DNA of 64,000 nucleotides from a bacterium. Lineage in GTDB: Bacteria; Orphanbacterota; Orphanbacteria; JBJXGV01. The notes below the pieces were generated by a model. The model was not told where the DNA came from and ran no database searches. It saw only the letters and a list, made by a program, of their open reading frames with translations. Positions 1 to 64,000 of this stretch are shown here, in pieces. The position numbers were made by a program, and so were the translations under genes. Where the stretch lies: positions 12,076 to 76,075 of the forward strand of contig JBJXGV010000073.1 of assembly GCA_046160485.1 (NCBI GenBank). Reading direction: 5' to 3'. Within the stretch, counting starts at the first letter, position 1. The number at the start of each line of letters is the position of its first letter.

Positions 1-217
1 AACTGCGCCGTGCGCAAGAATGAGCGAATCGACACGACGGCGTGGCGCGGCGAGAGGCTTCCGGTTCCAGCCTCGACGAGAAGCGGGTAGAAGACGAAGT
101 AGTTGCGGCGGTCGATGAGGAAGATCTCCGCAGCCCCCGGACGGAACGATTTCTCCAAGGCACGCGCGCAGTACGCGCCGCCGAATCCACCGCCCAGAAT
201 GACGACTCGCGCGGACA
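1..217 (-). CDS. ndh: Type II NADH dehydrogenase (NDH-2), N-terminal fragment; the gene continues past the left window edge
   Basis: The reverse-strand translation from the ATG near 217 reads MSARVVILGGGFGGAYCARALEKSF...IDRRNYFVFYPLL. This is the GxGxxG FAD-binding Rossmann start typical of NDH-2 and pyridine-nucleotide-disulfide oxidoreductases. Confidence 0.55.
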
Positions 218-382
218 TAATCGACGCCGATTTTCTTTCTGGGAGGCGCGATTGTCCACCGTCAATCGACTGCGCGATGCGGAGGCGAACGCGGAGTGCA
301 GCACACGACGGGTTGCGGTAGACTCGCCCCACCGTTCCCGCCGGAACGAAACCGGAAGCCAGCGAGCGAAGGGGCAGAACAC

Positions 383-889
383 ATGCGAATCATCGATTCG
401 ATCATCATGGAATTCGACCAGGAAGCCGTCAGCACGGAGAAACTTCTCTCGCGCGTGCCGAGCGAGAAGCTCGGGTGGAAGCCGCATGAGAAATCGATGT
501 CTCTCGGTGAACTCGCATACCACATCGCGACGACGCCGGCGTTTATGGCAAAGATGGCCGCGCCAGACACGTTCGATTTCGCGACCGACGGACCGAAGGA
601 TCGGACCCCGCCGGGATCCACCGCGGAGATCCTCAAGGCCTTCCACGAGTCGATCGCGGCCGCGAAGGATCAGATGCAGCAGTACGACGACGGGCGGGTG
701 ATGAGCAACTGGACGATGCTCCTCGCAGGCAAGACCATCATGACCATTCCACGAATCGTGATCTTCCGGTCGTTTCTGCTCAATCATCTTTACCACCATC
801 GCGGCCAACTCACCGTGTATCTGCGGATGAACGGCGTTTCGTTGCCTGCGATCTACGGCCCGAGCGCGGACGACAATCCTTTCATGTAG
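383..889 (+). CDS. DinB/YfiT-like (DinB_2) family metal-dependent protein
   Basis: The ORF 296..889 has an internal start MRIIDSII preceded by a GAAGGGG RBS. Histidine-rich motifs (HIATTP, HHRGQ) are consistent with the four-helix-bundle DinB fold. Confidence 0.5.
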   Translation: MRIIDSIIMEFDQEAVSTEKLLSRVPSEKLGWKPHEKSMSLGELAYHIATTPAFMAKMAAPDTFDFATDGPKDRTPPGSTAEILKAFHESIAAAKDQMQQYDDGRVMSNWTMLLAGKTIMTIPRIVIFRSFLLNHLYHHRGQLTVYLRMNGVSLPAIYGPSADDNPFM

Positions 890-937
890 TCGGACAGGGT
901 GCCCGATGCGCGAATCGAAACGGAATAGACTAGGCGC

Positions 938-1687
938 GTGACGAAGAGCAAGCCCCACACGGACCGCGCGGCGACGCGCGAAAAGATTGTCGTCGTCGAG
1001 GATGAGGCGGATATCCTCGAGGTGATCGAGTACCACCTCGCGCGCGAAGGGTTTCGCGTTCTCACCTCGCGCGACGGCGAGGCGGGTTACGCGCTTGTCA
1101 AACGCGAGGCGCCTGATCTCGTTCTTCTCGACCTAATGCTCCCTTCGCTCGACGGGATCGAGGTGTGCCGCCTCCTGAAATCGGACCCGGTGACGCGCGG
1201 CATTCCCGTTGTCATGGTCACCGCGAAGGGCGAAGAGAGCGACGCCGTGCTCGGACTCGGACTCGGCGCGGACGACTACATCAAGAAGCCATTCAGTCCG
1301 AAGGAGATGGTGGCGCGCGTGCGCGCGGTGCTGCGTCGCGGGCCGCTCCGCGAGGAACGGCGTCCGCGCGAACGCGTCGAGCACGCCGGGCTTGTTGTCG
1401 ATGCCGCGCGCCACGAAGTGCTGGTCGACGGCGAGCCGATCGTACTGACCGCGACCGGATTCCGGCTCGTTCATTTTCTCGCGTCGCACCCGGGGCGCGT
1501 CTTCACGCGCGACGAACTCCTCTCTCGCGTCATCGGCGACAAGAGCGTCGTCATCGACCGCAACATCGACGTGCACATTGTCGCGGTTCGCAAGAAACTC
1601 GGCCGGTACCGCGATCTCATTGAAACCGTGCGCAGTGTCGGGTATCGCTTCCGCGAAGAGGGCCGCGCGGAGACGCGGGCGCGATGA
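938..1687 (+). CDS. phoB: OmpR/PhoB-family response regulator, likely the phosphate regulon regulator
   Basis: An N-terminal receiver (VVVEDEADI...DLVLLDLMLP, conserved D) is followed by a C-terminal winged-helix domain (RSVGYRF). It is immediately followed by a sensor kinase and sits beside the pst operon. Confidence 0.65.
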   Translation: MTKSKPHTDRAATREKIVVVEDEADILEVIEYHLAREGFRVLTSRDGEAGYALVKREAPDLVLLDLMLPSLDGIEVCRLLKSDPVTRGIPVVMVTAKGEESDAVLGLGLGADDYIKKPFSPKEMVARVRAVLRRGPLREERRPRERVEHAGLVVDAARHEVLVDGEPIVLTATGFRLVHFLASHPGRVFTRDELLSRVIGDKSVVIDRNIDVHIVAVRKKLGRYRDLIETVRSVGYRFREEGRAETRAR

Positions 1688-3483
1688 TCCGCTCGCGTTT
1701 CTTCTGGAAACTCTACGCGGGTTACATCGCGATCATCCTCCTGACGACGGCGTTCGTCGTCGGCCTCAGCGCGTGGCGGCTGCGCCAGAACTGGCTACAT
1801 GAAACGGAGGTCGCCCTTCAAAGCCAGGCGACGATTCTGCGCGAGATCGCAAGACCGACGCTCGTTCCGCGCGACTCGGGCGCCGCGGATCCCGCGCTGC
1901 TGCAGGAGAGCGTTCGCGCGCTCGGCGCGGAAATCGCCGCGCGATTTACGGTCGTTCGCGCCGATGGCGTTGTCATCGCCGATTCGCAGCAGGAGCCGGC
2001 GCAAATGAACAGCCAGCTCGATCGGCCCGAGATACTCGCGGCGCACTCGCACGGCGTCGGGGTGAGCACGCGCCGGAGCGAATCGGTGGACGCGATGATG
2101 CTCCATGTGGCGCTTCGGGTCGAGGACGACGCGCGCATCGCGGGATACGCGCGGGCGGCTTTGCCGCTCGTGAGCTTCGACTCCCAGCTTCGCGAGCTGA
2201 CGCGACCAGTTATTTTCGGCGCCGCGCTGGCCGCATTCCTTGCGCTTCTCCTTGGGCTCTACGCGTCGTGGCGAGTGACCTCGCCGCTAGCTTCGATCAC
2301 TGGCGCCGCGCGCGCGATCGCGCAAGGAAAGTTCGACGAACGCGTCGCGATTTCGGCGCGCGACGAGGTCGGCGATCTGGCACGATCGTTCAGTACGATG
2401 CGTGACGAACTCGAGCGGCGCGTCGAGACGATCACTACGGATCGCAGCCGAGTCCTTGCGATCATTTCGAGCATGGTCGAAGGCGTCGTTGCGGTCGACA
2501 GCGACGAGCGCATCGTCCATATGAACGTGGTTGCGGGAAGCCTTCTGGGAGTACGGCCCGAGGATGCCGTCGGAAAGCGCGTGTGGGAGGCGACGCGCTT
2601 CCACGAGGTGAACGAGGCGCTCGCGCAATCCATGCGTGAAGGGACAAGCGTTCGCGGCGAGGCGCGGCTCGTTGGGGAGAAGCGCGATCGTGTCATCGAG
2701 GTGAATGCGGCGCCCTTGCGCGGCGGCGACGGCGCGACCGCGGGGGCCGTCGTCGTACTCCACGACGTCACGGAGCTGCGGCGCCTCGAAGAAGTCCGGC
2801 GCGAGTTCGTCGCAAACGTTTCGCATGAGTTGAAGACGCCGCTGACCGCGATCCGCGGCATCGTGGAAACGCTCATCGATGACGTCGCGATCGAGCCGGC
2901 GAAGCGGGAGCACTTTCATAGACGCATTCACGACCAGACCCTGCGGCTTTCGGCGCTCGTCACCGATCTGTTGACGCTCTCGCGCGTCGAGTCGCGCGAG
3001 TCGGCGCTCGATCGCGCGATCTGCGACCTGCGCGAGATCGCGGCGGAGTCGGCGCGCGCGGCCGCGCCGGCGATGGAGGACAAAGGGCTTGCCTTCACCG
3101 TCGCGCTCCATGACGCGGCGGTCTTGGTCGTAGGCGACCGCGCCGCGCTCGCGCAAGCGATCAACAACCTGCTCGACAACGCGGTGAAGTACACGCCGGC
3201 GGGAGGCCGGGTGGGATTCTCGCTTTCGGTCGTCGTTGGCATGGCCCACATCAAGGTCCAAGACTCGGGGATTGGGATCGAGTTGCGCGAGCAGGAACGC
3301 ATTTTCGAGCGGTTCTATCGCGTCGACAAGGGCCGGTCGCGCGATCTTGGCGGCACAGGACTCGGACTTTCTATCGTTCGTAACGTCGCGAGCGCGCACG
3401 GCGGACGGGTATCCGTCGAAAGCGCTCCAGGGCAGGGAAGTCTCTTCTCGATCCTTGTTCCGTTGCCGCCAGCACCGGTCTAG
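1684..3483 (+). CDS. phoR: Sensor histidine kinase with TM-HAMP-PAS-HisKA-HATPase architecture, PhoR-like
   Basis: It has two TM segments and a HAMP region. The H-box is VSHELKTPLT and the ATP-lid G-boxes are DSGIGI and GGTGLGLSIV. Its start overlaps the stop of the response regulator by 4 nt. Confidence 0.75.
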   Translation: MIRSRFFWKLYAGYIAIILLTTAFVVGLSAWRLRQNWLHETEVALQSQATILREIARPTLVPRDSGAADPALLQESVRALGAEIAARFTVVRADGVVIADSQQEPAQMNSQLDRPEILAAHSHGVGVSTRRSESVDAMMLHVALRVEDDARIAGYARAALPLVSFDSQLRELTRPVIFGAALAAFLALLLGLYASWRVTSPLASITGAARAIAQGKFDERVAISARDEVGDLARSFSTMRDELERRVETITTDRSRVLAIISSMVEGVVAVDSDERIVHMNVVAGSLLGVRPEDAVGKRVWEATRFHEVNEALAQSMREGTSVRGEARLVGEKRDRVIEVNAAPLRGGDGATAGAVVVLHDVTELRRLEEVRREFVANVSHELKTPLTAIRGIVETLIDDVAIEPAKREHFHRRIHDQTLRLSALVTDLLTLSRVESRESALDRAICDLREIAAESARAAAPAMEDKGLAFTVALHDAAVLVVGDRAALAQAINNLLDNAVKYTPAGGRVGFSLSVVVGMAHIKVQDSGIGIELREQERIFERFYRVDKGRSRDLGGTGLGLSIVRNVASAHGGRVSVESAPGQGSLFSILVPLPPAPV

Positions 3484-3711
3484 CCTCACACGTAGCGTGC
3501 GCGGCACGTGTTCGACATCGCCACGATCATCATCGGGTGTCGCCCGAGCACCCGCGCGGCACTTTTTGCCCTCCCTTAATCCGTTCTTTATTCGCAAGAC
3601 CCAGAGTTGCCACCTGTTCGTCACAGAGGACGGCGCGCGTTTTCGTGGTGATTTCGAATCCACCGGGAAGCGGCTGTCCTTGCACGAGGGACCGGAAGCG
3701 CGGAGGAGACG

Positions 3712-4977
3712 ATGACGGAGAGTAGAGGCGCGAAAGAGGTTCTGGTCGCGGGCATGATCGCGGCGGCCAGCATGATCGCGGCGGCAATGCCGGCGTTCGG
3801 CGACGAAAGCAAGCCCGATCCGAACGCGATGACCGTGCGCTGGAAGGACGGCCTGCGCATCGAGACGGCCGACAAGAAGACACAGGTTCGAATCGGAGGC
3901 AGGATCCAGAGCGATTGGGCGTTCTTCCGCGAGGATGACGAAATCTCCGATGGCTTCGGCGTCATCGAAGACGGCACTGAGTTTCGCCGCGCGCGGCTAT
4001 TCGCCTCGGGTCTCATCAACGGGCTGATCGAGTTCAAGGACGAGTTCGAGTTCTCCGGCGGGCGCGTGCAAACCCGCGACGTCTACATCGGACTGCGCGG
4101 GCTTCCGGCCGTCGGAACTCTCCGCGTCGGCCACTTCAAGGAGCCTCTCAGTCTCGAGGAGTTGACGAGCGATTCCTATGTTGCGCTGCAAGAACGCTCT
4201 CTCGTCTCGACGTTCGTTCCGTCGCGGAATCCAGGAGCCGTCGTGATGAACGCATTCGCGGACGAGCGCGTCACGGCGGCCGCGGGCGTCTTTCGCGACG
4301 CCGACAACACCGGCAATCAATCCGGAGACGGCGAGTACGCCGTGACCGCGCGCGTCACGGGGCTACCCGCGATTCGCGACGACGGCAAGGCGCTCGTTCA
4401 TCTCGGCGCCGCGGCCAGCGTGCGGAGTCCCAACGACGACATGGCGCGGTATCGCGCACGCCCCGAGGCGAACCTCGCGCCGTATCTCGTCGACACCGGA
4501 GAGGATGGGCTGCCCGCGGAGTCGGTGACGATCCTCGCGGGCGAAGCGGCGGTTGTGCGTGGGCCGCTCGCGCTTCAGGCCGAGCATGTCGGCGCGCTCG
4601 TCAGCGGCATAGACGACAACGAGGACCTCGCGTTCTGGGGGACGTACGTTCAAGCGACGTGGTGGCTCACGGGCGAGAGCGCCAACTACCAGCGCGCGGA
4701 AGGCGTGTTCGGCGGCGTCACGCCGGCGAAGAAGTTCTCGCTCGAGGACGACGGGGCCGGCGCGTGGCAACTCGCGGCGCGCTACTCGCATCTTTCGCTC
4801 GAGGACGGCAGTGTGCTCGGCGGAAACCTCTCTGACGTGACGCTCGGTCTCAACTGGTACTTGAGCGCGATCACGCGCGTGACGGCCAACGTCGTCGTAG
4901 CCGAGCGCTCTGACGCAGAGGGCGGGGTCGAGGGCCGCGTGACGAGCATCCTCACGCGTATGCAGGTTGATTTCTAG
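3712..4977 (+). CDS. Phosphate-selective porin, OprO/OprP family
   Basis: A signal peptide is followed by a beta-strand-rich sequence typical of OprO/P (WKDGLRIETADKK...VRIGGRIQSDW). It lies between phoBR and pstSCAB. Confidence 0.6.
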   Translation: MTESRGAKEVLVAGMIAAASMIAAAMPAFGDESKPDPNAMTVRWKDGLRIETADKKTQVRIGGRIQSDWAFFREDDEISDGFGVIEDGTEFRRARLFASGLINGLIEFKDEFEFSGGRVQTRDVYIGLRGLPAVGTLRVGHFKEPLSLEELTSDSYVALQERSLVSTFVPSRNPGAVVMNAFADERVTAAAGVFRDADNTGNQSGDGEYAVTARVTGLPAIRDDGKALVHLGAAASVRSPNDDMARYRARPEANLAPYLVDTGEDGLPAESVTILAGEAAVVRGPLALQAEHVGALVSGIDDNEDLAFWGTYVQATWWLTGESANYQRAEGVFGGVTPAKKFSLEDDGAGAWQLAARYSHLSLEDGSVLGGNLSDVTLGLNWYLSAITRVTANVVVAERSDAEGGVEGRVTSILTRMQVDF

Positions 4978-5054
4978 GGCGAGGGCGGCATCCTTGCGTC
5001 GCCGTGGCGCGGAGACTTCACTGGCTCTTAATCGAATCTTTACGTTTCATCGCG

Positions 5055-5100
5055 ATCATATCGAGCAATCATTCGCCCATAATCACGACGCTGGAATCGA
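5055..5100 (+). promoter_or_regulatory. Candidate Pho-box-like direct repeats upstream of pstS
   Basis: The sequence TTTCATcgcgATCATatcgagcaATCATtcgcccATAATCA has TCAT-containing half-sites at roughly 9-14 bp spacing. It ends about 15 nt before the pstS RBS. Confidence 0.3.
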
Positions 5101-5113
5101 AAGGAGATTCGAA

Positions 5114-6127
5114 ATGCACCGACCCACAACGGGCTCAGGATTCGTGCGCTCCATCGCAAGCGCGCTCTTTCTTACGCTCTCGCCGCTCTTCTTTGGCGCC
5201 TGCCAGGCAGCGCCGCTCTCCGGAGCCGTCAAGGTCGACGGATCGAGCACGGTGTTTCCCGTCACGGAGGCGGTGGCCGAAGAGTTCCAGATCCAAAATC
5301 CGAAGGTGCGCGTAACGGTCGGAATCTCGGGTACGGGAGGAGGCTTCAAGAAGTTTTACGCCGGCGAAATCGACATCAGCAATGCGTCGCGCCCGATCGC
5401 CGCGGCCGAGATCGAAGCCGCAGCGAAGAATGGCATCGAGTACATCGAGCTTCCCGTCGCATACGACGGTCTCTCGATCGTCGTGAATCCGAAGAACGAC
5501 TTTGTTTCGACGCTTACCGTCGAGGAGCTCCGGAAGATTTGGCAACCGGAAAGCACGGTCAAGCTGTGGAGCGATGTTCGGCCCGGCTGGCCCGCGAAGC
5601 CGATCAATCTCTACGGCGCTGGTCACGACTCGGGAACCTTCGACTACTTCACCGAGGCGATCGTGGGGAAAGCGAAGTCGTGCCGTTCCGACTACACCGC
5701 GAGCGAAGACGACAACGTTCTCGTGCAGGGCGTAGAAGGCGATAAGAACGCGCTCGGCTTCTTCGGCTACGCGTACTACGCGGAGAACAAGTCGCGGTTG
5801 AAGCTCGTCTCCGTGGATCCCGGCACGGGTGCGGTCGCGCCGTCGGAAGAAACGATTCGGAACGGCACCTACACGCCGCTCTCGCGGCCAATGTTCATCT
5901 ACGTCAGCGTCGCCGCGGCGAAGCGACCGGAGATACAGTCGTTCGTCAAGTTCTACATCGAGAACGCGCCGTCGCTCGTGACCGAGGTGGGTTACGTCCC
6001 GCTTCCGGCGACGGTGTACGAGTTGGCACTCGCCCGTTTCGATCAACGCACCGCCGGAACTGTCTTCGGGGGCGAGGGTCACAAGGTCGGCTTCAAACTC
6101 GAAGACTTGCTCACCGCGAAGAAGTAA
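5114..6127 (+). CDS. pstS: Phosphate ABC transporter substrate-binding protein PstS
   Basis: The internal start MHRPTT is preceded by an AAGGAG RBS. It carries a signal peptide and a PBP-like sequence ([15 protein letters not shown]), and is followed by pstCAB. Confidence 0.85.
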
Positions 6128-6182
6128 CCCGGAGGCGCCACGGAGGCGCGGCGCACGGGCGCCGCGCCGGGGGCGAACGACG

Positions 6183-7094
6183 ATGCAAGAGCCCGCAGGA
6201 ATACGAAAGGGACACCGCCGCCGCTGGCGCGAAGAAGCGATCTGCGGCGTCTTGTTTCTCTGTGCGCTCCTCTCCGTCGCAACGACGATGGGAATTGTCG
6301 TCGTGCTCGCGAAAGAGGCGTACTCGTTCTTCGCCGAGGTGCCGCTCGGTGATTTTCTCTTTGGAACGCGCTGGGCGCCGCTTTTGGATCCGCGCTCGTA
6401 CGGCGTGCTGCCGCTTGTTTGCGGCACCGCGATCGTCGTGATCGGCGCGGGCCTAATCGCGCTTCCCGTCGGCCTCGCGAGCGGCATCTACCTCAGCGAG
6501 TATGCCGGCTCACGCACGCGTCGAACGATCAAGCCGATCTTGGAAATCCTCGCCGGGATTCCGACGGTCGTGTACGGATTCTTCGCGCTGACGTTCATTA
6601 CGCCGATACTCACGAAAATCTTGCCGCAGACGCAGGTCTTCAACGCGGCGAGCGCGGCGATCGTCGTCGGCATCATGATTCTTCCGATGGTGACGTCGCT
6701 CTGCGACGACTCGCTCCGCGCGGTCCCGGCGTCGGTGCGGCAGGCCGCGTTCGCGGTCGGCGCCACGCCGCACGAGGTCTCGACGCAGGTCGTCGTTCCG
6801 GGCGCGCTCTCGGGCATTCTCGCGTCGTTCGTGCTCGCGCTCTCGCGCGCGCTCGGCGAAACGATGGCCGTCGTCATCGCCGCGGGACAGACGCCTAAGC
6901 TCACGCTCAACCCGCTCGAGAGTATCGAAACGATGACCGCCTACATCGTGCAAGTCAGCCTCGGCGACACGCCCGCGGGCACGATCGAGTACAAAACGAT
7001 CTTCGCGGTCGGCGCGCTTCTCTTCGCCATCACGCTCGGAATGAACCTCCTTGCCCACAGAATTCTCGCGCGCTTCCGCGAGGTGTACGAATGA
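6183..7094 (+). CDS. pstC: Phosphate ABC transporter permease PstC
   Basis: It is a multi-TM permease whose EAA-like loop ([12 protein letters not shown]) matches PstC, and it lies in the pst gene order. Confidence 0.85.
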
Positions 7095-8029
7095 GCACGC
7101 CCGCGACTGGCGCGCCGAACGCGACCGGACCGATCGCGGTGGCCAATCGACTTGGCGCTGGCTTCACGTCGCCGTACGAATCGAATGTTGCCGCGCGCCA
7201 GGCGGTCTCGCGTTCGTTCCGCACGCTCTGCGCCGTGCTGACGTGGCTCGGCGTCGTGCTTCTCGCCGTGCTCCTGTTTCACGTCGCGCGTGCGGGGCTC
7301 GGTTGGCTCGACTGGCAGTTCCTCTCAAGCTTCCCATCGCGGTTCGCCGAGCGGGCCGGGATTAAGTCCGCGCTCATCGGCACGCTCTGGCTGATTTCGT
7401 TGACGGCGATGTTCTCGATTCCGACAGGCATCGCCGCGGCGCTCTATCTCGAGGAGTACGCACGCCCGAGCCGCCTGAACACGTTCATCGAGATCAACAT
7501 TGCGAATCTCGCCGGCGTGCCGTCGATCGTCTACGGAATGCTCGGACTTGCACTCTTCGTTCGCGGATTCGCGCTCGGCCGAAGCGTTCTTGCGGGAAGT
7601 CTTACGATGTCGCTGCTCATCTTGCCGACGATCATCATCGCGTCGCGCGAAGCGATTCGCGCGGTGCCGCAATCGATTCGTCTCGCCTCGTTCGCGCTGG
7701 GCGCGACGCGTTGGGAGACCGTGCGCCACCACACGCTTCCGGCCGCGCTTCCGGGCGTGCTGACGGGCGTCATCCTTGCGCTCTCGCGCGCCATCGGCGA
7801 AACCGCGCCTCTTGTCATGATCGGCGCTCTCGCGTTCGTCGCGTTCATTCCGTCCGGACCGCTCGACGGCTTTACTGCGTTGCCGATTCAGATCTTCAAC
7901 TGGACATCGCGCCCGCAAGAAGAGTTTCACGGCATCGCGGCCGCGGCGATCATCGTCCTGCTCTTCGTTCTGCTTCTCATGAACTCCGTTGCGATCTATA
8001 TTCGGAACCGCCATGAAGGGAATCGGTGA
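7091..8029 (+). CDS. pstA: Phosphate ABC transporter permease PstA
   Basis: It is a multi-TM permease with an EAA motif ([12 protein letters not shown]) and shows 4-nt start/stop overlap with pstC. Confidence 0.85.
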
Positions 8030-8880
8030 TGTCGGTAATGACAACCACGAAGGCCGCGATCGCGACACGAGCGCGCGGCTCGGAGGCGAAGATGTCCGAG
8101 CCTGAGACCACCACGCTTCCGGCGATTCTCGAGACGCGCGATCTCACGTTTCGATACGGGCAGACTGCCGCGGTCAAGAAGATCAGCATTTCGATTTTCG
8201 AGAATCGCATCACGTCGATCATCGGGCCGTCGGGCTGCGGAAAGAGCACGCTCCTGCGGACGTTCAATCGCATGAACGATTTCATCGCCGACGCAACGAT
8301 CGAAGGCGAGGTCCTCTACCACGGCACGAATCTCTATGCGAAAGACATCGACCCCGTGGAGGTGCGGCGGCGGATCGGAATGGTGTTCCAGCGACCGAAC
8401 CCGTTCCCGAAGTCGATCTTTCAGAACGTGGCGTGGGGGCCGACGATCAACGGCTACGGCGGTAAAAACGCCAAGCGGAGCCTCGAGGAACTTGTCGAGC
8501 GCTCGCTTCGCCAGGCTGGATTGTGGGACGAGGTCAAAGATCGCCTCGACAAGGGTGGGCTCGCGCTCTCAGGCGGACAACAGCAGCGGCTCTGCATCGC
8601 GCGCGCGCTCGCGCTGCAGCCCGAGATCATCCTGATGGACGAGCCGTGCTCCGCGCTCGACCCGGCGTCGACGGCGCGCATCGAAGATCTCCTCTTCGAG
8701 CTGGCCGAGCGGTACACGATCGTCATCGTCACGCACAACATGCAGCAGGCGGCGCGCGTCTCCGATTTCACGGCGTTCCTCGACACGGGCACGCTCATCG
8801 AGTTCGGCGTCACCGATCAGGTTTTCACGCGGCCGAAGGAAAAGCGCACCGAGGATTACGTCACGGGGCGGTTCGGGTAA
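8026..8880 (+). CDS. pstB: Phosphate ABC transporter ATP-binding protein PstB
   Basis: It has Walker [10 protein letters not shown], the ABC signature LSGGQQQRL, Walker B ILMDEP and an H-loop. It overlaps the pstA stop. Confidence 0.9.
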
Positions 8881-8919
8881 CATCGACGGGCGCCGATCAC
8901 GGCGGAGGGGTGGATCTGA

Positions 8920-9633
8920 ATGAAGCATCTTCAAAGGGATCTCGACCGGTTGAAGCGAGAGATCCTTCTTATGGGATCGATGGTCGAGGAAGCGACGAAC
9001 AAAGCGCTGTCGGCGTTTCTTTATCGCCGGCCCGAGCTTGCCGAGGCGGTCATGGAAGGCGACGACCGCATCGACCAGAAGGAACTCGACGTCGAAGAGG
9101 AGTGCCTCAAGCTTCTCGCGCTACACCAACCGGTCGCGGCGGACCTGCGTTTCATCATCGCCGTGATGAAGGTGAACAACGATCTCGAGCGGATGGGCGA
9201 CGAGGCGTACAACATCGCCGAGCGGGCGTCTTATCTCTCGGCGCACGATCCGATCGGCGTGCCGGGTGATTTCCCGGCGATGGTCGATCGCGTGAGGATG
9301 ATGGTGCGCGATAGCCTCGACGCGCTCGTCAATCGCGACACGAACCTCGCGCGGAAGGTGTGCCGCGACGACGACCTCGTCGACTCGACGCACCGCGAAA
9401 TGTACATGGCGCTTCAGGAGCGGATGCGCGAAAACCCGCAGACGGTCGAGCGTGCCGTGCGCACGCTCTCGGTTTCGCGTCACCTCGAGCGCATCGCGGA
9501 CCTCGCGACGAACATCGCCGAGGACGTTGTCTTCATGGTCGACGGCGACGTGATCCGCCACAGGACGCCCGGGCTCTCCGGCACACAGCACGCGGGCCTT
9601 CCCGACGCTGCTGACGCCGACAAGGCCCGCTAG
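8920..9633 (+). CDS. phoU: Phosphate signalling complex protein PhoU
   Basis: Two PhoU repeats are present (DLRFIIAVMKVNNDLERMGD and LSVSRHLERIADLATNIAE). It lies immediately downstream of pstB. Confidence 0.9.
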   Translation: MKHLQRDLDRLKREILLMGSMVEEATNKALSAFLYRRPELAEAVMEGDDRIDQKELDVEEECLKLLALHQPVAADLRFIIAVMKVNNDLERMGDEAYNIAERASYLSAHDPIGVPGDFPAMVDRVRMMVRDSLDALVNRDTNLARKVCRDDDLVDSTHREMYMALQERMRENPQTVERAVRTLSVSRHLERIADLATNIAEDVVFMVDGDVIRHRTPGLSGTQHAGLPDAADADKAR

Positions 9634-9655
9634 TTTCCGACGCTCGCGTTCCGAA

Positions 9656-10321
9656 CTAGAAGAAGATCCCCTTAACCTGACCCCACGAACGCTCCTCGTT
9701 CGACGCGATCTCTCGCGCGTCCCCGCCGCCGTTTTTCTCATTGATGGCGATCGGGCCCGGATTCGCCTGATCGTTCTGGCGGAACAGGAGCCAAAGACCC
9801 GTCGAATCGGGGTCCGGCTTCGTGATGAAAATCTGCGGTGAATCGACGGTGTAGACGAGCGGCGTCTCGTTGGTGACCTGGGTCGTGGTGACGCGGAGTA
9901 CGACAGTCGTTTGGAGCTGGCGGCAACCGTCGCAGTCGTCTCCGAGGTACTCCGAGTTCTGCGACACGTTGATATCGAGAAGGACCGAGGTGACGCTGGC
10001 AGCGCCGAACATCGCGGTCGTGCTCTGAAGGTCCTTCGTCCTGTCCCAGAAATTCTCGGGCCCGAGGATTGTCCTAAGGCTCTCGGCGTCGTCGGCTGTG
10101 AAGTGGAACTGGAAGTCGGGGGAGAGCATCTCCGTGTAGAACGAGGGGTTCTGCTCGTTGTAGGCGCGCTCGAACCAGTTCGTGAGCAGCGCGCCGGGCG
10201 TATTGCGGATCGGCGGTTCCGGGTCCATGTCCATCGGATTCCCCCCGCCGTCCCCTCCTCCGCACGATGATACGAGCAAAGCCGCGCTGAATAGGGCGGC
10301 GAGGGCGTGTCGAAACTTCAT
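9656..10321 (-). CDS. Hypothetical secreted lipoprotein
   Basis: The internal start MKFRHALAALFSAALLVSSCGGG gives a signal peptide with lipobox and a glycine-rich linker. A GGAGG RBS precedes it. There is no recognisable catalytic motif. Confidence 0.5.
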   Translation of the reverse strand: MKFRHALAALFSAALLVSSCGGGDGGGNPMDMDPEPPIRNTPGALLTNWFERAYNEQNPSFYTEMLSPDFQFHFTADDAESLRTILGPENFWDRTKDLQSTTAMFGAASVTSVLLDINVSQNSEYLGDDCDGCRQLQTTVVLRVTTTQVTNETPLVYTVDSPQIFITKPDPDSTGLWLLFRQNDQANPGPIAINEKNGGGDAREIASNEERSWGQVKGIFF

Positions 10322-10411
10322 GTCAATAACCTCCGTGGCAGACTTGTCGATGTGCTCGATAACGATGGTTGACGAAAACAGAAAGAAGCGAGGCGAGCCT
10401 AACATAAAAGC

Positions 10412-10450
10412 GAAGAAGCCGGCGATTGCCACCGGCTTCTTCGCTTTTTT
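10412..10450. terminator. Strong GC hairpin flanked by T/A tracts, a probable bidirectional intrinsic terminator
   Basis: The sequence is GAAGAAGCCGG-cgattgcca-CCGGCTTCTTC followed by GCTTTTTTCG on the plus strand. On the minus strand the same hairpin is followed by GCUUUUAUGUU, about 80 nt beyond the HTH gene stop. Confidence 0.5.
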
Positions 10451-10519
10451 CGCGGTTTTCGCTGCCGCGGCTTCAGGAAAGCAGCCCGAGCCGCGTCGAA
10501 TCGAACGTTCCCGCCCTTT

Positions 10520-10717
10520 TTAGCTGTGCTCCCCGCCCTTGCCGGCCGGCCCGGGCGCGCTCGCGAACAGCTCATCGAGCCTGTCCTTGCTGAAGCGCCA
10601 CTGCCCGCCGACCTTCAAGCCGGGCACCTTTCCTTCCTTTGCGAGCTTGTAGAGCGTGGCCCGCGTGATGTTGAGGTACTTTGCTGCGGCGTTGACATCG
10701 AGGATCTCTTTAGACAT
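10520..10717 (-). CDS. Excisionase/AlpA-type helix-turn-helix DNA-binding protein
   Basis: The 65-aa protein reads AAKYLNITRATLYKLAKEGKVPGLKVGGQWRF, the classic excisionase-family HTH_17 signature. Confidence 0.6.
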   Translation of the reverse strand: MSKEILDVNAAAKYLNITRATLYKLAKEGKVPGLKVGGQWRFSKDRLDELFASAPGPAGKGGEHS

Positions 10718-10782
10718 AGGTGCTCACCTCGTCGATCGAAAAATGAGAATGAGAAGCGCGGGCTTCGATGAATTCTCTCCAA

Positions 10783-10798
10783 GGGTGACCGTCACCCT
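10783..10798. promoter_or_regulatory. Perfect palindrome GGGTGACCGTCACCC in the leader of the HTH gene, a candidate operator
   Basis: A 7-bp inverted repeat with a 2-bp spacer lies about 65-80 nt upstream of the HTH gene start. It is not followed by a U-tract on either strand. Confidence 0.25.
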
Positions 10799-10913
10799 TC
10801 GTTCGTTGTATAGATCGGCCGGTCGGGGGTTTTCTTGAGGAGTATTTCGTTGTGGCAGCGAAGAAATTACGGGGTCGCGGCGCAGAGCGCAGGAGCCGCG
10901 GAGGAGACGGCCG

Positions 10914-11963
10914 CTAGAAGTGGTAGCGGAGGCCGCCCGTCACGAGAACGCCCGAGAAGTCGAGCGTGACGGGGTTCCCGGGATCTCCGATCGTTCCGGA
11001 CGATCGCGACTCGAAGTCTGCTTCGAAGTCGACCCACGAGAGGGGCCTGTCGGTTTCGTTGATGGCTTTTATCTCGGAGTCGGCGTCGTACTTGAGGTCC
11101 GTGATTTCGGCCTTTCGGTACTCGGCTTCCAGCGTGAAGGAGATGAAGCGGGTGACGTAGACCTCGCCGCCGCCCTTGAGGTTGTACTGCTGCGACGATC
11201 CGGTCGCGCGGGACGTGGAGAAGTCGGGAACTCCTTCGAACGAGGGCACGAAGAGCTGCGAAGTCAGTGTGCCGCGGATAACGCCGACTCCGCCGCCGGC
11301 ATAGAACCCGAAGCGCCAGACCCGCCAGGGAAGCGTCACGAGCGCCCCGATTGAGCCGTCGATGATCTCGGCGTTTTCGTCGTAGCGGAAACCGGGCTGA
11401 GTGAAATAGCTCTTGGTGCCGGAACGGCCCACCTCGGCCTCGAGAGTGAGGATGGGAATCGGTCTGTAGCGGACGTCGCCGCGAACACGAAACGCGCTAT
11501 TCGGCTCCGAGGCGCCCTCATCACTCCATCCAAAGTCGAAGAGTCCGGCGCCGGCCTGCTCGGCGAATTGGCCGAAGAGTTGGCGGCCGAGCGCCTCCAT
11601 CGTTTGCACGCGCGAACGCACCTGATCTAGGTTCGCGTCGCCCGCGCCGACCGAGAACTGCAGGCTCCAGCGCCGATCCGGCTCGCGCTCCATTTTCTTG
11701 AGGTTCAGCACGACCGAGCCGCCGATCGGGTCGGGCTCGTAGATGTAGTCACGCATATTGACGTCGATCTTCTCGAGATTGATTTCGCGGTTCGGGCGGG
11801 CTTTCGACGCGGCGGGGGCGCTTGCGGCTGCGGATTGTTCAGGCGCGGGTGACGCGGGCGTCTGGGTGTCGGCATCGGCGGAGTCGGCGAGCGCCGGCGG
11901 AACGACAAGGCAAATGAGCGCGAATACGGCAGCGAAGACCTGGTGGCGATCACGACGCGACAC
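10914..11963 (-). CDS. Outer-membrane beta-barrel protein
   Basis: It has a signal peptide, alternating hydrophobic beta-strand patterns, and a C-terminus GGLRYHF whose terminal aromatic residue is an OMP insertion signal. Confidence 0.5.
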   Translation of the reverse strand: MSRRDRHQVFAAVFALICLVVPPALADSADADTQTPASPAPEQSAAASAPAASKARPNREINLEKIDVNMRDYIYEPDPIGGSVVLNLKKMEREPDRRWSLQFSVGAGDANLDQVRSRVQTMEALGRQLFGQFAEQAGAGLFDFGWSDEGASEPNSAFRVRGDVRYRPIPILTLEAEVGRSGTKSYFTQPGFRYDENAEIIDGSIGALVTLPWRVWRFGFYAGGGVGVIRGTLTSQLFVPSFEGVPDFSTSRATGSSQQYNLKGGGEVYVTRFISFTLEAEYRKAEITDLKYDADSEIKAINETDRPLSWVDFEADFESRSSGTIGDPGNPVTLDFSGVLVTGGLRYHF

Positions 11964-12042
11964 GAGTCAACCTCCTAAGAGCATCATTAGGCTGGGAGCG
12001 TGCTGCACTATAACGGAGCCGCGGGGACGCTGTCAATGAAAC

Positions 12043-12065
12043 GGGCGCCCTGCCTGCGGGCGCCC
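12043..12065 (-). terminator. Hairpin formed by two copies of the self-complementary GGGCGCCC, a putative terminator of the Hsp20 gene
   Basis: The sequence is GGGCGCCC-tgcctgc-GGGCGCCC. On the minus strand it is followed by GUUUCAUUG, about 70 nt after the Hsp20 stop. Confidence 0.35.
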
Positions 12066-12126
12066 GTCTTGGAGAATGCGCCGAGCCGAACCTCGTTGTG
12101 CGGAAGCGGCCGGCGTCCGGGTGCGC

Positions 12127-12576
12127 TTACTGGACTCGCACCTCGATTTGCTTGGGCTGCGACTCCTCCGACTTCGGGAGTGTGACGGTCAGGACCCCGT
12201 CCTTGTAGATTGCCTCGATTCTCTTGGCATCGATCGAGTTCGGAATCTGGAACGTCCGGGTGAACGCTCCGAAGCTTCGCTCGACCCGCGAGTAGCCCTT
12301 ATCCGACTCCGCCGTTTCGCGGTCGCGAGACCCGGTCACCGAAAGCGTTTCGTTCTGAACCGAGATCTTGATGTCCTCACGGCGCATCCCGGGAAGATCG
12401 ATCTTCACCGTGAAGTGCGCCGGCGCCTCGAGAACGTCCGTTGCGGGGAGCCAGTTTGCCGCGAGCGCTGGGGCACCGTTCCACGGCGCAGTGAACAGAT
12501 CCTGAATCATCGAGTCGAAGGCATCGTACGCGCGTTCGGTCGGCCTGGTCCGCGGGATCCACTTGACGAGTGTCAT
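12127..12576 (-). CDS. Hsp20/alpha-crystallin family small heat-shock protein
   Basis: It has an alpha-crystallin domain (FTVKIDLPGMRREDIKISVQNETLSVTGSR...GVLTVTLPK). Confidence 0.85.
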   Translation of the reverse strand: MTLVKWIPRTRPTERAYDAFDSMIQDLFTAPWNGAPALAANWLPATDVLEAPAHFTVKIDLPGMRREDIKISVQNETLSVTGSRDRETAESDKGYSRVERSFGAFTRTFQIPNSIDAKRIEAIYKDGVLTVTLPKSEESQPKQIEVRVQ

Positions 12577-12660
12577 TGAAAGCCTCCTTGCCCATCGCGG
12601 GCGTCTGCTTTGTGCTGGATTCGGGGCTCCGGTGGCCCCGGGTTTTCGAATCGCACGGAG

Positions 12661-12682
12661 GGTATAGCAGACGGCGTACCAA
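12661..12682 (-). promoter_or_regulatory. Sigma-54 (-24/-12) type promoter upstream of the Hsp20 gene
   Basis: The minus strand reads CTTGGTACGCCGTCTGCTATACC. GG and GC are spaced exactly as in TGGCACG-N4-TTGC. The 3' half TGCTATACC is shared with the second sigma-54-like promoter at 30245..30260. Confidence 0.45.
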
Positions 12683-12894
12683 GTTGAGGACGCCGCTGGC
12701 GGGGCACGGATAAAACAATAGCAAATAGGCTATTAGGACAACGATGGTCGTTTAGATTCGAAACGGGGGCGGCATGGCCGCTGCGGACACTACGCCGAAA
12801 CGGCGCGAGAAATTGCGGAGTCAAGCGCCGCAATGGCTGAGGTGCGAGCCATGTTTGGCACACGAATCACCCGTCGCAGAGCGGGTGCGACGGG

Positions 12895-14397
12895 TTACTC
12901 GTGCTCGGAGTGTTCGGGGTGCGTCCCCTCGGGATCCGCGCCCGGGAGTTGCCCCATCGCCTCGATGAGCGCAGCGCGGAGTTCGTCCGGCCGGTGGGAA
13001 ACCTCGAAGATGTCCGTCGAGTACTTGAACTCGGGGTCGTGATGATCCCGGTGACACGACCGGCACATCTTCTCTGTAACCGGTTCGAGCGCGAAGTGAG
13101 GCTTCACGGTCCGGTCGCCGCCGCTCGTGATCAGCTCGTAGTGCTCCTTCCCCGGCCCGTGGCAGATCTCGCACTGGACGTTCACGAGCTTCGGTGTCAC
13201 GTCTTTGTGGCGGAAGCCGTTCCAGTGGCCGAAGCCCGTCACGTGGCATCCGACGCACTCGGGGTCGGTATCCACCTCTTCCTTCACCATCGTTTCCCAC
13301 GCGGTTGCGTGGCGCGTCGTCAGCCACTGCTCGTGTTCCTCCGTGTGGCATCCCATGCAGGTCTCGACGCCGAGGTACATTTCCTTGTCCATGTCAGGCC
13401 AGTCCGGGATGATGTTCGCCTTTCGAATCGCGTTTCGATAATCGGTGACGAGCTTCAACATCGATTCATCATCCGGGTACGTGTCGGTGAGCGCGACGAG
13501 AGTTGCGACCGACCCAGTGACCTTCTTCTGCGGCGAGACCTTCGACTCGAGGATAGCGACCATCCGCCCCTGGTCCCCAGGCTGGATGATGCACGTCTTG
13601 CCCACGAAAACCGGCTCCTTGTTTCGGAAGTTCCCATGGCCGACGAGCATGAGGTCGATTCCGCCGACGCTGCGCGCGATCTCCTTCGCGACGTTCATGC
13701 CGGTGTGGGCGATGCAGATGATGATGTCCGTCTTGCCCCGCAACTCTTGCACCGCCGATCGCGCCGCGACGAGCGGGTCTTTGACGATCAACTCGCGATC
13801 GCCGTCTTTCTTCGGGGCGATCTTGGAGCCCTCGTCGAGCATCATGACGCTCGTCACGCCCACGCGTGCTCCTCCCACTGGAATTCCGAGCATGCTGCGC
13901 GCGCCGAGGCGCGTCGTCGCATACGGCTTCGTGAAGAGCTCGCCGCTTTCGGCATCGTGCAGGTTCGCGCAGATGAGATTGAGGCCCTTGCGGTTCGTCA
14001 GATCGAGGATGTAGTTCTGCCCCTGCAGGAGATCGAGTTCGCCGAGGCCGCAGATCTCGTAGCCGAGCTGCTTGAGCCCTTCGTAGTAGTACTCGGCCTT
14101 GATCGAGTCTTGCAGCTTCTCGCCGCTGATGTTGTCGCCCCCGTCGAGCAGCATGACCATTCCGCGCTCGCCGAAGTTTTTTGCCGCGATGTACGCTGCG
14201 CGTCGTGGCAGACCGCCCGACTGAGCGTGGCTTCAACCACAGGGTTCGAGGTAGCCGAGCGCGTCCGATGAAAAGAAGACGCGAAGCTTCGACATGTCGA
14301 CGTCGGAAGTGCCCGAACACGAAGTGATGACGGCGGCCGCTACCACCACGATGAACCCGAACACCGCCGCGGGCGTTCGCCCGTTCCATTTCTTCAT
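12895..14397 (-). CDS. Lipoprotein: 5'-nucleotidase-like metallophosphatase fused to a tetraheme cytochrome c domain. A single in-frame TGA at 14233..14235 interrupts the frame and is a candidate selenocysteine codon
   Basis: From the ATG at 14397 the N-terminus reads MKKWNGRTPAAVFGFIVVVAAAVITSCSGTS...VFFSSDALGYLEPCG-[TGA]-SHAQSGGLPRRAAYIAAKNFGERGMVMLLDGGDNISG. This gives a signal peptide plus lipobox, then a degenerate metallophosphatase motif I, then the canonical 5'-nucleotidase motif II (GGL...LLDGGDN) in the same frame on both sides of the TGA. The C-terminal third carries four CxxCH heme sites (CMGCH, CVGCH, CEICH, CRSCH). A hairpin GUCG-GGC-GGUCU-GCC-A-CGAC begins 11 nt after the UGA. 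Confidence 0.6.
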
Positions 14398-14454
14398 AGC
14401 GTCATCCTACACCGGATCCGATATCTGGTTTCGAGTTCATTCTCGCGAGTTCGC

Positions 14455-16482
14455 CTATGGGATCTCGATGCGGAGGATTCGGTCCTGCTCGGTGATGGCA
14501 TCGACGACATCTTGCCCCGCGAGCACGCGGCCGAAGAGCGTGTAACGCCCCTCGAGATGGTGTTGCGCCGAGTGCGTGATGAAGAACTGGCTCCCGCCCG
14601 TGTCCTTACCCGCGTGCGCCATGCCGACGGCTCCCGCGCTGAAGCGCTCCTCGCCGATCTCGCACCGGATCGTGTAGCCGGCCGAGCCCCAGCCGTCGCC
14701 GCGCGGGCAGCCAGCCTGGATGACGAAACTCGGAACGACACGATGAAAGCGGATGCCGTTGTAGAAACCGCTTCGCGCTAGGGCAAGGAAGTTCGACACG
14801 GTGCTCGGGCATTCGTCGCCGAAGAGTTCGATCTCGATGGCGCCGCGATCCGTGACGATGCGGGCACGCGGCGACCCGAGCGGCAGGCCGAAGTCGGCCG
14901 CGTAACCCGACGCGTCGCGCTCGTCGGGGCGCGCGGCGAGCGGCTCCCCCGTCAGGCTGGCGAGCGCGTCCGCGGCGGCGCGCCGCACGATCACGTCGTC
15001 GTCGTCGAGCGCGGCGCGAAGCGGGCCGAGCGCGGCCTGGTCGCCGATTTGGCCGAGCGCCGCGGCGATCGAGGCTCGCAGTTCGGCGTCGTCCGGTGCG
15101 CGGCGCGCCACGAGGACTCGAGAGAGCGCGGCGACCACGGAGTCGCTGCGACGCTCGCCCAACGCGCCCGCGGCCACCGTCGCGACGACCCAATCCGGAT
15201 CATTGAGCGCCTTGATGATCAGAGCTTCGTCGCGCGGATCGCCGAACGCCGCAAGTGCGTCGACCGCACTGGCGCGCACGGCTCGGCGTTCGTCGCCGCA
15301 GAGGCGGCGCACGAGCGGGTGGAAGCCCTCGTCTTTCGTCGCACCGAATGAACTCACGACCTTCGCGACGACGAAGGGATCGGCGTCGTGCAGAAAGGGA
15401 TCGAGCGCTGCGGGCGCGCCGCGCGTGGCTGGGGCGAGCGCACTCGATCCGGCGCGTTGCGCGAGCGCGATTCCGGCGCGAAACCGAATGCCGGGGGCGG
15501 CGTCGCTCGCAAGACGTGCGAGCGCGGCTTGCAGCGACGCCTCCGATGATGGCGTCACGTTGCGGAGTGCGCCGAGCGCGGAAACTGCCGCTTCGCGAAC
15601 GTTTACCGACGGATCGTTGAGCGCTTGGAGCAGATCGCCCGCGGCAAGGCCGGTTGCCGTGGATTCGGCCGCGCGCGCGGCGACAGCACGCAAACGCCAA
15701 TCCGGATCCGCGAGGCCGGAGGCGATCGCGCGGTGAAGACGCGCATCCCCCGCAAGCCCCTCACCAAGACGGCCAACCGCGCGATATGCGAAGTAGCGAA
15801 CGCTAGGATCGGGGTCGCGCGTCAGGCGGAGCGCGCCGGCGGCACCGCGGCTGTCGGCGAGTCGTTCGAGCGCGTGAAGCGATTGGCCGCGGACGCCCGC
15901 GTGCGGGTCGTCGAGTGCGGCGATCAGCGCAGGAACCGCGGTGGAATCCCCGCTGCGCGACAGCGCGAACGCCGCGGCTTCGCGACGGCGCCCTTCGCCG
16001 TGCCGCAGAAAAGCAGCGACTCGCCCCGTCGTCCCGGCGGCGTGAATTTTTCCGAGCGCGACGAGAGCACGCTCCGCAAGATCGGTGTTCGACGATGCGG
16101 TAGCCAGGAGCAGCGCGGGCGCGGCGTCCGCGGAACCAATCTGCCCGAGCGCGTACGCTGCGGCGCAGGCGACGCGGGCGTCGGGGTCCGCGAGCAGGGG
16201 CGTTAAAAGAGGCGCGCTCTTCGCATCTTGAATTCGGCCGAGTGCGACGACGGCCCTGCGTCGGGTCTCGCCGCCTGCGTTCTTAAGAAACTGAGCAAGC
16301 CGCGGATCGTTGCCGTTCCGCTGGTCTTCGATGATCGCGATCGTTCGCGCTGCGGCGTGCTCGGAGTTCGCGGGGTCCTCGGCGCTCGGCACCGGGGCGG
16401 CACGCGCCACGACGACCATGCCGCAAGCAACAAGACTCGCGGCAACGGTCAATGCGATTGAGGATCGGCGCACGTGGCCCAT
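14455..16482 (-). CDS. Secreted HEAT-repeat (PBS-lyase-like) protein fused to a C-terminal cyclophilin-type peptidyl-prolyl isomerase
   Basis: After a signal peptide come many repeats of ...D.D..VR..A..ALG.IG... (HEAT/PBS-lyase type). The last roughly 170 aa match cyclophilin (GFYNGIRFHRVVPSFVIQAGCP...GSQFFITHS...RYTLFGRV). Confidence 0.7.
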   Translation of the reverse strand: MGHVRRSSIALTVAASLVACGMVVVARAAPVPSAEDPANSEHAAARTIAIIEDQRNGNDPRLAQFLKNAGGETRRRAVVALGRIQDAKSAPLLTPLLADPDARVACAAAYALGQIGSADAAPALLLATASSNTDLAERALVALGKIHAAGTTGRVAAFLRHGEGRRREAAAFALSRSGDSTAVPALIAALDDPHAGVRGQSLHALERLADSRGAAGALRLTRDPDPSVRYFAYRAVGRLGEGLAGDARLHRAIASGLADPDWRLRAVAARAAESTATGLAAGDLLQALNDPSVNVREAAVSALGALRNVTPSSEASLQAALARLASDAAPGIRFRAGIALAQRAGSSALAPATRGAPAALDPFLHDADPFVVAKVVSSFGATKDEGFHPLVRRLCGDERRAVRASAVDALAAFGDPRDEALIIKALNDPDWVVATVAAGALGERRSDSVVAALSRVLVARRAPDDAELRASIAAALGQIGDQAALGPLRAALDDDDVIVRRAAADALASLTGEPLAARPDERDASGYAADFGLPLGSPRARIVTDRGAIEIELFGDECPSTVSNFLALARSGFYNGIRFHRVVPSFVIQAGCPRGDGWGSAGYTIRCEIGEERFSAGAVGMAHAGKDTGGSQFFITHSAQHHLEGRYTLFGRVLAGQDVVDAITEQDRILRIEIP

Positions 16483-16520
16483 GTTATCCGAGTTTCACGG
16501 TCGATACGAGCGCGGCGCGC

Positions 16521-16748
16521 CTAAGCTTTCTTTTCTCGCTCCTCGGCGAGTTTGAGCGCCTCCGTCAGGTTCTGCAGCAGCGTCGCGATGTGGAATCGCA
16601 CAACGCGCGTCTCCTCGGGCGGCGCTTCCTTCAGCCAGCGAGAAAGTTCCGCGAGGCTGTCTTCTCTTTCGAGAACCTTGACGAGGTCTTTGAACGCGGC
16701 GAGGCCGAGTTCCTTGTCGACTTGGCGGTCGTATTTGTCTTCTTTCAT
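16521..16748 (-). CDS. Small charged hypothetical protein (75 aa)
   Basis: The internal start MKEDKYDRQVDKE has a GGAGAAG RBS. The sequence is a predicted helical, lysine/glutamate-rich protein with no recognisable motif. Confidence 0.35.
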   Translation of the reverse strand: MKEDKYDRQVDKELGLAAFKDLVKVLEREDSLAELSRWLKEAPPEETRVVRFHIATLLQNLTEALKLAEEREKKA

Positions 16749-16928
16749 TTGCTTCTCCTCCGCCGGCACACTCGAAGGGGCGTTGCATGAGCCCCGCTCA
16801 TTCACGAAGAACTTTTCAACCAAAAAGACAAACGGGGCCACGATACTAACAATTCGCCGCGAACACGGTCAATCGGTTTCCCTCGCGGTTTCTCTCGCAC
16901 GCACGACGTATCGCGTTGTCGCGGGCGT

Positions 16929-18374
16929 CTAGCCTTTGATGACGATGATCGGTTGCAAGCGAGCGACGCGGCGAGAGATCCCGGCGCCGGCGACGGTATC
17001 GACGACATCGCCAACGTTCTTATACGCGAGCGGCGCTTCTTCGCCCAACGTGGCGCGCTCCTTCGCGCGCACGACGACACCTTGCTCGCGAAGCTCTTTC
17101 TCGAGCGCGCCGATATCGACGCGACGTCTGGCGTCACCGCGGCTTCGCAAGCGCCCAGCGCCGTGACACGACGATCCGAAAGACTCCGCCATCGACTGCT
17201 CTGTGCCGACGAGCACAAACGATCCGCGCCCCATGTCGCCGGGTATGAGAACCGGCTGGCCGGAGTCGCGATACGCGTCCGGAATTTGCGCGTGCCCCGG
17301 CGGGAATGCGCGCGTTGCGCCCTTGCGATGCACGCACACACGTACGTTCTTTCCGCCGACACTGTGCGTTTCGAACTTTGCCATGTTGTGCGACACGTCG
17401 TACACGAGGCGAAGTCCGAGCTGGCCGATTCCGATACCGAAGACACGCGCGATGCTCTCCGCGGCGCGAACCATCAGAAGCTGCCGGTTCGCCCACGCGA
17501 AATTCGCCGCCGCGTTCATGGCGCCGATGTATCGTTCGCCGCTCGACGAGCGGATCGGCGCGCACACGAGCTGCCGGTCGGGAATATCCGGAAATCGCGC
17601 GGTGAATTCGCGCATCATCGCGCGAATCGAGTCGTCGCACACTTGGTGTCCGAGGCCCCGCGAGCCGCAGTGAATCAGGATCGCAGATTGTCCGAGATCC
17701 AAGCCGAATTTACGCGCGACGCCGGCATCGAAGATTTCAGAAACGAAATCGATCTCGAGAAAATGATTTCCGGAACCGAGGCTCCCGAGTTGGTTGCGTC
17801 CGCGCTCCCATGCACGCTCGCTGAGACACTCGGGGTCGGCGCCTGCGATGCATCCGTTCTCTTCGCAGTGATCAAGATCGGACGAGTGACCGATTCCTCT
17901 GCCGACGAGGTAGCGCGCTCCCTTGCGAAGTACCGCGGTTTCGTCGAGACGCGAGAGCGCGATCGACGAACCAGCGCCGACGCCGCACGGAATGTCGCGC
18001 GTGAGCGCGGATGCGACGGCATCGGCGCGCGCGGCGATCTCCTCGCGAGGGATGTTGATCGTCGCGAGACGGACGCCGCAGTTGATGTCGTAGCCGACGC
18101 CGCCTGGCGAGATCACTCCATCATCGACGTCCATCGCGGCGACGCCGCCGATCGGGAAGCCGTAGCCCCAGTGGATGTCGGGCATCGCCATCGAGTAGCG
18201 AAGAATGCCCGGCAGATGCGCCACGTTCGCGACCTGCTGCGGGCTCTGGTCTTTCTCGATGTCGGGAAGCATCGATTCGCGCGCGAAGATGAGTCCCGGT
18301 ACGCGCATCTTGCCGACGCGCGGAATCTCCCACCGGAATGTGTCGAGTTGTTTGTAGTAGATGCCCTTCATCAC
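16929..18374 (-). CDS. rtcB: RNA-splicing ligase RtcB
   Basis: The RtcB signatures GYDINCGVR, the metal-binding HCGSRGLGHQ, and the catalytic His context HNMAKFE are present over the full length. Confidence 0.9.
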   Translation of the reverse strand: MMKGIYYKQLDTFRWEIPRVGKMRVPGLIFARESMLPDIEKDQSPQQVANVAHLPGILRYSMAMPDIHWGYGFPIGGVAAMDVDDGVISPGGVGYDINCGVRLATINIPREEIAARADAVASALTRDIPCGVGAGSSIALSRLDETAVLRKGARYLVGRGIGHSSDLDHCEENGCIAGADPECLSERAWERGRNQLGSLGSGNHFLEIDFVSEIFDAGVARKFGLDLGQSAILIHCGSRGLGHQVCDDSIRAMMREFTARFPDIPDRQLVCAPIRSSSGERYIGAMNAAANFAWANRQLLMVRAAESIARVFGIGIGQLGLRLVYDVSHNMAKFETHSVGGKNVRVCVHRKGATRAFPPGHAQIPDAYRDSGQPVLIPGDMGRGSFVLVGTEQSMAESFGSSCHGAGRLRSRGDARRRVDIGALEKELREQGVVVRAKERATLGEEAPLAYKNVGDVVDTVAGAGISRRVARLQPIIVIKG

Positions 18375-18381
18375 GCGCTCA

Positions 18382-18864
18382 TCAGAGGTCGAGAAGTACG
18401 GTTGCTTCCCACGCGCCCGCGATGTCGCGAATCGAGAGACGATGGTAGGTCGCGGCCTTCACTTCTTTGTGGAGCGCGTGGCGCTTCGTATCGATCGCCT
18501 CGCCCCGCGCCGTCGCCTCGATCGCGGTATCAGAGATGTGCGTGATGTCGAACTCCCGGAAGAAGAGCGCCTCCGCGCTCGCGGCGCCGATGAGTTCGTT
18601 GAGCCACACCGCGAGGAGTTCCTCGCGATTCGGTGCGGCGCATGCGATGGGCCGCGCGGTTCGCAGTTCGACGCGATCCAGATCGGTCATGAGCGCGAAC
18701 GTGGCGCGCGCAGCCGCCGCAAAGAGCGCGCGCATGCCGGTCGCGCGAATCCGCAGCAGAGCGTCACTCGGGTGATCTTCCTCTTCGAACTCGGAACTCA
18801 ATGATTTGCTCACGATCGCCGAAAAGTGGTCGAAGTCCAAGAATGGCTCACCGTCAATTGACAC
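18382..18864 (-). CDS. Archease (RtcB activator)
   Basis: The 160-aa protein has N-terminal FEEEDHPSDALLRIRATGMRALFAAAA (archease H-x-x-D motif) and C-terminal KAATYHRLSI...GAWEATVLLDL. It lies immediately upstream of rtcB, 7 nt away on the same strand. Confidence 0.75.
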   Translation of the reverse strand: MSIDGEPFLDFDHFSAIVSKSLSSEFEEEDHPSDALLRIRATGMRALFAAAARATFALMTDLDRVELRTARPIACAAPNREELLAVWLNELIGAASAEALFFREFDITHISDTAIEATARGEAIDTKRHALHKEVKAATYHRLSIRDIAGAWEATVLLDL

Positions 18865-18917
18865 TCGACGACGGCCGCTGATATTCTCGCAGCCGCTCTC
18901 ACGGAAGGAAAGCCCAG

Positions 18918-20309
18918 ATGACAGAGCCCACGGACTCCGGAAAACCCGTCTACTTCGAAAACGTTCTTGCCGCCGTCGGCAACACGCCGCTCGTGCGCTT
19001 GAACCGCATCGTCGGCAAACACGACTCCCTTCTCCTCGCGAAGATTGAAAGCTTCAATCCCGGCGGCAGCGTCAAGGATCGCATCGGACGCAACATCGTC
19101 GACGAGGCCGAGAAGAGCGGACGGCTCAAGCCCGGCGGAACGATCGTCGAGGCGACGTCCGGCAACACGGGCGTTGGTCTCGCACTCGTCGCGGCGGTGC
19201 GCGGCTACAAACTCGTCTGCGCGATGCCGGACAAGATGAGCAAGGAGAAGATCAATCTGCTGAAGGCGTACGGCACGCGCGTCGTGGTTTGTCCGACGAA
19301 CGTCGCGCCGGACTCGCCGGACTCGTACTACGAAGTGGCGCGGCGCATCGCGCGCGAGACACCGAACGCGATCCTCGCGAACCAGTATCACAATCAGGAG
19401 AACCCGCGCTCGCACTACATCTCGACCGGCCCCGAGATTTGGCGGCAGACGGCGGGAAAGATCACGCACTTCGTCGGCGGAATCGGGACAGGCGGAACGA
19501 TGAGCGGTACCGGGCGCTATCTGAAAGAGATGAATCCGAACGTCAAAGTGATTTGCGCGGATCCGGAAGGATCGATCCTGAAGGAATATTTCCTGACGAA
19601 GAATATCGGTGAAGCGCGGCCTTACCTCATCGAGGGGATCGGCGAGGACATCATTCCGACGACGGTTCACTTTCAGTATTTCGACGAGATTCGCAGTATC
19701 AACGATCGCGAGGCGATCGACATCACGCGGCGACTCTCGCGCGAGGAAGGGATTCTGATCGGAACGAGCGGCGGCGCGGCGGTTGTCGCGGCGTGCCAGG
19801 TTGCGCGCGAAACGTCCGCTGACGCGGTCATCGTCGTCATTCTTCCGGATTCTGGCGAGCGCTACCTCTCGAAGGTTCACAACGACGCTTGGATGCAGGA
19901 CCAGGGACTGCTCTCGGCGAATGCCGTGTCGCTGCGCGAGGTGGTCGCGAGGAAGTCGGCGAGCATTCCGCGGCTCATCACCGCCGATGCCGCGGATACG
20001 ACGCGAATCGCCGTGGCAATCATGGAGCAGCACAACGTCTCGCAGCTTCCGATCGTCGAGGGCGGCGATCTTGTCGGCGCGATGTCGGAGGCTGGCGTGA
20101 TGGGTGCGGCGCTGCGCGATCCGGGGCTGCTCAACAGAGCGTGCCGCGACACGATGGAGCCGCCGTTCCCGCGCGCGCAGGCCGAAGAGAGCGTACAGCG
20201 AGCGATCGATCTGTTCACGAAGGGCGCCCATGCGGTGATTGTCGAAGACGCGCGGTCGCCGGTTGGGATCGTCACGCGCTTCGACGTGCTCGGGATCGCC
20301 GCAAACTGA
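18918..20309 (+). CDS. Cystathionine beta-synthase (PLP fold-type II catalytic domain plus C-terminal CBS pair)
   Basis: It has the PLP-Lys region NPGGSVKDR, the GNTG loop, and a C-terminal Bateman (CBS) domain pair (VSQLPIVEGGDLVGAMSE...). Confidence 0.85.
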   Translation: MTEPTDSGKPVYFENVLAAVGNTPLVRLNRIVGKHDSLLLAKIESFNPGGSVKDRIGRNIVDEAEKSGRLKPGGTIVEATSGNTGVGLALVAAVRGYKLVCAMPDKMSKEKINLLKAYGTRVVVCPTNVAPDSPDSYYEVARRIARETPNAILANQYHNQENPRSHYISTGPEIWRQTAGKITHFVGGIGTGGTMSGTGRYLKEMNPNVKVICADPEGSILKEYFLTKNIGEARPYLIEGIGEDIIPTTVHFQYFDEIRSINDREAIDITRRLSREEGILIGTSGGAAVVAACQVARETSADAVIVVILPDSGERYLSKVHNDAWMQDQGLLSANAVSLREVVARKSASIPRLITADAADTTRIAVAIMEQHNVSQLPIVEGGDLVGAMSEAGVMGAALRDPGLLNRACRDTMEPPFPRAQAEESVQRAIDLFTKGAHAVIVEDARSPVGIVTRFDVLGIAAN

Positions 20310-20394
20310 AATCGCTCACATCGATCCACTCCGGTAGTGCGCGCAGCTCGCGGTCGGCGCGGCATGCCGCTGCCAAACAACAACGCGAGGTGAC

Positions 20395-21564
20395 ATGACG
20401 CACGACGACGACTTCAGCACACGGCGGTTTGCGACGCGCGCTATCCACGCCGGCCAGTCGCCCGACCCCACGACCGGCGCGATCATTCCGCCGATCTACC
20501 AAACATCGACATTCGTCCAGTCCGAGATCGGCGTTCACAAGGGATACGACTACTCGCGCGCGGGGAACCCGACGCGTACGGCGCTCGAGAAGAACGTGGC
20601 GTCGCTCGAGGGCGCGCGTCACGGCGCGGCGTTCGCGTCGGGCATGTCGGCGATCGACGGCATTCTTCGCTCCCTGCGCGCGGGCGATCACGTCGTCTCC
20701 GGCAACAATCTCTACGGCGGCTCGTTCCGGCTTTTCCGTCAGGTCCTCGAGAAGTTCGGTCTCGAATTCTCCTTCGTCAATACGTCGGATTTGGGGGAGA
20801 CGAAGCGCGCGATTCGTAAGAACACGCGCGTGCTCTTCATCGAAACGCCGACGAATCCGATGATGATTGTTTCCGACATCGCCGCGCTGGCGCAGATCGC
20901 ACGCGAAGCGGGGGTGCTGCTCGTCGTCGACAACACGTTTCTCTCGCCCTACTTTCAGCAGCCGATTGCGCTCGGCGCGGACGTCGTCGTCCACTCGTCG
21001 ACCAAGTATCTCGGCGGACACTCCGACATCATCGGCGGCTTCGTCGCGACCAACGACGATGCTATGGCCGAGCACCTCGCGTTCATTCAGAAGGCCGTCG
21101 GTGCCGTGCCCGCGCCATTCGACGCGTGGCTCATCCTGCGCGGCACGAAGACGCTCGCGGTTCGCATGAAGCAGCACGAGGAAAACGCGCGCGCGATCGT
21201 GGGATTCCTCGCGGAGAGCGGCCCCGCGCGGGGCGTACAGAAGGTGCTCTATCCGGGTCTGCCGGGCCACCCGGGTCACGAGATCGCGAAACGCCAAGCG
21301 ACGGGATTCGGCGCGATGATTTCGTTCGTCGTCGAGAGCCGCGCCCGCGCGGCGGAGATCATTGGCAGGATGCGCGTTTTCTCGCTGGCCGAGAGCCTCG
21401 GCGGCGTCGAAAGCCTCGTCTGCCATCCGGGAGAGATGACGCACGCCAGTGTCGCCGCGGCGGAACGCGAGCGAATCGGTATCTCCGATGGAATGATTCG
21501 CCTGTCGGTCGGCATCGAAGACAAGGAAGATCTGCTCGCCGATCTCGCGGAGTCCCTCAGCTAG
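20395..21564 (+). CDS. Cystathionine gamma-lyase / gamma-synthase family (Cys/Met metabolism PLP enzyme)
   Basis: Fold-type I motifs are present: NPTRTALE, the PLP-Lys context HSSTKYLGGHSD, and a C-terminal SLGGVESLV. Confidence 0.85.
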   Translation: MTHDDDFSTRRFATRAIHAGQSPDPTTGAIIPPIYQTSTFVQSEIGVHKGYDYSRAGNPTRTALEKNVASLEGARHGAAFASGMSAIDGILRSLRAGDHVVSGNNLYGGSFRLFRQVLEKFGLEFSFVNTSDLGETKRAIRKNTRVLFIETPTNPMMIVSDIAALAQIAREAGVLLVVDNTFLSPYFQQPIALGADVVVHSSTKYLGGHSDIIGGFVATNDDAMAEHLAFIQKAVGAVPAPFDAWLILRGTKTLAVRMKQHEENARAIVGFLAESGPARGVQKVLYPGLPGHPGHEIAKRQATGFGAMISFVVESRARAAEIIGRMRVFSLAESLGGVESLVCHPGEMTHASVAAAERERIGISDGMIRLSVGIEDKEDLLADLAESLS

Positions 21565-21648
21565 GAGGCGACGCTCACGCTCTCGCGCAAAACGCTCGCG
21601 ATTCTCTTCGCGCTCGCGCTCATCCCACGAATCGCTCTCCTCGCGGAG

Positions 21649-23784
21649 TTGAGGCAGAGCGATTACTTTTCGCACCCATCGGTCGACGAACAAGAGTACG
21701 AGGCATGGGCGGCGAAAATCGCCAGCGGCGATGTCGTGGGCTCCGGCGTGTTCTACGCGTCGCCGGTCTACCCGTACTTTCTCGGCGCGCTGTTCCGAAT
21801 TTTCGGCGAAGATCTCTTCATTCCGCGGGTCGTGCAGGTTGTCATTGGCGCGGCTCGCGCGCCGATCGCCGCCGCGTTTGCCGCCTTGTCATTCGGGCCC
21901 GCGATCGGTGTTGCGACGGGCGTCATCGTCGCGCTCTACCGGACGACGCTGTTCTACGACGTCTTCCTCCTCAAAGAATCGCTCGCGCTTTTCATTCAGG
22001 ACATCGCGCTCTTCGCGCTCGCGCTTGTGCTGTGGCGCGCACGTCGCCGCACCGCGTCGGCGGCCGGCGAGGTGTCGGTGCGCGCGCTCGTCCTGAGCGG
22101 CTTCCTCATGGGGCTTGCGGCTCTCGCGCGCGAGTATCTCGCGCCGCTGATCGCGTGCGGCGCGGCGATTCTCGCGCTGCACGTACGCGCACTCGAACGC
22201 GGCGCGCCTATGAGCGTGCCGGCGGAGAGGGCTACCTCCGGCCTCGCGAGTTGGCGCTCGCCGGCGCGCGCGGCCGCGCTCTTCGCCGCTGGCGCGGCGA
22301 TCGCGCTCTTTCCGGTCGCCATCCGCAACCTTGTCGTCGGCGGCGAATTCGTCCTCCTGTCGGCGCAAGGCGGGCAGAATCTCTATCTCGGCAACAGCCT
22401 CGCGAACCACACGGGGCTCGTGACGTTTCCGGCAAACGTCCGCTCTGACCCGATGACGCTCGAGCAGGATTTTCGCGCACTCGCGTCGCATCGCGTTGGG
22501 CGCGCGCTCGGCCCGACCGAGGCGTCGAACTACTGGCTGCGAGAGTCGCTGCGCGAGATGGGCTCTAATCCCACGCACGCGATCACGCTTCTCGCACGCA
22601 AGGCGCTTTTGTCGATCAGCGCTTTCGAGGTGCCCAACGTACTTTCCATCGGCTACTTCTCGCGCATCTCGCATTCGCTCGCGTGGAATCCTGTTCGCTT
22701 CGGCCTTCTGTTTCCACTCGCGGCGCTCGGCATTGCGGCGGCGCTTCGCGATCGCGAGAGGCGTTCGAGCGCGGCGCCCGCCCTCGCGGCGCTTGCCGTG
22801 GTCTTCTTCGCACTCGTCGCGTTTTACGTCTCCGATCGATACCGTCTGCCGGCTGTGATGCCGCTGGCGATGTTCGCTGCGATCGGCGCCGCGTCGATGT
22901 GGCGCGTCGTCGTCGCGGATCTCGCACGCGCGCCGCGACGAATCGGACGCGCCGCGATCTCCTGCGCCATCGTTGTCGCGTTCGCCGCTCTTTCGAGACT
23001 GCCGCTTCTCCCGGAGGGAAGCCGCGGCGAAGCGATGCCGCCCGCGAATCTCGGGAACTCGCTCGCGAAGGAGGGGCGATACGAAGAAGCGATCGCCCGC
23101 TACAACGAGGCGTTCGCAATCGAGCCCGACACCGACTTCGCGCTCTACGGAATCGCGGTCGTTTACGGCGATCTCGGCCGCCACGCGGAAGCCGTCGACG
23201 CCTTTCGGAAATACATCGCGAAGAATCCCTACAGCGCGCAGGCGTACTACAGTCTTGGCAACACCTACTTCGAGATGGGACGGCCGGACACGGCGCTCAT
23301 GGCGTTCGAAGCCGCGGTGCGGCTCGAACCGTATTACGCGGAAGCGCATTTCAACATGGGCGCCGTACGCCACGGCCTCGGTGAGCTTGGCGGCGCAATC
23401 GATGCGTACGAGGCGGCGACGCGCGCGGCCCCCAATCTTTGGCGTGCGTGGAATAACCTGGGAGTTGCGCTGCTTGCCGTTGGGCGGCGCGAGGAGGGCG
23501 TCGCGGCGTTGGAGCGAGCACTCGCCGACACCGGGTACGTCGAGCCGCGAATGAATCTTGCGGATTGTGTACTGCGCGACGACGCCGCGCGCGCGTCCGA
23601 GCTTTATGGCTGGGTGCTTGCGCGCGAGAAAAATACCGACGCGTTGCTCGGCCTTGCGCGTGCTCGAGCGAGCCTCGGCGATGCCGCCGCCGCGCGAATG
23701 CACCTCGAACTCTTCTTGCGCGTCGCTCCGCCCGACGATGCGCGCCGCGCCGGGGCCGAGGATCTCCTTCGAACGCTCGGCTAG
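21649..23784 (+). CDS. GT-C glycosyltransferase family 39 (PMT/ArnT-like) membrane protein with C-terminal TPR repeats
   Basis: About 450 aa of multi-TM sequence with the PMT_2-like YPYFLGALF motif are followed by TPR repeats (AIEPDTDFALYGIAVVYGDLGRHAEAVDAFRKYIAKNPYSAQAYYSLGNTYF...). The ORF as tracked begins at TTG, and a hydrophobic in-frame stretch upstream suggests the true start may be non-canonical. Confidence 0.65.
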   Translation: MRQSDYFSHPSVDEQEYEAWAAKIASGDVVGSGVFYASPVYPYFLGALFRIFGEDLFIPRVVQVVIGAARAPIAAAFAALSFGPAIGVATGVIVALYRTTLFYDVFLLKESLALFIQDIALFALALVLWRARRRTASAAGEVSVRALVLSGFLMGLAALAREYLAPLIACGAAILALHVRALERGAPMSVPAERATSGLASWRSPARAAALFAAGAAIALFPVAIRNLVVGGEFVLLSAQGGQNLYLGNSLANHTGLVTFPANVRSDPMTLEQDFRALASHRVGRALGPTEASNYWLRESLREMGSNPTHAITLLARKALLSISAFEVPNVLSIGYFSRISHSLAWNPVRFGLLFPLAALGIAAALRDRERRSSAAPALAALAVVFFALVAFYVSDRYRLPAVMPLAMFAAIGAASMWRVVVADLARAPRRIGRAAISCAIVVAFAALSRLPLLPEGSRGEAMPPANLGNSLAKEGRYEEAIARYNEAFAIEPDTDFALYGIAVVYGDLGRHAEAVDAFRKYIAKNPYSAQAYYSLGNTYFEMGRPDTALMAFEAAVRLEPYYAEAHFNMGAVRHGLGELGGAIDAYEAATRAAPNLWRAWNNLGVALLAVGRREEGVAALERALADTGYVEPRMNLADCVLRDDAARASELYGWVLAREKNTDALLGLARARASLGDAAAARMHLELFLRVAPPDDARRAGAEDLLRTLG

Positions 23785-26222
23785 CGCGACGCGCCGGCCG
23801 CGCCCGGCGCGAGAAACGCCAACCGTTGGCGTACAGCGTCGACGCCGGGTGAGAGCGCGAGCGCTTCGCGGTAGGCCGCCACCGCGTCATCGCGTCGGCC
23901 GCGGGCCTCGAGCGCGAGTCCGCGCGCGAAGTGAAGCTCCGCGTAGTGCGGGTACTTCGCCCGCGCGCGCGCGATGATCGATTCCGCGTCATCGAGGCGG
24001 CCCGCTTGAATCTCGATGAGTGCACGGCGAATCAACGCCTCGATCGCGTCGGGCGAGCGCGCGAGCACCGCGTCGTAAGTACGCGCCGCTTCGGCGTAGT
24101 CGCCCGCCGACTCGAATGCAGCCGCGCGCTGCGCCGCGGCGAAGCGTGCGTTGCGCGCGCCGATAACGATCGCGGAGCGCTCATCCGGGAAGACATCGCC
24201 CGCATCGCCGAGAAGCGCGGGATCAAAGATTTCCGAGTAGGGGAGCGCGATCGCGCTCGGCGGCAGCGCGCCGGAGGCCGGCGCGTCGAGTTCAACGCGA
24301 AACAATCGAAAGTACGAGTCTTGATAGACAGGCGTGAAGCGCGTCAATTGTTCGGGATGAAAGTGGAAAAGATACGCGGCGCACGATGTCGAGACGCGCA
24401 TCCGATCCGCCATATAGCGGTACGATTCCTTCGTGGTGTCGAGAAGCAGGTTCGCCTGATAGAGGAAGTACCGCGCGTTCCATTCCGCGCAGAGATTCCA
24501 CATCTCCTCCTCGGTGCCGTAGAGGGCAGCTCGCATGCGCCGTTCCTTTGCGCGCAGAGTGCTCGACTCGAACATCGAGTGAAGTGGAACCGGGTGCTCC
24601 GTGTCGGTGAGCACCATCGGGCCCGTCGGAAACCAGGTGAGAATCGCGTCGCGTTCCGGGATCTGCGATCGGACCCATGCAGCAAGCCGCGGATTCTCTC
24701 CCGGGTTCGTGACGGCCTCCGCGGGTCCCGTCCCAAAGCTCGACTCGACCCAGCGGCGCCACGGATTCTGATCTTGAAAGGCGCGCAGATACGCGATCTC
24801 GCAGTTTCCGAGTAGAGCCAGCGCGAGAAACGCGAAGCGTCGATGCCGCGGAGCCACGCTCTCCACCACGGCGGGTACGAGAATCGCGGCGAAAAAGACG
24901 AGAAAAACGATCATCCGCTCGACAAGAAGAAAACTCGCCGCAAAAAACAGCGCGAGGAGGAGCGCGAACACGCGCGGTGTGTCGATCTGGGTGCGCAGGA
25001 GTACGCGAGCGCCCGCGATGAGTGACGCCGGTCCCCACAACAACATCGTCGACAATGACAGCAGCGCGGTCGCTGCGTTCGGCGAGTTGAACGGGCCGAC
25101 CCAAAAGACGCGTGCCGCATCGGAGAGAAGCGCCGGGTTGTCGGGCTTAGCGCCGAGGAAGCGGAGTTTCGCGAGGATGAGCCCGGAGACGTGCGCGTAC
25201 TCGCCCTCGCCGCTTGGGAGAATGCGAGCCGCCGCCATCGCAACTCCGAACGCCGCGCATATCCATGCGGCGGAGACGACTCGCCCCGGACCACTCTTCC
25301 GCCAGAGCGCGAGCATGATCGCGAGCGCGGCAACCAGGATGAACCCTGTCGAGAGCAGGAACTTCTTCGCAAGCAGAACGGGGACCGCGACGCCGGAAAC
25401 GATGAGCACGAGCGATAACACCGTGAGCGTCCAGCGCAGCGCCGAGGCCTCCGCTGGCGTGCGGTCGGATTCGATCGTGGTGGGCGCGAGTCTCCGCGTT
25501 GCGATAAGCGTTGCCCAAAGTACGAGCGCGAATGCGAGCAGGTAAAATCGCGCAAGATGCCAGGTCGCAAGCCCGAGCGCGAGCGTTACGGCGGCGCCAA
25601 CCGCAAGGCCGCGGCTCCTTCGCCCGCCCCTCCACGCTGCGATGAAGAACGCGAACGACGCGAAGAGAAATGGCAGTGTGAAATCCTCGCGGACGAAATT
25701 CCAGATCGTCCTGCTGATCGATGCGGGTGACAGCGCGTAGGCGAGCGCGGCCACGAGCCCCGCTGCTGACGTTCGCCACAACGCGCGTGCGGCGAAGAAC
25801 GCGGCCGCGATCGAAAGACTGGACCACGCCGCGATGAATCCAGCGAGGTAGACGTGAAAAGGCGCGCCGCCGAGAAGCGGACGCAGTGCGCGGTACGAGA
25901 GTCCCGCGGCGTATTCCATCCCCATCGTGAACTCGCGAAGCGGAGCGACGCCTTCGGGCCATTGTGCGTCGCGATCGATTTCTGGGACAGCGACTCCCTG
26001 CGCGATCATTCGCGCGTAGCGATAGTGGAACGCCGACTCCGACCAGAAGATACCCGTGTCGTCTTGCGAAGCGAAGCGAGGGGATTCGAGGAAAGCTCGG
26101 TACTTGTAGGTCGTGCTCGCGAGAATGATCGCGAGGAGCGCGACGATGACGATAGGCCGGAGTTGCTGGTGTGTCGCCGCGCTCGCGCTCGCGGCGGCGT
26201 TGACATGGGGCGGCACCGTCAT
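23781..26222 (-). CDS. Large polytopic membrane protein (GT-C-like / DUF2723-TMTC-like) with C-terminal TPR repeats
   Basis: At 813 aa it has more than 12 predicted TM helices, a DDTGIFWSESAFHYRYARMIA motif region, and C-terminal TPRs (AGDYAEAARTYDAVLARSP...ELHFARGLALEARGRRDDAVAAYREAL). Confidence 0.55.
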   Translation of the reverse strand: MTVPPHVNAAASASAATHQQLRPIVIVALLAIILASTTYKYRAFLESPRFASQDDTGIFWSESAFHYRYARMIAQGVAVPEIDRDAQWPEGVAPLREFTMGMEYAAGLSYRALRPLLGGAPFHVYLAGFIAAWSSLSIAAAFFAARALWRTSAAGLVAALAYALSPASISRTIWNFVREDFTLPFLFASFAFFIAAWRGGRRSRGLAVGAAVTLALGLATWHLARFYLLAFALVLWATLIATRRLAPTTIESDRTPAEASALRWTLTVLSLVLIVSGVAVPVLLAKKFLLSTGFILVAALAIMLALWRKSGPGRVVSAAWICAAFGVAMAAARILPSGEGEYAHVSGLILAKLRFLGAKPDNPALLSDAARVFWVGPFNSPNAATALLSLSTMLLWGPASLIAGARVLLRTQIDTPRVFALLLALFFAASFLLVERMIVFLVFFAAILVPAVVESVAPRHRRFAFLALALLGNCEIAYLRAFQDQNPWRRWVESSFGTGPAEAVTNPGENPRLAAWVRSQIPERDAILTWFPTGPMVLTDTEHPVPLHSMFESSTLRAKERRMRAALYGTEEEMWNLCAEWNARYFLYQANLLLDTTKESYRYMADRMRVSTSCAAYLFHFHPEQLTRFTPVYQDSYFRLFRVELDAPASGALPPSAIALPYSEIFDPALLGDAGDVFPDERSAIVIGARNARFAAAQRAAAFESAGDYAEAARTYDAVLARSPDAIEALIRRALIEIQAGRLDDAESIIARARAKYPHYAELHFARGLALEARGRRDDAVAAYREALALSPGVDAVRQRLAFLAPGAAGASR

Positions 26223-26274
26223 GCGATGCGACTATACACGCTCGGGATGATGCCTTGTCTTCGAAGGGGCGGTG

Positions 26275-29200
26275 TTACTCGAGACCGTAGCGGGCGATCT
26301 TATTCTTCAGACCGCGGCGCGTAAGGCCGAGCGCGGCGGCGGCGCGGCACTTGTTCCCCTTGTGCGTGCGCAGCGCCTCCCGAACCAAGCGAGTCTCGAT
26401 CTCTTCGACGACATCCGCGAGCCGCTTGCCTCGGCCGCCGGAGACAAGGGTCTCGCTCACGGGATTGCCGACGGTTTCGTCGGAGAGGTCGCGCGCATCG
26501 ACGAGGGCGTCGGATGAATTGAGCGCGACCGCTCGTTCGACTTCATTCTCGAGGTCGCGAATGTTGCCAGGCCAATCGTGGCTCTCGATGCACTCCATCG
26601 CTTCGTCGGAGAAACGAATGCCGGACTTCTTCATCTTCGTTTGGAAGGTGTTGAGGAAATGCTCGACGAGCATCGGAATGTCTTCGCGGCGCTCGCGCAG
26701 CGCGGGCAACGCGATCGCGATGACGCGGAGGCGATAGTAGAGGTCCTTCAAGAACTCGCCCTTTTCGACTTGCCCGCGAAGCTCGCGATTGGCCGCGACT
26801 ATGATGCGGCAGTCGACCTTCTTCACTGTCGTCGAGCCGACAGGCTTGATCTCGCGGCGGTCGACAACCCGCAGCAGTCGTTCTTGGAAATTGCGGCTCG
26901 TCTTGTCGATCTCGTCGATGAAGACCGTGCCGCCGTTGGCGATCTCGAAGAGCCCGCGCTTCTCCGTACCCGCACCGGTGAATGCGTTCCGCGCGTGACC
27001 GAAGAGCTCGCTCTCGAGGATTGTCTCGGAGAGATCGGCGCAGTTGATCGTGACGAACGGCCCGTCGCTCCAGCGGCTGATCTCGTACGCAAGAAGCCCC
27101 TTGCCGGTGCCGGTCTCGCCCTGAAGCAGAATCGTCGACGATGCGCCGGCGACCTTCTTCAGCATTTCAAGGATGTCGAGCATCCGGCGACTGCGCGTGA
27201 CCACCGCAGCGAAGGGCGATTCCGCCGGCGCTTCGGTGCTGGCGAGTGCCGCGTCGTCCGACACCAGGAGTCCGCGAAGGATGGACCCCGCCGCAACCAC
27301 GAAATGAAGTTCGAGCCGGCCGAAAGGCAGCCGGTCGTCGCTGGCGCTCCGGTCGACGTACAACAGCCCGGCCCGGCGGCCCGCCTCCATGATTGGAACG
27401 ATGATGTACGAAAGAACGTCCGCTTCGCCGCCGGAGAACTCGCCGTAGGAGATAACGGCCTCGCCATTCTCCAGTCGCTCGCGATGGCGCTCGGCGATCG
27501 AGCGGCAAAGACCACGCGCAGTCGGAAGGGCGACACCGTGGAGTGCCCGGACGCTTAGGCGCATCCCGTCGGACGCGGCGACGAACGCGCGATCCGCGCG
27601 CGCCGACTCGACGACCAGCGCGAGGACACTGGAAAGATCGGCGCCCGTCGCATGCGCGGAACGCCGGAGGTTCAAGAACTCCAAGTCGAGAGACGCTGTG
27701 TTCTGTGCGGTTTCCGTCTCGAGTTGCCGGCGCAGCGCGTCAATCTCGCGCAGCGCGACGTCGTCCGCTACCTGCGCGTTTGCGCGTTCGGCTTCGCGGA
27801 GCAGGCTGAGCGCCTCGAGATTGTTATGAAGCGACATCTCGACGCGGGCGCGTTCGATGAGAACTCCGCCGGCTTCCTGCGCGAGTCCGAGTCCACGGAA
27901 GAGTGCTTCCGCGCGAATGAGGTGGTTGCGGGCATCTGATGCGGAGCACCAGAGGCCTTCGCGGACGCGGCCCGCTTCGCGGAGAGTGCGCGCGAGTTCG
28001 AGCGGCGCGCCGAGCCTTTCGGCGTGGTGAATCGCGCGCGTGAACGCTGAGCGCGCCCGGTTCTTCTCGCCGCGTGTATGGAAAACGATGCCCAGAACCC
28101 GCAACGCAGCGCCCGCGAGTCTCCGGTCCTCGGTTCGCGCGGCCGCGCCGTACGCACGGCGCGCGGTGTCGAACGCGTCGTCGAGTTGATTGCGATGAAT
28201 GAGAATTTCGGCGACGCGGCGCTGGACGTCGGCATCGTGATCGGTCGGGCCCGACGAGATACTGCGTGAAATGTCGAGCGCCTCCCGGAATCGCAGCATC
28301 GCTCCGTCAAAATCGCCGCGCGCGGCAGCCAGCGCACCCGCTTCCTCGACCGCGGCGGCGGACTCGCGGCGCGCGCCACCCTCGCGGGTCGATGCGATGG
28401 CTTCACGAACGAGTTGCTCTGCTCGGTAGAACGAGCGACACCACCGCTCGATTCGAGCAAGCCCGAGCGATGCCCGCGCGACGCCGATCGCATCGCCAAT
28501 GTTGCGACTCATTTTGAGGCTGCGGTCGAAGAGCGACCTGGCGCTTCCCCAGTCGCCGGTATGCGAGTAGACGATCCCCAGGTTCAAGCAACGACGCGCC
28601 GTCTGGGAGTAGTTGCCGAGCGATTCGTCGATCTCGGCCGCACGGCGCAAGCACGAGATCGCGGACTGCCACTGCCCGAGGTTGTTATACACGACGCCCA
28701 GGCTGTTGAGCGCTTTCGCGGCACCTGCTTGATCTTCCGTCCGGCGGTATGTCGCCAACCCATCTTGGAAGAAGTGCTCGGCATCGCGTAGCCGACCCTC
28801 GCGAAGATACACAGCACCCACGTTCAGTTGGAGAAACGCGACTTCGGATTGCTCGTTCGTGTTCTTGAGTTTCTCGAGCGCGAGAAGCCCATGCTCGAGC
28901 GCATCAGTATGCTCGCCGCGCTTGCGGTGGATCTGCGCGAGAAACGCGTGCGCGTGACCAGCGGCGAGAGGATCAACGCTCGACGCGGCGCGAGTCTCCG
29001 ACAGCGCGCGCGAGCCCGAAGAGAGTGCCCCGTCGAGGTCGCCGAGTCCGGCACGGGCGCGGCCCGTCTTGAGTTCGATGCCGGCACGGCGTGCCGGCTC
29101 GATTGCGGGCCAATCGGGATGTTCAAGGATGCTGGTGAACTGAGCAAGCGCAAGCGCGTAGCTCTCCGACGTGAGGAACAGATCCCCAACGCGTTCTAGG

Positions 29201-29292
29201 GAATCAATTGTCCCTTCTTCCCCAATTTGCCGGGGAATGTCGGCTACTCGCTGGACCTCGTCATGAGGCCCGTGATGATTGGGTCTTTCCAC
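26275..29292 (-). CDS. Sigma-54-dependent transcriptional activator (bEBP) with N-terminal TPR array, GAF domain, AAA+ sigma-54 interaction domain and Fis-type HTH
   Basis: It has Walker A GETGTGKG, the GAFTGA-type loop region ESELFGHARNAFTGA, the arginine finger region DLYYRLRVIAIALPALRERREDIP, and a C-terminal HTH (AAAALGLTRRGLKNKIARYGL). The N-terminal 450 aa are TPR-like. Confidence 0.85.
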   Translation of the reverse strand: MERPNHHGPHDEVQRVADIPRQIGEEGTIDSLERVGDLFLTSESYALALAQFTSILEHPDWPAIEPARRAGIELKTGRARAGLGDLDGALSSGSRALSETRAASSVDPLAAGHAHAFLAQIHRKRGEHTDALEHGLLALEKLKNTNEQSEVAFLQLNVGAVYLREGRLRDAEHFFQDGLATYRRTEDQAGAAKALNSLGVVYNNLGQWQSAISCLRRAAEIDESLGNYSQTARRCLNLGIVYSHTGDWGSARSLFDRSLKMSRNIGDAIGVARASLGLARIERWCRSFYRAEQLVREAIASTREGGARRESAAAVEEAGALAAARGDFDGAMLRFREALDISRSISSGPTDHDADVQRRVAEILIHRNQLDDAFDTARRAYGAAARTEDRRLAGAALRVLGIVFHTRGEKNRARSAFTRAIHHAERLGAPLELARTLREAGRVREGLWCSASDARNHLIRAEALFRGLGLAQEAGGVLIERARVEMSLHNNLEALSLLREAERANAQVADDVALREIDALRRQLETETAQNTASLDLEFLNLRRSAHATGADLSSVLALVVESARADRAFVAASDGMRLSVRALHGVALPTARGLCRSIAERHRERLENGEAVISYGEFSGGEADVLSYIIVPIMEAGRRAGLLYVDRSASDDRLPFGRLELHFVVAAGSILRGLLVSDDAALASTEAPAESPFAAVVTRSRRMLDILEMLKKVAGASSTILLQGETGTGKGLLAYEISRWSDGPFVTINCADLSETILESELFGHARNAFTGAGTEKRGLFEIANGGTVFIDEIDKTSRNFQERLLRVVDRREIKPVGSTTVKKVDCRIIVAANRELRGQVEKGEFLKDLYYRLRVIAIALPALRERREDIPMLVEHFLNTFQTKMKKSGIRFSDEAMECIESHDWPGNIRDLENEVERAVALNSSDALVDARDLSDETVGNPVSETLVSGGRGKRLADVVEEIETRLVREALRTHKGNKCRAAAALGLTRRGLKNKIARYGLE

Positions 29293-29393
29293 GTTCTCCG
29301 CGCTCCCGCTCCGCGGGCATGAGTAACGGACCCGTTTCGATTTTTTGCGCTACGCCCTGTTTCCCGCTCCAAGTCACCCAACACTAACGTGCG

Positions 29394-29666
29394 TTAGAAG
29401 CTGATTCTCCTGAGAAAGTCCTTGAGTAGGAACGACTCGATCCAACGCAGCGCACTGATCTCGGCCGCGTAGCGTTCCATCCCGGAGAGCTTCGACGCGC
29501 GGCTCTCTTTCGGGTTCTCAACAATGGCGTGTCCTCGCAAGTCGAGCCCAGTGGGATCGACGTCTCCGCCAGTCGGCGGCGCAGAGAACGCACTGTGAGT
29601 ACCAGCCCCGATAAAGAGCGATGTGATGGTGATGATGAGGAGCAGGGAGATGATCTTGCGGATCAT
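29394..29666 (-). CDS. Small secreted hypothetical protein (90 aa) in a lower-GC patch
   Basis: An N-terminal signal peptide (MIRKIISLLLIITITSLFIGAG) is present, with a strong RBS GGGAGGAGAA. It lies downstream of a consensus sigma-70 promoter. Confidence 0.5.
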   Translation of the reverse strand: MIRKIISLLLIITITSLFIGAGTHSAFSAPPTGGDVDPTGLDLRGHAIVENPKESRASKLSGMERYAAEISALRWIESFLLKDFLRRISF

Positions 29667-29734
29667 GATTTCTCCTCCCAGCTGAGTGGGGATGAATCAC
29701 TTGGGAAGTCATAGAACTTCCCAAAACGTGGGCG

Positions 29735-29764
29735 ATTATAGGCCGCTGCTCAGAAAAGTGTCAA
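29735..29764 (-). promoter_or_regulatory. Consensus sigma-70 promoter (TTGACA-N18-TATAAT) driving the small secreted protein gene
   Basis: The minus strand reads TTGACActtttctgagcagcggccTATAAT. The predicted transcript begins with a perfect 9-bp hairpin UUGGGAAGU-ucuaug-ACUUCCCAA (29699..29722). Confidence 0.45.
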
Positions 29765-30012
29765 GGAAGCGTTTACGCAACGGTCTTGTGTTTGGCCCAT
29801 TCTGCTAATCGGCATTCAATTCCTTGTACTGAAGCATCTAACGGATTCGCGAACGCCACGGCCCAGTCGGAAATCGAACCGGGGTGGATCGTGTTCCCCG
29901 ATCCACCCCGGCCCCGTCAGGAATCGCGCATGCGTCCCGACGTGCAAACTTGTAACGAGCAGCTATAGGTGTCCTTTCTGTGCCTTCCGGCTTATCCCAA
30001 GCATGATAGTCG

Positions 30013-30195
30013 TTAAGCCTTAAGCGCGACTGGCTTCCTTGCCGGTACGACGCTCGGGATTTCGCGGAAAGGGAAGTCCTCAGGCATGTCGTCCACAGCC
30101 TCTTCCCAACCCCGGTTGACTCCGCAGAAACGGGCGACGACCACGGCAAGGATCACGTAGGCCAAGACGAGCGCGAATGCTACAACGTACATCAT
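30013..30195 (-). CDS. Small single-pass membrane protein (60 aa), paralogous to 38769..38990
   Basis: The sequence MMYVVAFALVLAYVILAVVVARFCGVNRGWEEAVDDMPEDF aligns with the 73-aa protein at 38769..38990 (VIALVYLAIALVVARMCSINSRWEDLVDRIP). A strong RBS GGAGGGAGG precedes it. Confidence 0.5.
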   Translation of the reverse strand: MMYVVAFALVLAYVILAVVVARFCGVNRGWEEAVDDMPEDFPFREIPSVVPARKPVALKA

Positions 30196-30244
30196 GTAAG
30201 TTCACCTCCCTCCAATTGGTAGCCCGTTCTATGCCATGTGGTAT

Positions 30245-30260
30245 AGCACTACGCGTGCCA
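30245..30260 (-). promoter_or_regulatory. Sigma-54 (-24/-12) promoter upstream of the small membrane protein gene
   Basis: The minus strand reads TTGGCACGCGTAGTGCTATACC. This is a perfect -24 TGGCACG with a correctly spaced GC at -12. It sits about 40-50 nt upstream of the ATG and within 1 kb of the sigma-54 activator gene. Confidence 0.5.
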
Positions 30261-30484
30261 ACTCCGAGCGTGCCGATCGTCGCTCCGCGATGATGCCCGC
30301 AATACGAGACCCATGACTAACCCTCAATTTTTGATTCGGTTAAGTGTTGACGATGTTCGGCAGGCGACTCCGGCGGCTTGGTGTCCCCGGCGTGAATTCA
30401 AGCGCGCGAGTGGCCGCTGTAAACCTGATGCTCGACGATGGGAGAGGCAGTACCCATTTCCGATACGAACGGGCGCAAGCCGCG

Positions 30485-31720
30485 CTACGTGCGCGGGTCT
30501 GCTGGTGGTCGGGGAGCGGACGCTGTCTTGAAGCGGACGGCGACCCGATCGACTTGATCCTGAATTAGCCGAACCAAGCGAGCGAGCATTTCAGCGTGGC
30601 CGAGCGACACGGAATGTCCGATCGGCAGATTGACCACGCCAGCAGCCACGGCGCGGGCGACCGGAAAGAGGCCGCGTGCGGCCGCCGAGCCAGGGGCCAT
30701 GAACTTCCGTGCGAGTGGAAGATCGGGGACCGCCGGGGAGAAGTACGCGCCGGTCTCAACGCCTTCGGACTCCAGTACCGATCGCAACGCGTCGCGAGAG
30801 AGGCCGAACTCTTCGGCGTGAACGCGAATCGAAAAATCACGGAACACGGGGAACGTGCCAGGCAGCGACGACTGAAAACCAATTCCGGGGATGTCGTTCA
30901 GAGCGGCTCGATACGTTCTCGCGAGCGCGCCGCGTCGTTCGATCTCCGTTTCGAGACTTTGGAGCGATCTGTCGGCCAGCGCCGCCGAGATCTCAGGCTG
31001 ACGTGCCGACGCGCCACGGCCCGTCCAGTCTCCTGCCACGCTGCGCCCATAGTTTCGCGCGGCCTGAAGTTCGGTCGCAAGACGCGCGTCGGCGGTGGTA
31101 ACCGCCCCACCCTCGCCGCCGCAGACCAGCTTGGACGGAGTAAAAGAGAAGACCTCAGCACTGCCGAGGGCGCCGACGTTTCGATCCGCGGCGCGTGCTC
31201 CGACCGCGTGTGCCGCGTCGAATATCAATCGCAGTCGGCGGCGCGCGGCGATCGACTCGAGGGCTGCAGCCGCCGCAGGGAAACCGGACGTGTGCACCGC
31301 AAGAATCGCAGACGTTCGCGGTCCGACGGCCGCCTCTGTCGCGACGGGATCGAGATTCCACGAATCCGCGTCAATGTCGACGGGGCGCGGGGTCAGACCG
31401 GCCGCCATGATGGCCTGGAGAACAGGCGGGAACACGTAGGCGGGTACGATGACCTCGCCCTCGAGTCGGAGTGCCTGAAGTAAGAGTGTCATCGCCGAGA
31501 GGCCGGAGGAGAATGCGATCGCGTAGGCCGCGCCCGTCTGTGTTGCAAGCGCGCGTTCGAATTGGCGCACGCGTGTTCCCTTCGTGAACTCACCCGACGC
31601 GAGGATTTGAAGAATCTCCGGCGCGAGCCGCTCAGAGTCGACGGACACCGGCCCGTAAAGCGGGAGGCCTGGCGCGAACGCGGGTTCACCGCCGAGAATC
31701 GCGAGTCGTTCAACAGACAT
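30485..31720 (-). CDS. DegT/DnrJ/EryC1/StrS-family PLP-dependent sugar aminotransferase
   Basis: It shows fold-type I aminotransferase features and the DegT-type PLP-Lys context FSFTPSKLVCGGEGG. Confidence 0.85.
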   Translation of the reverse strand: MSVERLAILGGEPAFAPGLPLYGPVSVDSERLAPEILQILASGEFTKGTRVRQFERALATQTGAAYAIAFSSGLSAMTLLLQALRLEGEVIVPAYVFPPVLQAIMAAGLTPRPVDIDADSWNLDPVATEAAVGPRTSAILAVHTSGFPAAAAALESIAARRRLRLIFDAAHAVGARAADRNVGALGSAEVFSFTPSKLVCGGEGGAVTTADARLATELQAARNYGRSVAGDWTGRGASARQPEISAALADRSLQSLETEIERRGALARTYRAALNDIPGIGFQSSLPGTFPVFRDFSIRVHAEEFGLSRDALRSVLESEGVETGAYFSPAVPDLPLARKFMAPGSAAARGLFPVARAVAAGVVNLPIGHSVSLGHAEMLARLVRLIQDQVDRVAVRFKTASAPRPPADPRT

Positions 31721-31729
31721 GACGTCATT

Positions 31730-34700
31730 ATGCCACGCGCGGAGTGTGAACCGTCTCTACGTTGTGCCTCAAATTCGCCGCGTGGTAGACTGCCTTTCGT
31801 GACTGAACCATCGCGAGCACGGGCGGACGACGGCCGCGTCCCAACTTGGCTCCTCGCCGCGTTTTTTGTCTCCGGTGGCGCCGGCCTCGTCTATGAAATC
31901 GTGTGGGCGAAGGTCCTCTCGTACACGCTGGGCAATTCCCTCTTCGCGATCTCGACCGTCATCTCCGCTTTCTTCGGCGGTCTTGCACTCGGCGCGTTCG
32001 TGCTCGGTCCGCCCCTGGCGCGCGCGGGTGCGAACATTCGCCGTTATGCCATCCTCGAGGTCGGAGTTGCGGTGCTCGGCATCCTTTCGGTGCCCGCGCT
32101 GCGAGCGATTGACCCGCTTTTCATCGAAATCCATCGCACGCTCGGCCCCAGTTTCCCTGTGTTTCTCGCGATCCGATTCGTCGTGGTCTCGGCGCTTCTG
32201 CTCGTTCCGACGGCGCTCATGGGCGCCACGCTTCCGCTGCTCGTCGCTCACGCCGAAGGCCGGCGCTTCGGCGGCGCGCTCTCCCGTCTCTATGCGGCGA
32301 ACACGTTTGGCGCGGTGTGCGGAACGCTTCTCGCCGCGCTCGTGCTCATTCCGGCGCTAGGGCTCGTCGGGACCGCGCTTTTCGCGGCGGCATGCAATCT
32401 TGCCGCCGGCGCGCTCGCGTGGATGCGACGCTCGGAGGACCGATCCGTACCCGCCGCCGCCGACCGCGTCTCGGCAGCGTCGGTCGAGCCTGATCCCGCG
32501 CCTCTTGCGCCGACCACCGATCCATCGCGGGTATACCTTCTCGCGCTGATTGCCATTTCCGGGTTCGCGGCACTCCTTCTCGAAGTCAGTTGGACACGCG
32601 TGTTGACGCTCGTAATCGGCTCTTCCGTGATTTCCTTCGCGATGGTGCTCGCGTTCTATCTCCTCGGCATCGCTGGGGGCAGCGCGCTCATCGCATCCCG
32701 GCTTAGCCGTCTCGCGCGCCCGCTCGTCGTCTTCGCGTATCTCGAAATCGCGTTGGCGCTCCTCGTGCTCTCGCACCTCTACCTGTTCCCGCAGCTTCCC
32801 GGGGCGTTTCTGAAGATCATGCTCGACCCGCGGATGAACTTGCCGCTCTACCTTGGGGCTCAGGCGCTACTCATCGCCGCGCTGATCGTCCCGCCGTGTT
32901 TGTTTCTCGGCGCGCTGTTTCCACTCTCGGCGCGACTCCTTTTCACGAACGACGCGGGGCGCGCGACGGGGTTGACGTACGCGGTGAACACGTTCGGCAC
33001 GATTCTCGGTTCTCTCGTCACCGGATTCGTGCTCATCCCGGCGATCGGATCGCGACGCACGATCATCGCGGGCGCGCTTATTTCGCTCGTTGTGGGCCTC
33101 GCGGCGCTTGTGCGATCGAGTTTGGTCTCGTCGCGCCGCGTGATTGTCGGCGCAGGGTCTGTGGCGATCGCGTTGATTCTCATCTTCGCGGCGCCGGAGT
33201 GGGATCTTCGAGTGCTGACGGCCGGCATCTTTCGTCCGGCCGCGGCTGGCGCGATCGCCGGGATAACGGACCCGCGGCGCTCGTCGCAAGACCGCCTCAC
33301 CGAAGCCTTCGCCGTCGACTCGGTTGTCTTCTACAAGGAGGGCGTCAACGCGACGGTCTCGCTCAATCGCACGACGGCAACAGGCGATCTCTTCCTCAAA
33401 ATCGGAGGGAAGACGGACGCCTCATCCGGCGATATCGAGACGCAGCTCCTCTCCGGTCACCTGCCGATGCTTTTCGCGCCGGATAGCGCCAAGGTGATGG
33501 TGATCGGCCAAGGATCGGGCATGACGCTGGCCGGAGTGCTGAAGTATCCGGTGGTGTCGGCTGAGATTGTCGAGATCGAAGATGCAGTGCTGGAAGCGTC
33601 GCGCGCGTTCCATGCAGCCGGTCAAGACCCGCTCAATGATCCGCGGACGCGAATCACCCTCGAGGACGGCCGCACGCGGCTCGCGGTCGAGGAAGGATTG
33701 TTCGACGTCGTTATTTCAGAGCCGTCGAATCCGTGGCTCGCCGGCAACAACAACTTGTTCACGACCGACTTCTACAAGCTCGTGCGATCGCGGCTCGCAC
33801 CTCACGGCGTTTTCGGTCAGTGGATTCAGCTGTACGAGATTTCCCCGGAGACGCTTTCGTCTCTCTTGACTGCGTTTCACTCCGTGTTCTCGAATACCTA
33901 CGCCTTTCTGACGTTCAACGCCGACCTCATCCTAATCGCCGTCCCGGCCGACGTCCCATTTCGCTTCGACCGGCTTCATTCGCCGGAGGTTGTCGCGGAA
34001 CTCGCGCGCATCGGGTTGCGCCCTCCCGAACTGATCCTCTCGTACTACTCCTGTGAACTGGGGGAACTTCCCGCGTCGCTCGTGTCGGGCATCGCGAACA
34101 CCGACAACAACGCGCGCGTCGAGTACCGCGCACCGATCGATCTCTTCAAGGTGGGACGTCAGGATCTGGCCGGCGGGTCGACAGCGTCACTCGCCGAGAT
34201 GATTCCGCGCTCGCGTGAAATCCCATTCGCGAGAACTCTCGATCTTCGGGACGTCGCGATATGGCGCGCTGAGGGCCTCGCGCGGCGGAACCGCTTCGGA
34301 TGGGCCCGCGAGGCCGCCGAGTGGCTGAACGATCTCGGGCGCGTTAGCACCGCGGATTCGCTGAACTACGCAATTTCGCTTCTCGAGGTTGAGGCTCGCT
34401 CCAAGGCGATCACGACGGACGTGGTGCGGATGGCACGCGCCGGCCGGGTCGCTGACGCGGAGCGGGCCCTCCGCGAATTGTTGGCGCGAACCCCGGGCGA
34501 TCCCGTGCTTCTCTTCAACTTGGGATTGTTCTTGATGCAGTCGGACCGCGACATGGAGGCGGATTCGCTCTTTGCGATCGTCGCAGACGTGGGGATCGGC
34601 TCGCCCGTCGTGCGTTCGCGAAACAATCGCGGCATCATCGCGATGCGGCGCGGAGACCCGGCGAGCGCCCTCGCCTTCTTCCGCGATGCGAGAGCCGTGC

Positions 34701-34867
34701 GGCCGGACCTGCCGGAGTCGTACTTCTACGAGGCCAAGGTGCTCAACGGCATCGGCCAGCCGTCAGACGCGCTCATCGTCGTGGATCAGGGACTCGTCGT
34801 ATGCCCGAATGATCCTACGTTGATCGCCGCGCGGGCGGAAATCGCCGCCGGAGCGCCCCGCCAGTAG
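31730..34867 (+). CDS. Fused MFS-like polytopic membrane domain / spermidine-synthase-like (PABS) domain / C-terminal TPR protein
   Basis: At least 12 TM helices are followed by a PABS-like AdoMet fold (VMVIGQGSGMTLAGVL...VISEPSNPW...FYKLVRSRLAPHGVF) and then TPRs. The start is uncertain: the ATG at 31730 is an internal Met of the tracked ORF, and a GTG lies at about 31799. Confidence 0.65.
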   Translation: MPRAECEPSLRCASNSPRGRLPFVTEPSRARADDGRVPTWLLAAFFVSGGAGLVYEIVWAKVLSYTLGNSLFAISTVISAFFGGLALGAFVLGPPLARAGANIRRYAILEVGVAVLGILSVPALRAIDPLFIEIHRTLGPSFPVFLAIRFVVVSALLLVPTALMGATLPLLVAHAEGRRFGGALSRLYAANTFGAVCGTLLAALVLIPALGLVGTALFAAACNLAAGALAWMRRSEDRSVPAAADRVSAASVEPDPAPLAPTTDPSRVYLLALIAISGFAALLLEVSWTRVLTLVIGSSVISFAMVLAFYLLGIAGGSALIASRLSRLARPLVVFAYLEIALALLVLSHLYLFPQLPGAFLKIMLDPRMNLPLYLGAQALLIAALIVPPCLFLGALFPLSARLLFTNDAGRATGLTYAVNTFGTILGSLVTGFVLIPAIGSRRTIIAGALISLVVGLAALVRSSLVSSRRVIVGAGSVAIALILIFAAPEWDLRVLTAGIFRPAAAGAIAGITDPRRSSQDRLTEAFAVDSVVFYKEGVNATVSLNRTTATGDLFLKIGGKTDASSGDIETQLLSGHLPMLFAPDSAKVMVIGQGSGMTLAGVLKYPVVSAEIVEIEDAVLEASRAFHAAGQDPLNDPRTRITLEDGRTRLAVEEGLFDVVISEPSNPWLAGNNNLFTTDFYKLVRSRLAPHGVFGQWIQLYEISPETLSSLLTAFHSVFSNTYAFLTFNADLILIAVPADVPFRFDRLHSPEVVAELARIGLRPPELILSYYSCELGELPASLVSGIANTDNNARVEYRAPIDLFKVGRQDLAGGSTASLAEMIPRSREIPFARTLDLRDVAIWRAEGLARRNRFGWAREAAEWLNDLGRVSTADSLNYAISLLEVEARSKAITTDVVRMARAGRVADAERALRELLARTPGDPVLLFNLGLFLMQSDRDMEADSLFAIVADVGIGSPVVRSRNNRGIIAMRRGDPASALAFFRDARAVRPDLPESYFYEAKVLNGIGQPSDALIVVDQGLVVCPNDPTLIAARAEIAAGAPRQ

Positions 34868-34931
34868 CCAAGCCGGCTTCCGCACGACTGGCATTCCGCG
34901 CGCAAAACACTGCCGAATAATATTTTGTGGG

Positions 34932-35480
34932 CTAGCCTGAGCGAAGTTGCGTCAATATATCCGAGATATTGGATGCTGCCTGATCTTTGGCGGAGACACT
35001 CGGCGATGCGGTCGGCCATTGTATGCCAAGTGTTGGATCACTCCAGAGAATTCCAAACTCGTCGGCCGGATCGTACAGGTCCGTGCACTTGTACACGACC
35101 TCGGCGATCTCGCTCGTGACGCAGAAGCCGTGGGCGAAGCCTGGCGGGATGTAGACGCCCCGGAAGTTCTCGGCGCTCAGCACGACACTCGTCCACTTCA
35201 GAAATGTCGGCGAGCCTCGCCGGATGTCGACCGCGACATCGAAAATCTCGCCTCGAATGACCCGTACGAGTTTGCCTTGCGGACGGGTGCGCTGCGCGTG
35301 GAGGCCCCGCAGAGTCCCGAGGCTGGAGAGGGAGTGATTGTCTTGAACGAAGCGCACATCGATGCCGCCCTCCCGGAACTTCCGCTCGTGATACGTCTCG
35401 AGGAAAAAGCCGCGCGCGTCGCGGTGCACTTGGGGCTCGATGACGACGACGCCCGCGATTTCGGTCGAGACGAACCTCAT
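34932..35480 (-). CDS. rfbC: dTDP-4-dehydrorhamnose 3,5-epimerase
   Basis: The internal start [16 protein letters not shown] is used, and the cupin motifs RGLHAQ and GFAHGF are present. The gene overlaps the rfbA stop by 4 nt. Confidence 0.85.
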
Positions 35481-36355
35481 GGTGCGGAATCCTCGTCGAC
35501 GATTCTGCGCAGGTAGGCCCCGTATTCGTTCTTGTTCATCGTGTCCGCCACGCGAAGAACTTGCGCTGCGTCGATGTACCCCATGTTGTAAGCGACCTCC
35601 TCGACACACGCGACCTTTAGGCCCTGACGTTCCTCGATCGCTTGAATGAAGTTCGACGCTTTCAAGAGGGCCTCGTGCGTGCCGGTATCGAGCCACGCGA
35701 TTCCTCGCCCGAGCCGTTCGACGTTGAGTTCGCCCGCGCGAAGGTACGCGAGATTCACGTCGGTGATCTCGAGTTCTCCGCGCGGCGACGGCTTCAGTGC
35801 CGCGGAGATATCGAGCACGCGATTGTCGAAGAAGTAGAGGCCGGTGACGGCGTAGAACGAGCGCGGGTGCGCGGGCTTTTCTTCGAGGCCGATCGCGCGC
35901 CCCTCCGCGTCGAACTCCACAACCCCGTATCGTTCCGGATCCCGTACGCGGTACCCGAATACGGTCGCACCCGTAACTCGGGCCGCCGCCCGCTGGAGAT
36001 ATTCGGGAAATCCGTGTCCGTAGAAAACGTTGTCGCCCAACGCGAGCGCAACGCGGTCGTCTCCGACAAAGTCCCGGCCAATGATGAACGCTTGCGCGAG
36101 ACCCTCCGGCCGGGGTTGGGCCGCATAGGCGATTCGAACTCCGATACGTTCTCCGTCGCCGAAGAGCCGGCGGAAACTCTCCTGGTCCTCAGGCGTCGTG
36201 ATGATCAAGATGTCGCGGATTCCGGCAAGCATCAACGTCGAGAGCGGGTAGTAAATCATTGGCTTGTCGTAGATCGGAACGAGCTGTTTGCTGACCGCTT
36301 GCGTCAGCGGAAAAAGCCGCGTGCCCGAACCGCCAGCGAGAATGATCCCTTTCAT
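35477..36355 (-). CDS. rfbA: Glucose-1-phosphate thymidylyltransferase
   Basis: The internal start [18 protein letters not shown] gives the canonical G-loop. RfbA-like sequence continues through the C-terminus. Confidence 0.9.
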
Positions 36356-36517
36356 CGGACTCCGAACTCCGTGTTGGCCTCGTGTATTCGGGGCACGGTC
36401 AATGGACGAAGAGCGCAGATCATATATCAAGGTCGCGCGACGCGGGAGTCTCTATCGTCCGCGCGGATCGCGCGTGTGTAGCGCCATCGATCGGGGCGCC
36501 CGTATAATCGCCGGATT

Positions 36518-38758
36518 GTGAAGCAGCGAAAAGCCAAGGCGAAAACGAGCACCGAGACGGGGCGCCGAAGCGCGCCCGCGACTGGCGTCTCTTCCACTGC
36601 CATCGTCGCTGGCTGCGTCGCGATCGCGTTGCTCGTGCGGCTCGTCTATCTCGGAGAGATCCGGGTTCTCCCATTCTTCGAGTTTCCGATCATCGATGGC
36701 GCCGAGTACCTCGCGTGGGCGCGGCGGATTCTCGCGGGCGAGGCGATCTGGCGCGAGGTCCCGATCCACGGGCCCGTCTATCCGTACTTCCTAGCGGCCG
36801 CGCTCGCTCTCTCCGGGAAGAGCATCACGTTTGCCATTTGCATGCAGTTTCTTCTCGGCGCCGCCTCCGTCGTCTTCGTGTACCGCATCGCGCGCCGTGC
36901 GTTCGGCCAGGGCCCAGCGGTCTTGAGCGCGGCGATCGCCGCGGTCTATCCGGCGTTCCTCTATTTCGAAGGACAGCTGCTCGCACCGTCCGTTGTGCTC
37001 CTTCTCAATCTCGCGCTGCTCGACAGGCTCGGTGCTTTGCCGGTCAAGCCGACGCCGACGGCGCTCATCGTCCCTGGGATCTTGCTGGGGCTATCGATAG
37101 CAACGCACCCAAGCGCGCTCGTGCTTGTCCCCGTGATCGCGTGGTGGTTGGTCCGGCGCGCGTCCGGCGCGTCACCGAGCGCGGAACCGCGAGCGCGTCG
37201 CGGCGCGCGCGCAATTCCGGCGCTGGTCTTCGTCGCCGCGACGGTGTGCGTCATCGGTCCGATTGCCCTTCGTAACGCTTCACTCGGAGGAGGCCTGACG
37301 CTTCAGCGAAACGTCGGCAAGAACCTCTACATCGGTTTGGGACCGACCGCCGATGGCACGGCGAACATCGCACCCGGCGCACAGTGGGACCGGCTTCGAC
37401 GGCAGGCGTGGGACGCGGGCGCGCGATCGTCTGCGGAGGAGTCGCGCTACTTTGTTTCGGAGACCGTCGGATTTGCGTTGCGAAACCCCATCCGCGTCGT
37501 CGGGACCGTTATCAAGAAGGCGATGTTCTTCGTCAGCGGAATTCATGTCGACGCGAGCCAAGACTTTCGATACTTCCAGACGCACACTCGTGTGTTGAGT
37601 TTTCCTCTGCCAGGCGCCGCTGTCTTGATCCCGCTCGCGTTGCTCGGAATGCTCCGGTACTTCCGGCGCGCGCCGCTCCTCGTGCTCTACGTCTGCGGCT
37701 ATCTCGCGGCGTCGTTCACCTTCGCGTTCGCTACGCGCTACGCGATCCCGGCGCACCCGGTGTTCCTCGTCTTTGCCGCGGCGGCGCTCACTGATCTGGC
37801 GCGCGCCGCCCGCGCGCGCAAAGTGGAGTCGCGCGAGATCGCACTTCTCTGCGCGTTCTTATTGGTCGCGAATCTCGATCCCTTCGGATTGCGGAAGCGG
37901 CAACTCATTCACGTCCCCGGCTTCATCGCGAAGATTCTCGTCGATACCGGACGGCTCGACGATGGATTGCGCGCGTACGAGCAAGCGGCGCGGGAGTACC
38001 CGACCGATCCCGACATCCGCAACGGGTGGGGCACGGCGCTCGATCGCGCGGGGAGGCGCGACGAGGCTCGCGCGCAGTACGAAGCCGCGTTGGCGGCAGC
38101 CCCCGAGTTGTTCGAAGCGCGCTTCAATCTCGCCGCGCACGCCCACGAGGCGCGATCTTTCGCGGACGCGCTTGCCGGATATGGCGCGGCGATCGAAGCC
38201 GCGCCTTGGCGCGCCGATGCGCGACTCAACCTCGGCGCCGTCTACGCGGAGATGGAGAGCCTCGACCACGCGGCCGCGCAGTTCGACACCGCGCTTCAGC
38301 TCGCGCCCGGTTTCGACGAGGCGCTCGCGAATCTCGCGATGATCGAATCGCGCCGCAAAGATCCTGCCGCCGCGGCCGCGATTCTCAAACGGCTCGCCGC
38401 GAAAGAGCCCACGCCCGAGCGGTTCGTGAGCCTCGGCATCGCGCTCACGGAGTCGCAGGACTACCTCGGCGCGCAAGACATCTTCCGTCAGGCGCTCGCG
38501 CTCGATGACGCTTATCTCCCCGCGCTATTTCATCTCGGAATGAATCTGGCTGGGTTCCAACGTTTCGAAGAGGCGATCGCGATCTGGGAGAGGATCCTCG
38601 CGAAGGAGCCGGCAAACGAGGTCGCGCGCACGGCGATCGCGGAGGCGAACGCACGCATTGCAGCACGCGCCGCCGCGGCGAGCACACCGGCCCAGACTCC
38701 GGATGAAAAAGAAGAAGGCGGCGCGCCCTCGAAGGACACGCCGCCCGGTACTCCTTAG
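36518..38758 (+). CDS. GT-C glycosyltransferase family 39 (PMT/ArnT-like) membrane protein with C-terminal TPR repeats, paralogous to 21649..23784
   Basis: The same architecture is seen, and the motif PVYPYFLAAALAL matches PVYPYFLGALFRI in the first copy. It has C-terminal TPRs and a proline/glutamate-rich tail. Confidence 0.7.
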   Translation: MKQRKAKAKTSTETGRRSAPATGVSSTAIVAGCVAIALLVRLVYLGEIRVLPFFEFPIIDGAEYLAWARRILAGEAIWREVPIHGPVYPYFLAAALALSGKSITFAICMQFLLGAASVVFVYRIARRAFGQGPAVLSAAIAAVYPAFLYFEGQLLAPSVVLLLNLALLDRLGALPVKPTPTALIVPGILLGLSIATHPSALVLVPVIAWWLVRRASGASPSAEPRARRGARAIPALVFVAATVCVIGPIALRNASLGGGLTLQRNVGKNLYIGLGPTADGTANIAPGAQWDRLRRQAWDAGARSSAEESRYFVSETVGFALRNPIRVVGTVIKKAMFFVSGIHVDASQDFRYFQTHTRVLSFPLPGAAVLIPLALLGMLRYFRRAPLLVLYVCGYLAASFTFAFATRYAIPAHPVFLVFAAAALTDLARAARARKVESREIALLCAFLLVANLDPFGLRKRQLIHVPGFIAKILVDTGRLDDGLRAYEQAAREYPTDPDIRNGWGTALDRAGRRDEARAQYEAALAAAPELFEARFNLAAHAHEARSFADALAGYGAAIEAAPWRADARLNLGAVYAEMESLDHAAAQFDTALQLAPGFDEALANLAMIESRRKDPAAAAAILKRLAAKEPTPERFVSLGIALTESQDYLGAQDIFRQALALDDAYLPALFHLGMNLAGFQRFEEAIAIWERILAKEPANEVARTAIAEANARIAARAAAASTPAQTPDEKEEGGAPSKDTPPGTP

Positions 38759-38768
38759 TGTCGCTCGA

Positions 38769-38990
38769 TCATCCTGACGAAGGCTGGGACGCGATATTGC
38801 CTTCGTCGTCGAGCAACTCATCTTTGCTCGGGATCAGAGTCGACCGCACCTTCGCGTTTGGGATCTTCGGGCCTGGGATGCGATCGACCAGGTCTTCCCA
38901 ACGCGAGTTAATCGAGCACATTCGAGCGACAACGAGCGCGATCGCCAAGTAGACAAGCGCAATCACGCCGAGAATCACGGGGAGTACCAT
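38769..38990 (-). CDS. Small single-pass membrane protein (73 aa), paralogous to 30013..30195
   Basis: See the alignment above. It is the last gene of the ParA operon. Confidence 0.5.
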   Translation of the reverse strand: MVLPVILGVIALVYLAIALVVARMCSINSRWEDLVDRIPGPKIPNAKVRSTLIPSKDELLDDEGNIASQPSSG

Positions 38991-39017
38991 TGCTTATCCC
39001 CCGTACGAGCCGGCTCT

Positions 39018-39842
39018 TTATCCGCTCGATCCGTTCCCACCTTCTCGTCCCCCCTTCGGTTCGAGACGTGTCGGAGCGCTTGGCCCCTCGAAAAACTCGG
39101 CGAACTCCTCCTGGGTGAGACCGAGTTCACGCCGGTACGTCTCTTCCCGCGACAGGACCCGCTCCTGCCCTGCGTACCTCACAAATTGTGAGTGTCTGTC
39201 GTGTGTACCTCCTGTGGTTGTGTTCCGTGAGAACACTCGCTCCGCTGGTTGGACCGACAAGCCGAGGGAAGAGATCTCCTCCGGCAAATGCTCCGAGGTA
39301 GGGATGGGAATTGGCGCAGGGTGTTCGACGCGCGTTGGCGCGGATGGCGGCGTTGCGTGCGGCGCGAGTTCGGCGCGCGAGGACAACACGACCGCTGTCC
39401 GCCCGTCGCGCGTGCTGACGATGCGCGCGCAGATAATTTCCACCGCGACCGCATTGCGATACGCGTGAAACTCGTGGCCTTGCGCGTTGATCGATTTCGC
39501 GCGATCGCTCTGGACGACGCCGAGCGCACGAATCGGCTCTTCCCAATTCACGTTCCAGAGTTGATACATGCGCCGCACGATCGGGAGATTCTCCGAGAAC
39601 CACTGGACGTGCGCCGCAAGACGAGTGACGACGTCGTCGGGGGCCGCGCCTTCGACGTCCGCGATCACCAGCCGCCGCCGAACGTCGAGCGCGATCCAGT
39701 CCACGGTGCCCGCATTCGCGATCGGAAGTTCCGAGTCGATGATCGAGAGCGCCGGCTCGACGGCGTCGCCCCGCCCCTTGAGCGTCGCTCGTAGATCGAT
39801 CGCTCCGGGCGATTCGAAGAAAACGTCTATGGTCGGTGTCAT
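39018..39842 (-). CDS. Hypothetical two-domain protein (globular N-domain, Pro-rich linker, short charged C-domain)
   Basis: Its 274 aa show no recognisable catalytic motif. The linker is PHATPPSAPTRVEHPAPIPIPTSEHLP and the C-terminal segment is LSREETYRRELGLTQEEFAEFFEG. It lies 10 nt downstream of the MinD-like gene. Confidence 0.45.
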   Translation of the reverse strand: MTPTIDVFFESPGAIDLRATLKGRGDAVEPALSIIDSELPIANAGTVDWIALDVRRRLVIADVEGAAPDDVVTRLAAHVQWFSENLPIVRRMYQLWNVNWEEPIRALGVVQSDRAKSINAQGHEFHAYRNAVAVEIICARIVSTRDGRTAVVLSSRAELAPHATPPSAPTRVEHPAPIPIPTSEHLPEEISSLGLSVQPAERVFSRNTTTGGTHDRHSQFVRYAGQERVLSREETYRRELGLTQEEFAEFFEGPSAPTRLEPKGGREGGNGSSG

Positions 39843-39851
39843 CCTGTGGCC

Positions 39852-40676
39852 CTATCCGCTGGTCGTCGTCTGGCGCGACCAAACTGCGTCGAAGTAGGAG
39901 TATGGCGGGCGCCCCGCTGCTGTCGGACGCGTCGCGAGCATGCGCGCGATGCGCGAGAAGACCGGATCATTTGCGTGTGTGTCGATTTCGGCCGCCGGTG
40001 TTTCCGGCGGCGTGAACGTCGCGAGCCCGCCGTACGAGCGGACCTGTCGCCCAAGGTAGCGCACGCAGACATCGGAGACTCTGTGGAACGCCTCCTGCGC
40101 CTCCGCGGGCCGCGCCGCTCGGTTGACGAGAATCCGGATGCGGGCATCGGGAAGCGCCGAGTGAATTTCTTTCACGCACGAGTAGCCCTCCGCGGCACCT
40201 TCGCGCCCCGGCAAGACGACGACCAGATACTCCTCGGCCGAGAGCGCATACGGGTCGCTGGTCGAGATCAGCGAGATGGGGCCGTCAAGAATGAGCGCTC
40301 CCGTGTCCGCCCACGATTGCGTGAGCTCATCGAACGACGTGCGGTCGGACGGATGCGGGATGGGAAGCCCGTACTCCGCGTTGCGGCGCGGCACGATCAC
40401 TCCGGCGCCGACCTGCCATTCATGGGCGACACAACCGAGTTGGCGGCAGGCGTGGGCGACGCGGGCCGCGATGAATGTCTTCCCGCTGCCGGGGCGGAAC
40501 GCGGTGATGAAGAGCGTGCGCGGGCGTTGCGGGAGTGGCGCTGGCTTCGAGTTGCGCACCGAGAAAAGCGAGTCGCGTTCAGGCGCCGGCGCGGGGTCCA
40601 CCGCGGCTGGACCCGAGAAGAAGAGCGGGCTAAAGTCGGCGATCGATCGCCCGGGCTTCCTTGTGTCTCTATCCAT
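39852..40676 (-). CDS. Degenerate MinD/ParA-superfamily P-loop protein
   Basis: The internal start MDRDTRKPG is used. The Walker-A-like RTLFITAFRPGSGKTFIAARVA and MinD-like LVVVLPGREGAAEGY and ILVNRAARP segments are present, but the deviant KGGxxK lysine of ParA is lost. The upstream part of the tracked ORF overlaps ParA and is likely untranslated. Confidence 0.45.
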   Translation of the reverse strand: MDRDTRKPGRSIADFSPLFFSGPAAVDPAPAPERDSLFSVRNSKPAPLPQRPRTLFITAFRPGSGKTFIAARVAHACRQLGCVAHEWQVGAGVIVPRRNAEYGLPIPHPSDRTSFDELTQSWADTGALILDGPISLISTSDPYALSAEEYLVVVLPGREGAAEGYSCVKEIHSALPDARIRILVNRAARPAEAQEAFHRVSDVCVRYLGRQVRSYGGLATFTPPETPAAEIDTHANDPVFSRIARMLATRPTAAGRPPYSYFDAVWSRQTTTSG

Positions 40677-41526
40677 GACGCCGCGCTCCCGACGAGGCGA
40701 TCGTTTCCAATGTAATGCCGCGGCGCGCGACCACTCCGCGCGACGCGATCCGGCGCGCCGGGCGTCGGAAGCGTTCCTCGAGTGCGATCTCGTCTGCGAA
40801 GGCGGCGAAGTCGGCGGCGCCGCGTGAGTGTGGCGCGTACTCGAAGATCGTTTGTCCGCGCTGGAACGCCTCCCGGAGTTTGACATTGACACGTATCGCG
40901 GTCGCATACATCTTCGCGCCGAATCGTTGCCGCAACTCAGCGAAAACCTCGCTCGCGAAACGGGTCCGTTGGTCGAACATCGAACACAGCGCGCGAACCT
41001 CCAATGGGCGGTGAGTCTCGTGCCGCACCATGTCGATCATCTCCGAAAGCTGTTCCAGTCCCGGGAGGGCGAACGGCGAAGAGTCGACCGGAACGACGGC
41101 CGCGTCGGCGGCCGCGAGTGCGTTGATGGTCATAAGCCCGCCGGCCGAGGGACAATCGATGACGGCGAAGTCGTAGCGCGGAGCGACACGGGCGAGCTTA
41201 TCGCGCAATCGACTCTCGCGTGCCGGGGCACCGTACAGCGCGAACTCAGCTGCACGCAAGATGACAATGCCCGGCGCGAAATCGAGATTTTTGGAATGCG
41301 TGCGAATGATGTCGTCGAGCGGTACGAACGAATCGATGAGCACATCGTAGATGCTCTTTTCGGAGCCGTCGTCGACAAAGCCGAGAGCGAGCGAAGCGTG
41401 AGCGAGCGGGTCGATATCGACGAGCAGCGATCTCCGGCCGCGAGCGGCCAACGCGGCCGCCAAATTCACGGCCGCCGTAGTCTTACCGCATCCGCCCTTC
41501 TGGTTGACGATCGCGATCGTCTTCAC
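40669..41526 (-). CDS. ParA/Soj-family deviant Walker-A ATPase
   Basis: The sequence MKTIAIVNQKGGCGKTTAAVNLAAALA and the Walker B FAVIDCP are present. No parB or parS is evident nearby. Confidence 0.85.
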   Translation of the reverse strand: MKTIAIVNQKGGCGKTTAAVNLAAALAARGRRSLLVDIDPLAHASLALGFVDDGSEKSIYDVLIDSFVPLDDIIRTHSKNLDFAPGIVILRAAEFALYGAPARESRLRDKLARVAPRYDFAVIDCPSAGGLMTINALAAADAAVVPVDSSPFALPGLEQLSEMIDMVRHETHRPLEVRALCSMFDQRTRFASEVFAELRQRFGAKMYATAIRVNVKLREAFQRGQTIFEYAPHSRGAADFAAFADEIALEERFRRPARRIASRGVVARRGITLETIASSGARRHG

Positions 41527-41631
41527 GGGCTTGCCTCATTCCCCAGTCGCTGCCGGGGATGGAGTTTCGCGGTGCCGATGTCCGGCGAGATTCCTGCGCG
41601 CTCTGCCTCTATTCGTCTCCGATGGCGGCTA

Positions 41632-41676
41632 GCAAAAAAGAAAACGAGACCTGCGCGGCTTTCGTGCCGGGGTCTC
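41632..41676 (-). terminator. Canonical intrinsic terminator located in the 5' leader about 105 nt upstream of the ParA start codon
   Basis: The minus strand reads GAGACCCCGGCACGAAAGCCGCGCAGGUCUC followed by GUUUUCUUUUUUG. No minus-strand ORF lies upstream of it before the divergent LmbE gene. Confidence 0.5.
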
Positions 41677-41846
41677 GCTGGATGCTCGAACTCAAAGTTG
41701 TCGTCCCCGGGGTCGCGGCTCCGCATCGCCGCTGCCCACTCCGCCCCTGCGCTCGAGACGACATCGCCGAGATATGTGCGTCGTATCCGAGGCGCCCAGA
41801 TGGAGATGTAGTGAAACAGCTCGCACGGTAGAAAGGGGCCAGATTC

Positions 41847-42578
41847 TTGTCAACAAGAAAATCGAGTTACGGCATTGATTTGCTCGCGTTCGGCGCACAC
41901 CCGGATGACGTTGAACTGACCGCGGGCGGGACTTTGGCGAAGGCGGTCCGCCAGGGCTACGCGGTCGGGATCGTCGATGCCACGCGAGGCGAGCTCGGTA
42001 CGCGCGGATCCGTCGCGGTCCGCGCACGCGAAGCAGCGAGGGCCGCTAGGTCGCTCGGCGTGAGAGTGCGAGAGAACTTAGGACTTCCCGACGGGCATCT
42101 TTCCGCTGCCCCCGATGGACTGAAGCGGGTCGTCGAAGTGCTGCGCACCCTCCGCCCGCGCGTGGTCATCGCCCCGTATTGGGAGAGTCGTCATCCCGAC
42201 CACCGCGCACTTTCAAACCTTGTTCGGGATGCATGCTTCTTCGCCGGGGTCAAACGCTGGCCTGCGCGAGGTCTCGCCGCCCGTCCGGCGAAACTCATAT
42301 TCGCAATCGCGTATACCGGCGCGGCTCCGAGCTTCTACGTCGACGTCTCCCGGGACTTCTCTAGGAAGCTAAATGCAATTCGCGCATATCGATCTCAAGT
42401 TGTCGGTCAAGACCGCCTCGGGGATGTCTTTCCGTCTGGCCGACCGCTGTTAAATGCCATAACTGTGATTCACGCCGGCTACGGCGCGTCGGCTCAGGTG
42501 GAGTACGCCGAACCGTTCTGGATGCGCGAGGCGATGCGAGTCGACGACGTGACCCGTCTTCCGCTCATCTCGATGTGA
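41847..42578 (+). CDS. LmbE/PIG-L-family N-acetylglucosaminyl deacetylase (BshB-like)
   Basis: The zinc-binding motif AHPDDVE and a downstream HPDH are present. A palindrome TTCTTGTTGACAAGAA abuts the start codon. Confidence 0.75.
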   Translation: MSTRKSSYGIDLLAFGAHPDDVELTAGGTLAKAVRQGYAVGIVDATRGELGTRGSVAVRAREAARAARSLGVRVRENLGLPDGHLSAAPDGLKRVVEVLRTLRPRVVIAPYWESRHPDHRALSNLVRDACFFAGVKRWPARGLAARPAKLIFAIAYTGAAPSFYVDVSRDFSRKLNAIRAYRSQVVGQDRLGDVFPSGRPLLNAITVIHAGYGASAQVEYAEPFWMREAMRVDDVTRLPLISM

Positions 42579-42895
42579 GGCGGGAACTGAACGCAAAGCG
42601 GCGACGGACGCCGCCGTGGGGCGCGTCCGCGACGGCGAGCCTCTTGCTGGCCGCCGAATCCGCCGATCATCGGAGCGTCATGCTTCCGCGCGCCTATCAG
42701 CTTCCGAGCATCAATCTTTGGAGCGAGCCGGCTCGTCCGGAAACCGGGGCGACGATCGTCGCCGCAGTGCCGCGGGGAACGCCCGTCGAGATCCTCGAAG
42801 AGATCGCGGGTGGATGGATCCGCGTGCGTGCTGTCGTCGCGTCAGGGATACGCGAGGGTTGGGTGCACCGGACGTTTCTGAGTCGCGGCTGGTAG
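42575..42895 (+). CDS. Hypothetical secreted protein with SH3b-like C-terminus
   Basis: The GTG start overlaps the LmbE stop (atGTGA). An N-terminal hydrophobic segment is followed by GATIVAAVPRGTPVEILEEIAGGWIRVRA, which is SH3_3-like. Confidence 0.35.
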   Translation: MRRELNAKRRRTPPWGASATASLLLAAESADHRSVMLPRAYQLPSINLWSEPARPETGATIVAAVPRGTPVEILEEIAGGWIRVRAVVASGIREGWVHRTFLSRGW

Positions 42896-42941
42896 TCGCG
42901 GCTGCGCGCGGTCGAAGCTGTGCGCGAACCTTCGCGGCGGA

Positions 42942-43727
42942 TCAAGAGTCGCTGGCTGGCTTGACCGGATCGAGCGGGAAGCGGAACTCGGGATCCGCGG
43001 CTGACAGTTCGGCGGCAACCTGGCGTAGCTTCGACTCGTACGCCTTTTCGTCGCCGGAGCCGAGCGAGCGCTTCCATGCGTTGTAGTGATCGAGAAACTC
43101 ATCGCGCCGCTGACGAAGGTTTTCCTCCCGCGCGAGCCCTTCGATGTCGCGACTGATGTGGAAGATTTCGCCAGGCGAGAGTTCCTTTCGGATGTTGAGG
43201 TACTCGCCGCGCATGTAAGAAAGAATCGAGAGGTACTTTTCGTAGCCCTCGGAGAGCTTCATCAGAACATCCGCCAATGCCCGCCGGTCCTCGCGCATCT
43301 GGCGTGTCAGCGCGCCGGCGATTTGGTAGTACGCCTTGCCGCGTAGGACGGCATCGCGGCCGCGCGAGTCCATCGTCGACAACGCAGTCCGCGGAGCGTC
43401 GAAGATTCCTTGCGAAAGAAGCAGATAGTCCGCGTTCACCTTGTACGTGATGAATTTCACGTAGTGATCGCGCGTGTACTGCAGCCGTTCGTAGATGTCG
43501 CTTTCGTATGCGGAGACGTACTGGTTCATCCAGCTGTGGTATTTCGCGTCGACGAGTGACGAGAGGAGCAACGCGAGATAGACGTTGACGTCTTCGTCGT
43601 AGACGTCGGCGTTCGATTCGAGGCCGGTCGCGATCCGCGAGTTGAGGAGCGAGTCCATGACGAATGAAACGACGGGCTCGGCGTCGCCCTGCTGCTTCGT
43701 CGTATTCACGAACCGCTTGATTTCCAT
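42942..43727 (-). CDS. Hypothetical protein (261 aa), tyrosine/lysine-rich, no recognised domain
   Basis: It is a clean ORF with coding-like composition, and no other ORF of similar quality overlaps it. Confidence 0.45.
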   Translation of the reverse strand: MEIKRFVNTTKQQGDAEPVVSFVMDSLLNSRIATGLESNADVYDEDVNVYLALLLSSLVDAKYHSWMNQYVSAYESDIYERLQYTRDHYVKFITYKVNADYLLLSQGIFDAPRTALSTMDSRGRDAVLRGKAYYQIAGALTRQMREDRRALADVLMKLSEGYEKYLSILSYMRGEYLNIRKELSPGEIFHISRDIEGLAREENLRQRRDEFLDHYNAWKRSLGSGDEKAYESKLRQVAAELSAADPEFRFPLDPVKPASDS

Positions 43728-44375
43728 TTGCTGCCTCCGAGGGCGATCGTGCGCTGCAAATGATCAGGCAATCGAAGTGCCAACCGTTAGCGACGCGTTT
43801 TGTGCGAAATCGCGCGGATCTTAGCAAGATGTTCCTCTCATCTCGCGTCGGGCGGATTTGAATTCGGGCAATGTGCGACGACCGTTCTCGTGCGGCGCGG
43901 TCCCGAACTGCAAAGAGCGGATTCCGGCTGTTCGTGCTCCAGTCGACTTCTGTTGGCTGGGGCGCGCGGGGCGTCGGCTTCGTCGAACGCGAATTCGCGC
44001 TGAACCTACGACGTGCCACCGCGCTACGCGCGATATACGCGCGCATGCAAGCCGCCGATCCCGGCACACCGATTGCCATCGACCCATCGCGCAGGCGACC
44101 CATTCGTAGGAATCATCAATGGGAAGGTCGGGGTCGCAGCGTCGGGGGAGGCCGCGCGAGGCTCGGTAGTTGGCATCGCTCTGGGATGCGCGCTCAGGTG
44201 AGGGAGCATGTCGTCTCGATCGAGCGAGAGCCGGGTCATGGGCCTCCCCTCGGACGAAGCCGGGAGAACTCTGAGGTTCGAGATCGACGGGGGTCGGTCG
44301 TTGGGTGGGGTGGTGTGGTGCGAGTTCCCGGCTTCGCCCGAGGCAACAAACCCGCGCGCTGCGGCGTGCGCGACG

Positions 44376-45122
44376 CTAGTCGTGCGTTCCGAGGAAAACG
44401 CGAAGGTCTGCGAGTAGCTCCGGGGCCGACGCGTAGCTCGTGAGCTTTCCGCGGCGAACGAGCGAGAGTCTGCCTGTTTCCTCGGAGACGACGATCACGA
44501 CCGCGTCGGTTTCTTCCGTGATGCCCAGCGCGGCGCGATGCCGTGTTCCGAGCGTGCGTGCGACAGTCTCCGATTGCGAAAGGGGGAGAATGCAGCCGGC
44601 GGCTACGATTCGATCCTCGATGATGATGGCGGCGCCGTCGTGCAGTGGCCCCTTCGGCAGAAAGATGCTCTGGATCATTTCCGCGGTCACCAATGCCTCG
44701 ATTCGCGTGCCGGTCTCGATGTAATTGCGCAACGCGGCGGATCGTTGCAGCACGATTAGAGCGCCGATTCGTCTCGCCGAGAACTCTTGGGTCGCTCGCA
44801 TGATCTCCGGCAGCGTTTCACGCCTTGGGATTCTGAAAAACTTGCGGTAGAGAGGGCTCTGGCCCGCCTGCGACAAAAACCGGCGAAGCTCTGGCTGGAA
44901 GATGACGACGAACGCGACGATCCACACGGTTTGAAGGCCAGAAAAGAGCCAATTAAGAGCATTGAGTTGCAGGGCGCGCGAGATCACCGACAACACGAAG
45001 ATGACGGCGAGCCCGATAAACATCTGAAACGCTCGTGTCCCTTTGACCATGACGAGGAGCTTGTAGAAGACGAACGCGACGATCGCAATGTCGAGCGCGT
45101 CAAGGAGCCAGAGATACGACAT
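44376..45122 (-). CDS. cdaA: Diadenylate cyclase CdaA (c-di-AMP synthase)
   Basis: Three N-terminal TM helices are followed by a DisA_N/DAC domain with the conserved DGA and RHRAA motifs (PLHDGAAII, GTRHRAALGITEETDAVVIVVSEETG). Confidence 0.85.
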   Translation of the reverse strand: MSYLWLLDALDIAIVAFVFYKLLVMVKGTRAFQMFIGLAVIFVLSVISRALQLNALNWLFSGLQTVWIVAFVVIFQPELRRFLSQAGQSPLYRKFFRIPRRETLPEIMRATQEFSARRIGALIVLQRSAALRNYIETGTRIEALVTAEMIQSIFLPKGPLHDGAAIIIEDRIVAAGCILPLSQSETVARTLGTRHRAALGITEETDAVVIVVSEETGRLSLVRRGKLTSYASAPELLADLRVFLGTHD

Positions 45123-46348
45123 CAGTCGCCCGTCTTAGGATCGGGGTTCGCCCCGAAGATGGCGTCGAGCGTGTCGAGAAACCGCCGCGTTTCCGCGACG
45201 TCGTGCACGCGAATCATCGATGCGCCGCCGAGGCGTGCGGCCTCCGCGGCGGCGAGCGAACCCTCGAGACGTTCGGTCACGCCGCGGCCTAGAATCGTTC
45301 CGAGGAAACTCTTGCGAGACGCGCCGACAAGCACCGGAAGCCCCAAGCTCGAGATCTCGCGGAGCCGTCGAAGAATCTCGAGGTTGTCTTCGAACGACTT
45401 CCCGAATCCGATTCCTGGGTCGATCCAGATCGAGTCGCGTTTCGCGCCGGTGCTCACCGCGAACATCGCACTCTCGATCAACTCTGCTGCGACCTCCGCC
45501 ATGACGTCATGATAGTGCGGATTCGACTGCATTGTCTTGGGGGTTCCACGGATGTGTGAAATGACGATCGGTGCGGCGGCGTCCGCGGCGACCTTCGCGA
45601 TCCTCGGATCGCTGCGAAGCCCAGAGATGTCGTTGATGATATCCGCCCCGGCGTCGAGCGCTCGCTCGGCGACGACGGCTTTCGTTGTGTCGATCGAGAT
45701 TGGCCTCGGAAAGTCTGCGCCAAGGCCTCGGATGACGGGCAGCACCCGATCGAGTTCCGTTTCGACGGGAACAGGCGCGGAGCCGGGGCGCGTCGATTCT
45801 CCGCCGATGTCGATCACGTCGGCGCCCGTCTCGGCGAGGCGCCAAGCACGACGGATGGCGCTTTCAGGCGTGACGTGCTCGCCCCCGTCCGAGAATGAAT
45901 CGGGCGTGACGTTGAGAATGCCCATGATGAGGGGGCGAGAAGAGAGCGCCAGGGACTTGCGGCGGCAAGCGAGGATTCGCGGTACCGGGGGTCCGGATGC
46001 GGCGCGCCGCATGAACGGCGCTGCCGTCTCGCGAAGGTTCGGGTACTCGTCGAGCAGGGAAAGGACATCGTCTATCGATCCGCCGAAATAACACGTCACG
46101 GGGCGTGAGTCCGCCGATGGCTTCTCGGGTGCTTCGACCGGCGAGTGGAGAACCGCGGGCCGGCGTGTAGACGCTGCGATTGCGAGCGCGATTGCCGGTG
46201 TCAGCCCACTCAAAGCGAACAGTTGTCGCGAGGAGTTCGAGGCGAGTTCGAGGAGCGAGCCTGGCGGGACGCGATTGCGCGCCGCTTCCCGCGCGGCATC
46301 GATGGGAAGCGGCAGCGCAATGGCACGAAGCAGCTCGCGAGCGCTCAA
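45122..46348 (-). CDS. folP: Dihydropteroate synthase with an approximately 110-aa N-terminal extension of unknown function
   Basis: The pterin-binding core begins at PLIMGILNVTPDSFSDGG (internal Met at about 46012), followed by DIGGESTRPG and other DHPS motifs. No in-frame stop separates the upstream 110 aa. Confidence 0.8.
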   Translation of the reverse strand: MSARELLRAIALPLPIDAAREAARNRVPPGSLLELASNSSRQLFALSGLTPAIALAIAASTRRPAVLHSPVEAPEKPSADSRPVTCYFGGSIDDVLSLLDEYPNLRETAAPFMRRAASGPPVPRILACRRKSLALSSRPLIMGILNVTPDSFSDGGEHVTPESAIRRAWRLAETGADVIDIGGESTRPGSAPVPVETELDRVLPVIRGLGADFPRPISIDTTKAVVAERALDAGADIINDISGLRSDPRIAKVAADAAAPIVISHIRGTPKTMQSNPHYHDVMAEVAAELIESAMFAVSTGAKRDSIWIDPGIGFGKSFEDNLEILRRLREISSLGLPVLVGASRKSFLGTILGRGVTERLEGSLAAAEAARLGGASMIRVHDVAETRRFLDTLDAIFGANPDPKTGD

Positions 46349-46397
46349 GCCCGGCGCTCTCGCGAGTAACGCCGGCGCCAGCCCAACGGATAGTCTC

Positions 46398-48503
46398 CTA
46401 CGACGGACTTTCGCCGGGAGCGAGATGGGGAGTGCGTCGCTCGACGGGCGGAGCGAGCTTTTCCTCCGCCGCCTTCTGGATCGGTTCTTCGTCTTCGGTC
46501 TTGCGCTTTGGCGGTGTGTCGATGAGTCGCGGTGGAAGCGGCAAACCGTCGAGCACCATCTTGATCTCGTCGCCGTCGAGCGTTTCGCGCTCCAACAGAA
46601 CGCTCGTCAGCGCGTGAAGCTTGTCGATGTGCGCTGAGAGGATCTCGACGGCTCGCCGATACGCGCCGTCGACGAGCGCGCGAAGCTCTGCGTCGATCGC
46701 AATCGCCGTCTGCTCGCTGTAATCGCGGTGCTGCGCGATCTCGCGCCCGAGAAAGATCTGTTCGTCCTTTTGACCGTAAGCGATGGGCCCGAGTTTTTCG
46801 CTCATGCCCCACTCGCAAATCATCTTCCGGGCGAGGTTCGTCGCCTTGTCGATGTCGTCGCGGGCGCCGGTGGAGAGTTCGTTGAAGATGAGCATCTCGG
46901 CCGCGCGTCCGCCCATCGTCATCGCCATCATCGCGAGGCAATACGCCTTCGACCACTTGTGCTTCTCGTCGATTGGCAGAAGCGCCGTAACACCGAGCGC
47001 GCGCCCGCGCGGGATGATCGTCACCTTATGCAGCGGATCCGCCTCGGGCAGGTACGTCGCAACGATGACGTGTCCCGCCTCGTGATAGGCGGTCCCGCGC
47101 TTCTCTTCGTCGGACAAGACGAGGCTTCGGCGCTCGGTCCCGATCATCACTTTGTCGCGCGCGGCCTCGAAATCGAGCACCATCACTTCCTTGTGATTGC
47201 GGCGCGCCGCCAGAAGCGCGGCTTCGTTGACGAGGTTCGCGAGATCGGCGCCAGAGAGCCCTGGGGTTCCGCGCGCGAGCCGCTTCAAGTCGACATCCTT
47301 CGCGACGGGAATCTTCTTCGTGTGGACCTTAAGAATCCCTTCGCGGCCGAGGACGTCCGGCATGTCGACGACGATTTGGCGGTCGAAGCGCCCCGGCCGC
47401 AGGAGCGCCGGGTCGAGCACATCGGGCCGGTTCGTCGCCGCGACGAGGATCACACCGTCGTTCGAATTGAAGCCGTCCATTTCGACGAGGAGCTGGTTGA
47501 GCGTCTGCTCGCGCTCGTCGTGTCCGCCGCCGAGCCCCGCGCCGCGGTGCCGCCCGACCGCATCGATTTCATCGATGAACACGATGCACGGCGCGTGTTT
47601 CTTCCCTTGCTCGAAGAGGTCGCGCACGCGCGACGCACCGACACCGACGAACATCTCGACGAAGTCGGAGCCGCTCATCGAGAAGAACGGTACGCCCGCC
47701 TCGCCTGCGACGGCTTTCGCGAGCAGGGTCTTTCCCGTACCCGGCGCGCCCAAGAGGAGTGCACCCTTCGGAATCTTTCCGCCCAACTTGTTGAATTTCT
47801 GCGGGTCCTTCAGGAAGTCGATAATCTCCTGAAGCTCCATCTTCGCTTCCGTCGCGCCCGCGACATCCTCGAACGTGACCTTCGGGCGGTTCCCGGTCAG
47901 CAACCGCGCGCGGCTCTTTCCGAACGAGAACGCCTTATTTCCGCCGGTCTGCATTTGCCGCATGATGAAGATCCAGAACGCGAGGATGAGCAGGATCGGC
48001 AACCACGAAAACAGCAGCGAAAGCCAGTTCACGCCGGGGGGCTTCGAGGAGATCTCGACGGCGGGGTTGTGCTCCCACACTTTCTCCGGCAGGTCCGGGT
48101 CGACGGCGGGCAGGTAGAGCTTAAAACTGATCGCCTCTTGCGTCGGCATCGGCGGCGCTACGACCGTCGTTGCGACCGTGAACTGCCCATGGACTTCCTT
48201 CTCCATGACGAGGACAGACTTCACGTTCGCCTTCTTCACTTCGGCCATGAACTGCGAATAAGAGATTTCGACCTCGCGCGGCCGGCCGTTGTAGTAGAGC
48301 CGGTGCGCCACGAGCAAGATCAGCATGAGGACGAACCAAATCGAGACCGACTTCATCGCGCGCCCGTAGCGCGCGGGGTCGCGTCGCGGACCCGAGCCTT
48401 TCGATCCGGCGCCACGTCCTGGCTGGCGCGAAGCGCGGCCCTCTTCCCCCGACCCGTCGTCAGATTTCTCGTTGAGATTCCGAAGCTCTCGGCTCTCGTG
48501 CAC
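46398..48503 (-). CDS. ftsH: ATP-dependent zinc metalloprotease FtsH
   Basis: It has two TM helices, AAA+ Walker A GAPGTGKT, the SRH, and the zinc protease motif HEAGH. A possible alternative start lies at Met50 (48356). Confidence 0.9.
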
Positions 48504-48516
48504 GCTCTTCTACCTT

Positions 48517-49095
48517 TTACCTTTCTGCCGGCGCAATCGCCGTCTCGTTCAATGCCACGATGTGTGGAAGGTTGCGATATCGCTCGGCGAAATCAAGGCC
48601 GTAGCCGACGACGAATTTATCCGGAATATCGAAGCCGACGTACTCGACGCGGACGTCCGTCTCGCGCCGCGCCTTCTTGTCGAGCAGCGCGCAGATCCGC
48701 AAGCTCGTCGGCTGCCGTGTCTCGAGAGCCTCGCGTATGTACGCAAGCGTGAGCCCCGTGTCGACGATGTCCTCCACGATGATCACGTCTCGCCCCTCGA
48801 TATTCATCGTGAGGTCCGACTGAATGCGAACGACGCCCGAGCTGCGAGTCTCTTTCCCGTACGACGAAACAGCCATGAAGTCGATCTCGAGGTCGATCTC
48901 GATTGCACGCATCAGATCCGCGAGAAAAAGTACGCCGCCGCGCAATACCGTGACGAGCACGGGGACCTTGCCTGCGTAGTCGCGCGAAATCTCGGCGCCG
49001 AGCTCATGAACACGCCGCTGTATCTCTTCGCCGGAGATGATGATCTCGCCCAGGCGGAGGGAGCGTTCGTGCAGCGCGATCGCATGAGTGCTCAT
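48517..49095 (-). CDS. hpt: Hypoxanthine phosphoribosyltransferase
   Basis: The PRPP-binding motif VIIVEDIVDTGLT is present, and the gene lies between tilS and ftsH. Confidence 0.85.
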   Translation of the reverse strand: MSTHAIALHERSLRLGEIIISGEEIQRRVHELGAEISRDYAGKVPVLVTVLRGGVLFLADLMRAIEIDLEIDFMAVSSYGKETRSSGVVRIQSDLTMNIEGRDVIIVEDIVDTGLTLAYIREALETRQPTSLRICALLDKKARRETDVRVEYVGFDIPDKFVVGYGLDFAERYRNLPHIVALNETAIAPAER

Positions 49096-49114
49096 CATCG
49101 ATGTCCCCAAACTC

Positions 49115-50578
49115 TCATCGGTTTCTCTCTCCCGGCGCTGAAGGCTCGAACGCGAGGACGAGGGCCTCGCGCGTAGTCTCGGAGATTGCGGCTTCGCGGC
49201 TGACGGCGTGCCCGACGACCCAGAGAACGCGCTCTTGATCCGCCACGACGGGGACTTGGTCTCGTTCGGTCCAAGGAACTTTTCGGTCTACGAAGAGATC
49301 TTGAATGGATTTTCTCCCGAGCATTCCGCGAGGTGCGATTCGATCGCCAGGCTTCCGGCTGCGCACTTCGAGAGGGGGGGCGATCCACTCGAGGTCGAAC
49401 TCTACAGCAAATGGGTTCCGAGAGCCATAAGGCCCTCCGACGGCGCGCGGAGCGGCGGCAGGCCGGTGCGAAAGACGTGCGGCGAGCTGCGCCGCGTCGG
49501 GCAATCCGACCGAGCCGGGGATCGCGAGCGGAAAGCAGTAGGGCGAGCGGGACGCGCGGGTGCGCGCGATCTCGAGGCGGTTGCCCGCGCGGCGTGCGAC
49601 GAGCGCATTCGGCAGCTGCAGCGTGCGGCGGCCTGGCGCGCTCGCCGCGAGGGTGACGAGCGCCTCGATGTGCGCCGCGTCGAGCGCGCACGGGGCGCTC
49701 GCGGGCGGCCCAACGCGGAGCGCGGCGAGGCGCAGCACGAACGGTGCGACGGCGGGACCAGCCGCAACGAGCCCCGCGGTGTCGAGCGCGATTTCCTCCG
49801 GGCGCTCGGAGAGCAAGATCTGCTCGAAGACGACCGCCGCTTCCTTCGCGAGCAGTTCGTCGATCGCGCTCTGATGGCGCGCGAAGCGCCCGAGCGCGCG
49901 CACAACGTCCGGGTTCACGAGCGACGCGGCCCGCGGGAGAATCTCCATGCGAACGCGGTTGCGCAGCGGCTCCATCGAGCGATTCGACGAGTCCTCACGG
50001 TGATCGGCGCCGATTCGTTCGAGGTAGCCAAGCAGCTCGTCGCGGCTCCGCTCGAGAAGCGGACGAACGACGCGCAGGTTCGAGCCGTCCGCAAGTGGCC
50101 GCTCGAGTCGAACGCCGGAAAGCCCCGCTGGGCCAGCTCCGCGAAAGAGACGCAACAGCACCGTCTCGGCTTGGTCGTTCGCCGTGTGGCCCGTCGCGAT
50201 CACGCTGCAGCCGGCGTTCGCCGCGGCCTCGCCGAGAAACGCGTACCGGACGCGGCGCGCGGCCGCCTCGAGCGATTCGCCGCGCCGCCGAACGACGCGC
50301 CGGGTCTGGATGCACGCGGGAATCCCAAGATGCGCCGCGGCGTCGCGCACGAACGCCGCGTCCTCCGCGCTCTCGTCGCCGCGCAACGCGTGGTCGAGAT
50401 GCGCGACGGTCAGCGTGAGGCCAAGGTGCGGGGCGACGGCACGAAGGACGTGCAAGAGCGCGATGGAATCGGCGCCGCCAGATACCGCGATCAACACGCC
50501 CTCGCCGTGCGACACGAGGCCCGCGCCGCGCAACGTTCGGAGCACAGCGTGCTCGAAGCGGTCGAGACGTCTTTTCAT
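49115..50578 (-). CDS. tilS: tRNA(Ile)-lysidine synthetase
   Basis: The PP-loop SGGADS sits in LIAVSGGADSIALLHVL. The protein has a long TilS-type C-terminal domain, and the gene lies in the conserved tilS-hpt-ftsH order. Confidence 0.8.
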   Translation of the reverse strand: MKRRLDRFEHAVLRTLRGAGLVSHGEGVLIAVSGGADSIALLHVLRAVAPHLGLTLTVAHLDHALRGDESAEDAAFVRDAAAHLGIPACIQTRRVVRRRGESLEAAARRVRYAFLGEAAANAGCSVIATGHTANDQAETVLLRLFRGAGPAGLSGVRLERPLADGSNLRVVRPLLERSRDELLGYLERIGADHREDSSNRSMEPLRNRVRMEILPRAASLVNPDVVRALGRFARHQSAIDELLAKEAAVVFEQILLSERPEEIALDTAGLVAAGPAVAPFVLRLAALRVGPPASAPCALDAAHIEALVTLAASAPGRRTLQLPNALVARRAGNRLEIARTRASRSPYCFPLAIPGSVGLPDAAQLAARLSHRPAAAPRAVGGPYGSRNPFAVEFDLEWIAPPLEVRSRKPGDRIAPRGMLGRKSIQDLFVDRKVPWTERDQVPVVADQERVLWVVGHAVSREAAISETTREALVLAFEPSAPGERNR

Positions 50579-50605
50579 CGGCGGCACACAGACGGACGAA
50601 AAAGA

Positions 50606-50682
50606 TGGTGGCGGTGCAGGGATTTGAACCCCGGACACAAAGATTATGATTCTTCTGCTCTGACCAGCTGAGCTACACCGCC
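50606..50682 (-). tRNA. tRNA with anticodon CAT (Met elongator or Ile2/lysidine type), CCA encoded
   Basis: The reverse complement GGCGGTGTAGCTCAGCTGGTCAGAGCAGAAGAATCATAATCTTTGTGTCCGGGGTTCAAATCCCTGCACCGCCACCA folds as a cloverleaf. The parts are a 7-bp acceptor stem, a D-arm GCTC/GAGC, an anticodon stem GAAGA/TCTTT with loop ATCATAA, and a T-arm CCGGG-GTTCAAAT-CCCTG. Confidence 0.8.
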
Positions 50683-50800
50683 AAGAAGGTAGCGAATCGA
50701 TGGCTGAAGTCGTGAAGACTGTTGGGGCGCAAAGTGTAGGGAGCGGGCGAAATCATGTCAAGCATGTTGCCGCGCCGGTGCGCGCCGGCGAACTCGACGC

Positions 50801-51214
50801 CTATCGCGACGCGAGGAGGCGCGTGACGAGCCCGATGAACGCGTCGAAGTCGACGATCGGCTTGCCGACGTACTCGTCCGCGCCGCTCGCGGCGAGCAGC
50901 GCCTCGCGATCGCCCTTCATCGTGTGCGCGGTCGCGAGCACGACCGGCACGTCCGCCGATCGCGGATCCGCTTTGATCAGCCGCGTGATCTCGAGGCCGT
51001 CGACGGGTTGCCCCTTGTAGATGCTTCCCGAAAGCGACACGTCCATGATGACAAGCGCGACCTCGCGCGCCGTCACGAGTCGCAGTGCTTCCGCGGGATC
51101 CTCCGTGTGGTGAACGGTGAACCCGCCGCGCCGCTCGAGAACGCGCGTGATCAGCTTCACGTTGCTCGGCTCATCCTCGACGAGAAGAATTCGCGCCGCC
51201 ACTTCGCCGCTCAT
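50801..51214 (-). CDS. Single-domain CheY-like response regulator
   Basis: The receiver fold shows ILLVEDE, the phospho-acceptor D in LVIMDVSL, and a KPI motif. Confidence 0.8.
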   Translation of the reverse strand: MSGEVAARILLVEDEPSNVKLITRVLERRGGFTVHHTEDPAEALRLVTAREVALVIMDVSLSGSIYKGQPVDGLEITRLIKADPRSADVPVVLATAHTMKGDREALLAASGADEYVGKPIVDFDAFIGLVTRLLASR

Positions 51215-53631
51215 ACGTTGCGAGCCTCGTTCGCCATCGCGAACCGCGCTTCCTCGTCCCGCGCGATGCGCGCGAGCGCACGATTGAGAATGCCGGGATC
51301 CTCACCCAGACGCGCCTTCGGAATGACGCCCCACACGTGCCCCGCGCGAAGGAGGCGACCGTTCGCACCGCTGGCGAGTTCCGGGTGGTTCGTGACGATG
51401 AGAATCTCCGGCCGCTCCGACGGCGCCATTCGCGCAACTTCGCGCAGCACGCCGAACCCGTCGAGCTCCGGCATGTCGAGATCCAGAAGCACCAGATCGA
51501 TCGGCGGACTCGCGCTTCGCAGCGCGTCGAGCGCGGCGACGCCGTTTACCGCTCGTGAGACGATCGTTCCTTGCGTGCGCGTGATCCGCTCGACGATCGT
51601 CGCCATCGCCGAGTCGTCGTCGGCGACGAGCACGCGCCGCACGCGGTGAACGCCGCGCGACGGCAACGCGTGGAGGTGGCGCAAAAGCTCCTCGGCGGAG
51701 ACGGGCTTACGAACGATCGGGATCGCGCTGTGGTCGGAGCCTTCCGCGGGAATTCCCTTCCCCGCGCTCTCCGGCGAGCCCGTAACGATGACGATCTTGC
51801 AATCCCAACTGAATTGCGCGGCGCGCGTGACGAGATCGACGCCCGTTTGCACCGCGGCGCCTGGAACCTCGGGCAATCCGAGATCCACCGTCATCGCGAT
51901 CGGGCGCATCTCCTCGGCAAGATGGAGCGCTTCATCGGCGGTACGCGCGACCATCGCGCGGAAACCGCCGGAGCGGATCACGCGGTAGAGATAGCGCGCG
52001 AACGAAGGGTCGTCCTCGACGACGAGTACGAGGGGCGCGGTCGGGTCGCAGTCGGCGAGAATGGCTTGCGCCTCGCCGGCGATGACACCCTCGGTGCGCT
52101 CGGTCTCGCGCGCCGCCGGGAGCGCGAACCAAACGCGCGTGCCGCGGCCTTCGCCATCGCTGGCCAGCTCGATCGTGCCGCCCATGAGTTCGACGAGGCT
52201 CTTCGAGAGAGCGAGCCCAAGGCCCGTTCCGCCATAACGCCGCGTCTGCGATCCGTCGACCTGCGTGAATTTCTTGAAGAGTTCGGGCTGCTTTTCCCTC
52301 GAGATGCCGATTCCCGTGTCGGCGACTTCGACGACCACGGAATCGTCCTCGCCGCGAAACGCGCGCACCGTCACCGAACCCTCGTGCGTGAACTTGATCG
52401 CGTTGCCCACGAGGTTGATCAGAACTTGCCGCACGCGTTCGGAATCGGCGAGCGCTTCGGGGAGCCCCTCCTCGACGTGAAACGAGAGCCGGAGGGAGCG
52501 CGTCTTCGCCTGAACGCCCATGAGCCGCTCGGTCTCGCGAAACTCGGCGTTCATCTCCACCGGTTCGCGCGCAACCTCGAGCCGCCCCGCCTCGATCTTC
52601 GTCAGGTCGAGCAGGTAATTGATCAGCGAGAGAAGATGAAGACTGGAGCGATGGGCGTCGCGCAAGAGGTCCATCCGTTCCTTCTCGTCGTCGCAAATCC
52701 CCTCGAGAATGAGCGACAGAAAGCCAATGATCGACGAGAGGGGCGTGCGCAGTTCGTGCGACATGTTCGCGAGAAATTCGCTTTTGAGGCGGTTGGCCTC
52801 CTCGGCGCGGTGACTCTGCAGAAGCAGCTCTTCGTTCTTTCGCGAAAGTTCGAGCGTGCGCCGCTGCACGAGCGACTCGAGTTGCCCTGTGTTCTGCTCG
52901 ATGAGCCGTCGCGACTCGACGAGATACGCGGTCATGACGTTGAAAGACTCGGTGAGTTCGCCGACCTCATCGCGTGTCTTCGACTCGAGCCGCAGTTCGA
53001 AGTTGCCGGCGCTGATTTTCTGCGCGGCCTTCGTGAGCGAACGCAGCGGCTGCGCGATCTGCCGGCTCACGAGGCCCATCGCGACGCTGTTCGCCGAAAC
53101 GATCAGGAGCGTGAAGAGGAGAATCGCGCGGCGGTTCGCGCTCGATCGTGCGTAGACGCCATCGAGCGAGTAGAGAACGGAAACATGTCCGAGCACGGCG
53201 CCCGCGGGCGAAATGATCGTTTCGGTGATCGTCTCGGTGTGCGCGGCGTTCGCAAGGCGGCTTCGATGGCGCGCCTTCTCCGCGTGATTCTCGACCGGAG
53301 GAAAGCTCGCCGCGACGTCGCCCTGCGCGTCGTAGACCTGCGCCGTCAGCACCTCGGGTACGCTGCCGAATCCGGTGAGGCGCGAGGAAACCGCGTAGAG
53401 GTCTTCGAAATCGAGCGCCGGCGCGAGGCTCGTTCCGATGGCGTTCGTCACGTGCCGGATCTCGCGCCGAAGCGCGGTCAGCGCGTCGCTCTCGTGCTGC
53501 GGCGGGAAATACAGATAAACGAACGTCGCGTTCGCGATCAAGAAGACGATCGCAACGGCGACGAATTTTAGGCCGAGCGAATTCTTGAACAGAGTGATCC
53601 GAAGCGTAGACGCGATCGAGTTGATGGCCAT
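51211..53631 (-). CDS. Hybrid sensor histidine kinase (TM sensor, HAMP, HisKA, HATPase, two receiver domains)
   Basis: The H-box is MSHELRTPLSSI and the ATP lid is DTGIGI and GGTGLGLALS. Two REC domains follow (VLVVEDD... and VLVADDD...). The stop overlaps the downstream response regulator start. Confidence 0.85.
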   Translation of the reverse strand: MAINSIASTLRITLFKNSLGLKFVAVAIVFLIANATFVYLYFPPQHESDALTALRREIRHVTNAIGTSLAPALDFEDLYAVSSRLTGFGSVPEVLTAQVYDAQGDVAASFPPVENHAEKARHRSRLANAAHTETITETIISPAGAVLGHVSVLYSLDGVYARSSANRRAILLFTLLIVSANSVAMGLVSRQIAQPLRSLTKAAQKISAGNFELRLESKTRDEVGELTESFNVMTAYLVESRRLIEQNTGQLESLVQRRTLELSRKNEELLLQSHRAEEANRLKSEFLANMSHELRTPLSSIIGFLSLILEGICDDEKERMDLLRDAHRSSLHLLSLINYLLDLTKIEAGRLEVAREPVEMNAEFRETERLMGVQAKTRSLRLSFHVEEGLPEALADSERVRQVLINLVGNAIKFTHEGSVTVRAFRGEDDSVVVEVADTGIGISREKQPELFKKFTQVDGSQTRRYGGTGLGLALSKSLVELMGGTIELASDGEGRGTRVWFALPAARETERTEGVIAGEAQAILADCDPTAPLVLVVEDDPSFARYLYRVIRSGGFRAMVARTADEALHLAEEMRPIAMTVDLGLPEVPGAAVQTGVDLVTRAAQFSWDCKIVIVTGSPESAGKGIPAEGSDHSAIPIVRKPVSAEELLRHLHALPSRGVHRVRRVLVADDDSAMATIVERITRTQGTIVSRAVNGVAALDALRSASPPIDLVLLDLDMPELDGFGVLREVARMAPSERPEILIVTNHPELASGANGRLLRAGHVWGVIPKARLGEDPGILNRALARIARDEEARFAMANEARNV

Positions 53632-53736
53632 CCCTCCGCAACCGATCCGAAGGACCGACGACGCGCACGCGTGCGCACGTAAGTTTCGGCAGAAACGGAG
53701 ATTGGCTTTATGGGTGGCGGCGCGAAACCGGCGCCG

Positions 53737-56244
53737 CTAGCGCGACGCTTCGACGCGGGGCCGGCCGTCGGCGGAGCGGTCGTGCGGAACGCTCTCGAGG
53801 CCCCAAATCTCTCGTGCGTACTCGCGAACGGCGCGGTCGCTCGAGAACTTGCCGATGCGCGCGACGTTCATGATCGCGCGGCGCATCCACGCCTCGACGT
53901 TTCGAAACTCCGCACCGGCCGCGGCCTGCGTGTCGATGTACGAGGGCATGTCGGCGAGGTGGAAATAGTGGTCACCGTGTTCGACGATCGACTGGAAGAA
54001 ATGGTGGAAGATCCCGGGTTCGTCGGGACAAAAGCGATCGGACTTAAGCGAATCCATCACGCGCGCGAGGTTGGGGTTCGACGAATAGAGGTCGCGCGCC
54101 TTGTACGATCCGGCCTTGCGGCTTGCGGCGATTTCGTCGGCGCGCATTCCGAAGATGAAGATGTTCTCCGCGCCGACCTCTTCGCGAATCTCGATGTTCG
54201 CGCCGTCGAGCGTTCCGATCGTCAATGCGCCGTTCATCGCGAACTTCATGTTTCCCGTCCCGGAAGCCTCGGTTCCCGCTGTGGAGATCTGTTCCGAGAG
54301 ATCCGCCGCCGGGATGATTTTTTCGGCGAGCGACACGCGGTAGTCGGGCAGGAATACGACGCGGATGAGGCCGCGCACCTTCGGGTCGTTATTTACGACG
54401 CTTCCGATGCTGTGCACGAGTTTGACGATGCGCTTGGCAGCCCAGTATCCCGGCGCGGCCTTTCCCGCGATGATGTGCGTGCGCGGGAACGGCGGCTCGA
54501 TTCCGTCTTCGACGAGGGTTAGGTACTCATGAATGATGTGCATGAGATTGAGGAGCTGCCGCTTGTACTCGTGAATGCGCTTTGCCTGAATGTCGAAGAG
54601 CGAGCCGGTGTCGACCTTGATGCCTGTCAGAAGGCGAATCGACTTCGCTAGGCGCTCTTTGTTGGCGCGTTTGATCGCGGCGAACTCGTCGCGGAATCCC
54701 GCGTCGTCGGCGAACGGCTCGAGGCCGCGCAGCGCGTCGAGGTCCGTCACCCACTCGTCGCCGAGCGTCTCGGTGATGAGCCCCGCGAGCGCTGGGTTCG
54801 CCTTCAGCAGCCAACGCCGCTGCGTGACGCCGTTCGTCTTGTTGTTGAAACGCTGCGGCCAGAGTTCGTGGAAGTCGGGCGCGAGCGAGGTCTTCACGAG
54901 TTCGGAATGGATGGCGGCGACGCCGTTTACCGAGTGGCAGCCGACCATCGCGAGGTTCGCCATCCGCACGAGTTTTTCGCCGCCCTCTTCGACGAGGGAC
55001 ATCCGCTTCATTCGGTCGAGATCGCCGGGCCACACGGTCAACACGTGTCGCAGGAACTTGTCGTTGATCTCGTAAATGATCTGGAGGTGTCGCGGGAGAA
55101 CTCGATCGAGGAGCGACACGGGCCACTTCTCGAGCGCCTCCGGCAGAAGCGTGTGGTTCGTGTACGCGAGCGTCTCCTGCGTGATCTTCCAGGCGCGCGC
55201 CCACGGGATTCCCTTCTCGTCGATCAGCACGCGCATCAGCTCTGCGACGGCGAGCGCGGGGTGCGTATCGTTGAGTTGAATCGCCACCTTGTGAGGGAAC
55301 TCGTCCCACGGCTTCTTCGATTTTTCGAAGCGGCGCACGATGTCGGCAATCGCGCAGCCGACGAAGAAGTATTCCTGCAAGAGGCGCAACTCGCGCCCCG
55401 AAGGCAGCGAATCGGAAGGGTAGAGCACCTTCGAGATCGCTTCGCTTGCGATCTTCTGTTCGACCGCGCGAAGGTAGTCGCCCGCGTTGAAGATCTGCAT
55501 GTCGAAGTCTTGCGACGACGTCGCGGAGTAGAGGCGCAGCGAGTTGACCGTGTGTCCGCCATAGCCAACGATCGGAAGGTCGCTCGGAATGCCGACGACG
55601 AGTTTCCAATCCATCCAAATCGGATTCGTCTCGCCGCGGCGATCGGTGTCTTGCACGAGGCGTCCGTACACGGGAATGATGCACGCCTCATCGGGCCGCT
55701 CGATCAACCACGGTTTTCCCTGCGAAAGCCAGTTGTCCGGGCGTTCGCGCTGGTAACCGTTTTCAACCTCCTGCTTGAAGATGCCGAACTCGTAGTTGAT
55801 GCCGTAACCGAAGCCCGGCATGCCGAGCGTCGCGAGCGAATCGAGATAACACGCGGCGAGGCGGCCGAGACCGCCGTTGCCGAGCGCGGCGTCCGCTTCG
55901 CCCTCGCGAATCTCCTCGAGATCGACGCCCATTCGTTCGAGCGCTTGGTGGCACATCTCGTAAATGCCGAGGTTGTAGAGATTGTTGCCGAGCGAGCGGC
56001 CGATCAGAAACTCGATCGAGAGGTAGTAGAGGCGCTTCGCGTCTGCTTCCTGGTAGCGCGCCTCCGTCTCGAGCATGCGATCGACGAGGAGATCGCGTAC
56101 GGTCAGCGCCACCGCGAGGAAAAGGTCGTGGCCCGACAGCTCGCTCCACTCTTTCCCGAGCGAGTAGCGCGCATGCCGGCGCACCGACTCTTGAAACTCG
56201 GCGGTGCGCGTCGCGCGGCTCAAATTTTTCGCAGCAGATGCCAT
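53737..56244 (-). CDS. glgP: Glycogen/alpha-glucan phosphorylase
   Basis: The GT35 motifs are present, including the PLP-Lys region EASGTGNMKFAMNGA, across the full length. The internal start MASAAK is chosen. Confidence 0.9.
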   Translation of the reverse strand: MASAAKNLSRATRTAEFQESVRRHARYSLGKEWSELSGHDLFLAVALTVRDLLVDRMLETEARYQEADAKRLYYLSIEFLIGRSLGNNLYNLGIYEMCHQALERMGVDLEEIREGEADAALGNGGLGRLAACYLDSLATLGMPGFGYGINYEFGIFKQEVENGYQRERPDNWLSQGKPWLIERPDEACIIPVYGRLVQDTDRRGETNPIWMDWKLVVGIPSDLPIVGYGGHTVNSLRLYSATSSQDFDMQIFNAGDYLRAVEQKIASEAISKVLYPSDSLPSGRELRLLQEYFFVGCAIADIVRRFEKSKKPWDEFPHKVAIQLNDTHPALAVAELMRVLIDEKGIPWARAWKITQETLAYTNHTLLPEALEKWPVSLLDRVLPRHLQIIYEINDKFLRHVLTVWPGDLDRMKRMSLVEEGGEKLVRMANLAMVGCHSVNGVAAIHSELVKTSLAPDFHELWPQRFNNKTNGVTQRRWLLKANPALAGLITETLGDEWVTDLDALRGLEPFADDAGFRDEFAAIKRANKERLAKSIRLLTGIKVDTGSLFDIQAKRIHEYKRQLLNLMHIIHEYLTLVEDGIEPPFPRTHIIAGKAAPGYWAAKRIVKLVHSIGSVVNNDPKVRGLIRVVFLPDYRVSLAEKIIPAADLSEQISTAGTEASGTGNMKFAMNGALTIGTLDGANIEIREEVGAENIFIFGMRADEIAASRKAGSYKARDLYSSNPNLARVMDSLKSDRFCPDEPGIFHHFFQSIVEHGDHYFHLADMPSYIDTQAAAGAEFRNVEAWMRRAIMNVARIGKFSSDRAVREYAREIWGLESVPHDRSADGRPRVEASR

Positions 56245-56525
56245 TCGATGTTGTTCTCGCGGAATCCCCGACGCGCCCCGTCGCCGCGAGCGGCGCTCGC
56301 GGCGAACTGGAACAAACGACCCAAAGCGATAACCCATACCGAGGCGTCTTGTCCACACAGTATCGGCGGCTCGGTAAGCCGGCGTGAGATGCATGCGGCG
56401 CGGCGGCGCGAAACAAAGGATGCGAGAGCTTCATTGCACGCGCTCTATCCGGCTGCAATAATGGGCGCTGCCGCGCGCGTGCGGCCGCGTCTCCGACGCA
56501 TCGCGACGCGCCCGCACGAGGAGAG

Positions 56526-57707
56526 ATGACGCCGAATCGAAATCCGGGCACGCCCCAACCTCCCGATAGTCCCGCTCCGACTCCCGGCGAACACGACGCT
56601 GGTGAATCGCGAGTGCCGACGACTCTCGGCGGGAGCGCGTTCTTCTACCTGCTCGACGGCGGCGTGCCGCAAGCGCGCACGATCGCGCCCGAACTCGAGA
56701 CGCAGCGAAAGATTGCGGCCGACCCGGCGCGTTCGCTCGAGGAGCGGCTCGAGGCGTTCGAAGACATCATGGACTCCGAGATCGGCGACACGACGCTTTC
56801 GCGCGCGCGCAACGTGGAGCGGGAGGTCGGCCTGCGCCAGATCTATCTCAAGTTCGACGGCGGAAATCCCACGGGCACGCAGAAGGATCGAATTGCTTTT
56901 GCGCAAGCGATGGACGCGCTCCGCCGCGGCTTCAACGCGATCACGGTGGCGACGTGCGGAAATTTTGGCGCGGCCGTCGCGCTCGCGGCGTCGGTCGCGG
57001 GGCTGCGCTGCATCGTTTACATCCCCGAGGGCTATCACACGAAGCGTGTCGACGAGATGACGGGCTACGGCGCGGAGATCGAGCGCGTGCCTGGAGATTA
57101 CGAGAACGCGGTAATCGCGTCGCGCGCGCGCGCCACGCGCGACGACGTTTACGACGCGAACCCGGGCGGCGCGAACACGGCGCTTCAACTTCGCGCATAC
57201 GGCGAGATCGCCTACGAGATCTACGACGAGTTGCGCGACGCGCCGGCCGCTGTCGCCGCGCCGGTTTCGAACGGCACGACGCTCGCGGGGATCTATCGCG
57301 GATTTCTAAGCCTCTACCGGCGCGGGAAGACATCGCGGATGCCTCGCATCATCGCGGGCTCGTCGCAGGGCAAGAATCCGATCGTCAAGGCGTTCATCAA
57401 AAAGACGCCGCACTGCGAGAATCTCGATCCTGACTTGATTCGCGAGACGGCTGTCAACGAGCCGCTGATCAACTGGCATTCGATCGACGGCAATCACGCT
57501 CTCGACGCGCTTCGCGCGACGGGAGGATGGGCATCGAACGCGACCGACAAGAATTTGCTCGCGACGGCGCGGCTGATTCTCGAGCGCGAAGGGTTGAACG
57601 TCTTGCCGGCGTCGACCGCGGGACTGGTGGCGCTGCTCGAAAAGCATCGCGAGGAAGCGCTTCCGGGCGATCGCTACGTCGTCGTGCTGACGGGGAGGCG
57701 GTCGTGA
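56526..57707 (+). CDS. Threonine-synthase-like fold-type II PLP-dependent enzyme
   Basis: The PLP-Lys motif is GGNPTGTQKDR (compare the threonine synthase NPTGSFKDR). A Gly-rich loop and a Pro-rich N-terminal extension are present, so the start may be downstream of the first ATG. Confidence 0.65.
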   Translation: MTPNRNPGTPQPPDSPAPTPGEHDAGESRVPTTLGGSAFFYLLDGGVPQARTIAPELETQRKIAADPARSLEERLEAFEDIMDSEIGDTTLSRARNVEREVGLRQIYLKFDGGNPTGTQKDRIAFAQAMDALRRGFNAITVATCGNFGAAVALAASVAGLRCIVYIPEGYHTKRVDEMTGYGAEIERVPGDYENAVIASRARATRDDVYDANPGGANTALQLRAYGEIAYEIYDELRDAPAAVAAPVSNGTTLAGIYRGFLSLYRRGKTSRMPRIIAGSSQGKNPIVKAFIKKTPHCENLDPDLIRETAVNEPLINWHSIDGNHALDALRATGGWASNATDKNLLATARLILEREGLNVLPASTAGLVALLEKHREEALPGDRYVVVLTGRRS

Positions 57708-58786
57708 CGGGTGCTCCGCCGCTCGACGGCAACGCGATCGTCTACTGCGAGGGCGCGTTCGCGACGCCGAATGGAAAGACGGCGCACGGGCTGGTGCGGC
57801 GCACGGCGCGCTATCGCGTTCTTGCCGTGATCGATTCGCGCCATTCGGGAAAGGATGCGCGCGAGGTGCTCGACGGAAAGCGCACCGGCATCCCGGTCGT
57901 CTCAAGCGTCGGCGACGCGCTCGATGCGGCGCGTGCGGCCGGCGCGGCGGCAACCCACTTCGTGATCGGGCTCGCGCCCGACGGCGGCCGGCTTCCCGCG
58001 GCGGCGCGCGCGGACGTGTTGCAGGCCGTGCGCGCCGGCCTGCACGTCGACAGCGGTCTGCACGACTTTCTCTCCGACGACGCGGAGATCGCAGCACTCG
58101 CGCGTGAGAACGGCGTGCGAATCCGCGACGTCCGAAAGACGCCGCCGCGCAACGAACTCCACTTCTTCAGCGGGAAGATCGAGCAGGTGACGTCGCTGAC
58201 GGTCGCGCTTCTCGGCACGGACTCGGCGGTCGGAAAGCGGACGACGGCGTGGGTGCTCGTCGAGGCGTTGCGCGCCGCGGGAAAGAGCGCGGAGATGATC
58301 GGCACCGGACAGACCGCGTGGATGCAGGGCGCGCGCTACACGCTCATTCTCGATTCGCTCATCAACGATTTCGTGGCCGGCGAAATCGAGCACGCGGTGT
58401 GGAGCGCGTGGAGCGATCTGCACCCCGACGTGATCGTGATCGAAGGACAAGGGAGCCTCATGAATCCGGCGTACCCGGGAGGCTTCGAGATTCTCGCGGC
58501 GGGACGGCCCGACGTTGTCGTTCTGCAGCACGCGCCCGCGCGCAAGGAGTACGACGGTTTCCCCGGCTACCCGCTTCATCCGATCGATGTGCAGATTCGC
58601 GCGGTCGAACTGCTCTCCGGTAAACCAGTCGTCGCCGTGACCGTCAACCACGAGGACCTCGCGCGCAACGAGATTCCCGCGGCGTGCGAGGCGATTCGAC
58701 GCGCGACGGGGTTGCCCGTATGCGATCCGCTAGTGGACAGCATGGACGAGATCGTCGCCGCGGTGCTCGCGCGCGGGAAACGCTAG
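57704..58786 (+). CDS. DUF1611-family protein (Rossmann-like; the family includes D-glutamate N-acetyltransferase DgcN)
   Basis: The GTG start overlaps the preceding stop (GTGA). The length and conserved blocks (LGTDSAVGKRTT, IVIEGQGSL) match DUF1611. A dipeptide-epimerase gene lies nearby. Confidence 0.6.
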   Translation: MTGAPPLDGNAIVYCEGAFATPNGKTAHGLVRRTARYRVLAVIDSRHSGKDAREVLDGKRTGIPVVSSVGDALDAARAAGAAATHFVIGLAPDGGRLPAAARADVLQAVRAGLHVDSGLHDFLSDDAEIAALARENGVRIRDVRKTPPRNELHFFSGKIEQVTSLTVALLGTDSAVGKRTTAWVLVEALRAAGKSAEMIGTGQTAWMQGARYTLILDSLINDFVAGEIEHAVWSAWSDLHPDVIVIEGQGSLMNPAYPGGFEILAAGRPDVVVLQHAPARKEYDGFPGYPLHPIDVQIRAVELLSGKPVVAVTVNHEDLARNEIPAACEAIRRATGLPVCDPLVDSMDEIVAAVLARGKR

Positions 58787-58791
58787 GCCGC

Positions 58792-61305
58792 GTGGCGACG
58801 CGACGCACGGCACCGCGTGCAAAACCCGCGGCCAAACCGCGCGCTGCGCGTTCGACGGCGCGAGCCAAACCGCGCGCGGCGCGCTCCGCCGATCCGCTCG
58901 CCGTTCTGCAAGTAATCGACCGCCTCGATGTCGGGCCCGTGCGCGTCGAACGCACGCGCCTGATCGCGCCGTACACGGTGACGCGGCGCGGCGCGAGCGA
59001 ATCCTTCGATCTGATCTACCGGTTCGGCGAAGACGTTTTCGAGCCGCACGACGCGGCGTCTCGGAATCTCGCATCGATGATCGCCGCTCAGGTCGCTATC
59101 AACTACGGGCTCTTCTGCGGCGAGATTGCGTTCCGCGGGCCGTTCGACGAAAGCGATCAGCGCTTCATCGAGGAGATGGTCGAGAACACCGCGCGCGAAA
59201 TCTTCGTGAAGAGGTTCCTCGAGCCGAATCTGTTTCTCGTGGGGCCGGCGTCGCTCTTGCCGCCCGTGAAGCGCGAGTCGTATACGCGCGCGAAACTGCT
59301 CTTCGATGCCGGCGCCGCGGAGCCGCGCGCGGAGGTTGCCGGCGCCGACGGACGCGGCGCGCGTTGGCGTGTCGATCCCGCGCGCCACGCGGTTCTCTCG
59401 AGCGGCGGGAAGGACAGCCTCCTCACGTACGGCCTCCTCCGCGAGATCGGGCGTGAGTCGCATCCAATCTTCATCAACGAGTCGGGGCGCCACTGGTTCA
59501 CTGCGCTCAACGCGTACCGGCACCTCGTCGCGGTCGAGCCGAAGACGGCGCGCGTTTGGACGAACGCCGACCGGCTCTTCACGTGGATGAAGCGCCATCT
59601 TCCGTTTGTCCGCGCCGATTTCGATCGCGTGCGCGCCGACTACTACCCGATTCGCCTCTGGACTGTCGCGGTCTTCCTCTTCGGATCACTTCCGCTTCTG
59701 CGCAAGCGCGGTATCGGCCGCCTCGTGATCGGCAACGAGTTCGACACGACGCGGCGCCTCACGTTCGAAGAGATCACGCACTACGACGGTCTCTACGACC
59801 AGAGCCGTTACTTCGACAACGCGCTGACGCGATACTTCGCGCGAAAGGCTTGGGGCGTCGCGCAGTTCTCGATTCTGCGCCCTCTCTCTGAGCTGTTGAT
59901 CCAGAAGATGCTCGTTCAACGCTATCCCGATCTTCAGCGCGACCAAGTGTCGTGCCATATGACGCACAAGGACGGCGATCGCGTGTTGCCGTGCGGCGCG
60001 TGCGAAAAGTGTCGGCGCATCGTGAGCATGCTCGTTGCGTTCGGCGGCGACCCGTCGGCGTGCGGCTACGCGTCCGACCAGATCGCGCAGTCGATCGCTG
60101 CGTTCGCCGAGAAGGGATCGCACACAGAGACTCCGGGCGCACAGCACGTCGCGTTTCTCTTGCGGGAGAAGGGGCTCTTTCCGACGGTCGCGGCCGGCGC
60201 GGGCGCGGTGAGCGCGCGCGAGCGGCCCGAGATCGCGAAGCTGCGATTCGATCCCGAGCGATCGCCGTCGCATGGCATGCCCAACGATCTGCGCGAGCCG
60301 CTCTACCGCATCTACCTCGAGCACTGCGACGGCGCCGTCAAGAAGAGCGGGCGCGTTTGGATTCCGTGCGACCCGCTGCGCGACGAGACGTTTTCGGGGC
60401 CGTATCCGTTCGAGCGTCTCGCGCGCGGGCGCGGCGCGGCTGCGAGCAGTGGCGACCCGACATCGCCCGCGACGCGCGCGCGCGCCGCGGGAGCGCATCC
60501 TCCAGCGACTGCCGAGAGGGGCGCGCGCGACTACCTCCTCGGCGAGTTGACGTGGCCGGAGGCTCGCGCGCGCCTCAAGGAAATGGACGTCGCGCTTCTT
60601 CCCGTCGGCGCTATCGAGCAGCACGGGCCGCACCTGCCGCTCGACACGGACGCATTCGACGCCGAGTATCTCGCGCACCAAGTCGCATCGACATGCACCG
60701 ATCCGAAGCCGCTCGTGCTGCCGCTCATTCCATACGGCGTCTCGTACCACCACGACGACTTCAGCGGAACGATTAGCGTCAGCAACGAAGCGCTCTCACG
60801 CATCGTCTACGAGATCGGCATCAGCGCGGCGCGCAACGGGATCACGAAACTCGTCATCATCAACGGCCACGGCGGCAACGCGCCGACGCTCCAGTTCGCG
60901 GCGCAAATGATCAATCGCGACACGAGCATCTTCACATGCGTCGACACCGGCGAGACGAGCGACGCGGACATCTCCGAGATCGTCGAGACGCCGAACGACG
61001 TTCACGCGGGCGAGGTCGAGACGAGTACATCGCTCGCGAATCGCCCCGGTCTGGTCAAGTTCGACAAGGCACGCAAACTCGTCCCGCGATTCTCGAGCCG
61101 CTTCCTCGATTTCTCCTCGAAGCGGAGCGTCGAGTGGTACGCGCGGACCTCGCGCATCTCGCCGACGGGCGTGCTCGGCGATCCGACGAAGGCGTCGCGC
61201 GAAAAAGGCGAGCGCATCTGGGAGCTCATGGTTCAGCGCCTCGTCGAGTTCGTCGAGCACCTCAAGACGCTGTCGCTCGATGAGATCTACCAGCGGAAAT
61301 ACTAG
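58792..61305 (+). CDS. Fusion protein: N-terminal PP-loop ATP pyrophosphatase (QueC-like, with Cys-cluster) joined to a C-terminal creatininase-family amidohydrolase
   Basis: The PP-loop reads HAVLSSGGKDSLLTYGLL and the zinc-ribbon-like cluster reads CHMTHKDGDRVLPCGACEKCRR. The C-terminal 270 aa carry the creatininase-family metal-binding motifs GAIEQHGPHLPLDTD, IINGHGGN and HAGEVETS. The probable GTG start lies just after the DUF1611 stop. The tracked ORF start at 58684 overlaps the previous gene. Confidence 0.6.
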   Translation: MATRRTAPRAKPAAKPRAARSTARAKPRAARSADPLAVLQVIDRLDVGPVRVERTRLIAPYTVTRRGASESFDLIYRFGEDVFEPHDAASRNLASMIAAQVAINYGLFCGEIAFRGPFDESDQRFIEEMVENTAREIFVKRFLEPNLFLVGPASLLPPVKRESYTRAKLLFDAGAAEPRAEVAGADGRGARWRVDPARHAVLSSGGKDSLLTYGLLREIGRESHPIFINESGRHWFTALNAYRHLVAVEPKTARVWTNADRLFTWMKRHLPFVRADFDRVRADYYPIRLWTVAVFLFGSLPLLRKRGIGRLVIGNEFDTTRRLTFEEITHYDGLYDQSRYFDNALTRYFARKAWGVAQFSILRPLSELLIQKMLVQRYPDLQRDQVSCHMTHKDGDRVLPCGACEKCRRIVSMLVAFGGDPSACGYASDQIAQSIAAFAEKGSHTETPGAQHVAFLLREKGLFPTVAAGAGAVSARERPEIAKLRFDPERSPSHGMPNDLREPLYRIYLEHCDGAVKKSGRVWIPCDPLRDETFSGPYPFERLARGRGAAASSGDPTSPATRARAAGAHPPATAERGARDYLLGELTWPEARARLKEMDVALLPVGAIEQHGPHLPLDTDAFDAEYLAHQVASTCTDPKPLVLPLIPYGVSYHHDDFSGTISVSNEALSRIVYEIGISAARNGITKLVIINGHGGNAPTLQFAAQMINRDTSIFTCVDTGETSDADISEIVETPNDVHAGEVETSTSLANRPGLVKFDKARKLVPRFSSRFLDFSSKRSVEWYARTSRISPTGVLGDPTKASREKGERIWELMVQRLVEFVEHLKTLSLDEIYQRKY

Positions 61306-61551
61306 TGCGGTTCGCGTGAGTCGCGTGTTCTTGCCGCCGTCGTTCTCACCTCTCGCGCTGTTGCGAACCATCCCGCCGCGACGCGGGGTGTCTCCCGCGG
61401 GGCCGTGTCGACGCCGCCGGGTGCCCGCCCGAAGCAGCGCTTTGCGCTGCCTGGCGGGCGGCGCCGCGACCCGGAGGGGAGGCGCGAGAGCGCCGGACCC
61501 GTCCCCGCCGGAGACACTTCGCGTCGCGGCGGCGGCCGGAGCCCCAGACCA

Positions 61552-62619
61552 GTGAAGATCACCGCGGTACACGCCTGGCCAGTAACGATGCGATTGGCGG
61601 AGCCGTATGCGATCGCGTACGAGACGGTCGAGACGACGACGAATGTATTCCTACGAATCGAGACAAACCGGAGCATCGTCGGATTCGGGTGCGCGGCGCC
61701 GGATCGCGAGATCACGGGGGAGACGCCGGAGGGCGTGCTCGCGGCGGTGCGCGACGTGATCGCGCCGGCGTTTAAGGGCGCGGATCCGTTGCGGTCGGCG
61801 CTTCTGCTGCAGCGGTTGTGGGCGCCGCTCGCCGCGCAGCCGTCTGCGATGGCCGCGGCGGACATCGCGCTCTACGACTTGCTCGGGAAAGCGGCGGGTC
61901 TGCCGCTCTGGAAAATTCTCGGCGGCTTCCGCGATCGCATGCGCACGAGCATTACCGTGGGAATCTTGCCCGTCGACGAGACGGTGCGCCGTTCACGCGC
62001 GTGGGTCGACGATGGTTTTCGATGTCTGAAGATCAAAGGCGGGCTCGACCTCGACGAAGACGTGGAGCGCGTGCTGAAGGTGCGCGCCGAAGTCGGCGAT
62101 GGGATCGAGTTGCGCTTCGACGCGAATCAGGGCTACACAGTCGAGCAGTCTCTCACGTTCGTCGAACGTGTGCGCCCGGCGCGGCTCGAGCTGATCGAAC
62201 AGCCGACGCCGAAGGGCGAGCCGGATCTCTTGGGCCGCGTGGCGAGCGGCGTGTCGATTCCCGTGATGGCCGACGAGAGCTTGATGACGCTGCGCGACGC
62301 GTACCGAATCGCGCGAAAAAACTTCGCCGACATGGTGAACGTGAAACTGATGAAGGTCGGCGGCATCTCCGAGTCGCTCAAGATCAACGCTGTTGCGCGC
62401 GCCGCGCGGCTTGAAGTGATGGTGGGCTGCATGGACGAAGCGGCGCTCGGGATCGCCGCGGGGCTCCACTTCGCGCTCGCGCGCCCGAACGTGATGTACG
62501 CCGATCTCGACGGACACATCGGCCTCGTCGGCGACCCCTCCGACGGCGCCGTCATTCTCAAGAACGGAACGCTTTTCCCCAATGACAAGCCGGGGCTCGG
62601 ATTCGATTTCCCGGAATAG
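61552..62619 (+). CDS. Enolase-superfamily dipeptide epimerase (L-Ala-D/L-Glu epimerase-like, MR/MLE subgroup)
   Basis: There is a capping domain, and the barrel carries a KIKGG-type Lys region (CLKIKGG), the metal ligand DANQGY, and a second Lys region NVKLMKVGG. A probable GTG start gives VKITAVHAWPV. Confidence 0.7.
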   Translation: MKITAVHAWPVTMRLAEPYAIAYETVETTTNVFLRIETNRSIVGFGCAAPDREITGETPEGVLAAVRDVIAPAFKGADPLRSALLLQRLWAPLAAQPSAMAAADIALYDLLGKAAGLPLWKILGGFRDRMRTSITVGILPVDETVRRSRAWVDDGFRCLKIKGGLDLDEDVERVLKVRAEVGDGIELRFDANQGYTVEQSLTFVERVRPARLELIEQPTPKGEPDLLGRVASGVSIPVMADESLMTLRDAYRIARKNFADMVNVKLMKVGGISESLKINAVARAARLEVMVGCMDEAALGIAAGLHFALARPNVMYADLDGHIGLVGDPSDGAVILKNGTLFPNDKPGLGFDFPE

Positions 62620-62659
62620 TCCGGTGTTTCCGCACCCGCAGGAGGAGGAAGTCCCGCCC

Positions 62660-63121
62660 ATGCCCGCGATCAACGTCGGCGATGCCGCTCCCGATTTCAC
62701 GCTACGGGATCATATGCGGAACGATGTGACGCTCTCTGCGTTCCGCGGCCAGAAGAAAATCGTGCTCGCGTTCTATGTGTTCGCGTTCACCGGTGGCTGA
62801 ACTCGCGAGCTGCAGGCCTACCAGCAGAACGTAAGCGCGCTGGAAGCGGCCGACACCCAGGTTCTGGGTGTGAGCATGGACAGTCCATTCGCGAACAAGG
62901 CGTTCGCCGAATCGATCGGCGTCACGTTCCCGCTCTTGAGCGATTGGGGAGGCGATGTGACGCGCGCGTACGGCGTCTACAACGAAAAAGAGAAAGCGCC
63001 GCGCCGCGTGACGTATCTCATCGACAAGACCGGCAAGGTGACGTCGATGCAAGTCGACAAGGACGCGGTGGATCCGACAGCGATCGTGACCGAGTGCACG
63101 ATCGGCGCGCCGAAGAAGTAA
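62660..63121 (+). CDS. Peroxiredoxin (Bcp/PrxQ-like) with an in-frame TGA at the peroxidatic-cysteine position, a candidate selenocysteine-containing PrxU-like protein
   Basis: A GGAGGAGGAAG RBS precedes MPAINVGDAAPDFTL...KKIVLAFYVFAFTGG-[TGA 62798..62800]-TRELQAYQQNVSALEAADTQVLGVSMDSPFANKAFAES... The two tracked ORFs 62582..62800 and 62870..63121 are in the same frame and together reconstitute a full-length Prx. Its F-T-x-x-C-T-x-E active-site motif reads F-T-G-G-U-T-R-E. Confidence 0.65.
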
Positions 63122-63126
63122 TTCAC

Positions 63127-63744
63127 TTAGCCGCGACTCTTCTTACCTTCGACGTAGTTGCCAGTGCGTCCGGCATCGGGGGAGCCGTCCGCGTTCCAGA
63201 ATTGCCAGTGGCCGGTGCGCTTGCCGTTGGCGTAGTCCCCCTCGGCTTGGAGCTGTCCATTCGAGTGCCAGTCGCGCGAGTGGCCGTGCCGCTTTCCGGC
63301 GCGGAAGATCGCTTCGCGTTCGATCTGCCCGCTCTTGAGCCAGCGCGTCCGCCGCCCTTCTTCAACGCCGTCGACGTACTCCGTCTCGGCGGCCTTCTGC
63401 CCGTTCGCGTGCCACTCAGTCCAGAGCCCAACGCGCATGCCGAGCCAGTATTCGCCCTCGCTCTTCTTCTGACCGTTGTCATACCACTCGGTCCAGATGC
63501 CGTCGGGAAGAAGCCCGATCTCTTGCGTAAGGATTTGCATGCCCGCGATTTTGAGTTGGCCGTTTGCGTGGTGCATGCGGACTTCGCGGCGCGGCGCGTT
63601 CTTGCGCTGGTTCGCGGCCGCTTCGGATTTGCCGGCGACATTTGCAGCCGTCCGCGTCTCGTCCGCGCGTGCGGTGTGCGCGACGTTCGCGGCGAGGATC
63701 GCGATGAAAGCGGCGGCGATGAAGCGCGAGTCGGCGCGCGGCAT
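63127..63744 (-). CDS. Secreted MORN-repeat / YwqK-like protein
   Basis: A signal peptide is followed by repeated W-x-E-W-x-x-NGQ-x-x-x-EG-x-Y-x-x-G motifs. Confidence 0.55.
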   Translation of the reverse strand: MPRADSRFIAAAFIAILAANVAHTARADETRTAANVAGKSEAAANQRKNAPRREVRMHHANGQLKIAGMQILTQEIGLLPDGIWTEWYDNGQKKSEGEYWLGMRVGLWTEWHANGQKAAETEYVDGVEEGRRTRWLKSGQIEREAIFRAGKRHGHSRDWHSNGQLQAEGDYANGKRTGHWQFWNADGSPDAGRTGNYVEGKKSRG

Positions 63745-63859
63745 GGCGTGAACTCCTGCCCGGGGGGACGAGTAGACGATCTATACCAAGCGCCGACGAG
63801 AGTACGCCTCGCGTGGGCGGCTCACAAGTGCACTTCCGCGTCCGCGGCGTAAAGAGCGC

Positions 63860-64000
63860 CTACGCGTCCTCTTCGTAGCTCGCGTCGACGGCCTCGGCGC
63901 GTTTGTCGCGCGCATCCACGAGGCCGAGCGCGTCGCCGTCGCCGTCGATTTCGCGCCTCCGCAGCGCATCGATCTTGTCGAGCGGGCGGTCGAGCGCGCG
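63860..64000 (-). CDS. 3' end of an unidentified minus-strand gene running off the right window edge
   Basis: The reverse-frame translation ...RALDRPLDKIDALRRREIDGDGDALGLVDARDKRAEAVDASYEEDA stops at about 63857-63859. There are too few residues to name the product. Confidence 0.25.
   Translation of the reverse strand, partial: RALDRPLDKIDALRRREIDGDGDALGLVDARDKRAEAVDASYEEDA

Follow-up and report, generated by a model that had tools for sequence, protein, structure and literature searches.

The closest described relatives of the protein considered here are the UshA-like proteins, catalogued as a CxU selenoprotein family by Zhang and Gladyshev in 2008 (PMC2398784) and listed again in reviews of 2022 and 2026 (PMC9312934, PMC13188914); a literature search found no experimental study of selenium incorporation or function for any member of the family. 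In NCBIfam the family is described by NF041198 (UshA_like_PCGU, "UshA-like (seleno)protein"), a two-part profile in which positions 3-274 constitute the UshA-like part, followed by a linker (275-400) and a tetraheme part. In most of its members the RNA hairpin downstream of the UGA spans G-G-L-A-R-R-A and has its loop ~28 nt after the UGA. A separate model, NF049981 ("UshA-like (seleno)protein family 2"), has the motif CxxU and comprises 262 positions without a cytochrome part. UshA, CD73 and SoxB have an N-terminal metallophosphatase fold homologous to that of the protein, and cytochrome c554 of Nitrosomonas, a free periplasmic carrier, harbors four CXXCH motifs. As for the RNA, the SECIS element of E. 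coli fdhF has a 4-nt loop closed by an A:U pair, an unpaired U bulging from its 5' arm and a lower stem long enough to extend to the UGA.

The gene analyzed here lies on the minus strand of a 64-kb stretch of DNA (the window), and its features are as follows:

14405..14408, minus strand: putative AGGA Shine-Dalgarno-like motif, read from the sequence, 7 nt 5' of the ATG at 14395..14397
12895..14397, minus strand: UshA-like (seleno)protein coding sequence, 499 residues plus a TAA stop, with predicted read-through of UGA at codon 55
14317..14397, minus strand: signal peptide with lipobox ITS-C (Cys27), the sole export signal of the heme domain
14233..14244, minus strand: P-C-G-U motif, residues 52-55, with the putative Sec codon TGA at 14233..14235
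14202..14221, minus strand: SECIS-like hairpin, with 5' arm 14215..14221, loop GGUCU 14210..14214 and 3' arm 14202..14209, including a bulged A at 14206
13429..14286, minus strand: UshA/5'-nucleotidase-like metallophosphatase-fold domain, residues ~38-323 (NF041198 3-274), with a remodelled active site
13018..13389, minus strand: tetraheme cytochrome c554-like domain, residues ~337-460 (PF13435, E 5.6e-14; NF041198 401-519)
13345..13359, 13243..13257, 13159..13173 and 13051..13065, minus strand: four CXXCH motifs, at residues 347, 381, 409 and 445

Translation of 12895..14397 gave a single 500-codon frame whose sole internal stop is the TGA at 14233..14235 and which terminates in TAA, confirming the initial annotation, which had described one minus-strand frame with a signal peptide, a lipobox and this in-frame TGA. 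The N-terminus, MKKWNGRTPAAVFGFIVVVAAAVITSC, holds the signal peptide and the lipobox I-T-S-C (Cys27 at 14317..14319), the latter being retained among orthologues as L/S-x-C (e.g., LSC, TSC and ASC), and the residues flanking the internal stop read ...VFFSSDALGYLEPCG-TGA-SHAQSGGLPRRAAYIAAKNFGERGMVMLLDGGDNISG.

The protein matched NF041198 with an E-value of 1.6e-76 (258 bits), and no rival family came close, the next match being SoxB with 70 bits against a cutoff of 550. Both parts of the profile were matched, the C-terminal 182 residues aligning to positions 401-519, though the linker at 275-400 found no counterpart. The family motif is present as YLEPCG-U-SHAQSGGLPRRA, i.e., P-C-G-U followed by GG-x-x-RR, and the protein further resembles the family in its two-part architecture, in the placement of P-C-G-U/C at the same column and in the alternation of Sec and Cys. 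NF049981 showed a weak likeness over the N-terminal ~80 residues (50.5 bits), far from its cutoff of 140 bits. The initial annotation had proposed a candidate new selenoprotein, a fusion of a nucleotidase-like lipoprotein with a cytochrome; this claim of novelty fell away, since the profile of the existing family already includes the tetraheme part and its CxU listing is of long standing. Because the family is already catalogued, in NCBIfam as in the published selenoprotein lists, the finding is ordinary for selenoprotein biology and constitutes a gene-model correction and no new kind of selenoprotein. What is modestly new is a clade that falls just under the model cutoff, its truncated GenBank annotation and a SECIS-like element lying ~10 nt closer to the UGA.

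The curated cutoff of NF041198, 275 bits, was reached neither by the protein nor by its orthologue L001 (256.8 bits), while more distant relatives above it include L094 (301.6 bits), L008 (281 bits), P0014 (293.5 bits) and P0048 (305.5 bits), the last of which carries the NCBI name "UshA-like (seleno)protein". Because the clade scores just under this cutoff, GenBank truncates the gene to a 419-aa cytochrome: entry MFN0152568.1 covers the final 419 codons only and is labelled "multiheme c-type cytochrome". The same truncated call was found in every metagenome from which orthologues were fetched, and when the full-length protein was looked up with X in place of residue 55, no exact match turned up in the sequence collection. 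The truncation conceals both the selenocysteine and the export signal, and so the practical value of the finding is in annotation, as adding this clade to the NF041198 seed or lowering the cutoff would mend the gene call.

The public gene calls amount to a different reading of the locus, in which a 54-aa lipopeptide ends at the TGA and an independent "multiheme c-type cytochrome" of 419-421 aa starts at a downstream ATG. GenBank and all metagenome gene callers split the locus in this manner, and a pair of ATG codons is indeed present at 14160 and 14154. We nevertheless consider two genes very unlikely, as the split severs the first beta-strand with motif I and the PCGx loop from the rest of their domain, and Cys-containing homologues run uninterrupted through the position of the TGA. 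Moreover, the 72 nt between the TGA and the downstream ATG are conserved as in-frame coding sequence (SHAQSGGLPRRAAYIAAKNFG), and no sigma-70-like promoter was found between the two; a promoter and terminator scan likewise yielded nothing relevant on the minus strand. The downstream product would also be devoid of a signal peptide. Attachment of c-type hemes takes place only after export, which requires such a peptide, and so its absence from the downstream frame counts in favor of one gene.

We examined the site of the TGA in relatives of the protein. Orthologue DNA was fetched protein by protein, with P0006 left out; a metagenome scan with the single protein gave 2 loci, and a related-locus search with a 9-sequence alignment gave relatives of at most 34% identity among the matches listed. 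In each of the 11 distinct orthologues, whose identity ranges from 36 to 87%, the TGA occupies the identical codon in the identical frame, and coding sequence is conserved to either side of it; it is thus a conserved feature of the gene. Among 63 distinct sequences of the family, drawn from many phyla, P-C-G is followed by TGA in 30 and by a Cys codon (TGT/TGC) in 33, answering the question raised in the initial annotation as to whether Cys or Sec occupies this position in homologues: the two alternate. At the protein level, the motif ends in U in 38 of 70 aligned family sequences and in C in the other 32. These 70 were retrieved with a pattern requiring [PS]-C-[GN]-[C/stop], and so the invariance of P-C-G among them is largely built in, the search pattern itself having demanded the motif. 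In alignment A1, full-length homologues spanning the site carry Cys within G-x-L-E-P-C-G-C, the exception being P0077, which has S-C-N-C. Together, these comparisons strongly support the assignment of selenocysteine to the in-frame TGA.

The same data bear on the two plain alternatives offered in the initial annotation. A pseudogene that arose through a nonsense mutation would account for an in-frame stop within a conserved domain, and yet the stop is always TGA, never TAA or TAG, and is accompanied by no frameshift in the 11 distinct orthologues, down to 36% identity, or in the 30 distinct sequences across phyla. Coding constraint is evident on both flanks, and orthologues differ synonymously right before the TGA (e.g., TGT/TGC and GGT/GGC). 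The scattered stops and frameshifts of a decaying gene are thus missing, which effectively refutes a pseudogene and leaves it exceedingly improbable. A sequencing or assembly error at 14233..14235, conceivable a priori with nothing further in its favor, is contradicted by the orthologues carrying the same codon and by the separately assembled Logan contig SRR28962025, which matches the window base for base over 2,564 bp, the TGA among them, though its sample may be the one from which the window's MAG was derived; we regard the chance of such an error as negligible.

We then turn to the RNA. In the bSECIS model, a stem-loop stands just downstream of the UGA, with its apical loop ~16-37 nt from it and a G in the first loop positions. 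The hairpin GUCGGGC/GGUCU/GCC-A-CGAC has a 7-bp stem, begins exactly 11 nt past the UGA, as reported in the initial annotation and confirmed here at 14221..14202, and forms within the minimum-free-energy fold. Its GGUCU loop begins 18 nt after the UGA, in keeping with the model, and synonymous change in it is suppressed: the apex codons GGC-GGT-CTG are invariant, compared to 16 of 95 4-fold sites (17%) gene-wide, and GGT is the rarest Gly codon (18/380). Against this stands the overlap of a large part of the hairpin with the codons of a conserved peptide, S/A-G-G-L-P-R-R. The hairpin is conserved, the same fold being found in 7 of 8 clade orthologues, and in these 8 the stem shows one compensatory change (U:A to G:C) and a bulge that moved via paired synonymous changes. 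A formal count gave one covarying pair, a number equalled by 63 of 500 shuffles and hence not significant, and for this reason we relied on the conservation of synonymous sites.

Folding energy was less informative. The z-scores of the hairpin, -0.2 to -0.9 over 50-60 nt and -1.8 for the 20-mer, are not above chance at 64% GC, but since the authentic fdhF SECIS itself folds at z = -1.33 only, we did not count this against it. As energy alone does no better than chance, support for the hairpin comes from the comparative data. RNA downstream of the site is more stable in Sec-forms (mean -17.3 kcal/mol, z -1.13) than in Cys-forms (-12.4 kcal/mol, z -0.09), the Sec-forms also being GC-richer (0.68 vs 0.62). 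Rfam scans, using both gathering and E-value thresholds, detected no RNA family at the hairpin, the sole match being a chance one to chrB-a (14.2 bits), an outcome of little weight.

The likeness to fdhF, described in the initial annotation as an 11-nt distance and a GGUC loop, proved accurate upon comparison to a 46-nt fdhF SECIS string that is matched at 100% by fdhF in 5,419 of 5,426 E. coli genomes. Both RNAs have an 11-nt spacer, a 7-nt 5' arm and GGUC at nt 22-25, with the U of UGA as nt 1; they share the heptamer GGUCUGC, and the G23/U24 of the fdhF-type loop are present here. Unlike fdhF, the hairpin of this clade has a 5-nt loop closed by a C:G pair, an unconserved lower stem and, within its 3' arm, a bulge that is A, U or C. 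Relative to the rest of the UshA-like family it lies ~10 nt nearer the UGA, and the clade has Pro in place of Ala in GGL(A/P)RR.

A second gene of the window bears on the use of selenocysteine in this genome:

62660..63121, plus strand: peroxiredoxin, second probable selenoprotein gene, in which TGA 62798..62800 replaces the peroxidatic Cys (FTGG-U-T)

TGA is an ordinary stop in this genome, as it terminates 7 of the 37 other genes in the window, and among 16,575 codons no in-frame TGA was found besides those of the UshA-like gene and the peroxiredoxin, both at redox positions that align with Cys. In L097, an orthologue of the peroxiredoxin, this codon is likewise TGA, and gene calls reduce dozens of close homologues to C-terminal fragments of 103 aa. 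The gene thus lends indirect support to Sec decoding in the genome, and selenocysteine is probably used in two or more proteins of the uncultured soil lineage to which it belongs (nearest named relatives Candidatus Eisenbacteria). Alternatively, recoding or read-through of the UGA could insert a standard amino acid, be it Trp, Gly or Cys, and need no Sec machinery. In line with this, none of selA, selB, selD and tRNA-Sec was found within the 64-kb window, although this is a small sample of the genome and hence uninformative, and some database homologues of the peroxiredoxin show W at the Sec position, suggesting that some pipelines translate TGA as Trp. However, the use of TGA as a stop, the lack of further in-frame TGA codons, the alignment of the TGA with Cys only and the conserved hairpin at SECIS distance all argue against such recoding, which we judge to be hardly probable.

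The reading we prefer, and consider highly probable, is that of a single gene for a lipoprotein that belongs to the known UshA-like (seleno)protein family and receives selenocysteine at the UGA of codon 55 via the hairpin. SelB and tRNA-Sec would decode this codon, drawn to it by a short hairpin within the gene; the loop of this hairpin, 18 nt past the UGA, would stand in the same register as that of the E. coli fdhF minihelix. Counting against this reading are the score under the curated cutoff, a folding energy and a covariation that are not significant, the absence of selA, selB, selD and tRNA-Sec from the 64-kb window, and a hairpin placed unlike that of most of the family. The mature exported lipoprotein would then consist of a 5'-nucleotidase-fold domain and a cytochrome c554-like tetraheme domain. 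The identity of the latter is borne out by its four CXXCH motifs and by its match to cytochrome c554 (PDB 1BVB, E 1.9e-22); as opposed to that free carrier, it forms here the C-terminal domain of a lipoprotein.

The N-terminal domain matches the N-domains of 5'-nucleotidases in the PDB (E about 1e-31; 7d0v, 6.7e-32; 1ush, 9e-23) and that of SoxB (2wdc, 1e-18). Compared to 5'-nucleotidases, it keeps the equivalents of the Asp of motif I, the Asp of motif II and the His of motifs IV and V, whereas the motif I His is replaced by Leu, the Asn of GNHE by Glu and the catalytic His by Leu. It also differs from these enzymes in having a Cys-Gly-Sec insertion and in carrying the tetraheme domain instead of a C-terminal substrate domain (no PF02872 match). 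The full set of dimetal ligands, the His-Asp dyad and the nucleotide-binding C-domain of a functional 5'-nucleotidase/UshA are thus not found. The initial annotation, which spoke of a "canonical" nucleotidase motif and placed the Cys-Gly-Sec triad beside a dinuclear metal site, was therefore correct in part: metallophosphatase motifs are present and the loop is near retained residues, but several of the canonical residues for metal binding and catalysis have given way to others, which makes a standard dinuclear phosphoesterase site unlikely.

From these features we infer a periplasmic redox enzyme and no nucleotidase. In a fold that has lost the His of motif I, the Asn of GNHE and the catalytic His, and that is without the nucleotide-binding C-domain, the Cys53-Gly-Sec55 loop would lie beside Asp45, Asp88, Glu120, His231 and His254, all of them retained, where the Cys/Sec pair may cycle through a selenenylsulfide or ligate a metal, with electrons exchanged through the four hemes. 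Apart from nucleotidases and phosphodiesterases, the homologous family nearest to it is SoxB, which makes a compound of sulfur or selenium a reasonable guess for the substrate, and the UshA-like family as a whole is a reasonable target for experiments on biochemical function. A more far-reaching proposal, which we hold to be rather unlikely, is that Sec acts as ligand or partner of a metal center wired to the four hemes, making this an undescribed selenium-metal redox enzyme on a phosphoesterase scaffold, and that in this soil Eisenbacteria-like clade the SECIS was rebuilt ~10 nt upstream after the change of Ala to Pro destroyed the ancestral hairpin. The proposal starts from a metal-binding constellation that the Sec-forms, unlike the Cys-forms, keep: of the 38 Sec-forms, 29-34 have Asp45, Asp88, Glu120, His231 and His254, while of the 32 Cys-forms only 7-13 retain Asp88, His231 and His254, and 15 retain Asp45.

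Translation of 12895..14397 on the minus strand bore out the single reading frame with an in-frame UGA described in the initial annotation, its 500 codons being interrupted solely by the TGA at 14233..14235 (codon 55). The frame contains the following features:

5' of the TGA, minus strand: lipoprotein signal peptide (…AAAVITS-C27), then …LRVFFSSDALGYLEPCG
Past the TGA, minus strand: continuation in the same frame, SHAQSGGLPRRAAYIAAKNFGERGMVMLLDGGDNISG…
3' end of the frame, minus strand: four CXXCH heme-binding motifs, then a TAA stop
14221..14202, minus strand: hairpin GUCGGGC-GGUCU-GCC(A)CGAC, 11 nt 3' of the UGA, present in the minimum-free-energy fold

Directly 3' of the TAA stop lies a 9-bp GC-rich hairpin (12870..12894, minus strand; CCCGUCGCA…UGCGACGGG), which is terminator-like but has no U-rich tail, and for which the scanner made no terminator call.

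With Cys in place of the stop, the protein matched NF041198 (NCBIfam UshA_like_PCGU, UshA-like (seleno)protein) in a profile search (E 1.6e-76, 258 bits), a model whose name includes PCGU, the exact motif flagged initially. The last 182 residues, searched alone, matched NF041198 profile positions 401-519; the model also spans the cytochrome, and the nucleotidase/cytochrome "fusion" is therefore the usual architecture of this family. A Pfam search saw only the c554-like tetraheme domain (PF13435), and a profile built from the family matched, among solved structures, 5'-nucleotidase N-terminal domains (E about 1e-31), SoxB (E 1e-18) and cytochrome c554 (E 1.9e-22). The family was listed as 'COG0737, UshA-like', with the motif CxU, by Zhang and Gladyshev in 2008, who gave 76 sequences with Sec and 92 with Cys from the GOS metagenome (PMC2398784), and recurs in a 2022 review (PMC9312934) and in a 2026 review that cites NF041198 (PMC13188914); a literature search for experimental work on it found none. 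The proposal of a new selenoprotein is thus not supported; the gene belongs instead to a catalogued family, as a slightly divergent member that lacks annotation, and its SECIS element is remodelled locally. GenBank has just the truncated downstream ORF, as a 419-aa 'multiheme c-type cytochrome' (MFN0152568.1), so the initial gene model corrects the public annotation. This truncated call is consistent with the protein's score, which lies below the 275-bit cutoff of NF041198.

We then weighed the reading of the UGA as selenocysteine against a pseudogene, a sequencing error or two separate genes. Close homologues in the protein database are all calls of ~420 aa truncated at the N-terminus, and in more distant, full-length homologues the aligned position, within a near-invariant G-x-L-E-P-C-G-C motif, is Cys. 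At the DNA level, TGA occupied the same codon in 11 of 11 distinct orthologues, whose identity ranges from 87% to 36%; all of them kept the frame and the coding sequence 5' of the TGA, with a lipobox wherever the upstream sequence was complete. A codon survey covered at least 80 loci from species-representative genomes plus metagenome loci; among those listed, the codon after P-C-G was TGA in 30 distinct sequences (Sec-forms) and TGT/TGC in 33 (Cys-forms), the Sec-forms including MAGs labelled Eisenbacteria, Krumholzibacteriia, Fibrobacteraceae, Cytophagia, Myxococcales and Deltaproteobacteria as well as several unclassified bacteria. A sequencing error is further opposed by a separately assembled Logan contig, whose 2,564 bp of overlap with the window, TGA included, are identical. 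In this genome TGA serves normally as a stop: it ends 7 of the 37 predicted genes in the window, and across the 16,575 codons of these genes no in-frame TGA was found besides two at Cys-aligned redox positions. As for two genes, attachment of c-type hemes requires prior export, for which the ORF starting 3' of the TGA has no signal peptide; biologically, only read-through gives a sensible product. The second of the two in-frame TGAs belongs to another gene:

62660..63121, plus strand: AhpC/TSA peroxiredoxin, probable selenoprotein, with TGA at 62798..62800 at the peroxidatic Cys

This gene is preceded by an AGGAGG ribosome-binding site, reads FYVFAFTGG-U-TRE around the TGA and aligned end to end, across the TGA, with thiol peroxidase models. 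Its orthologue in assembly GCA_043724225.1 (L097) has TGA at the same codon, and gene calls reduce dozens of its close homologues to C-terminal fragments of 103 aa. Three 'full-length' protein homologues (P0125, P0143 and P0158) read FTGG-W-, with Trp at the very position of Sec, which suggests that some pipelines applied an alternative genetic code to a TGA rather than that a real Trp codon is present. The hairpin downstream of its TGA (CUGC-A-GG-CCUA-CC-A-GCAG) is weak. Taken together, these agreeing lines leave virtually no room for a pseudogene, a sequencing error or two genes, and the UGA at codon 55 very probably encodes selenocysteine, as first proposed. The 64-kb window itself contains no selA, selB, selD or tRNA-Sec.

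The hairpin was confirmed, by position and folding, to start 11 nt after the UGA. Taken alone, it is statistically ordinary for sequence of 64% GC (z between -0.2 and -0.9), and folding energy decides neither way, since the authentic fdhF element reached only z = -1.33 in the same test. The likeness to fdhF noted initially proved right: the 46-nt fdhF SECIS string matched fdhF at 100% in 5,419 of 5,426 complete E. coli genomes, and GGUC lies at nt 22-25 from the U of the UGA in both folded RNAs. The two share spacing and loop sequence but differ in bulge position and loop closure.

The hairpin is also conserved, the 20 nt folding identically in seven of the eight distinct sequences of the window's clade. 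In two orthologous loci (L001 and L093) both bases of the second pair have changed, from U:A to G:C, and in two others (L090 and L092) paired synonymous changes (CCA-CGA to CCC-AGA) shift the bulge; L087 retains just the upper four pairs. Covariation by formal count is weak (pairing in 94.6% of cells, one covarying pair, 63 of 500 shuffles equal), and most of the hairpin doubles as code for a conserved peptide, S/A-G-G-L-P-R-R. We therefore turned to synonymous sites: at 95 four-fold-degenerate codons with an amino acid invariant across eight orthologues, the third base was invariant in 16 (17%), against which the three consecutive codons of the upper stem and loop, GGC-GGT-CTG, were all invariant. 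GGT is the rarest Gly codon in these genes (18/380) and is invariant nowhere else. Against this background, the invariance indicates selection at the RNA level on the hairpin apex, as judged from codon comparison.

Most other Sec-forms, at loci from other phyla, have a different, stronger hairpin, with a 9-bp stem, a GGA or GGC loop and codons for G-G-L-A-R-R-A; in one example, GACUCGCCC-GGA-GGGCGAGUC, the loop lies about 28 nt past the UGA. Cys-forms have no hairpin of this type. Among the loci listed, the downstream fold averaged -17.3 kcal/mol in Sec-forms versus -12.4 in Cys-forms (z -1.13 versus -0.09), though part of the gap in raw energy may stem from the higher GC content of the Sec-forms (0.68 versus 0.62). 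In the window's clade, Pro replaces Ala (GCC to CCN), so the ancestral stem is lost, and its hairpin is shorter and about 10 nt nearer the UGA; a functional hairpin appears to have re-formed about 10 nt upstream of the ancestral one, making this clade an example of SECIS relocation inside coding sequence.

By its sequence, the protein is an exported lipoprotein with an N-domain homologous to the 5'-nucleotidase metallophosphatase domain, a c554-like tetraheme C-domain and an incomplete nucleotidase catalytic apparatus. Aligned with solved 5'-nucleotidases, it has Leu47 for the motif I His, Glu120 for the GNHE Asn and Leu121 for the catalytic His, and it has no nucleotide-binding C-domain, but it retains Asp45, Asp88, His231 and His254. 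Among 70 aligned family members, selected by a pattern itself requiring [PS]-C-[GN]-[C/stop], these four residues and Glu120 were kept in 29-34 of 38 Sec-forms, whereas in the 32 Cys-forms Asp88, His231 and His254 were mostly lost (kept in 7-13) and Asp45 was kept in 15. This pattern, confounded by phylogeny, is suggestive of Sec use tracking retained metallophosphatase-type ligands. We infer a periplasmic redox enzyme rather than a hydrolase; its Cys53-Gly-Sec55 loop would cycle through a selenenylsulfide or supply ligands to a residual metal site, with electrons passing through the four hemes. Setting aside the nucleotidases and phosphodiesterases, the closest homologous family is SoxB, so a reasonable guess at the substrate would be a compound of sulfur or selenium.

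Upstream, the gene has a HEAT-repeat/cyclophilin protein and RtcB as neighbours, and downstream HSP20; three relatives' loci (L001, L004 and L093) share this synteny. These neighbours gave no hint at the selenoprotein's function. In the window, HSP20 directly follows the selenoprotein gene, without the inserted gene (512-624 aa) present directly downstream in the relatives:

L004, 4644..6182: Metallophos (PF00149)
L093, 4264..6051: Metallophos (PF00149)
L001, 4272..6146: 624-aa product, no Pfam match

The inserted gene may be a paralogue or functional partner of the selenoprotein. Elsewhere in the window (18918..21564, plus strand), a cystathionine beta-synthase-like gene (PALP and CBS domains) adjoins a Cys/Met-metabolism PLP enzyme, a transsulfuration pair with no evident tie to selenium metabolism. 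The window's FtsH matches MFN0152595.1 at 100% identity, and its closest named relatives are Candidatus Eisenbacteria (68-71% identity). In the heuristic gene list, the 37 predicted genes end in TAG (21), TAA (9) and TGA (7). In GC-rich bacteria TGA is normally the most frequent stop and TAG the least frequent; these counts are unusual for a genome of 64% GC.

Follow-up and report, generated by a model that had tools for sequence, protein, structure and literature searches.

A divergent UshA-like selenoprotein with a cytochrome c554-type tetraheme domain: a possible heme-wired Cys/Sec oxidoreductase of the periplasm

The Locus

The window, a 64,000-nt stretch of DNA from a bacterium assigned to the Orphanbacterota (contig JBJXGV010000073.1), carries on its minus strand two co-oriented genes for secreted proteins. 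The downstream gene is the subject of this analysis. Translation of its reading frame (minus-strand ORF 14397..12895) reveals a lone in-frame TGA at 14233–14235, corresponding to codon 55.

12895–14397, minus strand: complete CDS (500 aa plus stop, Sec at codon 55) for an UshA-like PCGU (seleno)protein that bears a tetraheme domain at its C-terminus, identified by translation, a score of 258 bits against NF041198 and 501 homologues
14317–14397, minus strand: signal peptide and lipobox (…AAVITS-C27), read off the sequence
14455–16482, minus strand: secreted HEAT-repeat protein (lipobox LVA-C) ending in a cyclophilin domain (Pfam HEAT_2, 1e-52; Pro_isomerase, 8e-39)

The product is predicted to be a periplasmic lipoprotein anchored at C27. 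Similar lipoboxes occur in the relatives L001, L004, and L007, and a lipobox-like motif is present in 57 of 210 full-length family members. The close relatives of the window protein belong to an uncultured clade and share 55–87% identity with it.

A gap of 57 nt separates the HEAT-repeat/cyclophilin gene, which lies upstream, from the start codon of the selenoprotein gene, and no terminator-like site was found on the minus strand in the region. The two genes are probably co-transcribed; any functional link between them is putative. The same gene order occurs in L001, L004, and L007. The co-orientation highlighted by the initial annotation thus holds, but conservation of the linkage is confined to the clade of the window protein. 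The neighborhood further comprises Hsp20, RtcB/archease and Pst/PhoU genes and offers no pointer to a substrate. The selenoprotein gene is flanked by the HEAT-cyclophilin and Hsp20 genes, neither of which encodes a thioredoxin-fold protein. A Metallophos gene lying downstream in close relatives was considered as a partner and rejected, as it is an ordinary secreted gene and absent from the window.

Recoding of the UGA as Selenocysteine

14233–14247, minus strand: E51-P-C53-G-U55 motif, proposed redox center (UGA at 14233–14235); the C-G-[C/U] part does not vary across the family
14202–14221, minus strand: candidate bacterial SECIS hairpin GUCGGGC-GGUCU-GCCACGAC, separated from the UGA by 11 nt; apical loop GGUCU

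Decoding of the UGA as selenocysteine (Sec) in the window's clade is well supported by comparative evidence, which combines a reading frame conserved on both sides, the alignment of UGA with Cys codons in homologues and the downstream hairpin. In the close relatives, the coding frame is kept on either side of the UGA and the UGA itself is conserved. Among 85 non-duplicate homologous loci, 39 have UGA and 46 a Cys codon in the Sec column, and all 85 loci in which the motif region is present read C-G-C or C-G-UGA at this position. Such alternation between Sec and Cys is typical of redox-active catalytic residues.

The 81-nt stretch around the UGA is unexceptional by a simple MFE z-score (z = 0.41), and the evidence for the hairpin was therefore taken from comparative data. 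Across four members of the window's clade, the candidate SECIS hairpin exhibits one compensatory pair (U:A to G:C), while 28 other Sec forms share a common 9-bp hairpin with compensatory changes in five pairs. Hairpins of Sec forms are more stable than those of Cys forms (p = 0.002). An Rfam scan of the window returned no SECIS or other RNA family beyond tRNA-Met, which is also the only tRNA found in the window.

The N-Terminal Domain and Its Remodelled Metal Site

13498–14292, minus strand: 5′-nucleotidase-type (calcineurin-like) N-domain, aa 36–300, without the hydrolytic histidines
14254–14271, minus strand: degenerate motif I SSDALG, aa 43–48; Asp45 kept, Leu47 at the His-ligand position (alignment with snake venom 5′-nucleotidase, NDVHA; column statistics)
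14134–14136, minus strand: Asp88, bridging metal-ligand position of motif II (GD), retained (alignment, column statistics)
14035–14040, minus strand: Glu120-Leu121 where motif III (GNH) has Asn-His; ligand Asn replaced by Glu, catalytic His lost
13705–13707, minus strand: His231, metal-ligand position of motif IV, retained (alignment, column statistics)
13630–13638, minus strand: His254-Gly-Asn256, metal-ligand positions of motif V (GH-x-N/Q), retained (alignment, column statistics)

The fold of the N-terminal domain matches 5′-nucleotidases and SoxB, as judged from family profile comparison and from a structure modelled for the Cys homologue P0014 rather than for the window protein itself. 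The initial annotation had described motif I as SSDALG with loss of the His ligand; both hold at aa 43–48, and column statistics reveal that this His is missing family-wide. The complete motif I–V ligand set (D-x-H, G-D, G-N-H, H, G-H-x-[QN]) is not present in the window protein, which retains Asp45, Asp88, Glu120, His231, His254, and Asn256. HMM searches, proposed together with the initial annotation, matched a multiheme cytochrome family (see below), but neither Pfam Metallophos (PF00149) nor 5_nucleotid_C (PF02872) at E ≤ 1.

In contrast to UshA, CD73, and CpdB, which combine a calcineurin-like metallophosphoesterase with 5_nucleotid_C, the window protein carries Leu in place of the motif I His and Glu-Leu in place of the motif III Asn-His, lacks 5_nucleotid_C and has gained C-G-U and four hemes. 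With Leu47, Leu121 and a heme quartet where the nucleoside-binding C-domain should lie, a role as a simple nucleotidase is very improbable for it, as had been suspected from the outset. Among named NCBIfam enzyme models, the N-domain scores best with SoxB (E = 1e-19). The protein nevertheless differs from the SoxB thiosulfohydrolase (TIGR04486; 2wdc) in its score (70 bits as opposed to a cutoff of 550), its incomplete di-manganese ligand set and the lack of sox genes nearby, and SoxB in turn has neither hemes nor a CxU motif.

Across family sequences that are only ~25% identical, C-G-[C/U] stands out as the single N-domain feature that never changes, in contrast to the variable columns of the classical ligands. 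These family-wide columns had suggested a “fully degenerate metal site,” a description which was dropped for the window's subfamily after co-occurrence analysis: a Fisher test gives p = 2e-8 for the retention of all four of Asp88, Glu120, His231, and His254 in 30 of 40 Sec forms as opposed to 7 of 46 Cys forms, and the trend holds over 35 clusters at 40% identity. The proposal that the Cys-Gly-(Sec) residues supply alternative metal or redox ligands thereby gains support, in the form of a Cys/Sec pair that may complement a remodelled metal site. All four residues are lost in 28 of 86 family members, and a metal therefore cannot be essential to the common function of the family. A homology search with the N-domain alone recovered 17 proteins, all with the heme domain, a search too insensitive to prove that the two domains never separate.

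The Tetraheme Domain

12988–13383, minus strand: cytochrome c554-type tetraheme domain, aa 339–470
13345–13359, minus strand: heme 1 motif CMGCH, aa 347–351, invariant in the family
13243–13257, minus strand: heme 2 motif CVGCH, aa 381–385, without a conserved distal His, matching the five-coordinate “active-site” heme 2 of c554
13159–13173, minus strand: heme 3 motif CEICH, aa 409–413 (translation, family alignment)
13051–13065, minus strand: heme 4 motif CRSCH, aa 445–449 (translation, family alignment)

The four heme motifs, already listed in the initial annotation, are borne out by translation and lie far beyond chance. The window protein matches Pfam Cytochrome_C554 (PF13435; E = 5.6e-14) and the PDB entry of cytochrome c554, 1bvb, the latter at E = 6e-12 with the window sequence and at E = 5e-23 with the family profile. 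With the same profile, matches to OcwA (6i5b, E = 2e-27) and MccA (4rkm, E = 7e-5) were obtained as well. As in Nitrosomonas europaea cytochrome c554 (1bvb/1ft5) and the c554 modules of OcwA and MccA, the four CxxCH motifs follow in the same order, with ~30% identity to c554 over 128 residues in the homologue model. Only three His residues outside the motifs are invariant or near-invariant in the family, namely H363, H419, and H468. Alignment with 1bvb places H363 on His27 and H419 on His102 of c554; under the usual assignment of the c554 ligands to individual hemes, heme 2 is left without a distal His. An active-site role has been ascribed to heme 2 of c554, OcwA, and MccA (bioRxiv 10.1101/641308). 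Cytochrome c554 itself functions as an electron carrier despite its open heme 2, which means that the absence of the distal His may simply be inherited.

Unlike c554, the heme domain of the window protein is not free-standing but fused to an enzyme-like domain, and it has no hydroxylamine oxidoreductase (HAO) context, with no hao-like neighbor found. The score against NF043010 (Cyt554_Nsmonas) is 40 bits as opposed to a cutoff of 400, which does not point to orthology with the HAO-associated carrier of Nitrosomonas.

Family Membership and Distribution

The initial annotation regarded the architecture as unusual. It proves instead to be the architecture by which a curated and very large family, NCBIfam NF041198 (“UshA-like (seleno)protein,” UshA_like_PCGU), is defined. 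The best-matching stretch of the N-part (aa 18–294) covers profile positions 3–274 of 519, and the C-terminal 174 aa alone score 105 bits over positions 402–519. The P-C-G-[U/C] motif shortly after strand β1 is found as E51-P-C-G-U55, so that the 5′-nucleotidase-like N-domain, the c554-like four-heme C-domain and the position of Sec are all shared with the model. With Sec read as Cys, the whole protein reaches 258 bits, slightly short of the curated equivalog cutoff of 275. Other two-domain members score between 237 and 329 bits and thus fall on both sides of this value, which indicates that the cutoff marks off a core clade within a wider homologous family. On the basis of these sequence comparisons, the window protein is assigned to the NF041198 family as a divergent member.

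UshA-like CxU selenoproteins (COG0737) have been listed as a family since 2008 (Zhang and Gladyshev, PMC2398784) and reappear in later lists (PMC9312934; PMC13188914). They rank among the twenty major selenoprotein families of an ocean survey and are one of only three of these to which no conserved Cys-based redox motif is ascribed (PMC2398784). The family comprises thousands of members in many phyla, including Eisenbacteria, Krumholzibacteriota, Acidobacteriota, Planctomycetota, Verrucomicrobiota, and Nitrospinota. A literature search returned no experimental study of any member and nothing on a nucleotidase/heme fusion. NF041198 has no assigned function, and membership therefore leaves the role of the window protein unexplained. 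What was found is a common but uncharacterised family in which the motif I His is absent throughout, rather than a characterised one that keeps the usual His at this position and lacks a redox role. The initial suggestion of redox activity is thus left standing, with the phosphorus, selenium and sulfur compounds named there as putative substrates. In public annotation, only the ORF after the UGA is called in the window's clade, as a “multiheme c-type cytochrome”: annotation pipelines take the UGA as a stop, and the genes of this clade are mis-annotated as truncated cytochromes.

The present comparison adds four observations to these lists. The four hemes together with C-G-[Cys/Sec] form the invariant core of the family, the UGA lines up with Cys in 46 of 85 loci and precedes a covarying hairpin, Sec forms usually keep the metal quartet which most Cys forms have lost, and in other lineages the protein is fused to or paired with thiol-redox modules.

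Thiol-Redox Partners in Other Lineages

A survey of homologue neighborhoods, likewise proposed with the initial annotation, revealed recurring thiol-redox partners in other lineages but no universal operon, nor any operon common to distant homologues in the neighborhoods surveyed. DsbA/GILT-like domains are fused C- or N-terminally in separate clades of the family. Thioredoxin_7-HEAT genes lie immediately downstream in six loci of Planctomycetota/Verrucomicrobiota (PVC), and in Pseudohongiella the gene directly upstream encodes a DsbA-like protein with a CSHC motif. DUF1573 domains, which bring a CxC motif of their own, are fused to the protein in at least six representatives, and in 12 of 86 loci they are encoded next to it, in several phyla; DUF1573/OS_HP2 is itself a UGC selenoprotein family. 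These partners sit mostly in the metal-free Cys subfamily rather than in the window's clade, and no DUF1573 gene was found in the window. The HEAT region of the window's HEAT-cyclophilin protein resembles the PVC Trx-HEAT protein (30% identity over 366 aa, E = 3e-9). Two further adjacencies, to LptD in 15 FCB loci and to BatA/VWA/DUF4159 in 11 PVC loci, look like lineage synteny and were rejected as functional links. Neither in the window nor in related loci were sox, sulfite, nitrite or copper-handling genes found among the neighbors.

Proposed Function

The window protein is probably a redox enzyme rather than a hydrolase. More specifically, it may be a periplasmic, lipid-anchored and heme-wired Cys/Sec oxidoreductase of the NF041198 family and not a nucleotidase, a reading which we hold tentatively. 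It draws on the architecture, the fold, the invariant C-G-[C/U], the interchange of Sec and Cys, the SECIS-like hairpin, the retention of the metal quartet together with Sec, the c554 ligand pattern of the heme domain, and the independent thiol-redox fusions and adjacencies.

The N-domain represents a 5′-nucleotidase fold stripped of the motif I His, the GNH catalytic His and the nucleoside-binding C-domain. Its functional center would be the loop Cys53-Gly-Sec55, following strand β1 at the former metal site, accompanied in the Sec-using subfamily by a remodelled metal site of Asp45, Asp88, Glu120, His231, His254, and Asn256. The c554-type tetraheme module takes the place of the nucleotidase substrate-binding domain at the end of the same long linker helix. 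The remodelled site could then bind the substrate, most likely an anionic species of the sulfur, selenium or arsenic type or a partner protein with a Cys motif. Sec55, paired with Cys53 as a selenenylsulfide, would perform a two-electron step, and the four hemes would relay the electrons singly to or from the periplasmic cytochrome pool. This particular sequence of events is possible but doubtful. What the analysis shows is the architecture, the UGA read as Sec, a constant C-G-[C/U] with four hemes, the missing hydrolytic residues and the retention of Sec together with the Asp/Glu/His/His quartet; we infer the metal occupancy, the proximity of the Cys/Sec loop to a heme, the direction of electron flow and the substrate.

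Phosphatase folds have been turned into Cys-based oxyanion reductases elsewhere, as in ArsC from LMW-PTPase and Acr2 from the Cdc25/rhodanese fold. Two-electron Cys/Sec centers are likewise coupled to one-electron carriers in Mia40-Erv1-cytochrome c, thioredoxin reductase (GCUG), ferredoxin:thioredoxin reductase and ArsC-type reductases. By analogy, the window protein may share with the Mia40, thioredoxin reductase and ArsC-type systems a vicinal CxC/CxU redox center, a hand-off to heme c or a reused phosphatase scaffold; the likeness concerns possible working only, as these systems show no kinship in sequence or fold to the window protein.

It is possible but doubtful that the family constitutes an undescribed class of heme-wired (metallo)selenoenzyme, in which a nucleotidase metal site was converted into a Cys-Sec redox center, assisted in the Sec subfamily by a metal bound to Asp/Glu/His/His and connected by a built-in c554 wire to the respiratory cytochrome pool. 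Such an enzyme would act on a chalcogen or pnictogen oxyanion, by reduction or oxidation, or it would stand at the end of a periplasmic CxC/CxU disulfide relay (with DUF1573/OS_HP2 and Trx/DsbA-like partners) as its final electron sink or source, independent of DsbB/DsbD. If this were true, Sec/Cys two-electron chemistry would be tied directly to periplasmic c-type hemes in many uncultured phyla. The division into a metal-site Sec and a metal-free Cys subfamily, the DUF1573/OS_HP2 fusions and the pairing with thioredoxin-fold proteins provide testable handles.

Alternative Explanations

Two alternatives also assign a redox role to the protein. In one, the metal site is structural only, and the protein acts as a periplasmic thiol/disulfide (selenenylsulfide) relay: C-G-U would swap disulfides with DsbA/Trx-like and DUF1573 partners, while the hemes exchange electrons with the respiratory cytochrome c pool, as a bacterial equivalent of Mia40 (CPC)-Erv1-cytochrome c. 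The fusions to DsbA/GILT-like domains at either terminus, the Thioredoxin_7-HEAT and CSHC neighbors of the PVC loci and Pseudohongiella, and the DUF1573 (CxC/UGC) associations speak for such a relay, as does the resemblance of the window's upstream partner, a HEAT-repeat folding catalyst, to the PVC Trx-HEAT protein, although HEAT-repeat similarity is weak evidence. However, nearly all Trx/DsbA associations fall into the Cys subfamily without a metal site, the window itself offers neither DUF1573 nor a thioredoxin-fold flanking gene, and a merely vestigial site leaves the co-conservation of Asp/Glu/His/His with Sec unexplained. This relay is somewhat unlikely. It is unlikely that small-molecule catalysis takes place at an open heme 2, as in MccA, NrfA, and OcwA, with the Cys/Sec pair above the heme holding Cu(I) or a covalent S-S/Se-S intermediate. 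Models for this chemistry exist in the Cu(I) of the MccA sulfite reductase and the covalent intermediate of SoxAX/TsdA, and the missing distal His at heme 2, the profile matches to OcwA and MccA and the preference of the N-domain for SoxB are in line with it. Yet c554 with the same open heme is an electron carrier, the SoxB score stays far below its cutoff, and the neighborhoods surveyed lack the sox, sulfite, nitrite and copper-handling genes.

That the protein is a plain electron-transfer cytochrome, its N-domain a decayed non-catalytic scaffold or docking module, agrees with the public annotation of the clade, the loss of metal ligands in much of the family and the absence of a conserved operon. 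This is nonetheless quite improbable, given that C-G-[C/U] remains invariant at such low sequence identity, that ~45% of loci retain a Sec codon, costly as it is, along with its SECIS, and that selection acts on the Asp/Glu/His/His quartet of the Sec subfamily. The protein might still be a hydrolase, either a phosphoesterase or a SoxB-like thiosulfohydrolase with a metal center, whose hemes are regulatory or serve a coupled step; plausible ligands at six of seven ligand positions in the window's subfamily and the fold match to 5′-nucleotidases and SoxB could be read in this way. It is highly improbable in view of the Leu residues at the catalytic GNH and motif I positions, the missing substrate-binding 5_nucleotid_C domain and the lack of a Pfam Metallophos match, and a large part of the family carries none of the ligands.

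Selenocysteine at Codon 55

The 500-codon frame under study carries a single interruption, a UGA at codon 55. Translation bears out each of the sequence-level statements of the initial annotation (the UGA, motif I reading SSDALG, four CxxCH motifs and a co-oriented HEAT-repeat/cyclophilin gene), and the features are as follows.

Features of the selenoprotein gene (window positions, minus strand)
12895–14397: selenoprotein coding sequence, single frame, 500 codons plus stop
14233–14235: in-frame TGA, codon 55, sole interruption of the frame
N-terminus: signal peptide and lipobox, …AAVITS-C27
aa 43–48: motif I, SSDALG
aa 51–55: E-P-C-G-U, in the region directly C-terminal of motif I
14227–14232: CGU-S-H57, a His soon after Sec
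11 nt after the UGA: hairpin GUCGGGC-GGUCU-GCCACGAC, candidate SECIS
aa 347, 381, 409 and 445 (starts): heme motifs CMGCH, CVGCH, CEICH and CRSCH, in the C-terminal third
14455–16482: HEAT-repeat/cyclophilin gene, ending 57 nt upstream of the selenoprotein gene

Comparison with homologous loci indicates that the UGA encodes selenocysteine (Sec). The three closest lineages from public assemblies (L001, L004, and L007; 55–64% identity) carry UGA at the same codon and keep the frame on both sides of it (…FF[ST][ST]DA[IL]GY[LI]EPCG*S[HK]…), and of 85 non-duplicate homologous loci that contain the motif region, 39 have UGA at the aligned position and 46 have a Cys codon there. In the hairpin of the window clade, one stem pair changes from U:A to G:C on both sides across four clade members, and a 9-bp hairpin about 20 nt past the UGA is common to 28 other Sec forms, with compensatory changes in five pairs. 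Sec forms have the more stable hairpins: the median for the best one past the codon is −14.4 kcal/mol, compared with −11.4 kcal/mol in Cys forms (Mann-Whitney p = 0.002). Sec forms also tend to have a His among the first three residues past Sec (27 of 40, as CGU-H or CGU-S-H, against 5 of 46 Cys forms); this His may act together with Sec, or it may merely follow from a UGA-C codon context or from the SECIS sequence.

Gene callers stop at this UGA. The close database relatives are ORFs of about 420 aa which all begin after it, and the annotated clade products lack the signal peptide, motif I and the Cys-Gly-Sec center; a 419-aa cluster mate bears the public name “multiheme c-type cytochrome.” The cluster of the ORF at 12898–14160 (minus strand) comprises P0269, P0001, and P0270 (MFN0152568.1), records holding the post-UGA ORF only.

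Family Membership and Distribution

The selenoprotein gene belongs to NCBIfam NF041198 “UshA-like (seleno)protein” (UshA_like_PCGU), a large and curated family of selenoproteins, as a divergent member whose present annotation is wrong. The score of the protein, 258 bits, is below the curated cutoff (275) and within the range of other clear members (237 to 329 bits). Its heme domain alone matches profile positions 402–519, so the curated model already includes the fusion of a nucleotidase-like domain to hemes; the architecture initially regarded as unusual is in fact the hallmark of this family.

A word-indexed search returned at least 501 homologue clusters at 90% identity, and a full HMM scan of 1.84 billion representatives gave 6,680 matches at E ≤ 1e-30, among which some plain nucleotidases may be counted; the best 150 each exceed 360 bits. 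At least 381 species-level genomes contain a relative, in Eisenbacteria, Krumholzibacteriota, Fibrobacterota, Latescibacterota, Acidobacteriota, Planctomycetota, Verrucomicrobiota, Nitrospinota, Poribacteria, Armatimonadota, Myxococcota, and Gammaproteobacteria, among others. Exactly four CxxCH motifs occur in 252 of 269 retrieved proteins, and C-G-C in 197 of 210 that are full-length. One protein of 1207 aa (P0125) has tandem UshA-like domains, the first with a C-E-C variant followed by a DsbA-like domain, the second with C-G-C and hemes.

A 2008 study of the ocean selenoproteome already lists the family, under COG0737 as “UshA-like,” with a CxU motif and with 76 Sec and 92 Cys sequences, and counts it among the few major ones to which no conserved redox motif built on Cys is attributed (PMC2398784); it recurs without a function in reviews of 2022 and 2026 (PMC9312934, PMC13188914). 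Our literature searches found no paper discussing the heme fusion or testing any member. The redox role intuited in the initial annotation is reasonable; the interest lies in the function of the family and in subfamily and partner patterns that can be tested.

Domain Architecture and Heme Module

A Pfam scan of the window protein returned Cytochrome_C554 alone (E = 5.6e-14), with no match to Metallophos or 5_nucleotid_C. Against solved structures, the family profile detects 5′-nucleotidases (E = 4e-33) and SoxB (4e-20) as well as cytochrome c554 (1bvb, 5e-23) and OcwA (6i5b, 2e-27); no solved structure contains both domains together. The predicted structure of the full-length Cys homologue P0014 (pLDDT 91, pTM 0.89), which is 28% identical to the window protein and belongs to the subfamily that has lost the metal site, suggests that the long interdomain helix of nucleotidases is kept and that the heme module occupies the position of their nucleoside-binding domain.

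Alignment with c554 places H363 on His27 and H419 on His102, both distal heme ligands in c554; H468, after heme 4, is a third near-invariant His in the family alignment. Three distal histidines would therefore serve four hemes. As in c554, heme 2 (CVGCH) lacks a distal His, and nowhere in the heme domain is conservation stronger than around this motif (DPECVGCHVTG…GGF). The window protein ends in a His/Glu-rich stretch, GTHPEHSEHE (aa 491–500; window 12898–12927), which is missing in the relatives P0005 and P0009 and may be a metal-binding tail.

Metal Site and Subfamilies

The invariant and specific feature of the N-terminal domain across the family is [E]-P-C-G-[C/U]. GG-x-x-R, G87, K100, N145, and D248 are also conserved; these occur in ordinary nucleotidases too and, judged from the alignment, look structural. 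The classical metal-ligand columns are variable across the family, and were first read as a fully decayed site. For the window's subfamily, this reading was given up on the co-occurrence of four residues, Asp88 (motif II), Glu/Asp120 (at the Asn of GNH), His231 (motif IV), and His254 (motif V), which are either all present or mostly absent. All four are kept in 30 of 40 Sec forms (window included) and 7 of 46 Cys forms, and none in 4 and 24, respectively (Fisher’s test, p = 2e-8, 86 loci). With kinship handled by coarse clustering only, the trend holds over 35 clusters at 40% identity (roughly 12–13 Sec-kept, 4 Sec-lost, 3 Cys-kept, and 15 Cys-lost). The family splits into a Sec subfamily with the metal site kept and a Cys subfamily with the site lost.

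With its clade, the window protein belongs to the Sec forms that retain the site (Asp45, Asp88, Glu120, His231, His254, and Asn256); the sole residues missing are the His of motif I and the catalytic GNH His, where Leu47 and Leu121 stand instead. The earlier proposal that Cys/Sec complements a remodeled metal site is partly vindicated by the co-retention of Sec and the four residues; since the site is lost in many members, a metal cannot be essential to the common function of the family.

Recurrent Redox Partners

Three associations recur, all with Cys-motif redox modules. A thioredoxin-fold CP[FY][GA] domain (DsbA/GILT-like) is joined to the C-terminus in one clade (P0079, P0099, P0108, P0118, P0019, P0212, and the Latescibacterota loci L052 and L060); such a domain is also the one inserted in P0125, and a DsbA-like CSHC gene lies 70 nt upstream of the UshA-like gene in a Pseudohongiella genome. 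In six Planctomycetota/Verrucomicrobiota loci (L049:7215-8015, L058:7425-11075, L067, L075, L078, and L091), with BatA/VWA/DUF4159 (an “aerotolerance”-type operon) upstream, the next downstream gene encodes a secreted Thioredoxin_7 domain running into HEAT_2 repeats and carrying WCGPC, CGWC, or CPWC; the HEAT-cyclophilin protein of the window is weakly similar to their HEAT region (30% over 366 aa, E = 3e-9).

The third partner, DUF1573 (Ig-like domains with one CxC each), is fused N-terminally in at least six representatives (P0133, P0158, P0191, P0195, P0242, and P0263) and adjoins the UshA-like gene in 12 of 86 loci from several phyla (L023, L029, L035, L045, L050, L057, L073, L074, L076, L082, L088, and L092); no DUF1573 gene is present in the window. 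DUF1573 is in its own right a catalogued selenoprotein family, with a UGC motif, and NF041425 “OS_HP2 family (seleno)protein” is the model that the fused domain matches. Because of these repeated fusions and adjacencies, the two selenoprotein families appear to work together. The thioredoxin and DsbA associations fall almost entirely in the Cys subfamily with the site lost, whereas DUF1573 is found with both subfamilies.

Proposed Function

The hydrolytic apparatus and substrate-binding domain of the nucleotidases are gone, the conserved core consists of a vicinal Cys-x-Sec/Cys pair and four hemes, and close to half of the lineages bear the real cost of keeping Sec; for these reasons, we infer that the protein is a redox enzyme. 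In this reading, Cys53 and Sec55 would alternate between the selenol/thiol state and a selenenylsulfide, and the c554-type hemes would link this two-electron center to one-electron periplasmic carriers. In the window’s subfamily, a metal at Asp88, Glu120, His231, and His254 (with Asp45 and Asn256) may aid substrate binding or activation, and the change from Asn to Glu at position 120 would favor an ion of higher charge, possibly one that is redox-active. As substrate, a tetrahedral oxyanion or a chalcogen species would fit the retained phosphatase-type pocket and would have a precedent in phosphatase folds that became Cys-based arsenate reductases. A Cys-motif partner protein as substrate fits the fusions in the Cys subfamily.

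Several alternatives compete with a Cys/Sec-centered redox enzyme. The protein could act as a pure thiol-disulfide relay, or catalysis could take place at the open heme 2 with Cys/Sec positioned above it, in the manner of MccA, SoxAX, or TsdA. It could also be a mere electron carrier, or a residual hydrolase, against which the loss of the hydrolytic parts argues.

Genomic Context

Gene order is conserved in the window clade: cystathionine beta-synthase/gamma-lyase, archease-RtcB, a small ORF, HEAT-cyclophilin, the selenoprotein, a Metallophos gene in the relatives, Hsp20, an outer-membrane beta-barrel protein, and HTH_17.

Neighboring features
16521–16841, minus: small conserved ORF preceding the HEAT-cyclophilin gene (75 aa in relatives)
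16872–16843, minus: sigma-70-like promoter match just upstream of the small ORF
12577–12894: intergenic gap of 318 bp in place of the relatives’ Metallophos gene
L001:9272-11146, L004:9644-11182, L007:9264-11051: extra metallophosphoesterase gene of close relatives

The small ORF, which has no Pfam match, may form one transcription unit with the HEAT-cyclophilin and selenoprotein genes. The relatives’ Metallophos gene, between the selenoprotein and Hsp20, encodes an ordinary secreted metallophosphoesterase of 512–624 aa with intact DxH, GD, and GNHD and a FlgD_ig-like C-terminal domain; tblastn found neither the gene nor a remnant of it anywhere in the window.

Among distant homologues no common operon was found. 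Synteny with LptD (15 Fibrobacterota/Eisenbacteria/Krumholzibacteria-type loci) or BatA/VWA/DUF4159 (11 Planctomycetota/Verrucomicrobiota loci) is lineage-level. No gene in the 64 kb of the window hints at respiratory metabolism or at that of sulfur, selenium or arsenic; encoded there are a Pho/Pst/PhoU cluster, FtsH, glycogen phosphorylase, TPR glycosyltransferases, and regulators. The phosphate-starvation cluster is complete (1684–9633, plus strand: PAS/HAMP histidine kinase, phosphate-selective porin O/P, PstS-like binding protein, two permeases, ABC ATPase, and PhoU) and lies four genes from the selenoprotein on the opposite strand, an adjacency not conserved in relatives. Kept in all close relatives is the arrangement of an RtcB RNA ligase-archease pair (16929–18864, minus) divergent from a PALP+CBS cystathionine beta-synthase and a Cys/Met-metabolism PLP enzyme (18918–21564, plus). 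Large membrane proteins with C-terminal TPR repeats, combined with PMT_2/Dpy19-type glycosyltransferase or spermine-synthase-like domains, are encoded at 21649–23784 (plus; annotated from the relatives’ syntenic PMT_2/TPR genes), 23781–26222 (minus), 31562–34867 (plus), and 36518–38758 (plus).

Follow-up and report, generated by a model that had tools for sequence, protein, structure and literature searches.

The 64-kb stretch of DNA analysed here (the window), from an uncultivated bacterium, carries three adjacent genes for large membrane proteins, GTC1, GTC2 and GTC3, in which a GT-C-type domain is joined to C-terminal TPRs. On balance, we read the block around them as a gene neighbourhood specific to one narrow clade rather than as a mobile island. 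It probably does not form one pathway, and the three proteins would act as stand-alone, periplasm-facing GT-C glycosyltransferases. Each would use a polytopic membrane domain with its active site towards the periplasm, would most likely draw its sugar from a polyprenyl-phosphate carrier and would then pass it to an envelope acceptor placed by the enzyme's own C-terminal TPR module. DegT, together with RmlA and RmlC in the closest relatives, may supply an amino- or deoxy-sugar to the donor pool, the lipid-loading steps being presumably encoded outside the region. The transferases would not be the targets of the sigma-54 activator; it would switch on the 60-aa membrane protein sm60 and probably also a 261-aa protein encoded 13 kb away. 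The most interesting element of the region is GTC2, a bacterial DPY19-like/TPR enzyme. The genes named in a preliminary description of this DNA were all found at the coordinates given there. The features in and next to the block, with extents corrected for rmlA and rmlC, are:

21649..23784, plus strand: GTC1, PMT_2/ArnT-class GT-C membrane domain and ~7 TPRs; paralogue of GTC3; NCBI MFN0152576.1
23781..26222, minus strand: GTC2, DPY19/STT3-class GT-C with dome and TPRs, 813 aa
26275..29292, minus strand: sigma-54 activator (EBP), N-terminal TPR array, GAF, Sigma54_activat (AAA+) and HTH_8
29394..29666, minus strand: sm90, conserved 90-aa protein with signal peptide
29735..29764, minus strand: sigma-70-type promoter of sm90, perfect TTGACA-18-TATAAT
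29881..29909, minus strand: G+C-rich hairpin 3' of sm60, probable terminator
30013..30195, minus strand: sm60, conserved 60-aa single-pass membrane protein
30245..30260, minus strand: sigma-54 promoter TGGCACGCGTAGTGCT, ~50 nt upstream of sm60
30485..31720, minus strand: DegT, DegT/DnrJ/EryC1-family sugar aminotransferase (PF01041)
31799..34867, plus strand: fused MFS-like/spermidine-synthase-like/TPR protein (MFS/SpdSyn; NF037959), ORF from 31562
34932..35483, minus strand: rmlC, dTDP-4-dehydrorhamnose 3,5-epimerase
35477..36355, minus strand: rmlA, glucose-1-phosphate thymidylyltransferase
36518..38758, plus strand: GTC3, PMT_2/ArnT-class GT-C (residues 26-451) and ~8 TPRs (residues 466-722), 746 aa
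38769..38990, minus strand: sm73, paralogue of sm60

Architecture of the three GT-C/TPR proteins

The view that the three large proteins combine a GT-C-type membrane domain with C-terminal TPRs was borne out by Pfam matches to PMT_2 and Dpy19 and by a structural model of GTC2. GTC3 matched PMT_2 at 47.9 bits (cut-off 26.1) and the 711-aa GTC1 ORF did so below threshold (20.4 bits), both with additional TPR matches. As had been proposed for two of the three proteins, GTC1 and GTC3 are true paralogues, judging from their alignment (26% identity over 634 aa, E 4e-30). Their assignment to GT39/PMT was not supported: neither PMT (PF02366) nor MIR was matched at E<=0.01 in Pfam, relatives of GTC3 are labelled ArnT-like by JGI, and the architecture is that of TMTC and TfpW. 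No sequence match to any solved structure was detectable for GTC1 or GTC3. The eukaryotic cadherin O-mannosyltransferases TMTC1-4 and the Pseudomonas aeruginosa pilin D-Araf transferase TfpW share the plan of this pair: an N-terminal ArnT-like GT-C domain of ~11 TM helices, in which the first external loop bears an Asp and four more helices come after a large conserved loop, and then a TPR array that lies C-terminally and outside the cytoplasm (PMC7801869; 10.1101/2020.04.19.049825). In the GTC1/GTC3 families an Asp directly after TM1 is invariant (D60; IDGAEY / VDEQEY). Unlike TMTC proteins, however, GTC1 and GTC3 have no Pfam match to DUF1736, and unlike tfpW, their genes have no pilin gene nearby.

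The membrane domain of GTC2 showed no sequence relationship to those of GTC1 and GTC3 (hhalign probability 6.7%). GTC2 instead matched Dpy19 (PF10034) at 48.8 bits (cut-off 27.2), over model positions 33-234 of 653, as well as TPR. It comprises ~13 TM helices (residues 22-480), an alpha/beta 'dome' (~485-660) and TPRs (680-805), and its AlphaFold model has a pLDDT of 83.7 and a pTM of 0.86. The top PDB match of the model was CeDPY19 (7zlh; E 1.8e-14, TM-score 0.75 over 703 columns), followed by STT3, AglB and PglB (E 1e-13 to 1e-6); judged by its modelled fold, GTC2 is a DPY19/STT3-class GT-C.

Both the Pfam match and the best structural match thus point to DPY-19 of C. elegans and human DPY19L1-4, which are tryptophan C-mannosyltransferases (CAZy GT98). 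GTC2 and DPY19 agree in overall plan, with ~13 TM helices, a large EL5-like loop and a C-terminal alpha/beta dome. In both, TM1 is closely followed by an acidic residue (a Glu or Asp conserved in the GTC2 family, E62 in GTC2), EL2 carries a motif of the Rx5-6[LVI][RK]E type (R171-x5-VRE179 in GTC2), and the TM11/12 turn has an Arg (R436, conserved in the family). The exact Rx6LRE form occurs in family member P0015, and an EL2 motif of this type is that of DPY19 (PMC6801728). The two proteins differ in that GTC2 carries an extra C-terminal TPR array, and their identity is only 13-14%; no WxxW-bearing candidate substrate for GTC2 was identified, and C-mannosylation has been described as confined to metazoa and alveolates (PMC6801728), whereas GTC2 is bacterial. 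The oligosaccharyltransferases STT3, PglB and AglB share the plan of 13 TM helices plus a periplasmic domain, but the EL2 motif of STT3 is Rx6DNE, in place of which GTC2 has the DPY19-type ..RE. One GTC2 family member has a precomputed STT3 Pfam match and GTC2 itself has none.

In both GTC2 and GTC3, the K/R-rich N-terminus and alternate loops, and the run of four helices beyond the large conserved loop, fit a topology (13 and 11 TM helices, respectively) with the TPRs outside, which would place them in the periplasm. This topology agrees with TMTC (PMC7801869), with the PhoA fusions of TfpW (bioRxiv 10.1101/2020.04.19.049825) and with CeDPY19 (PMC10154233).

Acceptor class

For all three enzymes, we consider proteins likelier acceptors than glycans or lipids. 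Polysaccharide is another ligand of TPRs, as in BcsC, PgaA and AlgK, so that the protein nature of the acceptors is no more than probable. An alternative, possible but less probable than the stand-alone reading with which we began, is that the enzymes act on glycans or lipids, namely LPS or lipid A, as ArnT does, or side branches of O-antigen or exopolysaccharide, with the TPRs binding polysaccharide or docking to export machinery. The bacterium is diderm, as porin and OMP beta-barrel protein genes show, which suits this alternative. The JGI naming of the GTC3 relatives and the combination of DegT with a GT-C likewise recall ArnB and ArnT. ArnT, the undecaprenyl-phosphate-L-Ara4N:lipid A transferase (CAZy GT83), has the PMT_2-type membrane domain of GTC1 and GTC3 but no TPR domain; none of ArnA, C, D, E and F is encoded in the window, and DegT reached only 150 bits against the ArnB equivalog model (cut-off 631). 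A TPR-less GTC2 homologue (locus L006) adjoins Wzz, Wzy_C and GT2 genes, and Bac_transf and exosortase genes each occur twice in the neighbourhoods of distant homologues, whereas the block itself holds no polysaccharide export genes. Moreover, protein glycosylation is the activity of every characterised enzyme that shares this architecture or comes nearest in fold (TMTC1-4, TfpW, DPY19, STT3/PglB) (PMC7801869, 10.1101/2020.04.19.049825, PMC10154233).

Neighbouring genes, promoters and synteny

The accessory genes had been correctly named: a DegT aminotransferase, rfbA (RmlA), rfbC (RmlC), a sigma-54 activator with TPRs and a fused MFS/PABS/TPR protein (here MFS/SpdSyn). DegT matched PF01041 at 263 bits, its best model being DesI-like (below the equivalog cut-off), and has a candidate PLP lysine within SFTPSK. 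Divergently adjacent to it lies the MFS/SpdSyn ORF (31562-34867), the start of which is placed at GTG 31799 because the NCBI length is 1022 aa. The protein exceeds the cut-off of NF037959, 'fused MFS/spermidine synthase' (115.8 bits versus 40), and bears the same name at NCBI; its dcSAM/putrescine motifs are altered with respect to SpeE (GQGSG for GGGDG, E..N for D..D). More than 1,500 relatives were found, many with C-terminal TPRs, and no characterised member of NF037959 was found in the searched literature. RmlA (TIGR01207, 483 bits, threshold 361) and RmlC (TIGR01221, 236 bits, threshold 156) are encoded by genes overlapping at the rmlA stop and rmlC start, with a GC content of 0.60. The pair is a recent insertion, present, among the relatives compared, only in the one with 85% identity. 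The suggested link to dTDP-sugars is not supported for the block, as the window also lacks rmlB and rmlD and encodes neither a flippase nor a polyprenyl-phosphate glycosyltransferase (GT2 lipid-sugar synthase). Nor is the block a compositional 'island', as GC is flat across the window (0.62-0.68), Pfam scans of the window revealed no integrase and no tRNA flanks the block.

The activator, which lacks a receiver domain, is encoded immediately 5' of GTC2, in the same orientation and 52 bp away; regulation of the transferases by it was not supported. Only three sigma-54 sites scoring >=9/11 occur in the 64 kb. One of them, conserved and preceding sm60, is the only recognisable sigma-54 promoter within the block, and none lies 5' of any transferase gene. 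Its -24 GG and -12 GC are kept in the related loci L001, L003 and L005. The sm60 protein contains the motif VARFCxVNRGWEEAVD; in sm90, the DPTGLD motif and a Trp of the C-terminal helix are invariant. The sigma-70-type hexamers upstream of sm90 are largely kept in relatives (TTGAC is invariant), and this promoter possibly also serves sm90-EBP-GTC2 as a unit, with the hairpin as the probable terminator dividing sm60 from sm90. The block genes occupy both strands in at least five predicted transcription units. At the far end, sm73 closes a conserved minus-strand run of a ParA/BcsQ-like ATPase, two unknown proteins and sm73.

In all relatives compared within the clade (50-85% identity), the genes run GTC1-GTC2-EBP-sm90-sm60-DegT-MFS/Spd-GTC3. 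This order persists although proteins have diverged to 50-60% identity, which is compatible with joint function. However, the housekeeping flanks (CBS, CGL, RtcB, FtsH, FolP, CdaA) are just as syntenic within the clade, so that within-clade synteny is non-discriminating. Co-conservation ends at the clade boundary: in other phyla, GTC2-like and MFS/SpdSyn-like genes occur without the other block genes, which are missing at 18-20 distant GTC2-like loci and at 3 distant MFS/SpdSyn loci, and no Pfam family was over-represented in the 92 genes examined around GTC2-like genes. The 'coherent block' of the preliminary description is therefore not supported, while the description as a whole survives in part. 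The GT-C domains, the relationship of GTC1 to GTC3 and co-conservation in the clade stood, whereas GTC2 proved unrelated to the other two in sequence and the genes unlinked further afield.

We accordingly doubt that the block encodes one sigma-54-regulated system for protein O-glycosylation or exopolymer synthesis, in which a sugar made by DegT and RmlA/RmlC would be exported or modified by the MFS/SpdSyn protein and the three GT-C/TPR enzymes would work together on shared substrates. The constant gene order, the divergent DegT-MFS/SpdSyn pair and the closeness of the activator to GTC2 would suit such a system, as would the GTC1/3-like genes found near GTC2-like genes in two unrelated lineages (L006 and L022). 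Against it stand the equally syntenic flanks, the loss of linkage outside the clade, the late arrival and missing partners of rmlAC, the transferase genes without sigma-54 promoters and the division into several units on both strands.

The 5' end of GTC1

The annotated GTC1 ORF begins at a TTG located 3' of TM1, a helix that its orthologues possess. TM1 is nevertheless encoded in frame at 21565-21648, without ATG, GTG or TTG, and in this upstream frame AGGAGG lies 8 nt 5' of an ACG codon. The missing canonical start and the sub-threshold PMT_2 score could indicate that at least one of the proteins is a catalytically dead scaffold, for instance GTC1 as a decaying paralogue without TM1, with TPRs serving only envelope-protein assembly, but this is very improbable given the in-frame TM1, the full-length orthologues in L001, L003 and L005, a GC3 of 0.79, typical of expressed genes in this DNA, and the fact that GTC1 keeps the EL1 Asp and every other residue that does not vary in the GTC1/GTC3 alignment.

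The large membrane proteins of the block

All genes named in the preliminary description were confirmed by ORF listing combined with Pfam and NCBIfam scans. They are of kinds that are already known: GT-C enzymes fused to TPRs, DegT, RmlA/C, sigma-54 activators and the fused MFS/spermidine synthase (MFS/SpdSyn) family. TPR-fused GT-C enzymes occur in animals (TMTC1-4), and one is a Pseudomonas pilin transferase.

Principal genes of the block (coordinates in the window, strand, product)
21649-23784, +, GTC1: 711-aa ORF with strong TPR matches and a weak PMT_2 match (20.4 bits, cut-off 26.1)
23781-26222, -, GTC2: 813 aa, Pfam Dpy19 (48.8 bits, cut-off 27.2) and TPR
26275-29292, -, sigma-54 activator with TPR-GAF-AAA+-HTH domains
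30485-31720, -, DegT aminotransferase
ORF from 31562 (1022-aa NCBI call from GTG 31799), MFS/SpdSyn/TPR protein, family NF037959
34932-35483, -, rmlC, above the equivalog cut-off
35477-36355, -, rmlA, above the equivalog cut-off
36518-38758, +, GTC3: 746 aa, PMT_2 (47.9 bits) and TPR

The largest proteins had been described as GT-C-like membrane domains with C-terminal TPRs, two of them paralogous. Both points hold for GTC3, with its PMT_2 match, and for its sub-cut-off paralogue GTC1 (26% identity over 634 aa, E 4e-30, spanning membrane and TPR parts); matches to TPR families reach 98 bits. GTC2 resembles the other two in the TPRs only. Comparison of the GTC1/3 and GTC2 families by hhalign gave a probability of 6.7%, and the two families are thus not detectably homologous by sequence.

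The Dpy19 match of GTC2 is partial, with residues 59-242 aligned to positions 33-234 of the 653 in PF10034, and a PDB sequence search with residues 1-660 found nothing. When the AlphaFold model of GTC2 (pLDDT 83.7, pTM 0.86) was compared with the PDB using Foldseek, the best match was CeDPY19 (7zlh; E 1.8e-14, TM-score 0.75 over 703 columns), followed by STT3, AglB and PglB, with ArnT a weak match. These structural matches to solved GT-C enzymes place GTC2, with its polytopic membrane domain, in the GT-C superfamily. The predicted helices and charged loops fit 13 TM segments with a large EL5-like loop (335-392), behind which come an alpha/beta domain (~485-660), similar to the 'luminal dome' of CeDPY19, and the TPRs (680-805).

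In the GTC2 family, position E62, right behind TM1, is always acidic (Asp in one member). Within R171-TIWNF-VRE179 of the window protein, R171 is nearly invariant and E179 invariant; H222, R371, W374, R436 and E552 are also kept. One member, P0015, carries exactly Rx6LRE, the DPY19-specific EL2 motif, whereas the STT3 counterpart is Rx6DNE (PMC6801728); the EL2 motif of GTC2 is of the DPY19 type. The catalytic and phosphate-binding residues of CeDPY19 are Glu71, Arg211 and Arg471 (PMC10154233), for which E62, R171 or R178, and R436 are candidates placed by position rather than by residue superposition.

The GTC2 family is real but small: a search of 1.84 billion clusters gave 786 representatives at E<=1e-3 (~790 clusters at the 50%-identity level). 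Matches reaching the TPR region of the query came from MAGs of Eisenbacteria, Gemmatimonadota, Glassbacteria, Firestonebacteria and Zixibacteria, and shorter ones from Verrucomicrobiota and Kiritimatiellia MAGs. C-mannosylation has been described as confined to metazoa and alveolates, and we found no mention of bacterial DPY19 homologues in the searchable literature (PMC6801728, PMC12990085), nor any description of a bacterial, TPR-fused DPY19-class enzyme beside TMTC-like paralogues.

GTC1 and GTC3 had been assigned to GT39/PMT. Neither PMT (PF02366) nor MIR, a domain of the eukaryotic PMT enzymes, matched them at E<=0.01, PMT_2 (PF13231) being the only one of these families to do so. They differ from the TMTC family proper in having no DUF1736 (PF08409) match at E<=0.01, and some GTC3 relatives carry the JGI label 'ArnT-like'. 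The GT39 label is therefore not supported, and the two proteins are accurately described as PMT_2/ArnT-class GT-C proteins with TMTC/TfpW architecture. A PDB sequence search with a profile of their N-domains found nothing. Directly after TM1, D60 (in IDGAEY or VDEQEY) is invariant in an alignment of 8 GTC1/GTC3 sequences and nearly so in one of 21; orthologues share further invariant residues in the large loop past residue 255. Like E62 of GTC2, this Asp provides the acidic residue that GT-C enzymes conserve in their first extracytoplasmic loop.

In the confident AlphaFold model of GTC3 (pLDDT 86.1), residues 26-451 form an N-terminal helical bundle and residues 466-722 form eight TPR pairs; loops rich in K/R alternate (N-terminus, 218-232, 382-385, 433-437), and four helices come after the large conserved loop. 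Positive-inside analysis of the modelled helices is compatible with an N-in/TPR-out topology. The arrangement of helices and loops corresponds to that described for the 11-TM TMTCs, which have lumenal TPRs (PMC7801869), and for TfpW, where PhoA fusions put the TPRs on the periplasmic side (bioRxiv 10.1101/2020.04.19.049825).

The coding stretch for TM1 of GTC1 (TLAILFALALIPRIALLAEL; window 21562-21649) is in frame, follows directly on the TAG that ends the cystathionine gamma-lyase gene, and is preceded by none of the start codons ATG, GTG and TTG. The NCBI call (MFN0152576.1) begins at a TTG past TM1; in the orthologues an ATG is followed by TM1. Upstream of TM1, AGGAGG (21563-21568) stands 8 nt ahead of an ACG codon (21577). 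Non-canonical initiation, loss of the start or an error in the assembly could account for this.

Gene order within and outside the clade

Gene order is kept within the clade. Three relatives (L001, L003 and L005) share the succession cytochrome, HEAT/PPIase, RtcB, archease, CBS, CGL, GTC1, GTC2, activator and sm90, continuing with sm60, DegT, MFS/SpdSyn and GTC3 (sm90, sm60 and sm73 are small proteins of 90, 60 and 73 aa). Two further same-clade loci, L032 (85% identical, GCA_031388265.1) and L033, cover the block from the activator or GTC2 to GTC3 and run on into sm73, two unknown proteins and a ParA/BcsQ-like ATPase, L033 reaching CdaA, FolP and FtsH. Block proteins are 50-63% identical in the relatives, versus 69-76% for housekeeping neighbours. 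The rmlA/rmlC pair between MFS/SpdSyn and GTC3 is present only in the window and L032 and absent from the four more distant relatives.

Beyond the clade the genes are no longer linked, and their co-conservation holds at clade level only. The 18-20 GTC2-like loci of other phyla carry no other block gene, apart from a GTC1/3-like neighbour in L006/L007 (beside Wzz, Wzy_C and GT2) and in the verrucomicrobial L022. An enrichment analysis of Pfam families among 92 genes neighbouring distant GTC2-like ones yielded no recurrent partner, and three distant MFS/SpdSyn loci have unrelated neighbours. One distant GTC2 homologue has a 716-aa TPR protein beside it, which proved not to be GTC1-like. In L006 (1-10435), a TPR-less DPY19-like gene lies between genes for two membrane+TPR proteins, one of them GTC1-like, in a polysaccharide-type context (Wzz, Wzy_C, GT2) unlike that of the window.

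The block had also been called an island. It is flanked by housekeeping genes (CBS, cystathionine gamma-lyase, RtcB and archease upstream; FtsH, TilS, FolP and CdaA downstream), GC is flat across the window, where rmlA/rmlC alone deviate in composition (GC 0.60), and window scans found neither integrase nor flanking tRNA. Horizontal acquisition is therefore not supported.

Known extracytoplasmic GT-C systems usually have genes for a lipid-sugar synthase and a flippase nearby (PMC11127046). The scanned ORFs of the 64 kb include no polyprenyl-phosphate glycosyltransferase (GT2), GtrA or small-MDR flippase, and in this the window differs from three-component systems (GT2 synthase, flippase and GT-C), with their adjacent synthase and flippase genes.

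Promoters, small genes and a conserved non-coding region

The activator and DegT genes are separated by 1.2 kb, and alignment of this gap with three relatives revealed two conserved small genes with their signals. The sm60 unit consists of a sigma-54 promoter, TGGCACGCGTAGTGCT (TGGCAC-N5-GTGCT; 30260-30245, -), with GG/GC kept in the relatives, a Shine-Dalgarno sequence, the gene (30013-30195, -) and a hairpin. Its product is a single-pass membrane protein with an almost invariant tail, VARFCxVNRGWEEAVD, found in a metagenome scan in the same clade only. The second gene, sm90 (29394-29666, -), lies directly upstream of the activator and GTC2 genes, behind a perfect sigma-70 promoter (TTGACA-18-TATAAT, 29764-29735). 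This promoter could also serve GTC2, in one transcript with sm90 and the activator. In the secreted sm90 protein, the signal peptide is closely followed by an invariant DPTGLD, and a C-terminal amphipathic helix contains an invariant Trp; one may speculate that the neighbouring enzymes use sm90 as an acceptor or a signal. The analogy with TfpW raised the possibility of a type IV pilin, which was ruled out, as sm90 carries no pilin-type leader.

The activator combines an AAA+ Sigma54_activat domain with an HTH and has a conserved -24/-12 promoter nearby. At a threshold of at least 9/11, three sigma-54 sites occur in the whole 64 kb. The best (TGGCACTTCGATTGCC, 43782-43767, -) precedes a gene (42942-43727, -) for a cytoplasmic 261-aa protein without family match; promoter and gene are kept in L032 and L033, and the gene is likely a second target of the activator 13 kb away. 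None of the transferase genes has a sigma-54 site ahead of it, also when the threshold is lowered. Hence, the evident targets of the activator are small or unknown proteins rather than the GT-C genes. This result, the loss of linkage outside the clade and the restriction of rmlAC to the window and L032 run counter to the claim that transferases, sugar genes and activator form a coherent system; with gene order kept in the clade and an activator encoded within the block, one integrated sigma-54-controlled glycosylation system is a possible, weakly supported reading.

A TGGGTAC heptamer (30476-30470, -) lies just downstream of DegT and ~200 nt ahead of the sigma-54 promoter of sm60; it is invariant in all four aligned relatives (alignment A1) and could be an activator-binding site. 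The sm60 protein is paralogous to sm73 (38769-38990, -), likewise single-pass (43% identity over 35 aa, E 5e-10); they share the motif VAR[FM]CxxNxxWE[ED]xVDx[MI]P and match no Pfam or NCBIfam family. The sm73 gene is the last of a conserved operon-like run of a ParA/BcsQ-like ATPase (40669-41526), two proteins without family match (39852-40679 and 39018-39842) and sm73.

Between the 261-aa gene and cdaA, the region 44062-44375 (+) contains a conserved sigma-54-like site, CGGCACACCGATTGCC, found in L032 and L033 as well, and behind it ~200 nt of strongly conserved non-coding sequence. It folds better on the plus strand (-74.9 kcal/mol) than on the minus strand (-55.8 kcal/mol); a GAAGCCGGGA/TCCCGGCTTC helix is conserved, and no Rfam family matches. 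The region is a candidate small or structured RNA, the three sequences being too few for covariation.

Proposed roles of the transferases and accessory genes

The best-supported reading is that of three independent periplasm-facing GT-C transferases, which would use lipid-linked donors made elsewhere and bind acceptors each through its own TPR module, their genes being kept together, on this reading, by clade-level synteny. Proteins are the favoured acceptors, given that all characterised analogues (TMTC, TfpW, DPY19, STT3/PglB) modify proteins; that the acceptors are instead glycans or lipids is a serious rival. The three transferases have the sugar genes and the sigma-54 activator as neighbours, not as demonstrated partners, and the label 'glycosylation island' should therefore not spread.

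The DPY19 enzymes known to us, which C-mannosylate the Trp of WxxW/C sequons, are all eukaryotic. A far-reaching proposal, to which we give little credence at present, is that GTC2 is a bacterial DPY19-type glycosyltransferase of periplasmic proteins, perhaps performing Trp C-glycosylation, with its TPRs selecting substrates and TMTC-like O-glycosyltransferases as neighbours. If true, two eukaryotic domain-specific mannosylation systems would both have prokaryotic counterparts in this one bacterium, next to each other. A bacterial DPY19-class/TPR enzyme beside two TMTC-like ones offers tractable prokaryotic models of acceptor choice and a lead on the origin of the eukaryotic C- and O-mannosylation machinery. 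For glycobiologists the locus is a lead, in which functional coupling and chemistry are putative.

Among the accessory genes, DegT carries a candidate PLP lysine motif (SFTPSK) and is closest to DesI-type dTDP-sugar 4-aminotransferases, far below any equivalog cut-off. The dTDP-L-rhamnose pathway is incomplete in the window, where RmlA and RmlC are present and RmlB and RmlD were not found.

The MFS/SpdSyn protein matches NF037959 with 115.8 bits (cut-off 40) and bears the same NCBI name; this family has >1,500 matches and is NCBI-named and uncharacterised, a literature search for the fused family finding nothing. The protein has about 12 helices and its N-terminus is rich in K/R, so that its SpdSyn and TPR parts are probably cytoplasmic. 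Alignment of the SpdSyn-like domain (33500-33760, +) to T. maritima SpeE (1inl) showed that GGGDG, which we take to be the dcSAM motif, is replaced by GQGSG, and DSTDP, whose D..D is presumably the putrescine/catalytic pair, by EPSNP. Canonical aminopropyl transfer is thus doubtful, and the altered motifs suggest that this widespread family does not consist of canonical aminopropyltransferases, or that this member at least is not one.

A PIG-L gene (41847-42578, +) was considered as a lipid-sugar deacetylase and ruled out, as it meets the equivalog cut-off of BshB1, the bacillithiol biosynthesis deacetylase (232 versus 182.5 bits). By its sequence, this gene points to a bacillithiol-type thiol in this uncultivated lineage, with no relation to the GT-C genes. 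It is followed by a gene for a small SH3_3 protein (42575-42895).
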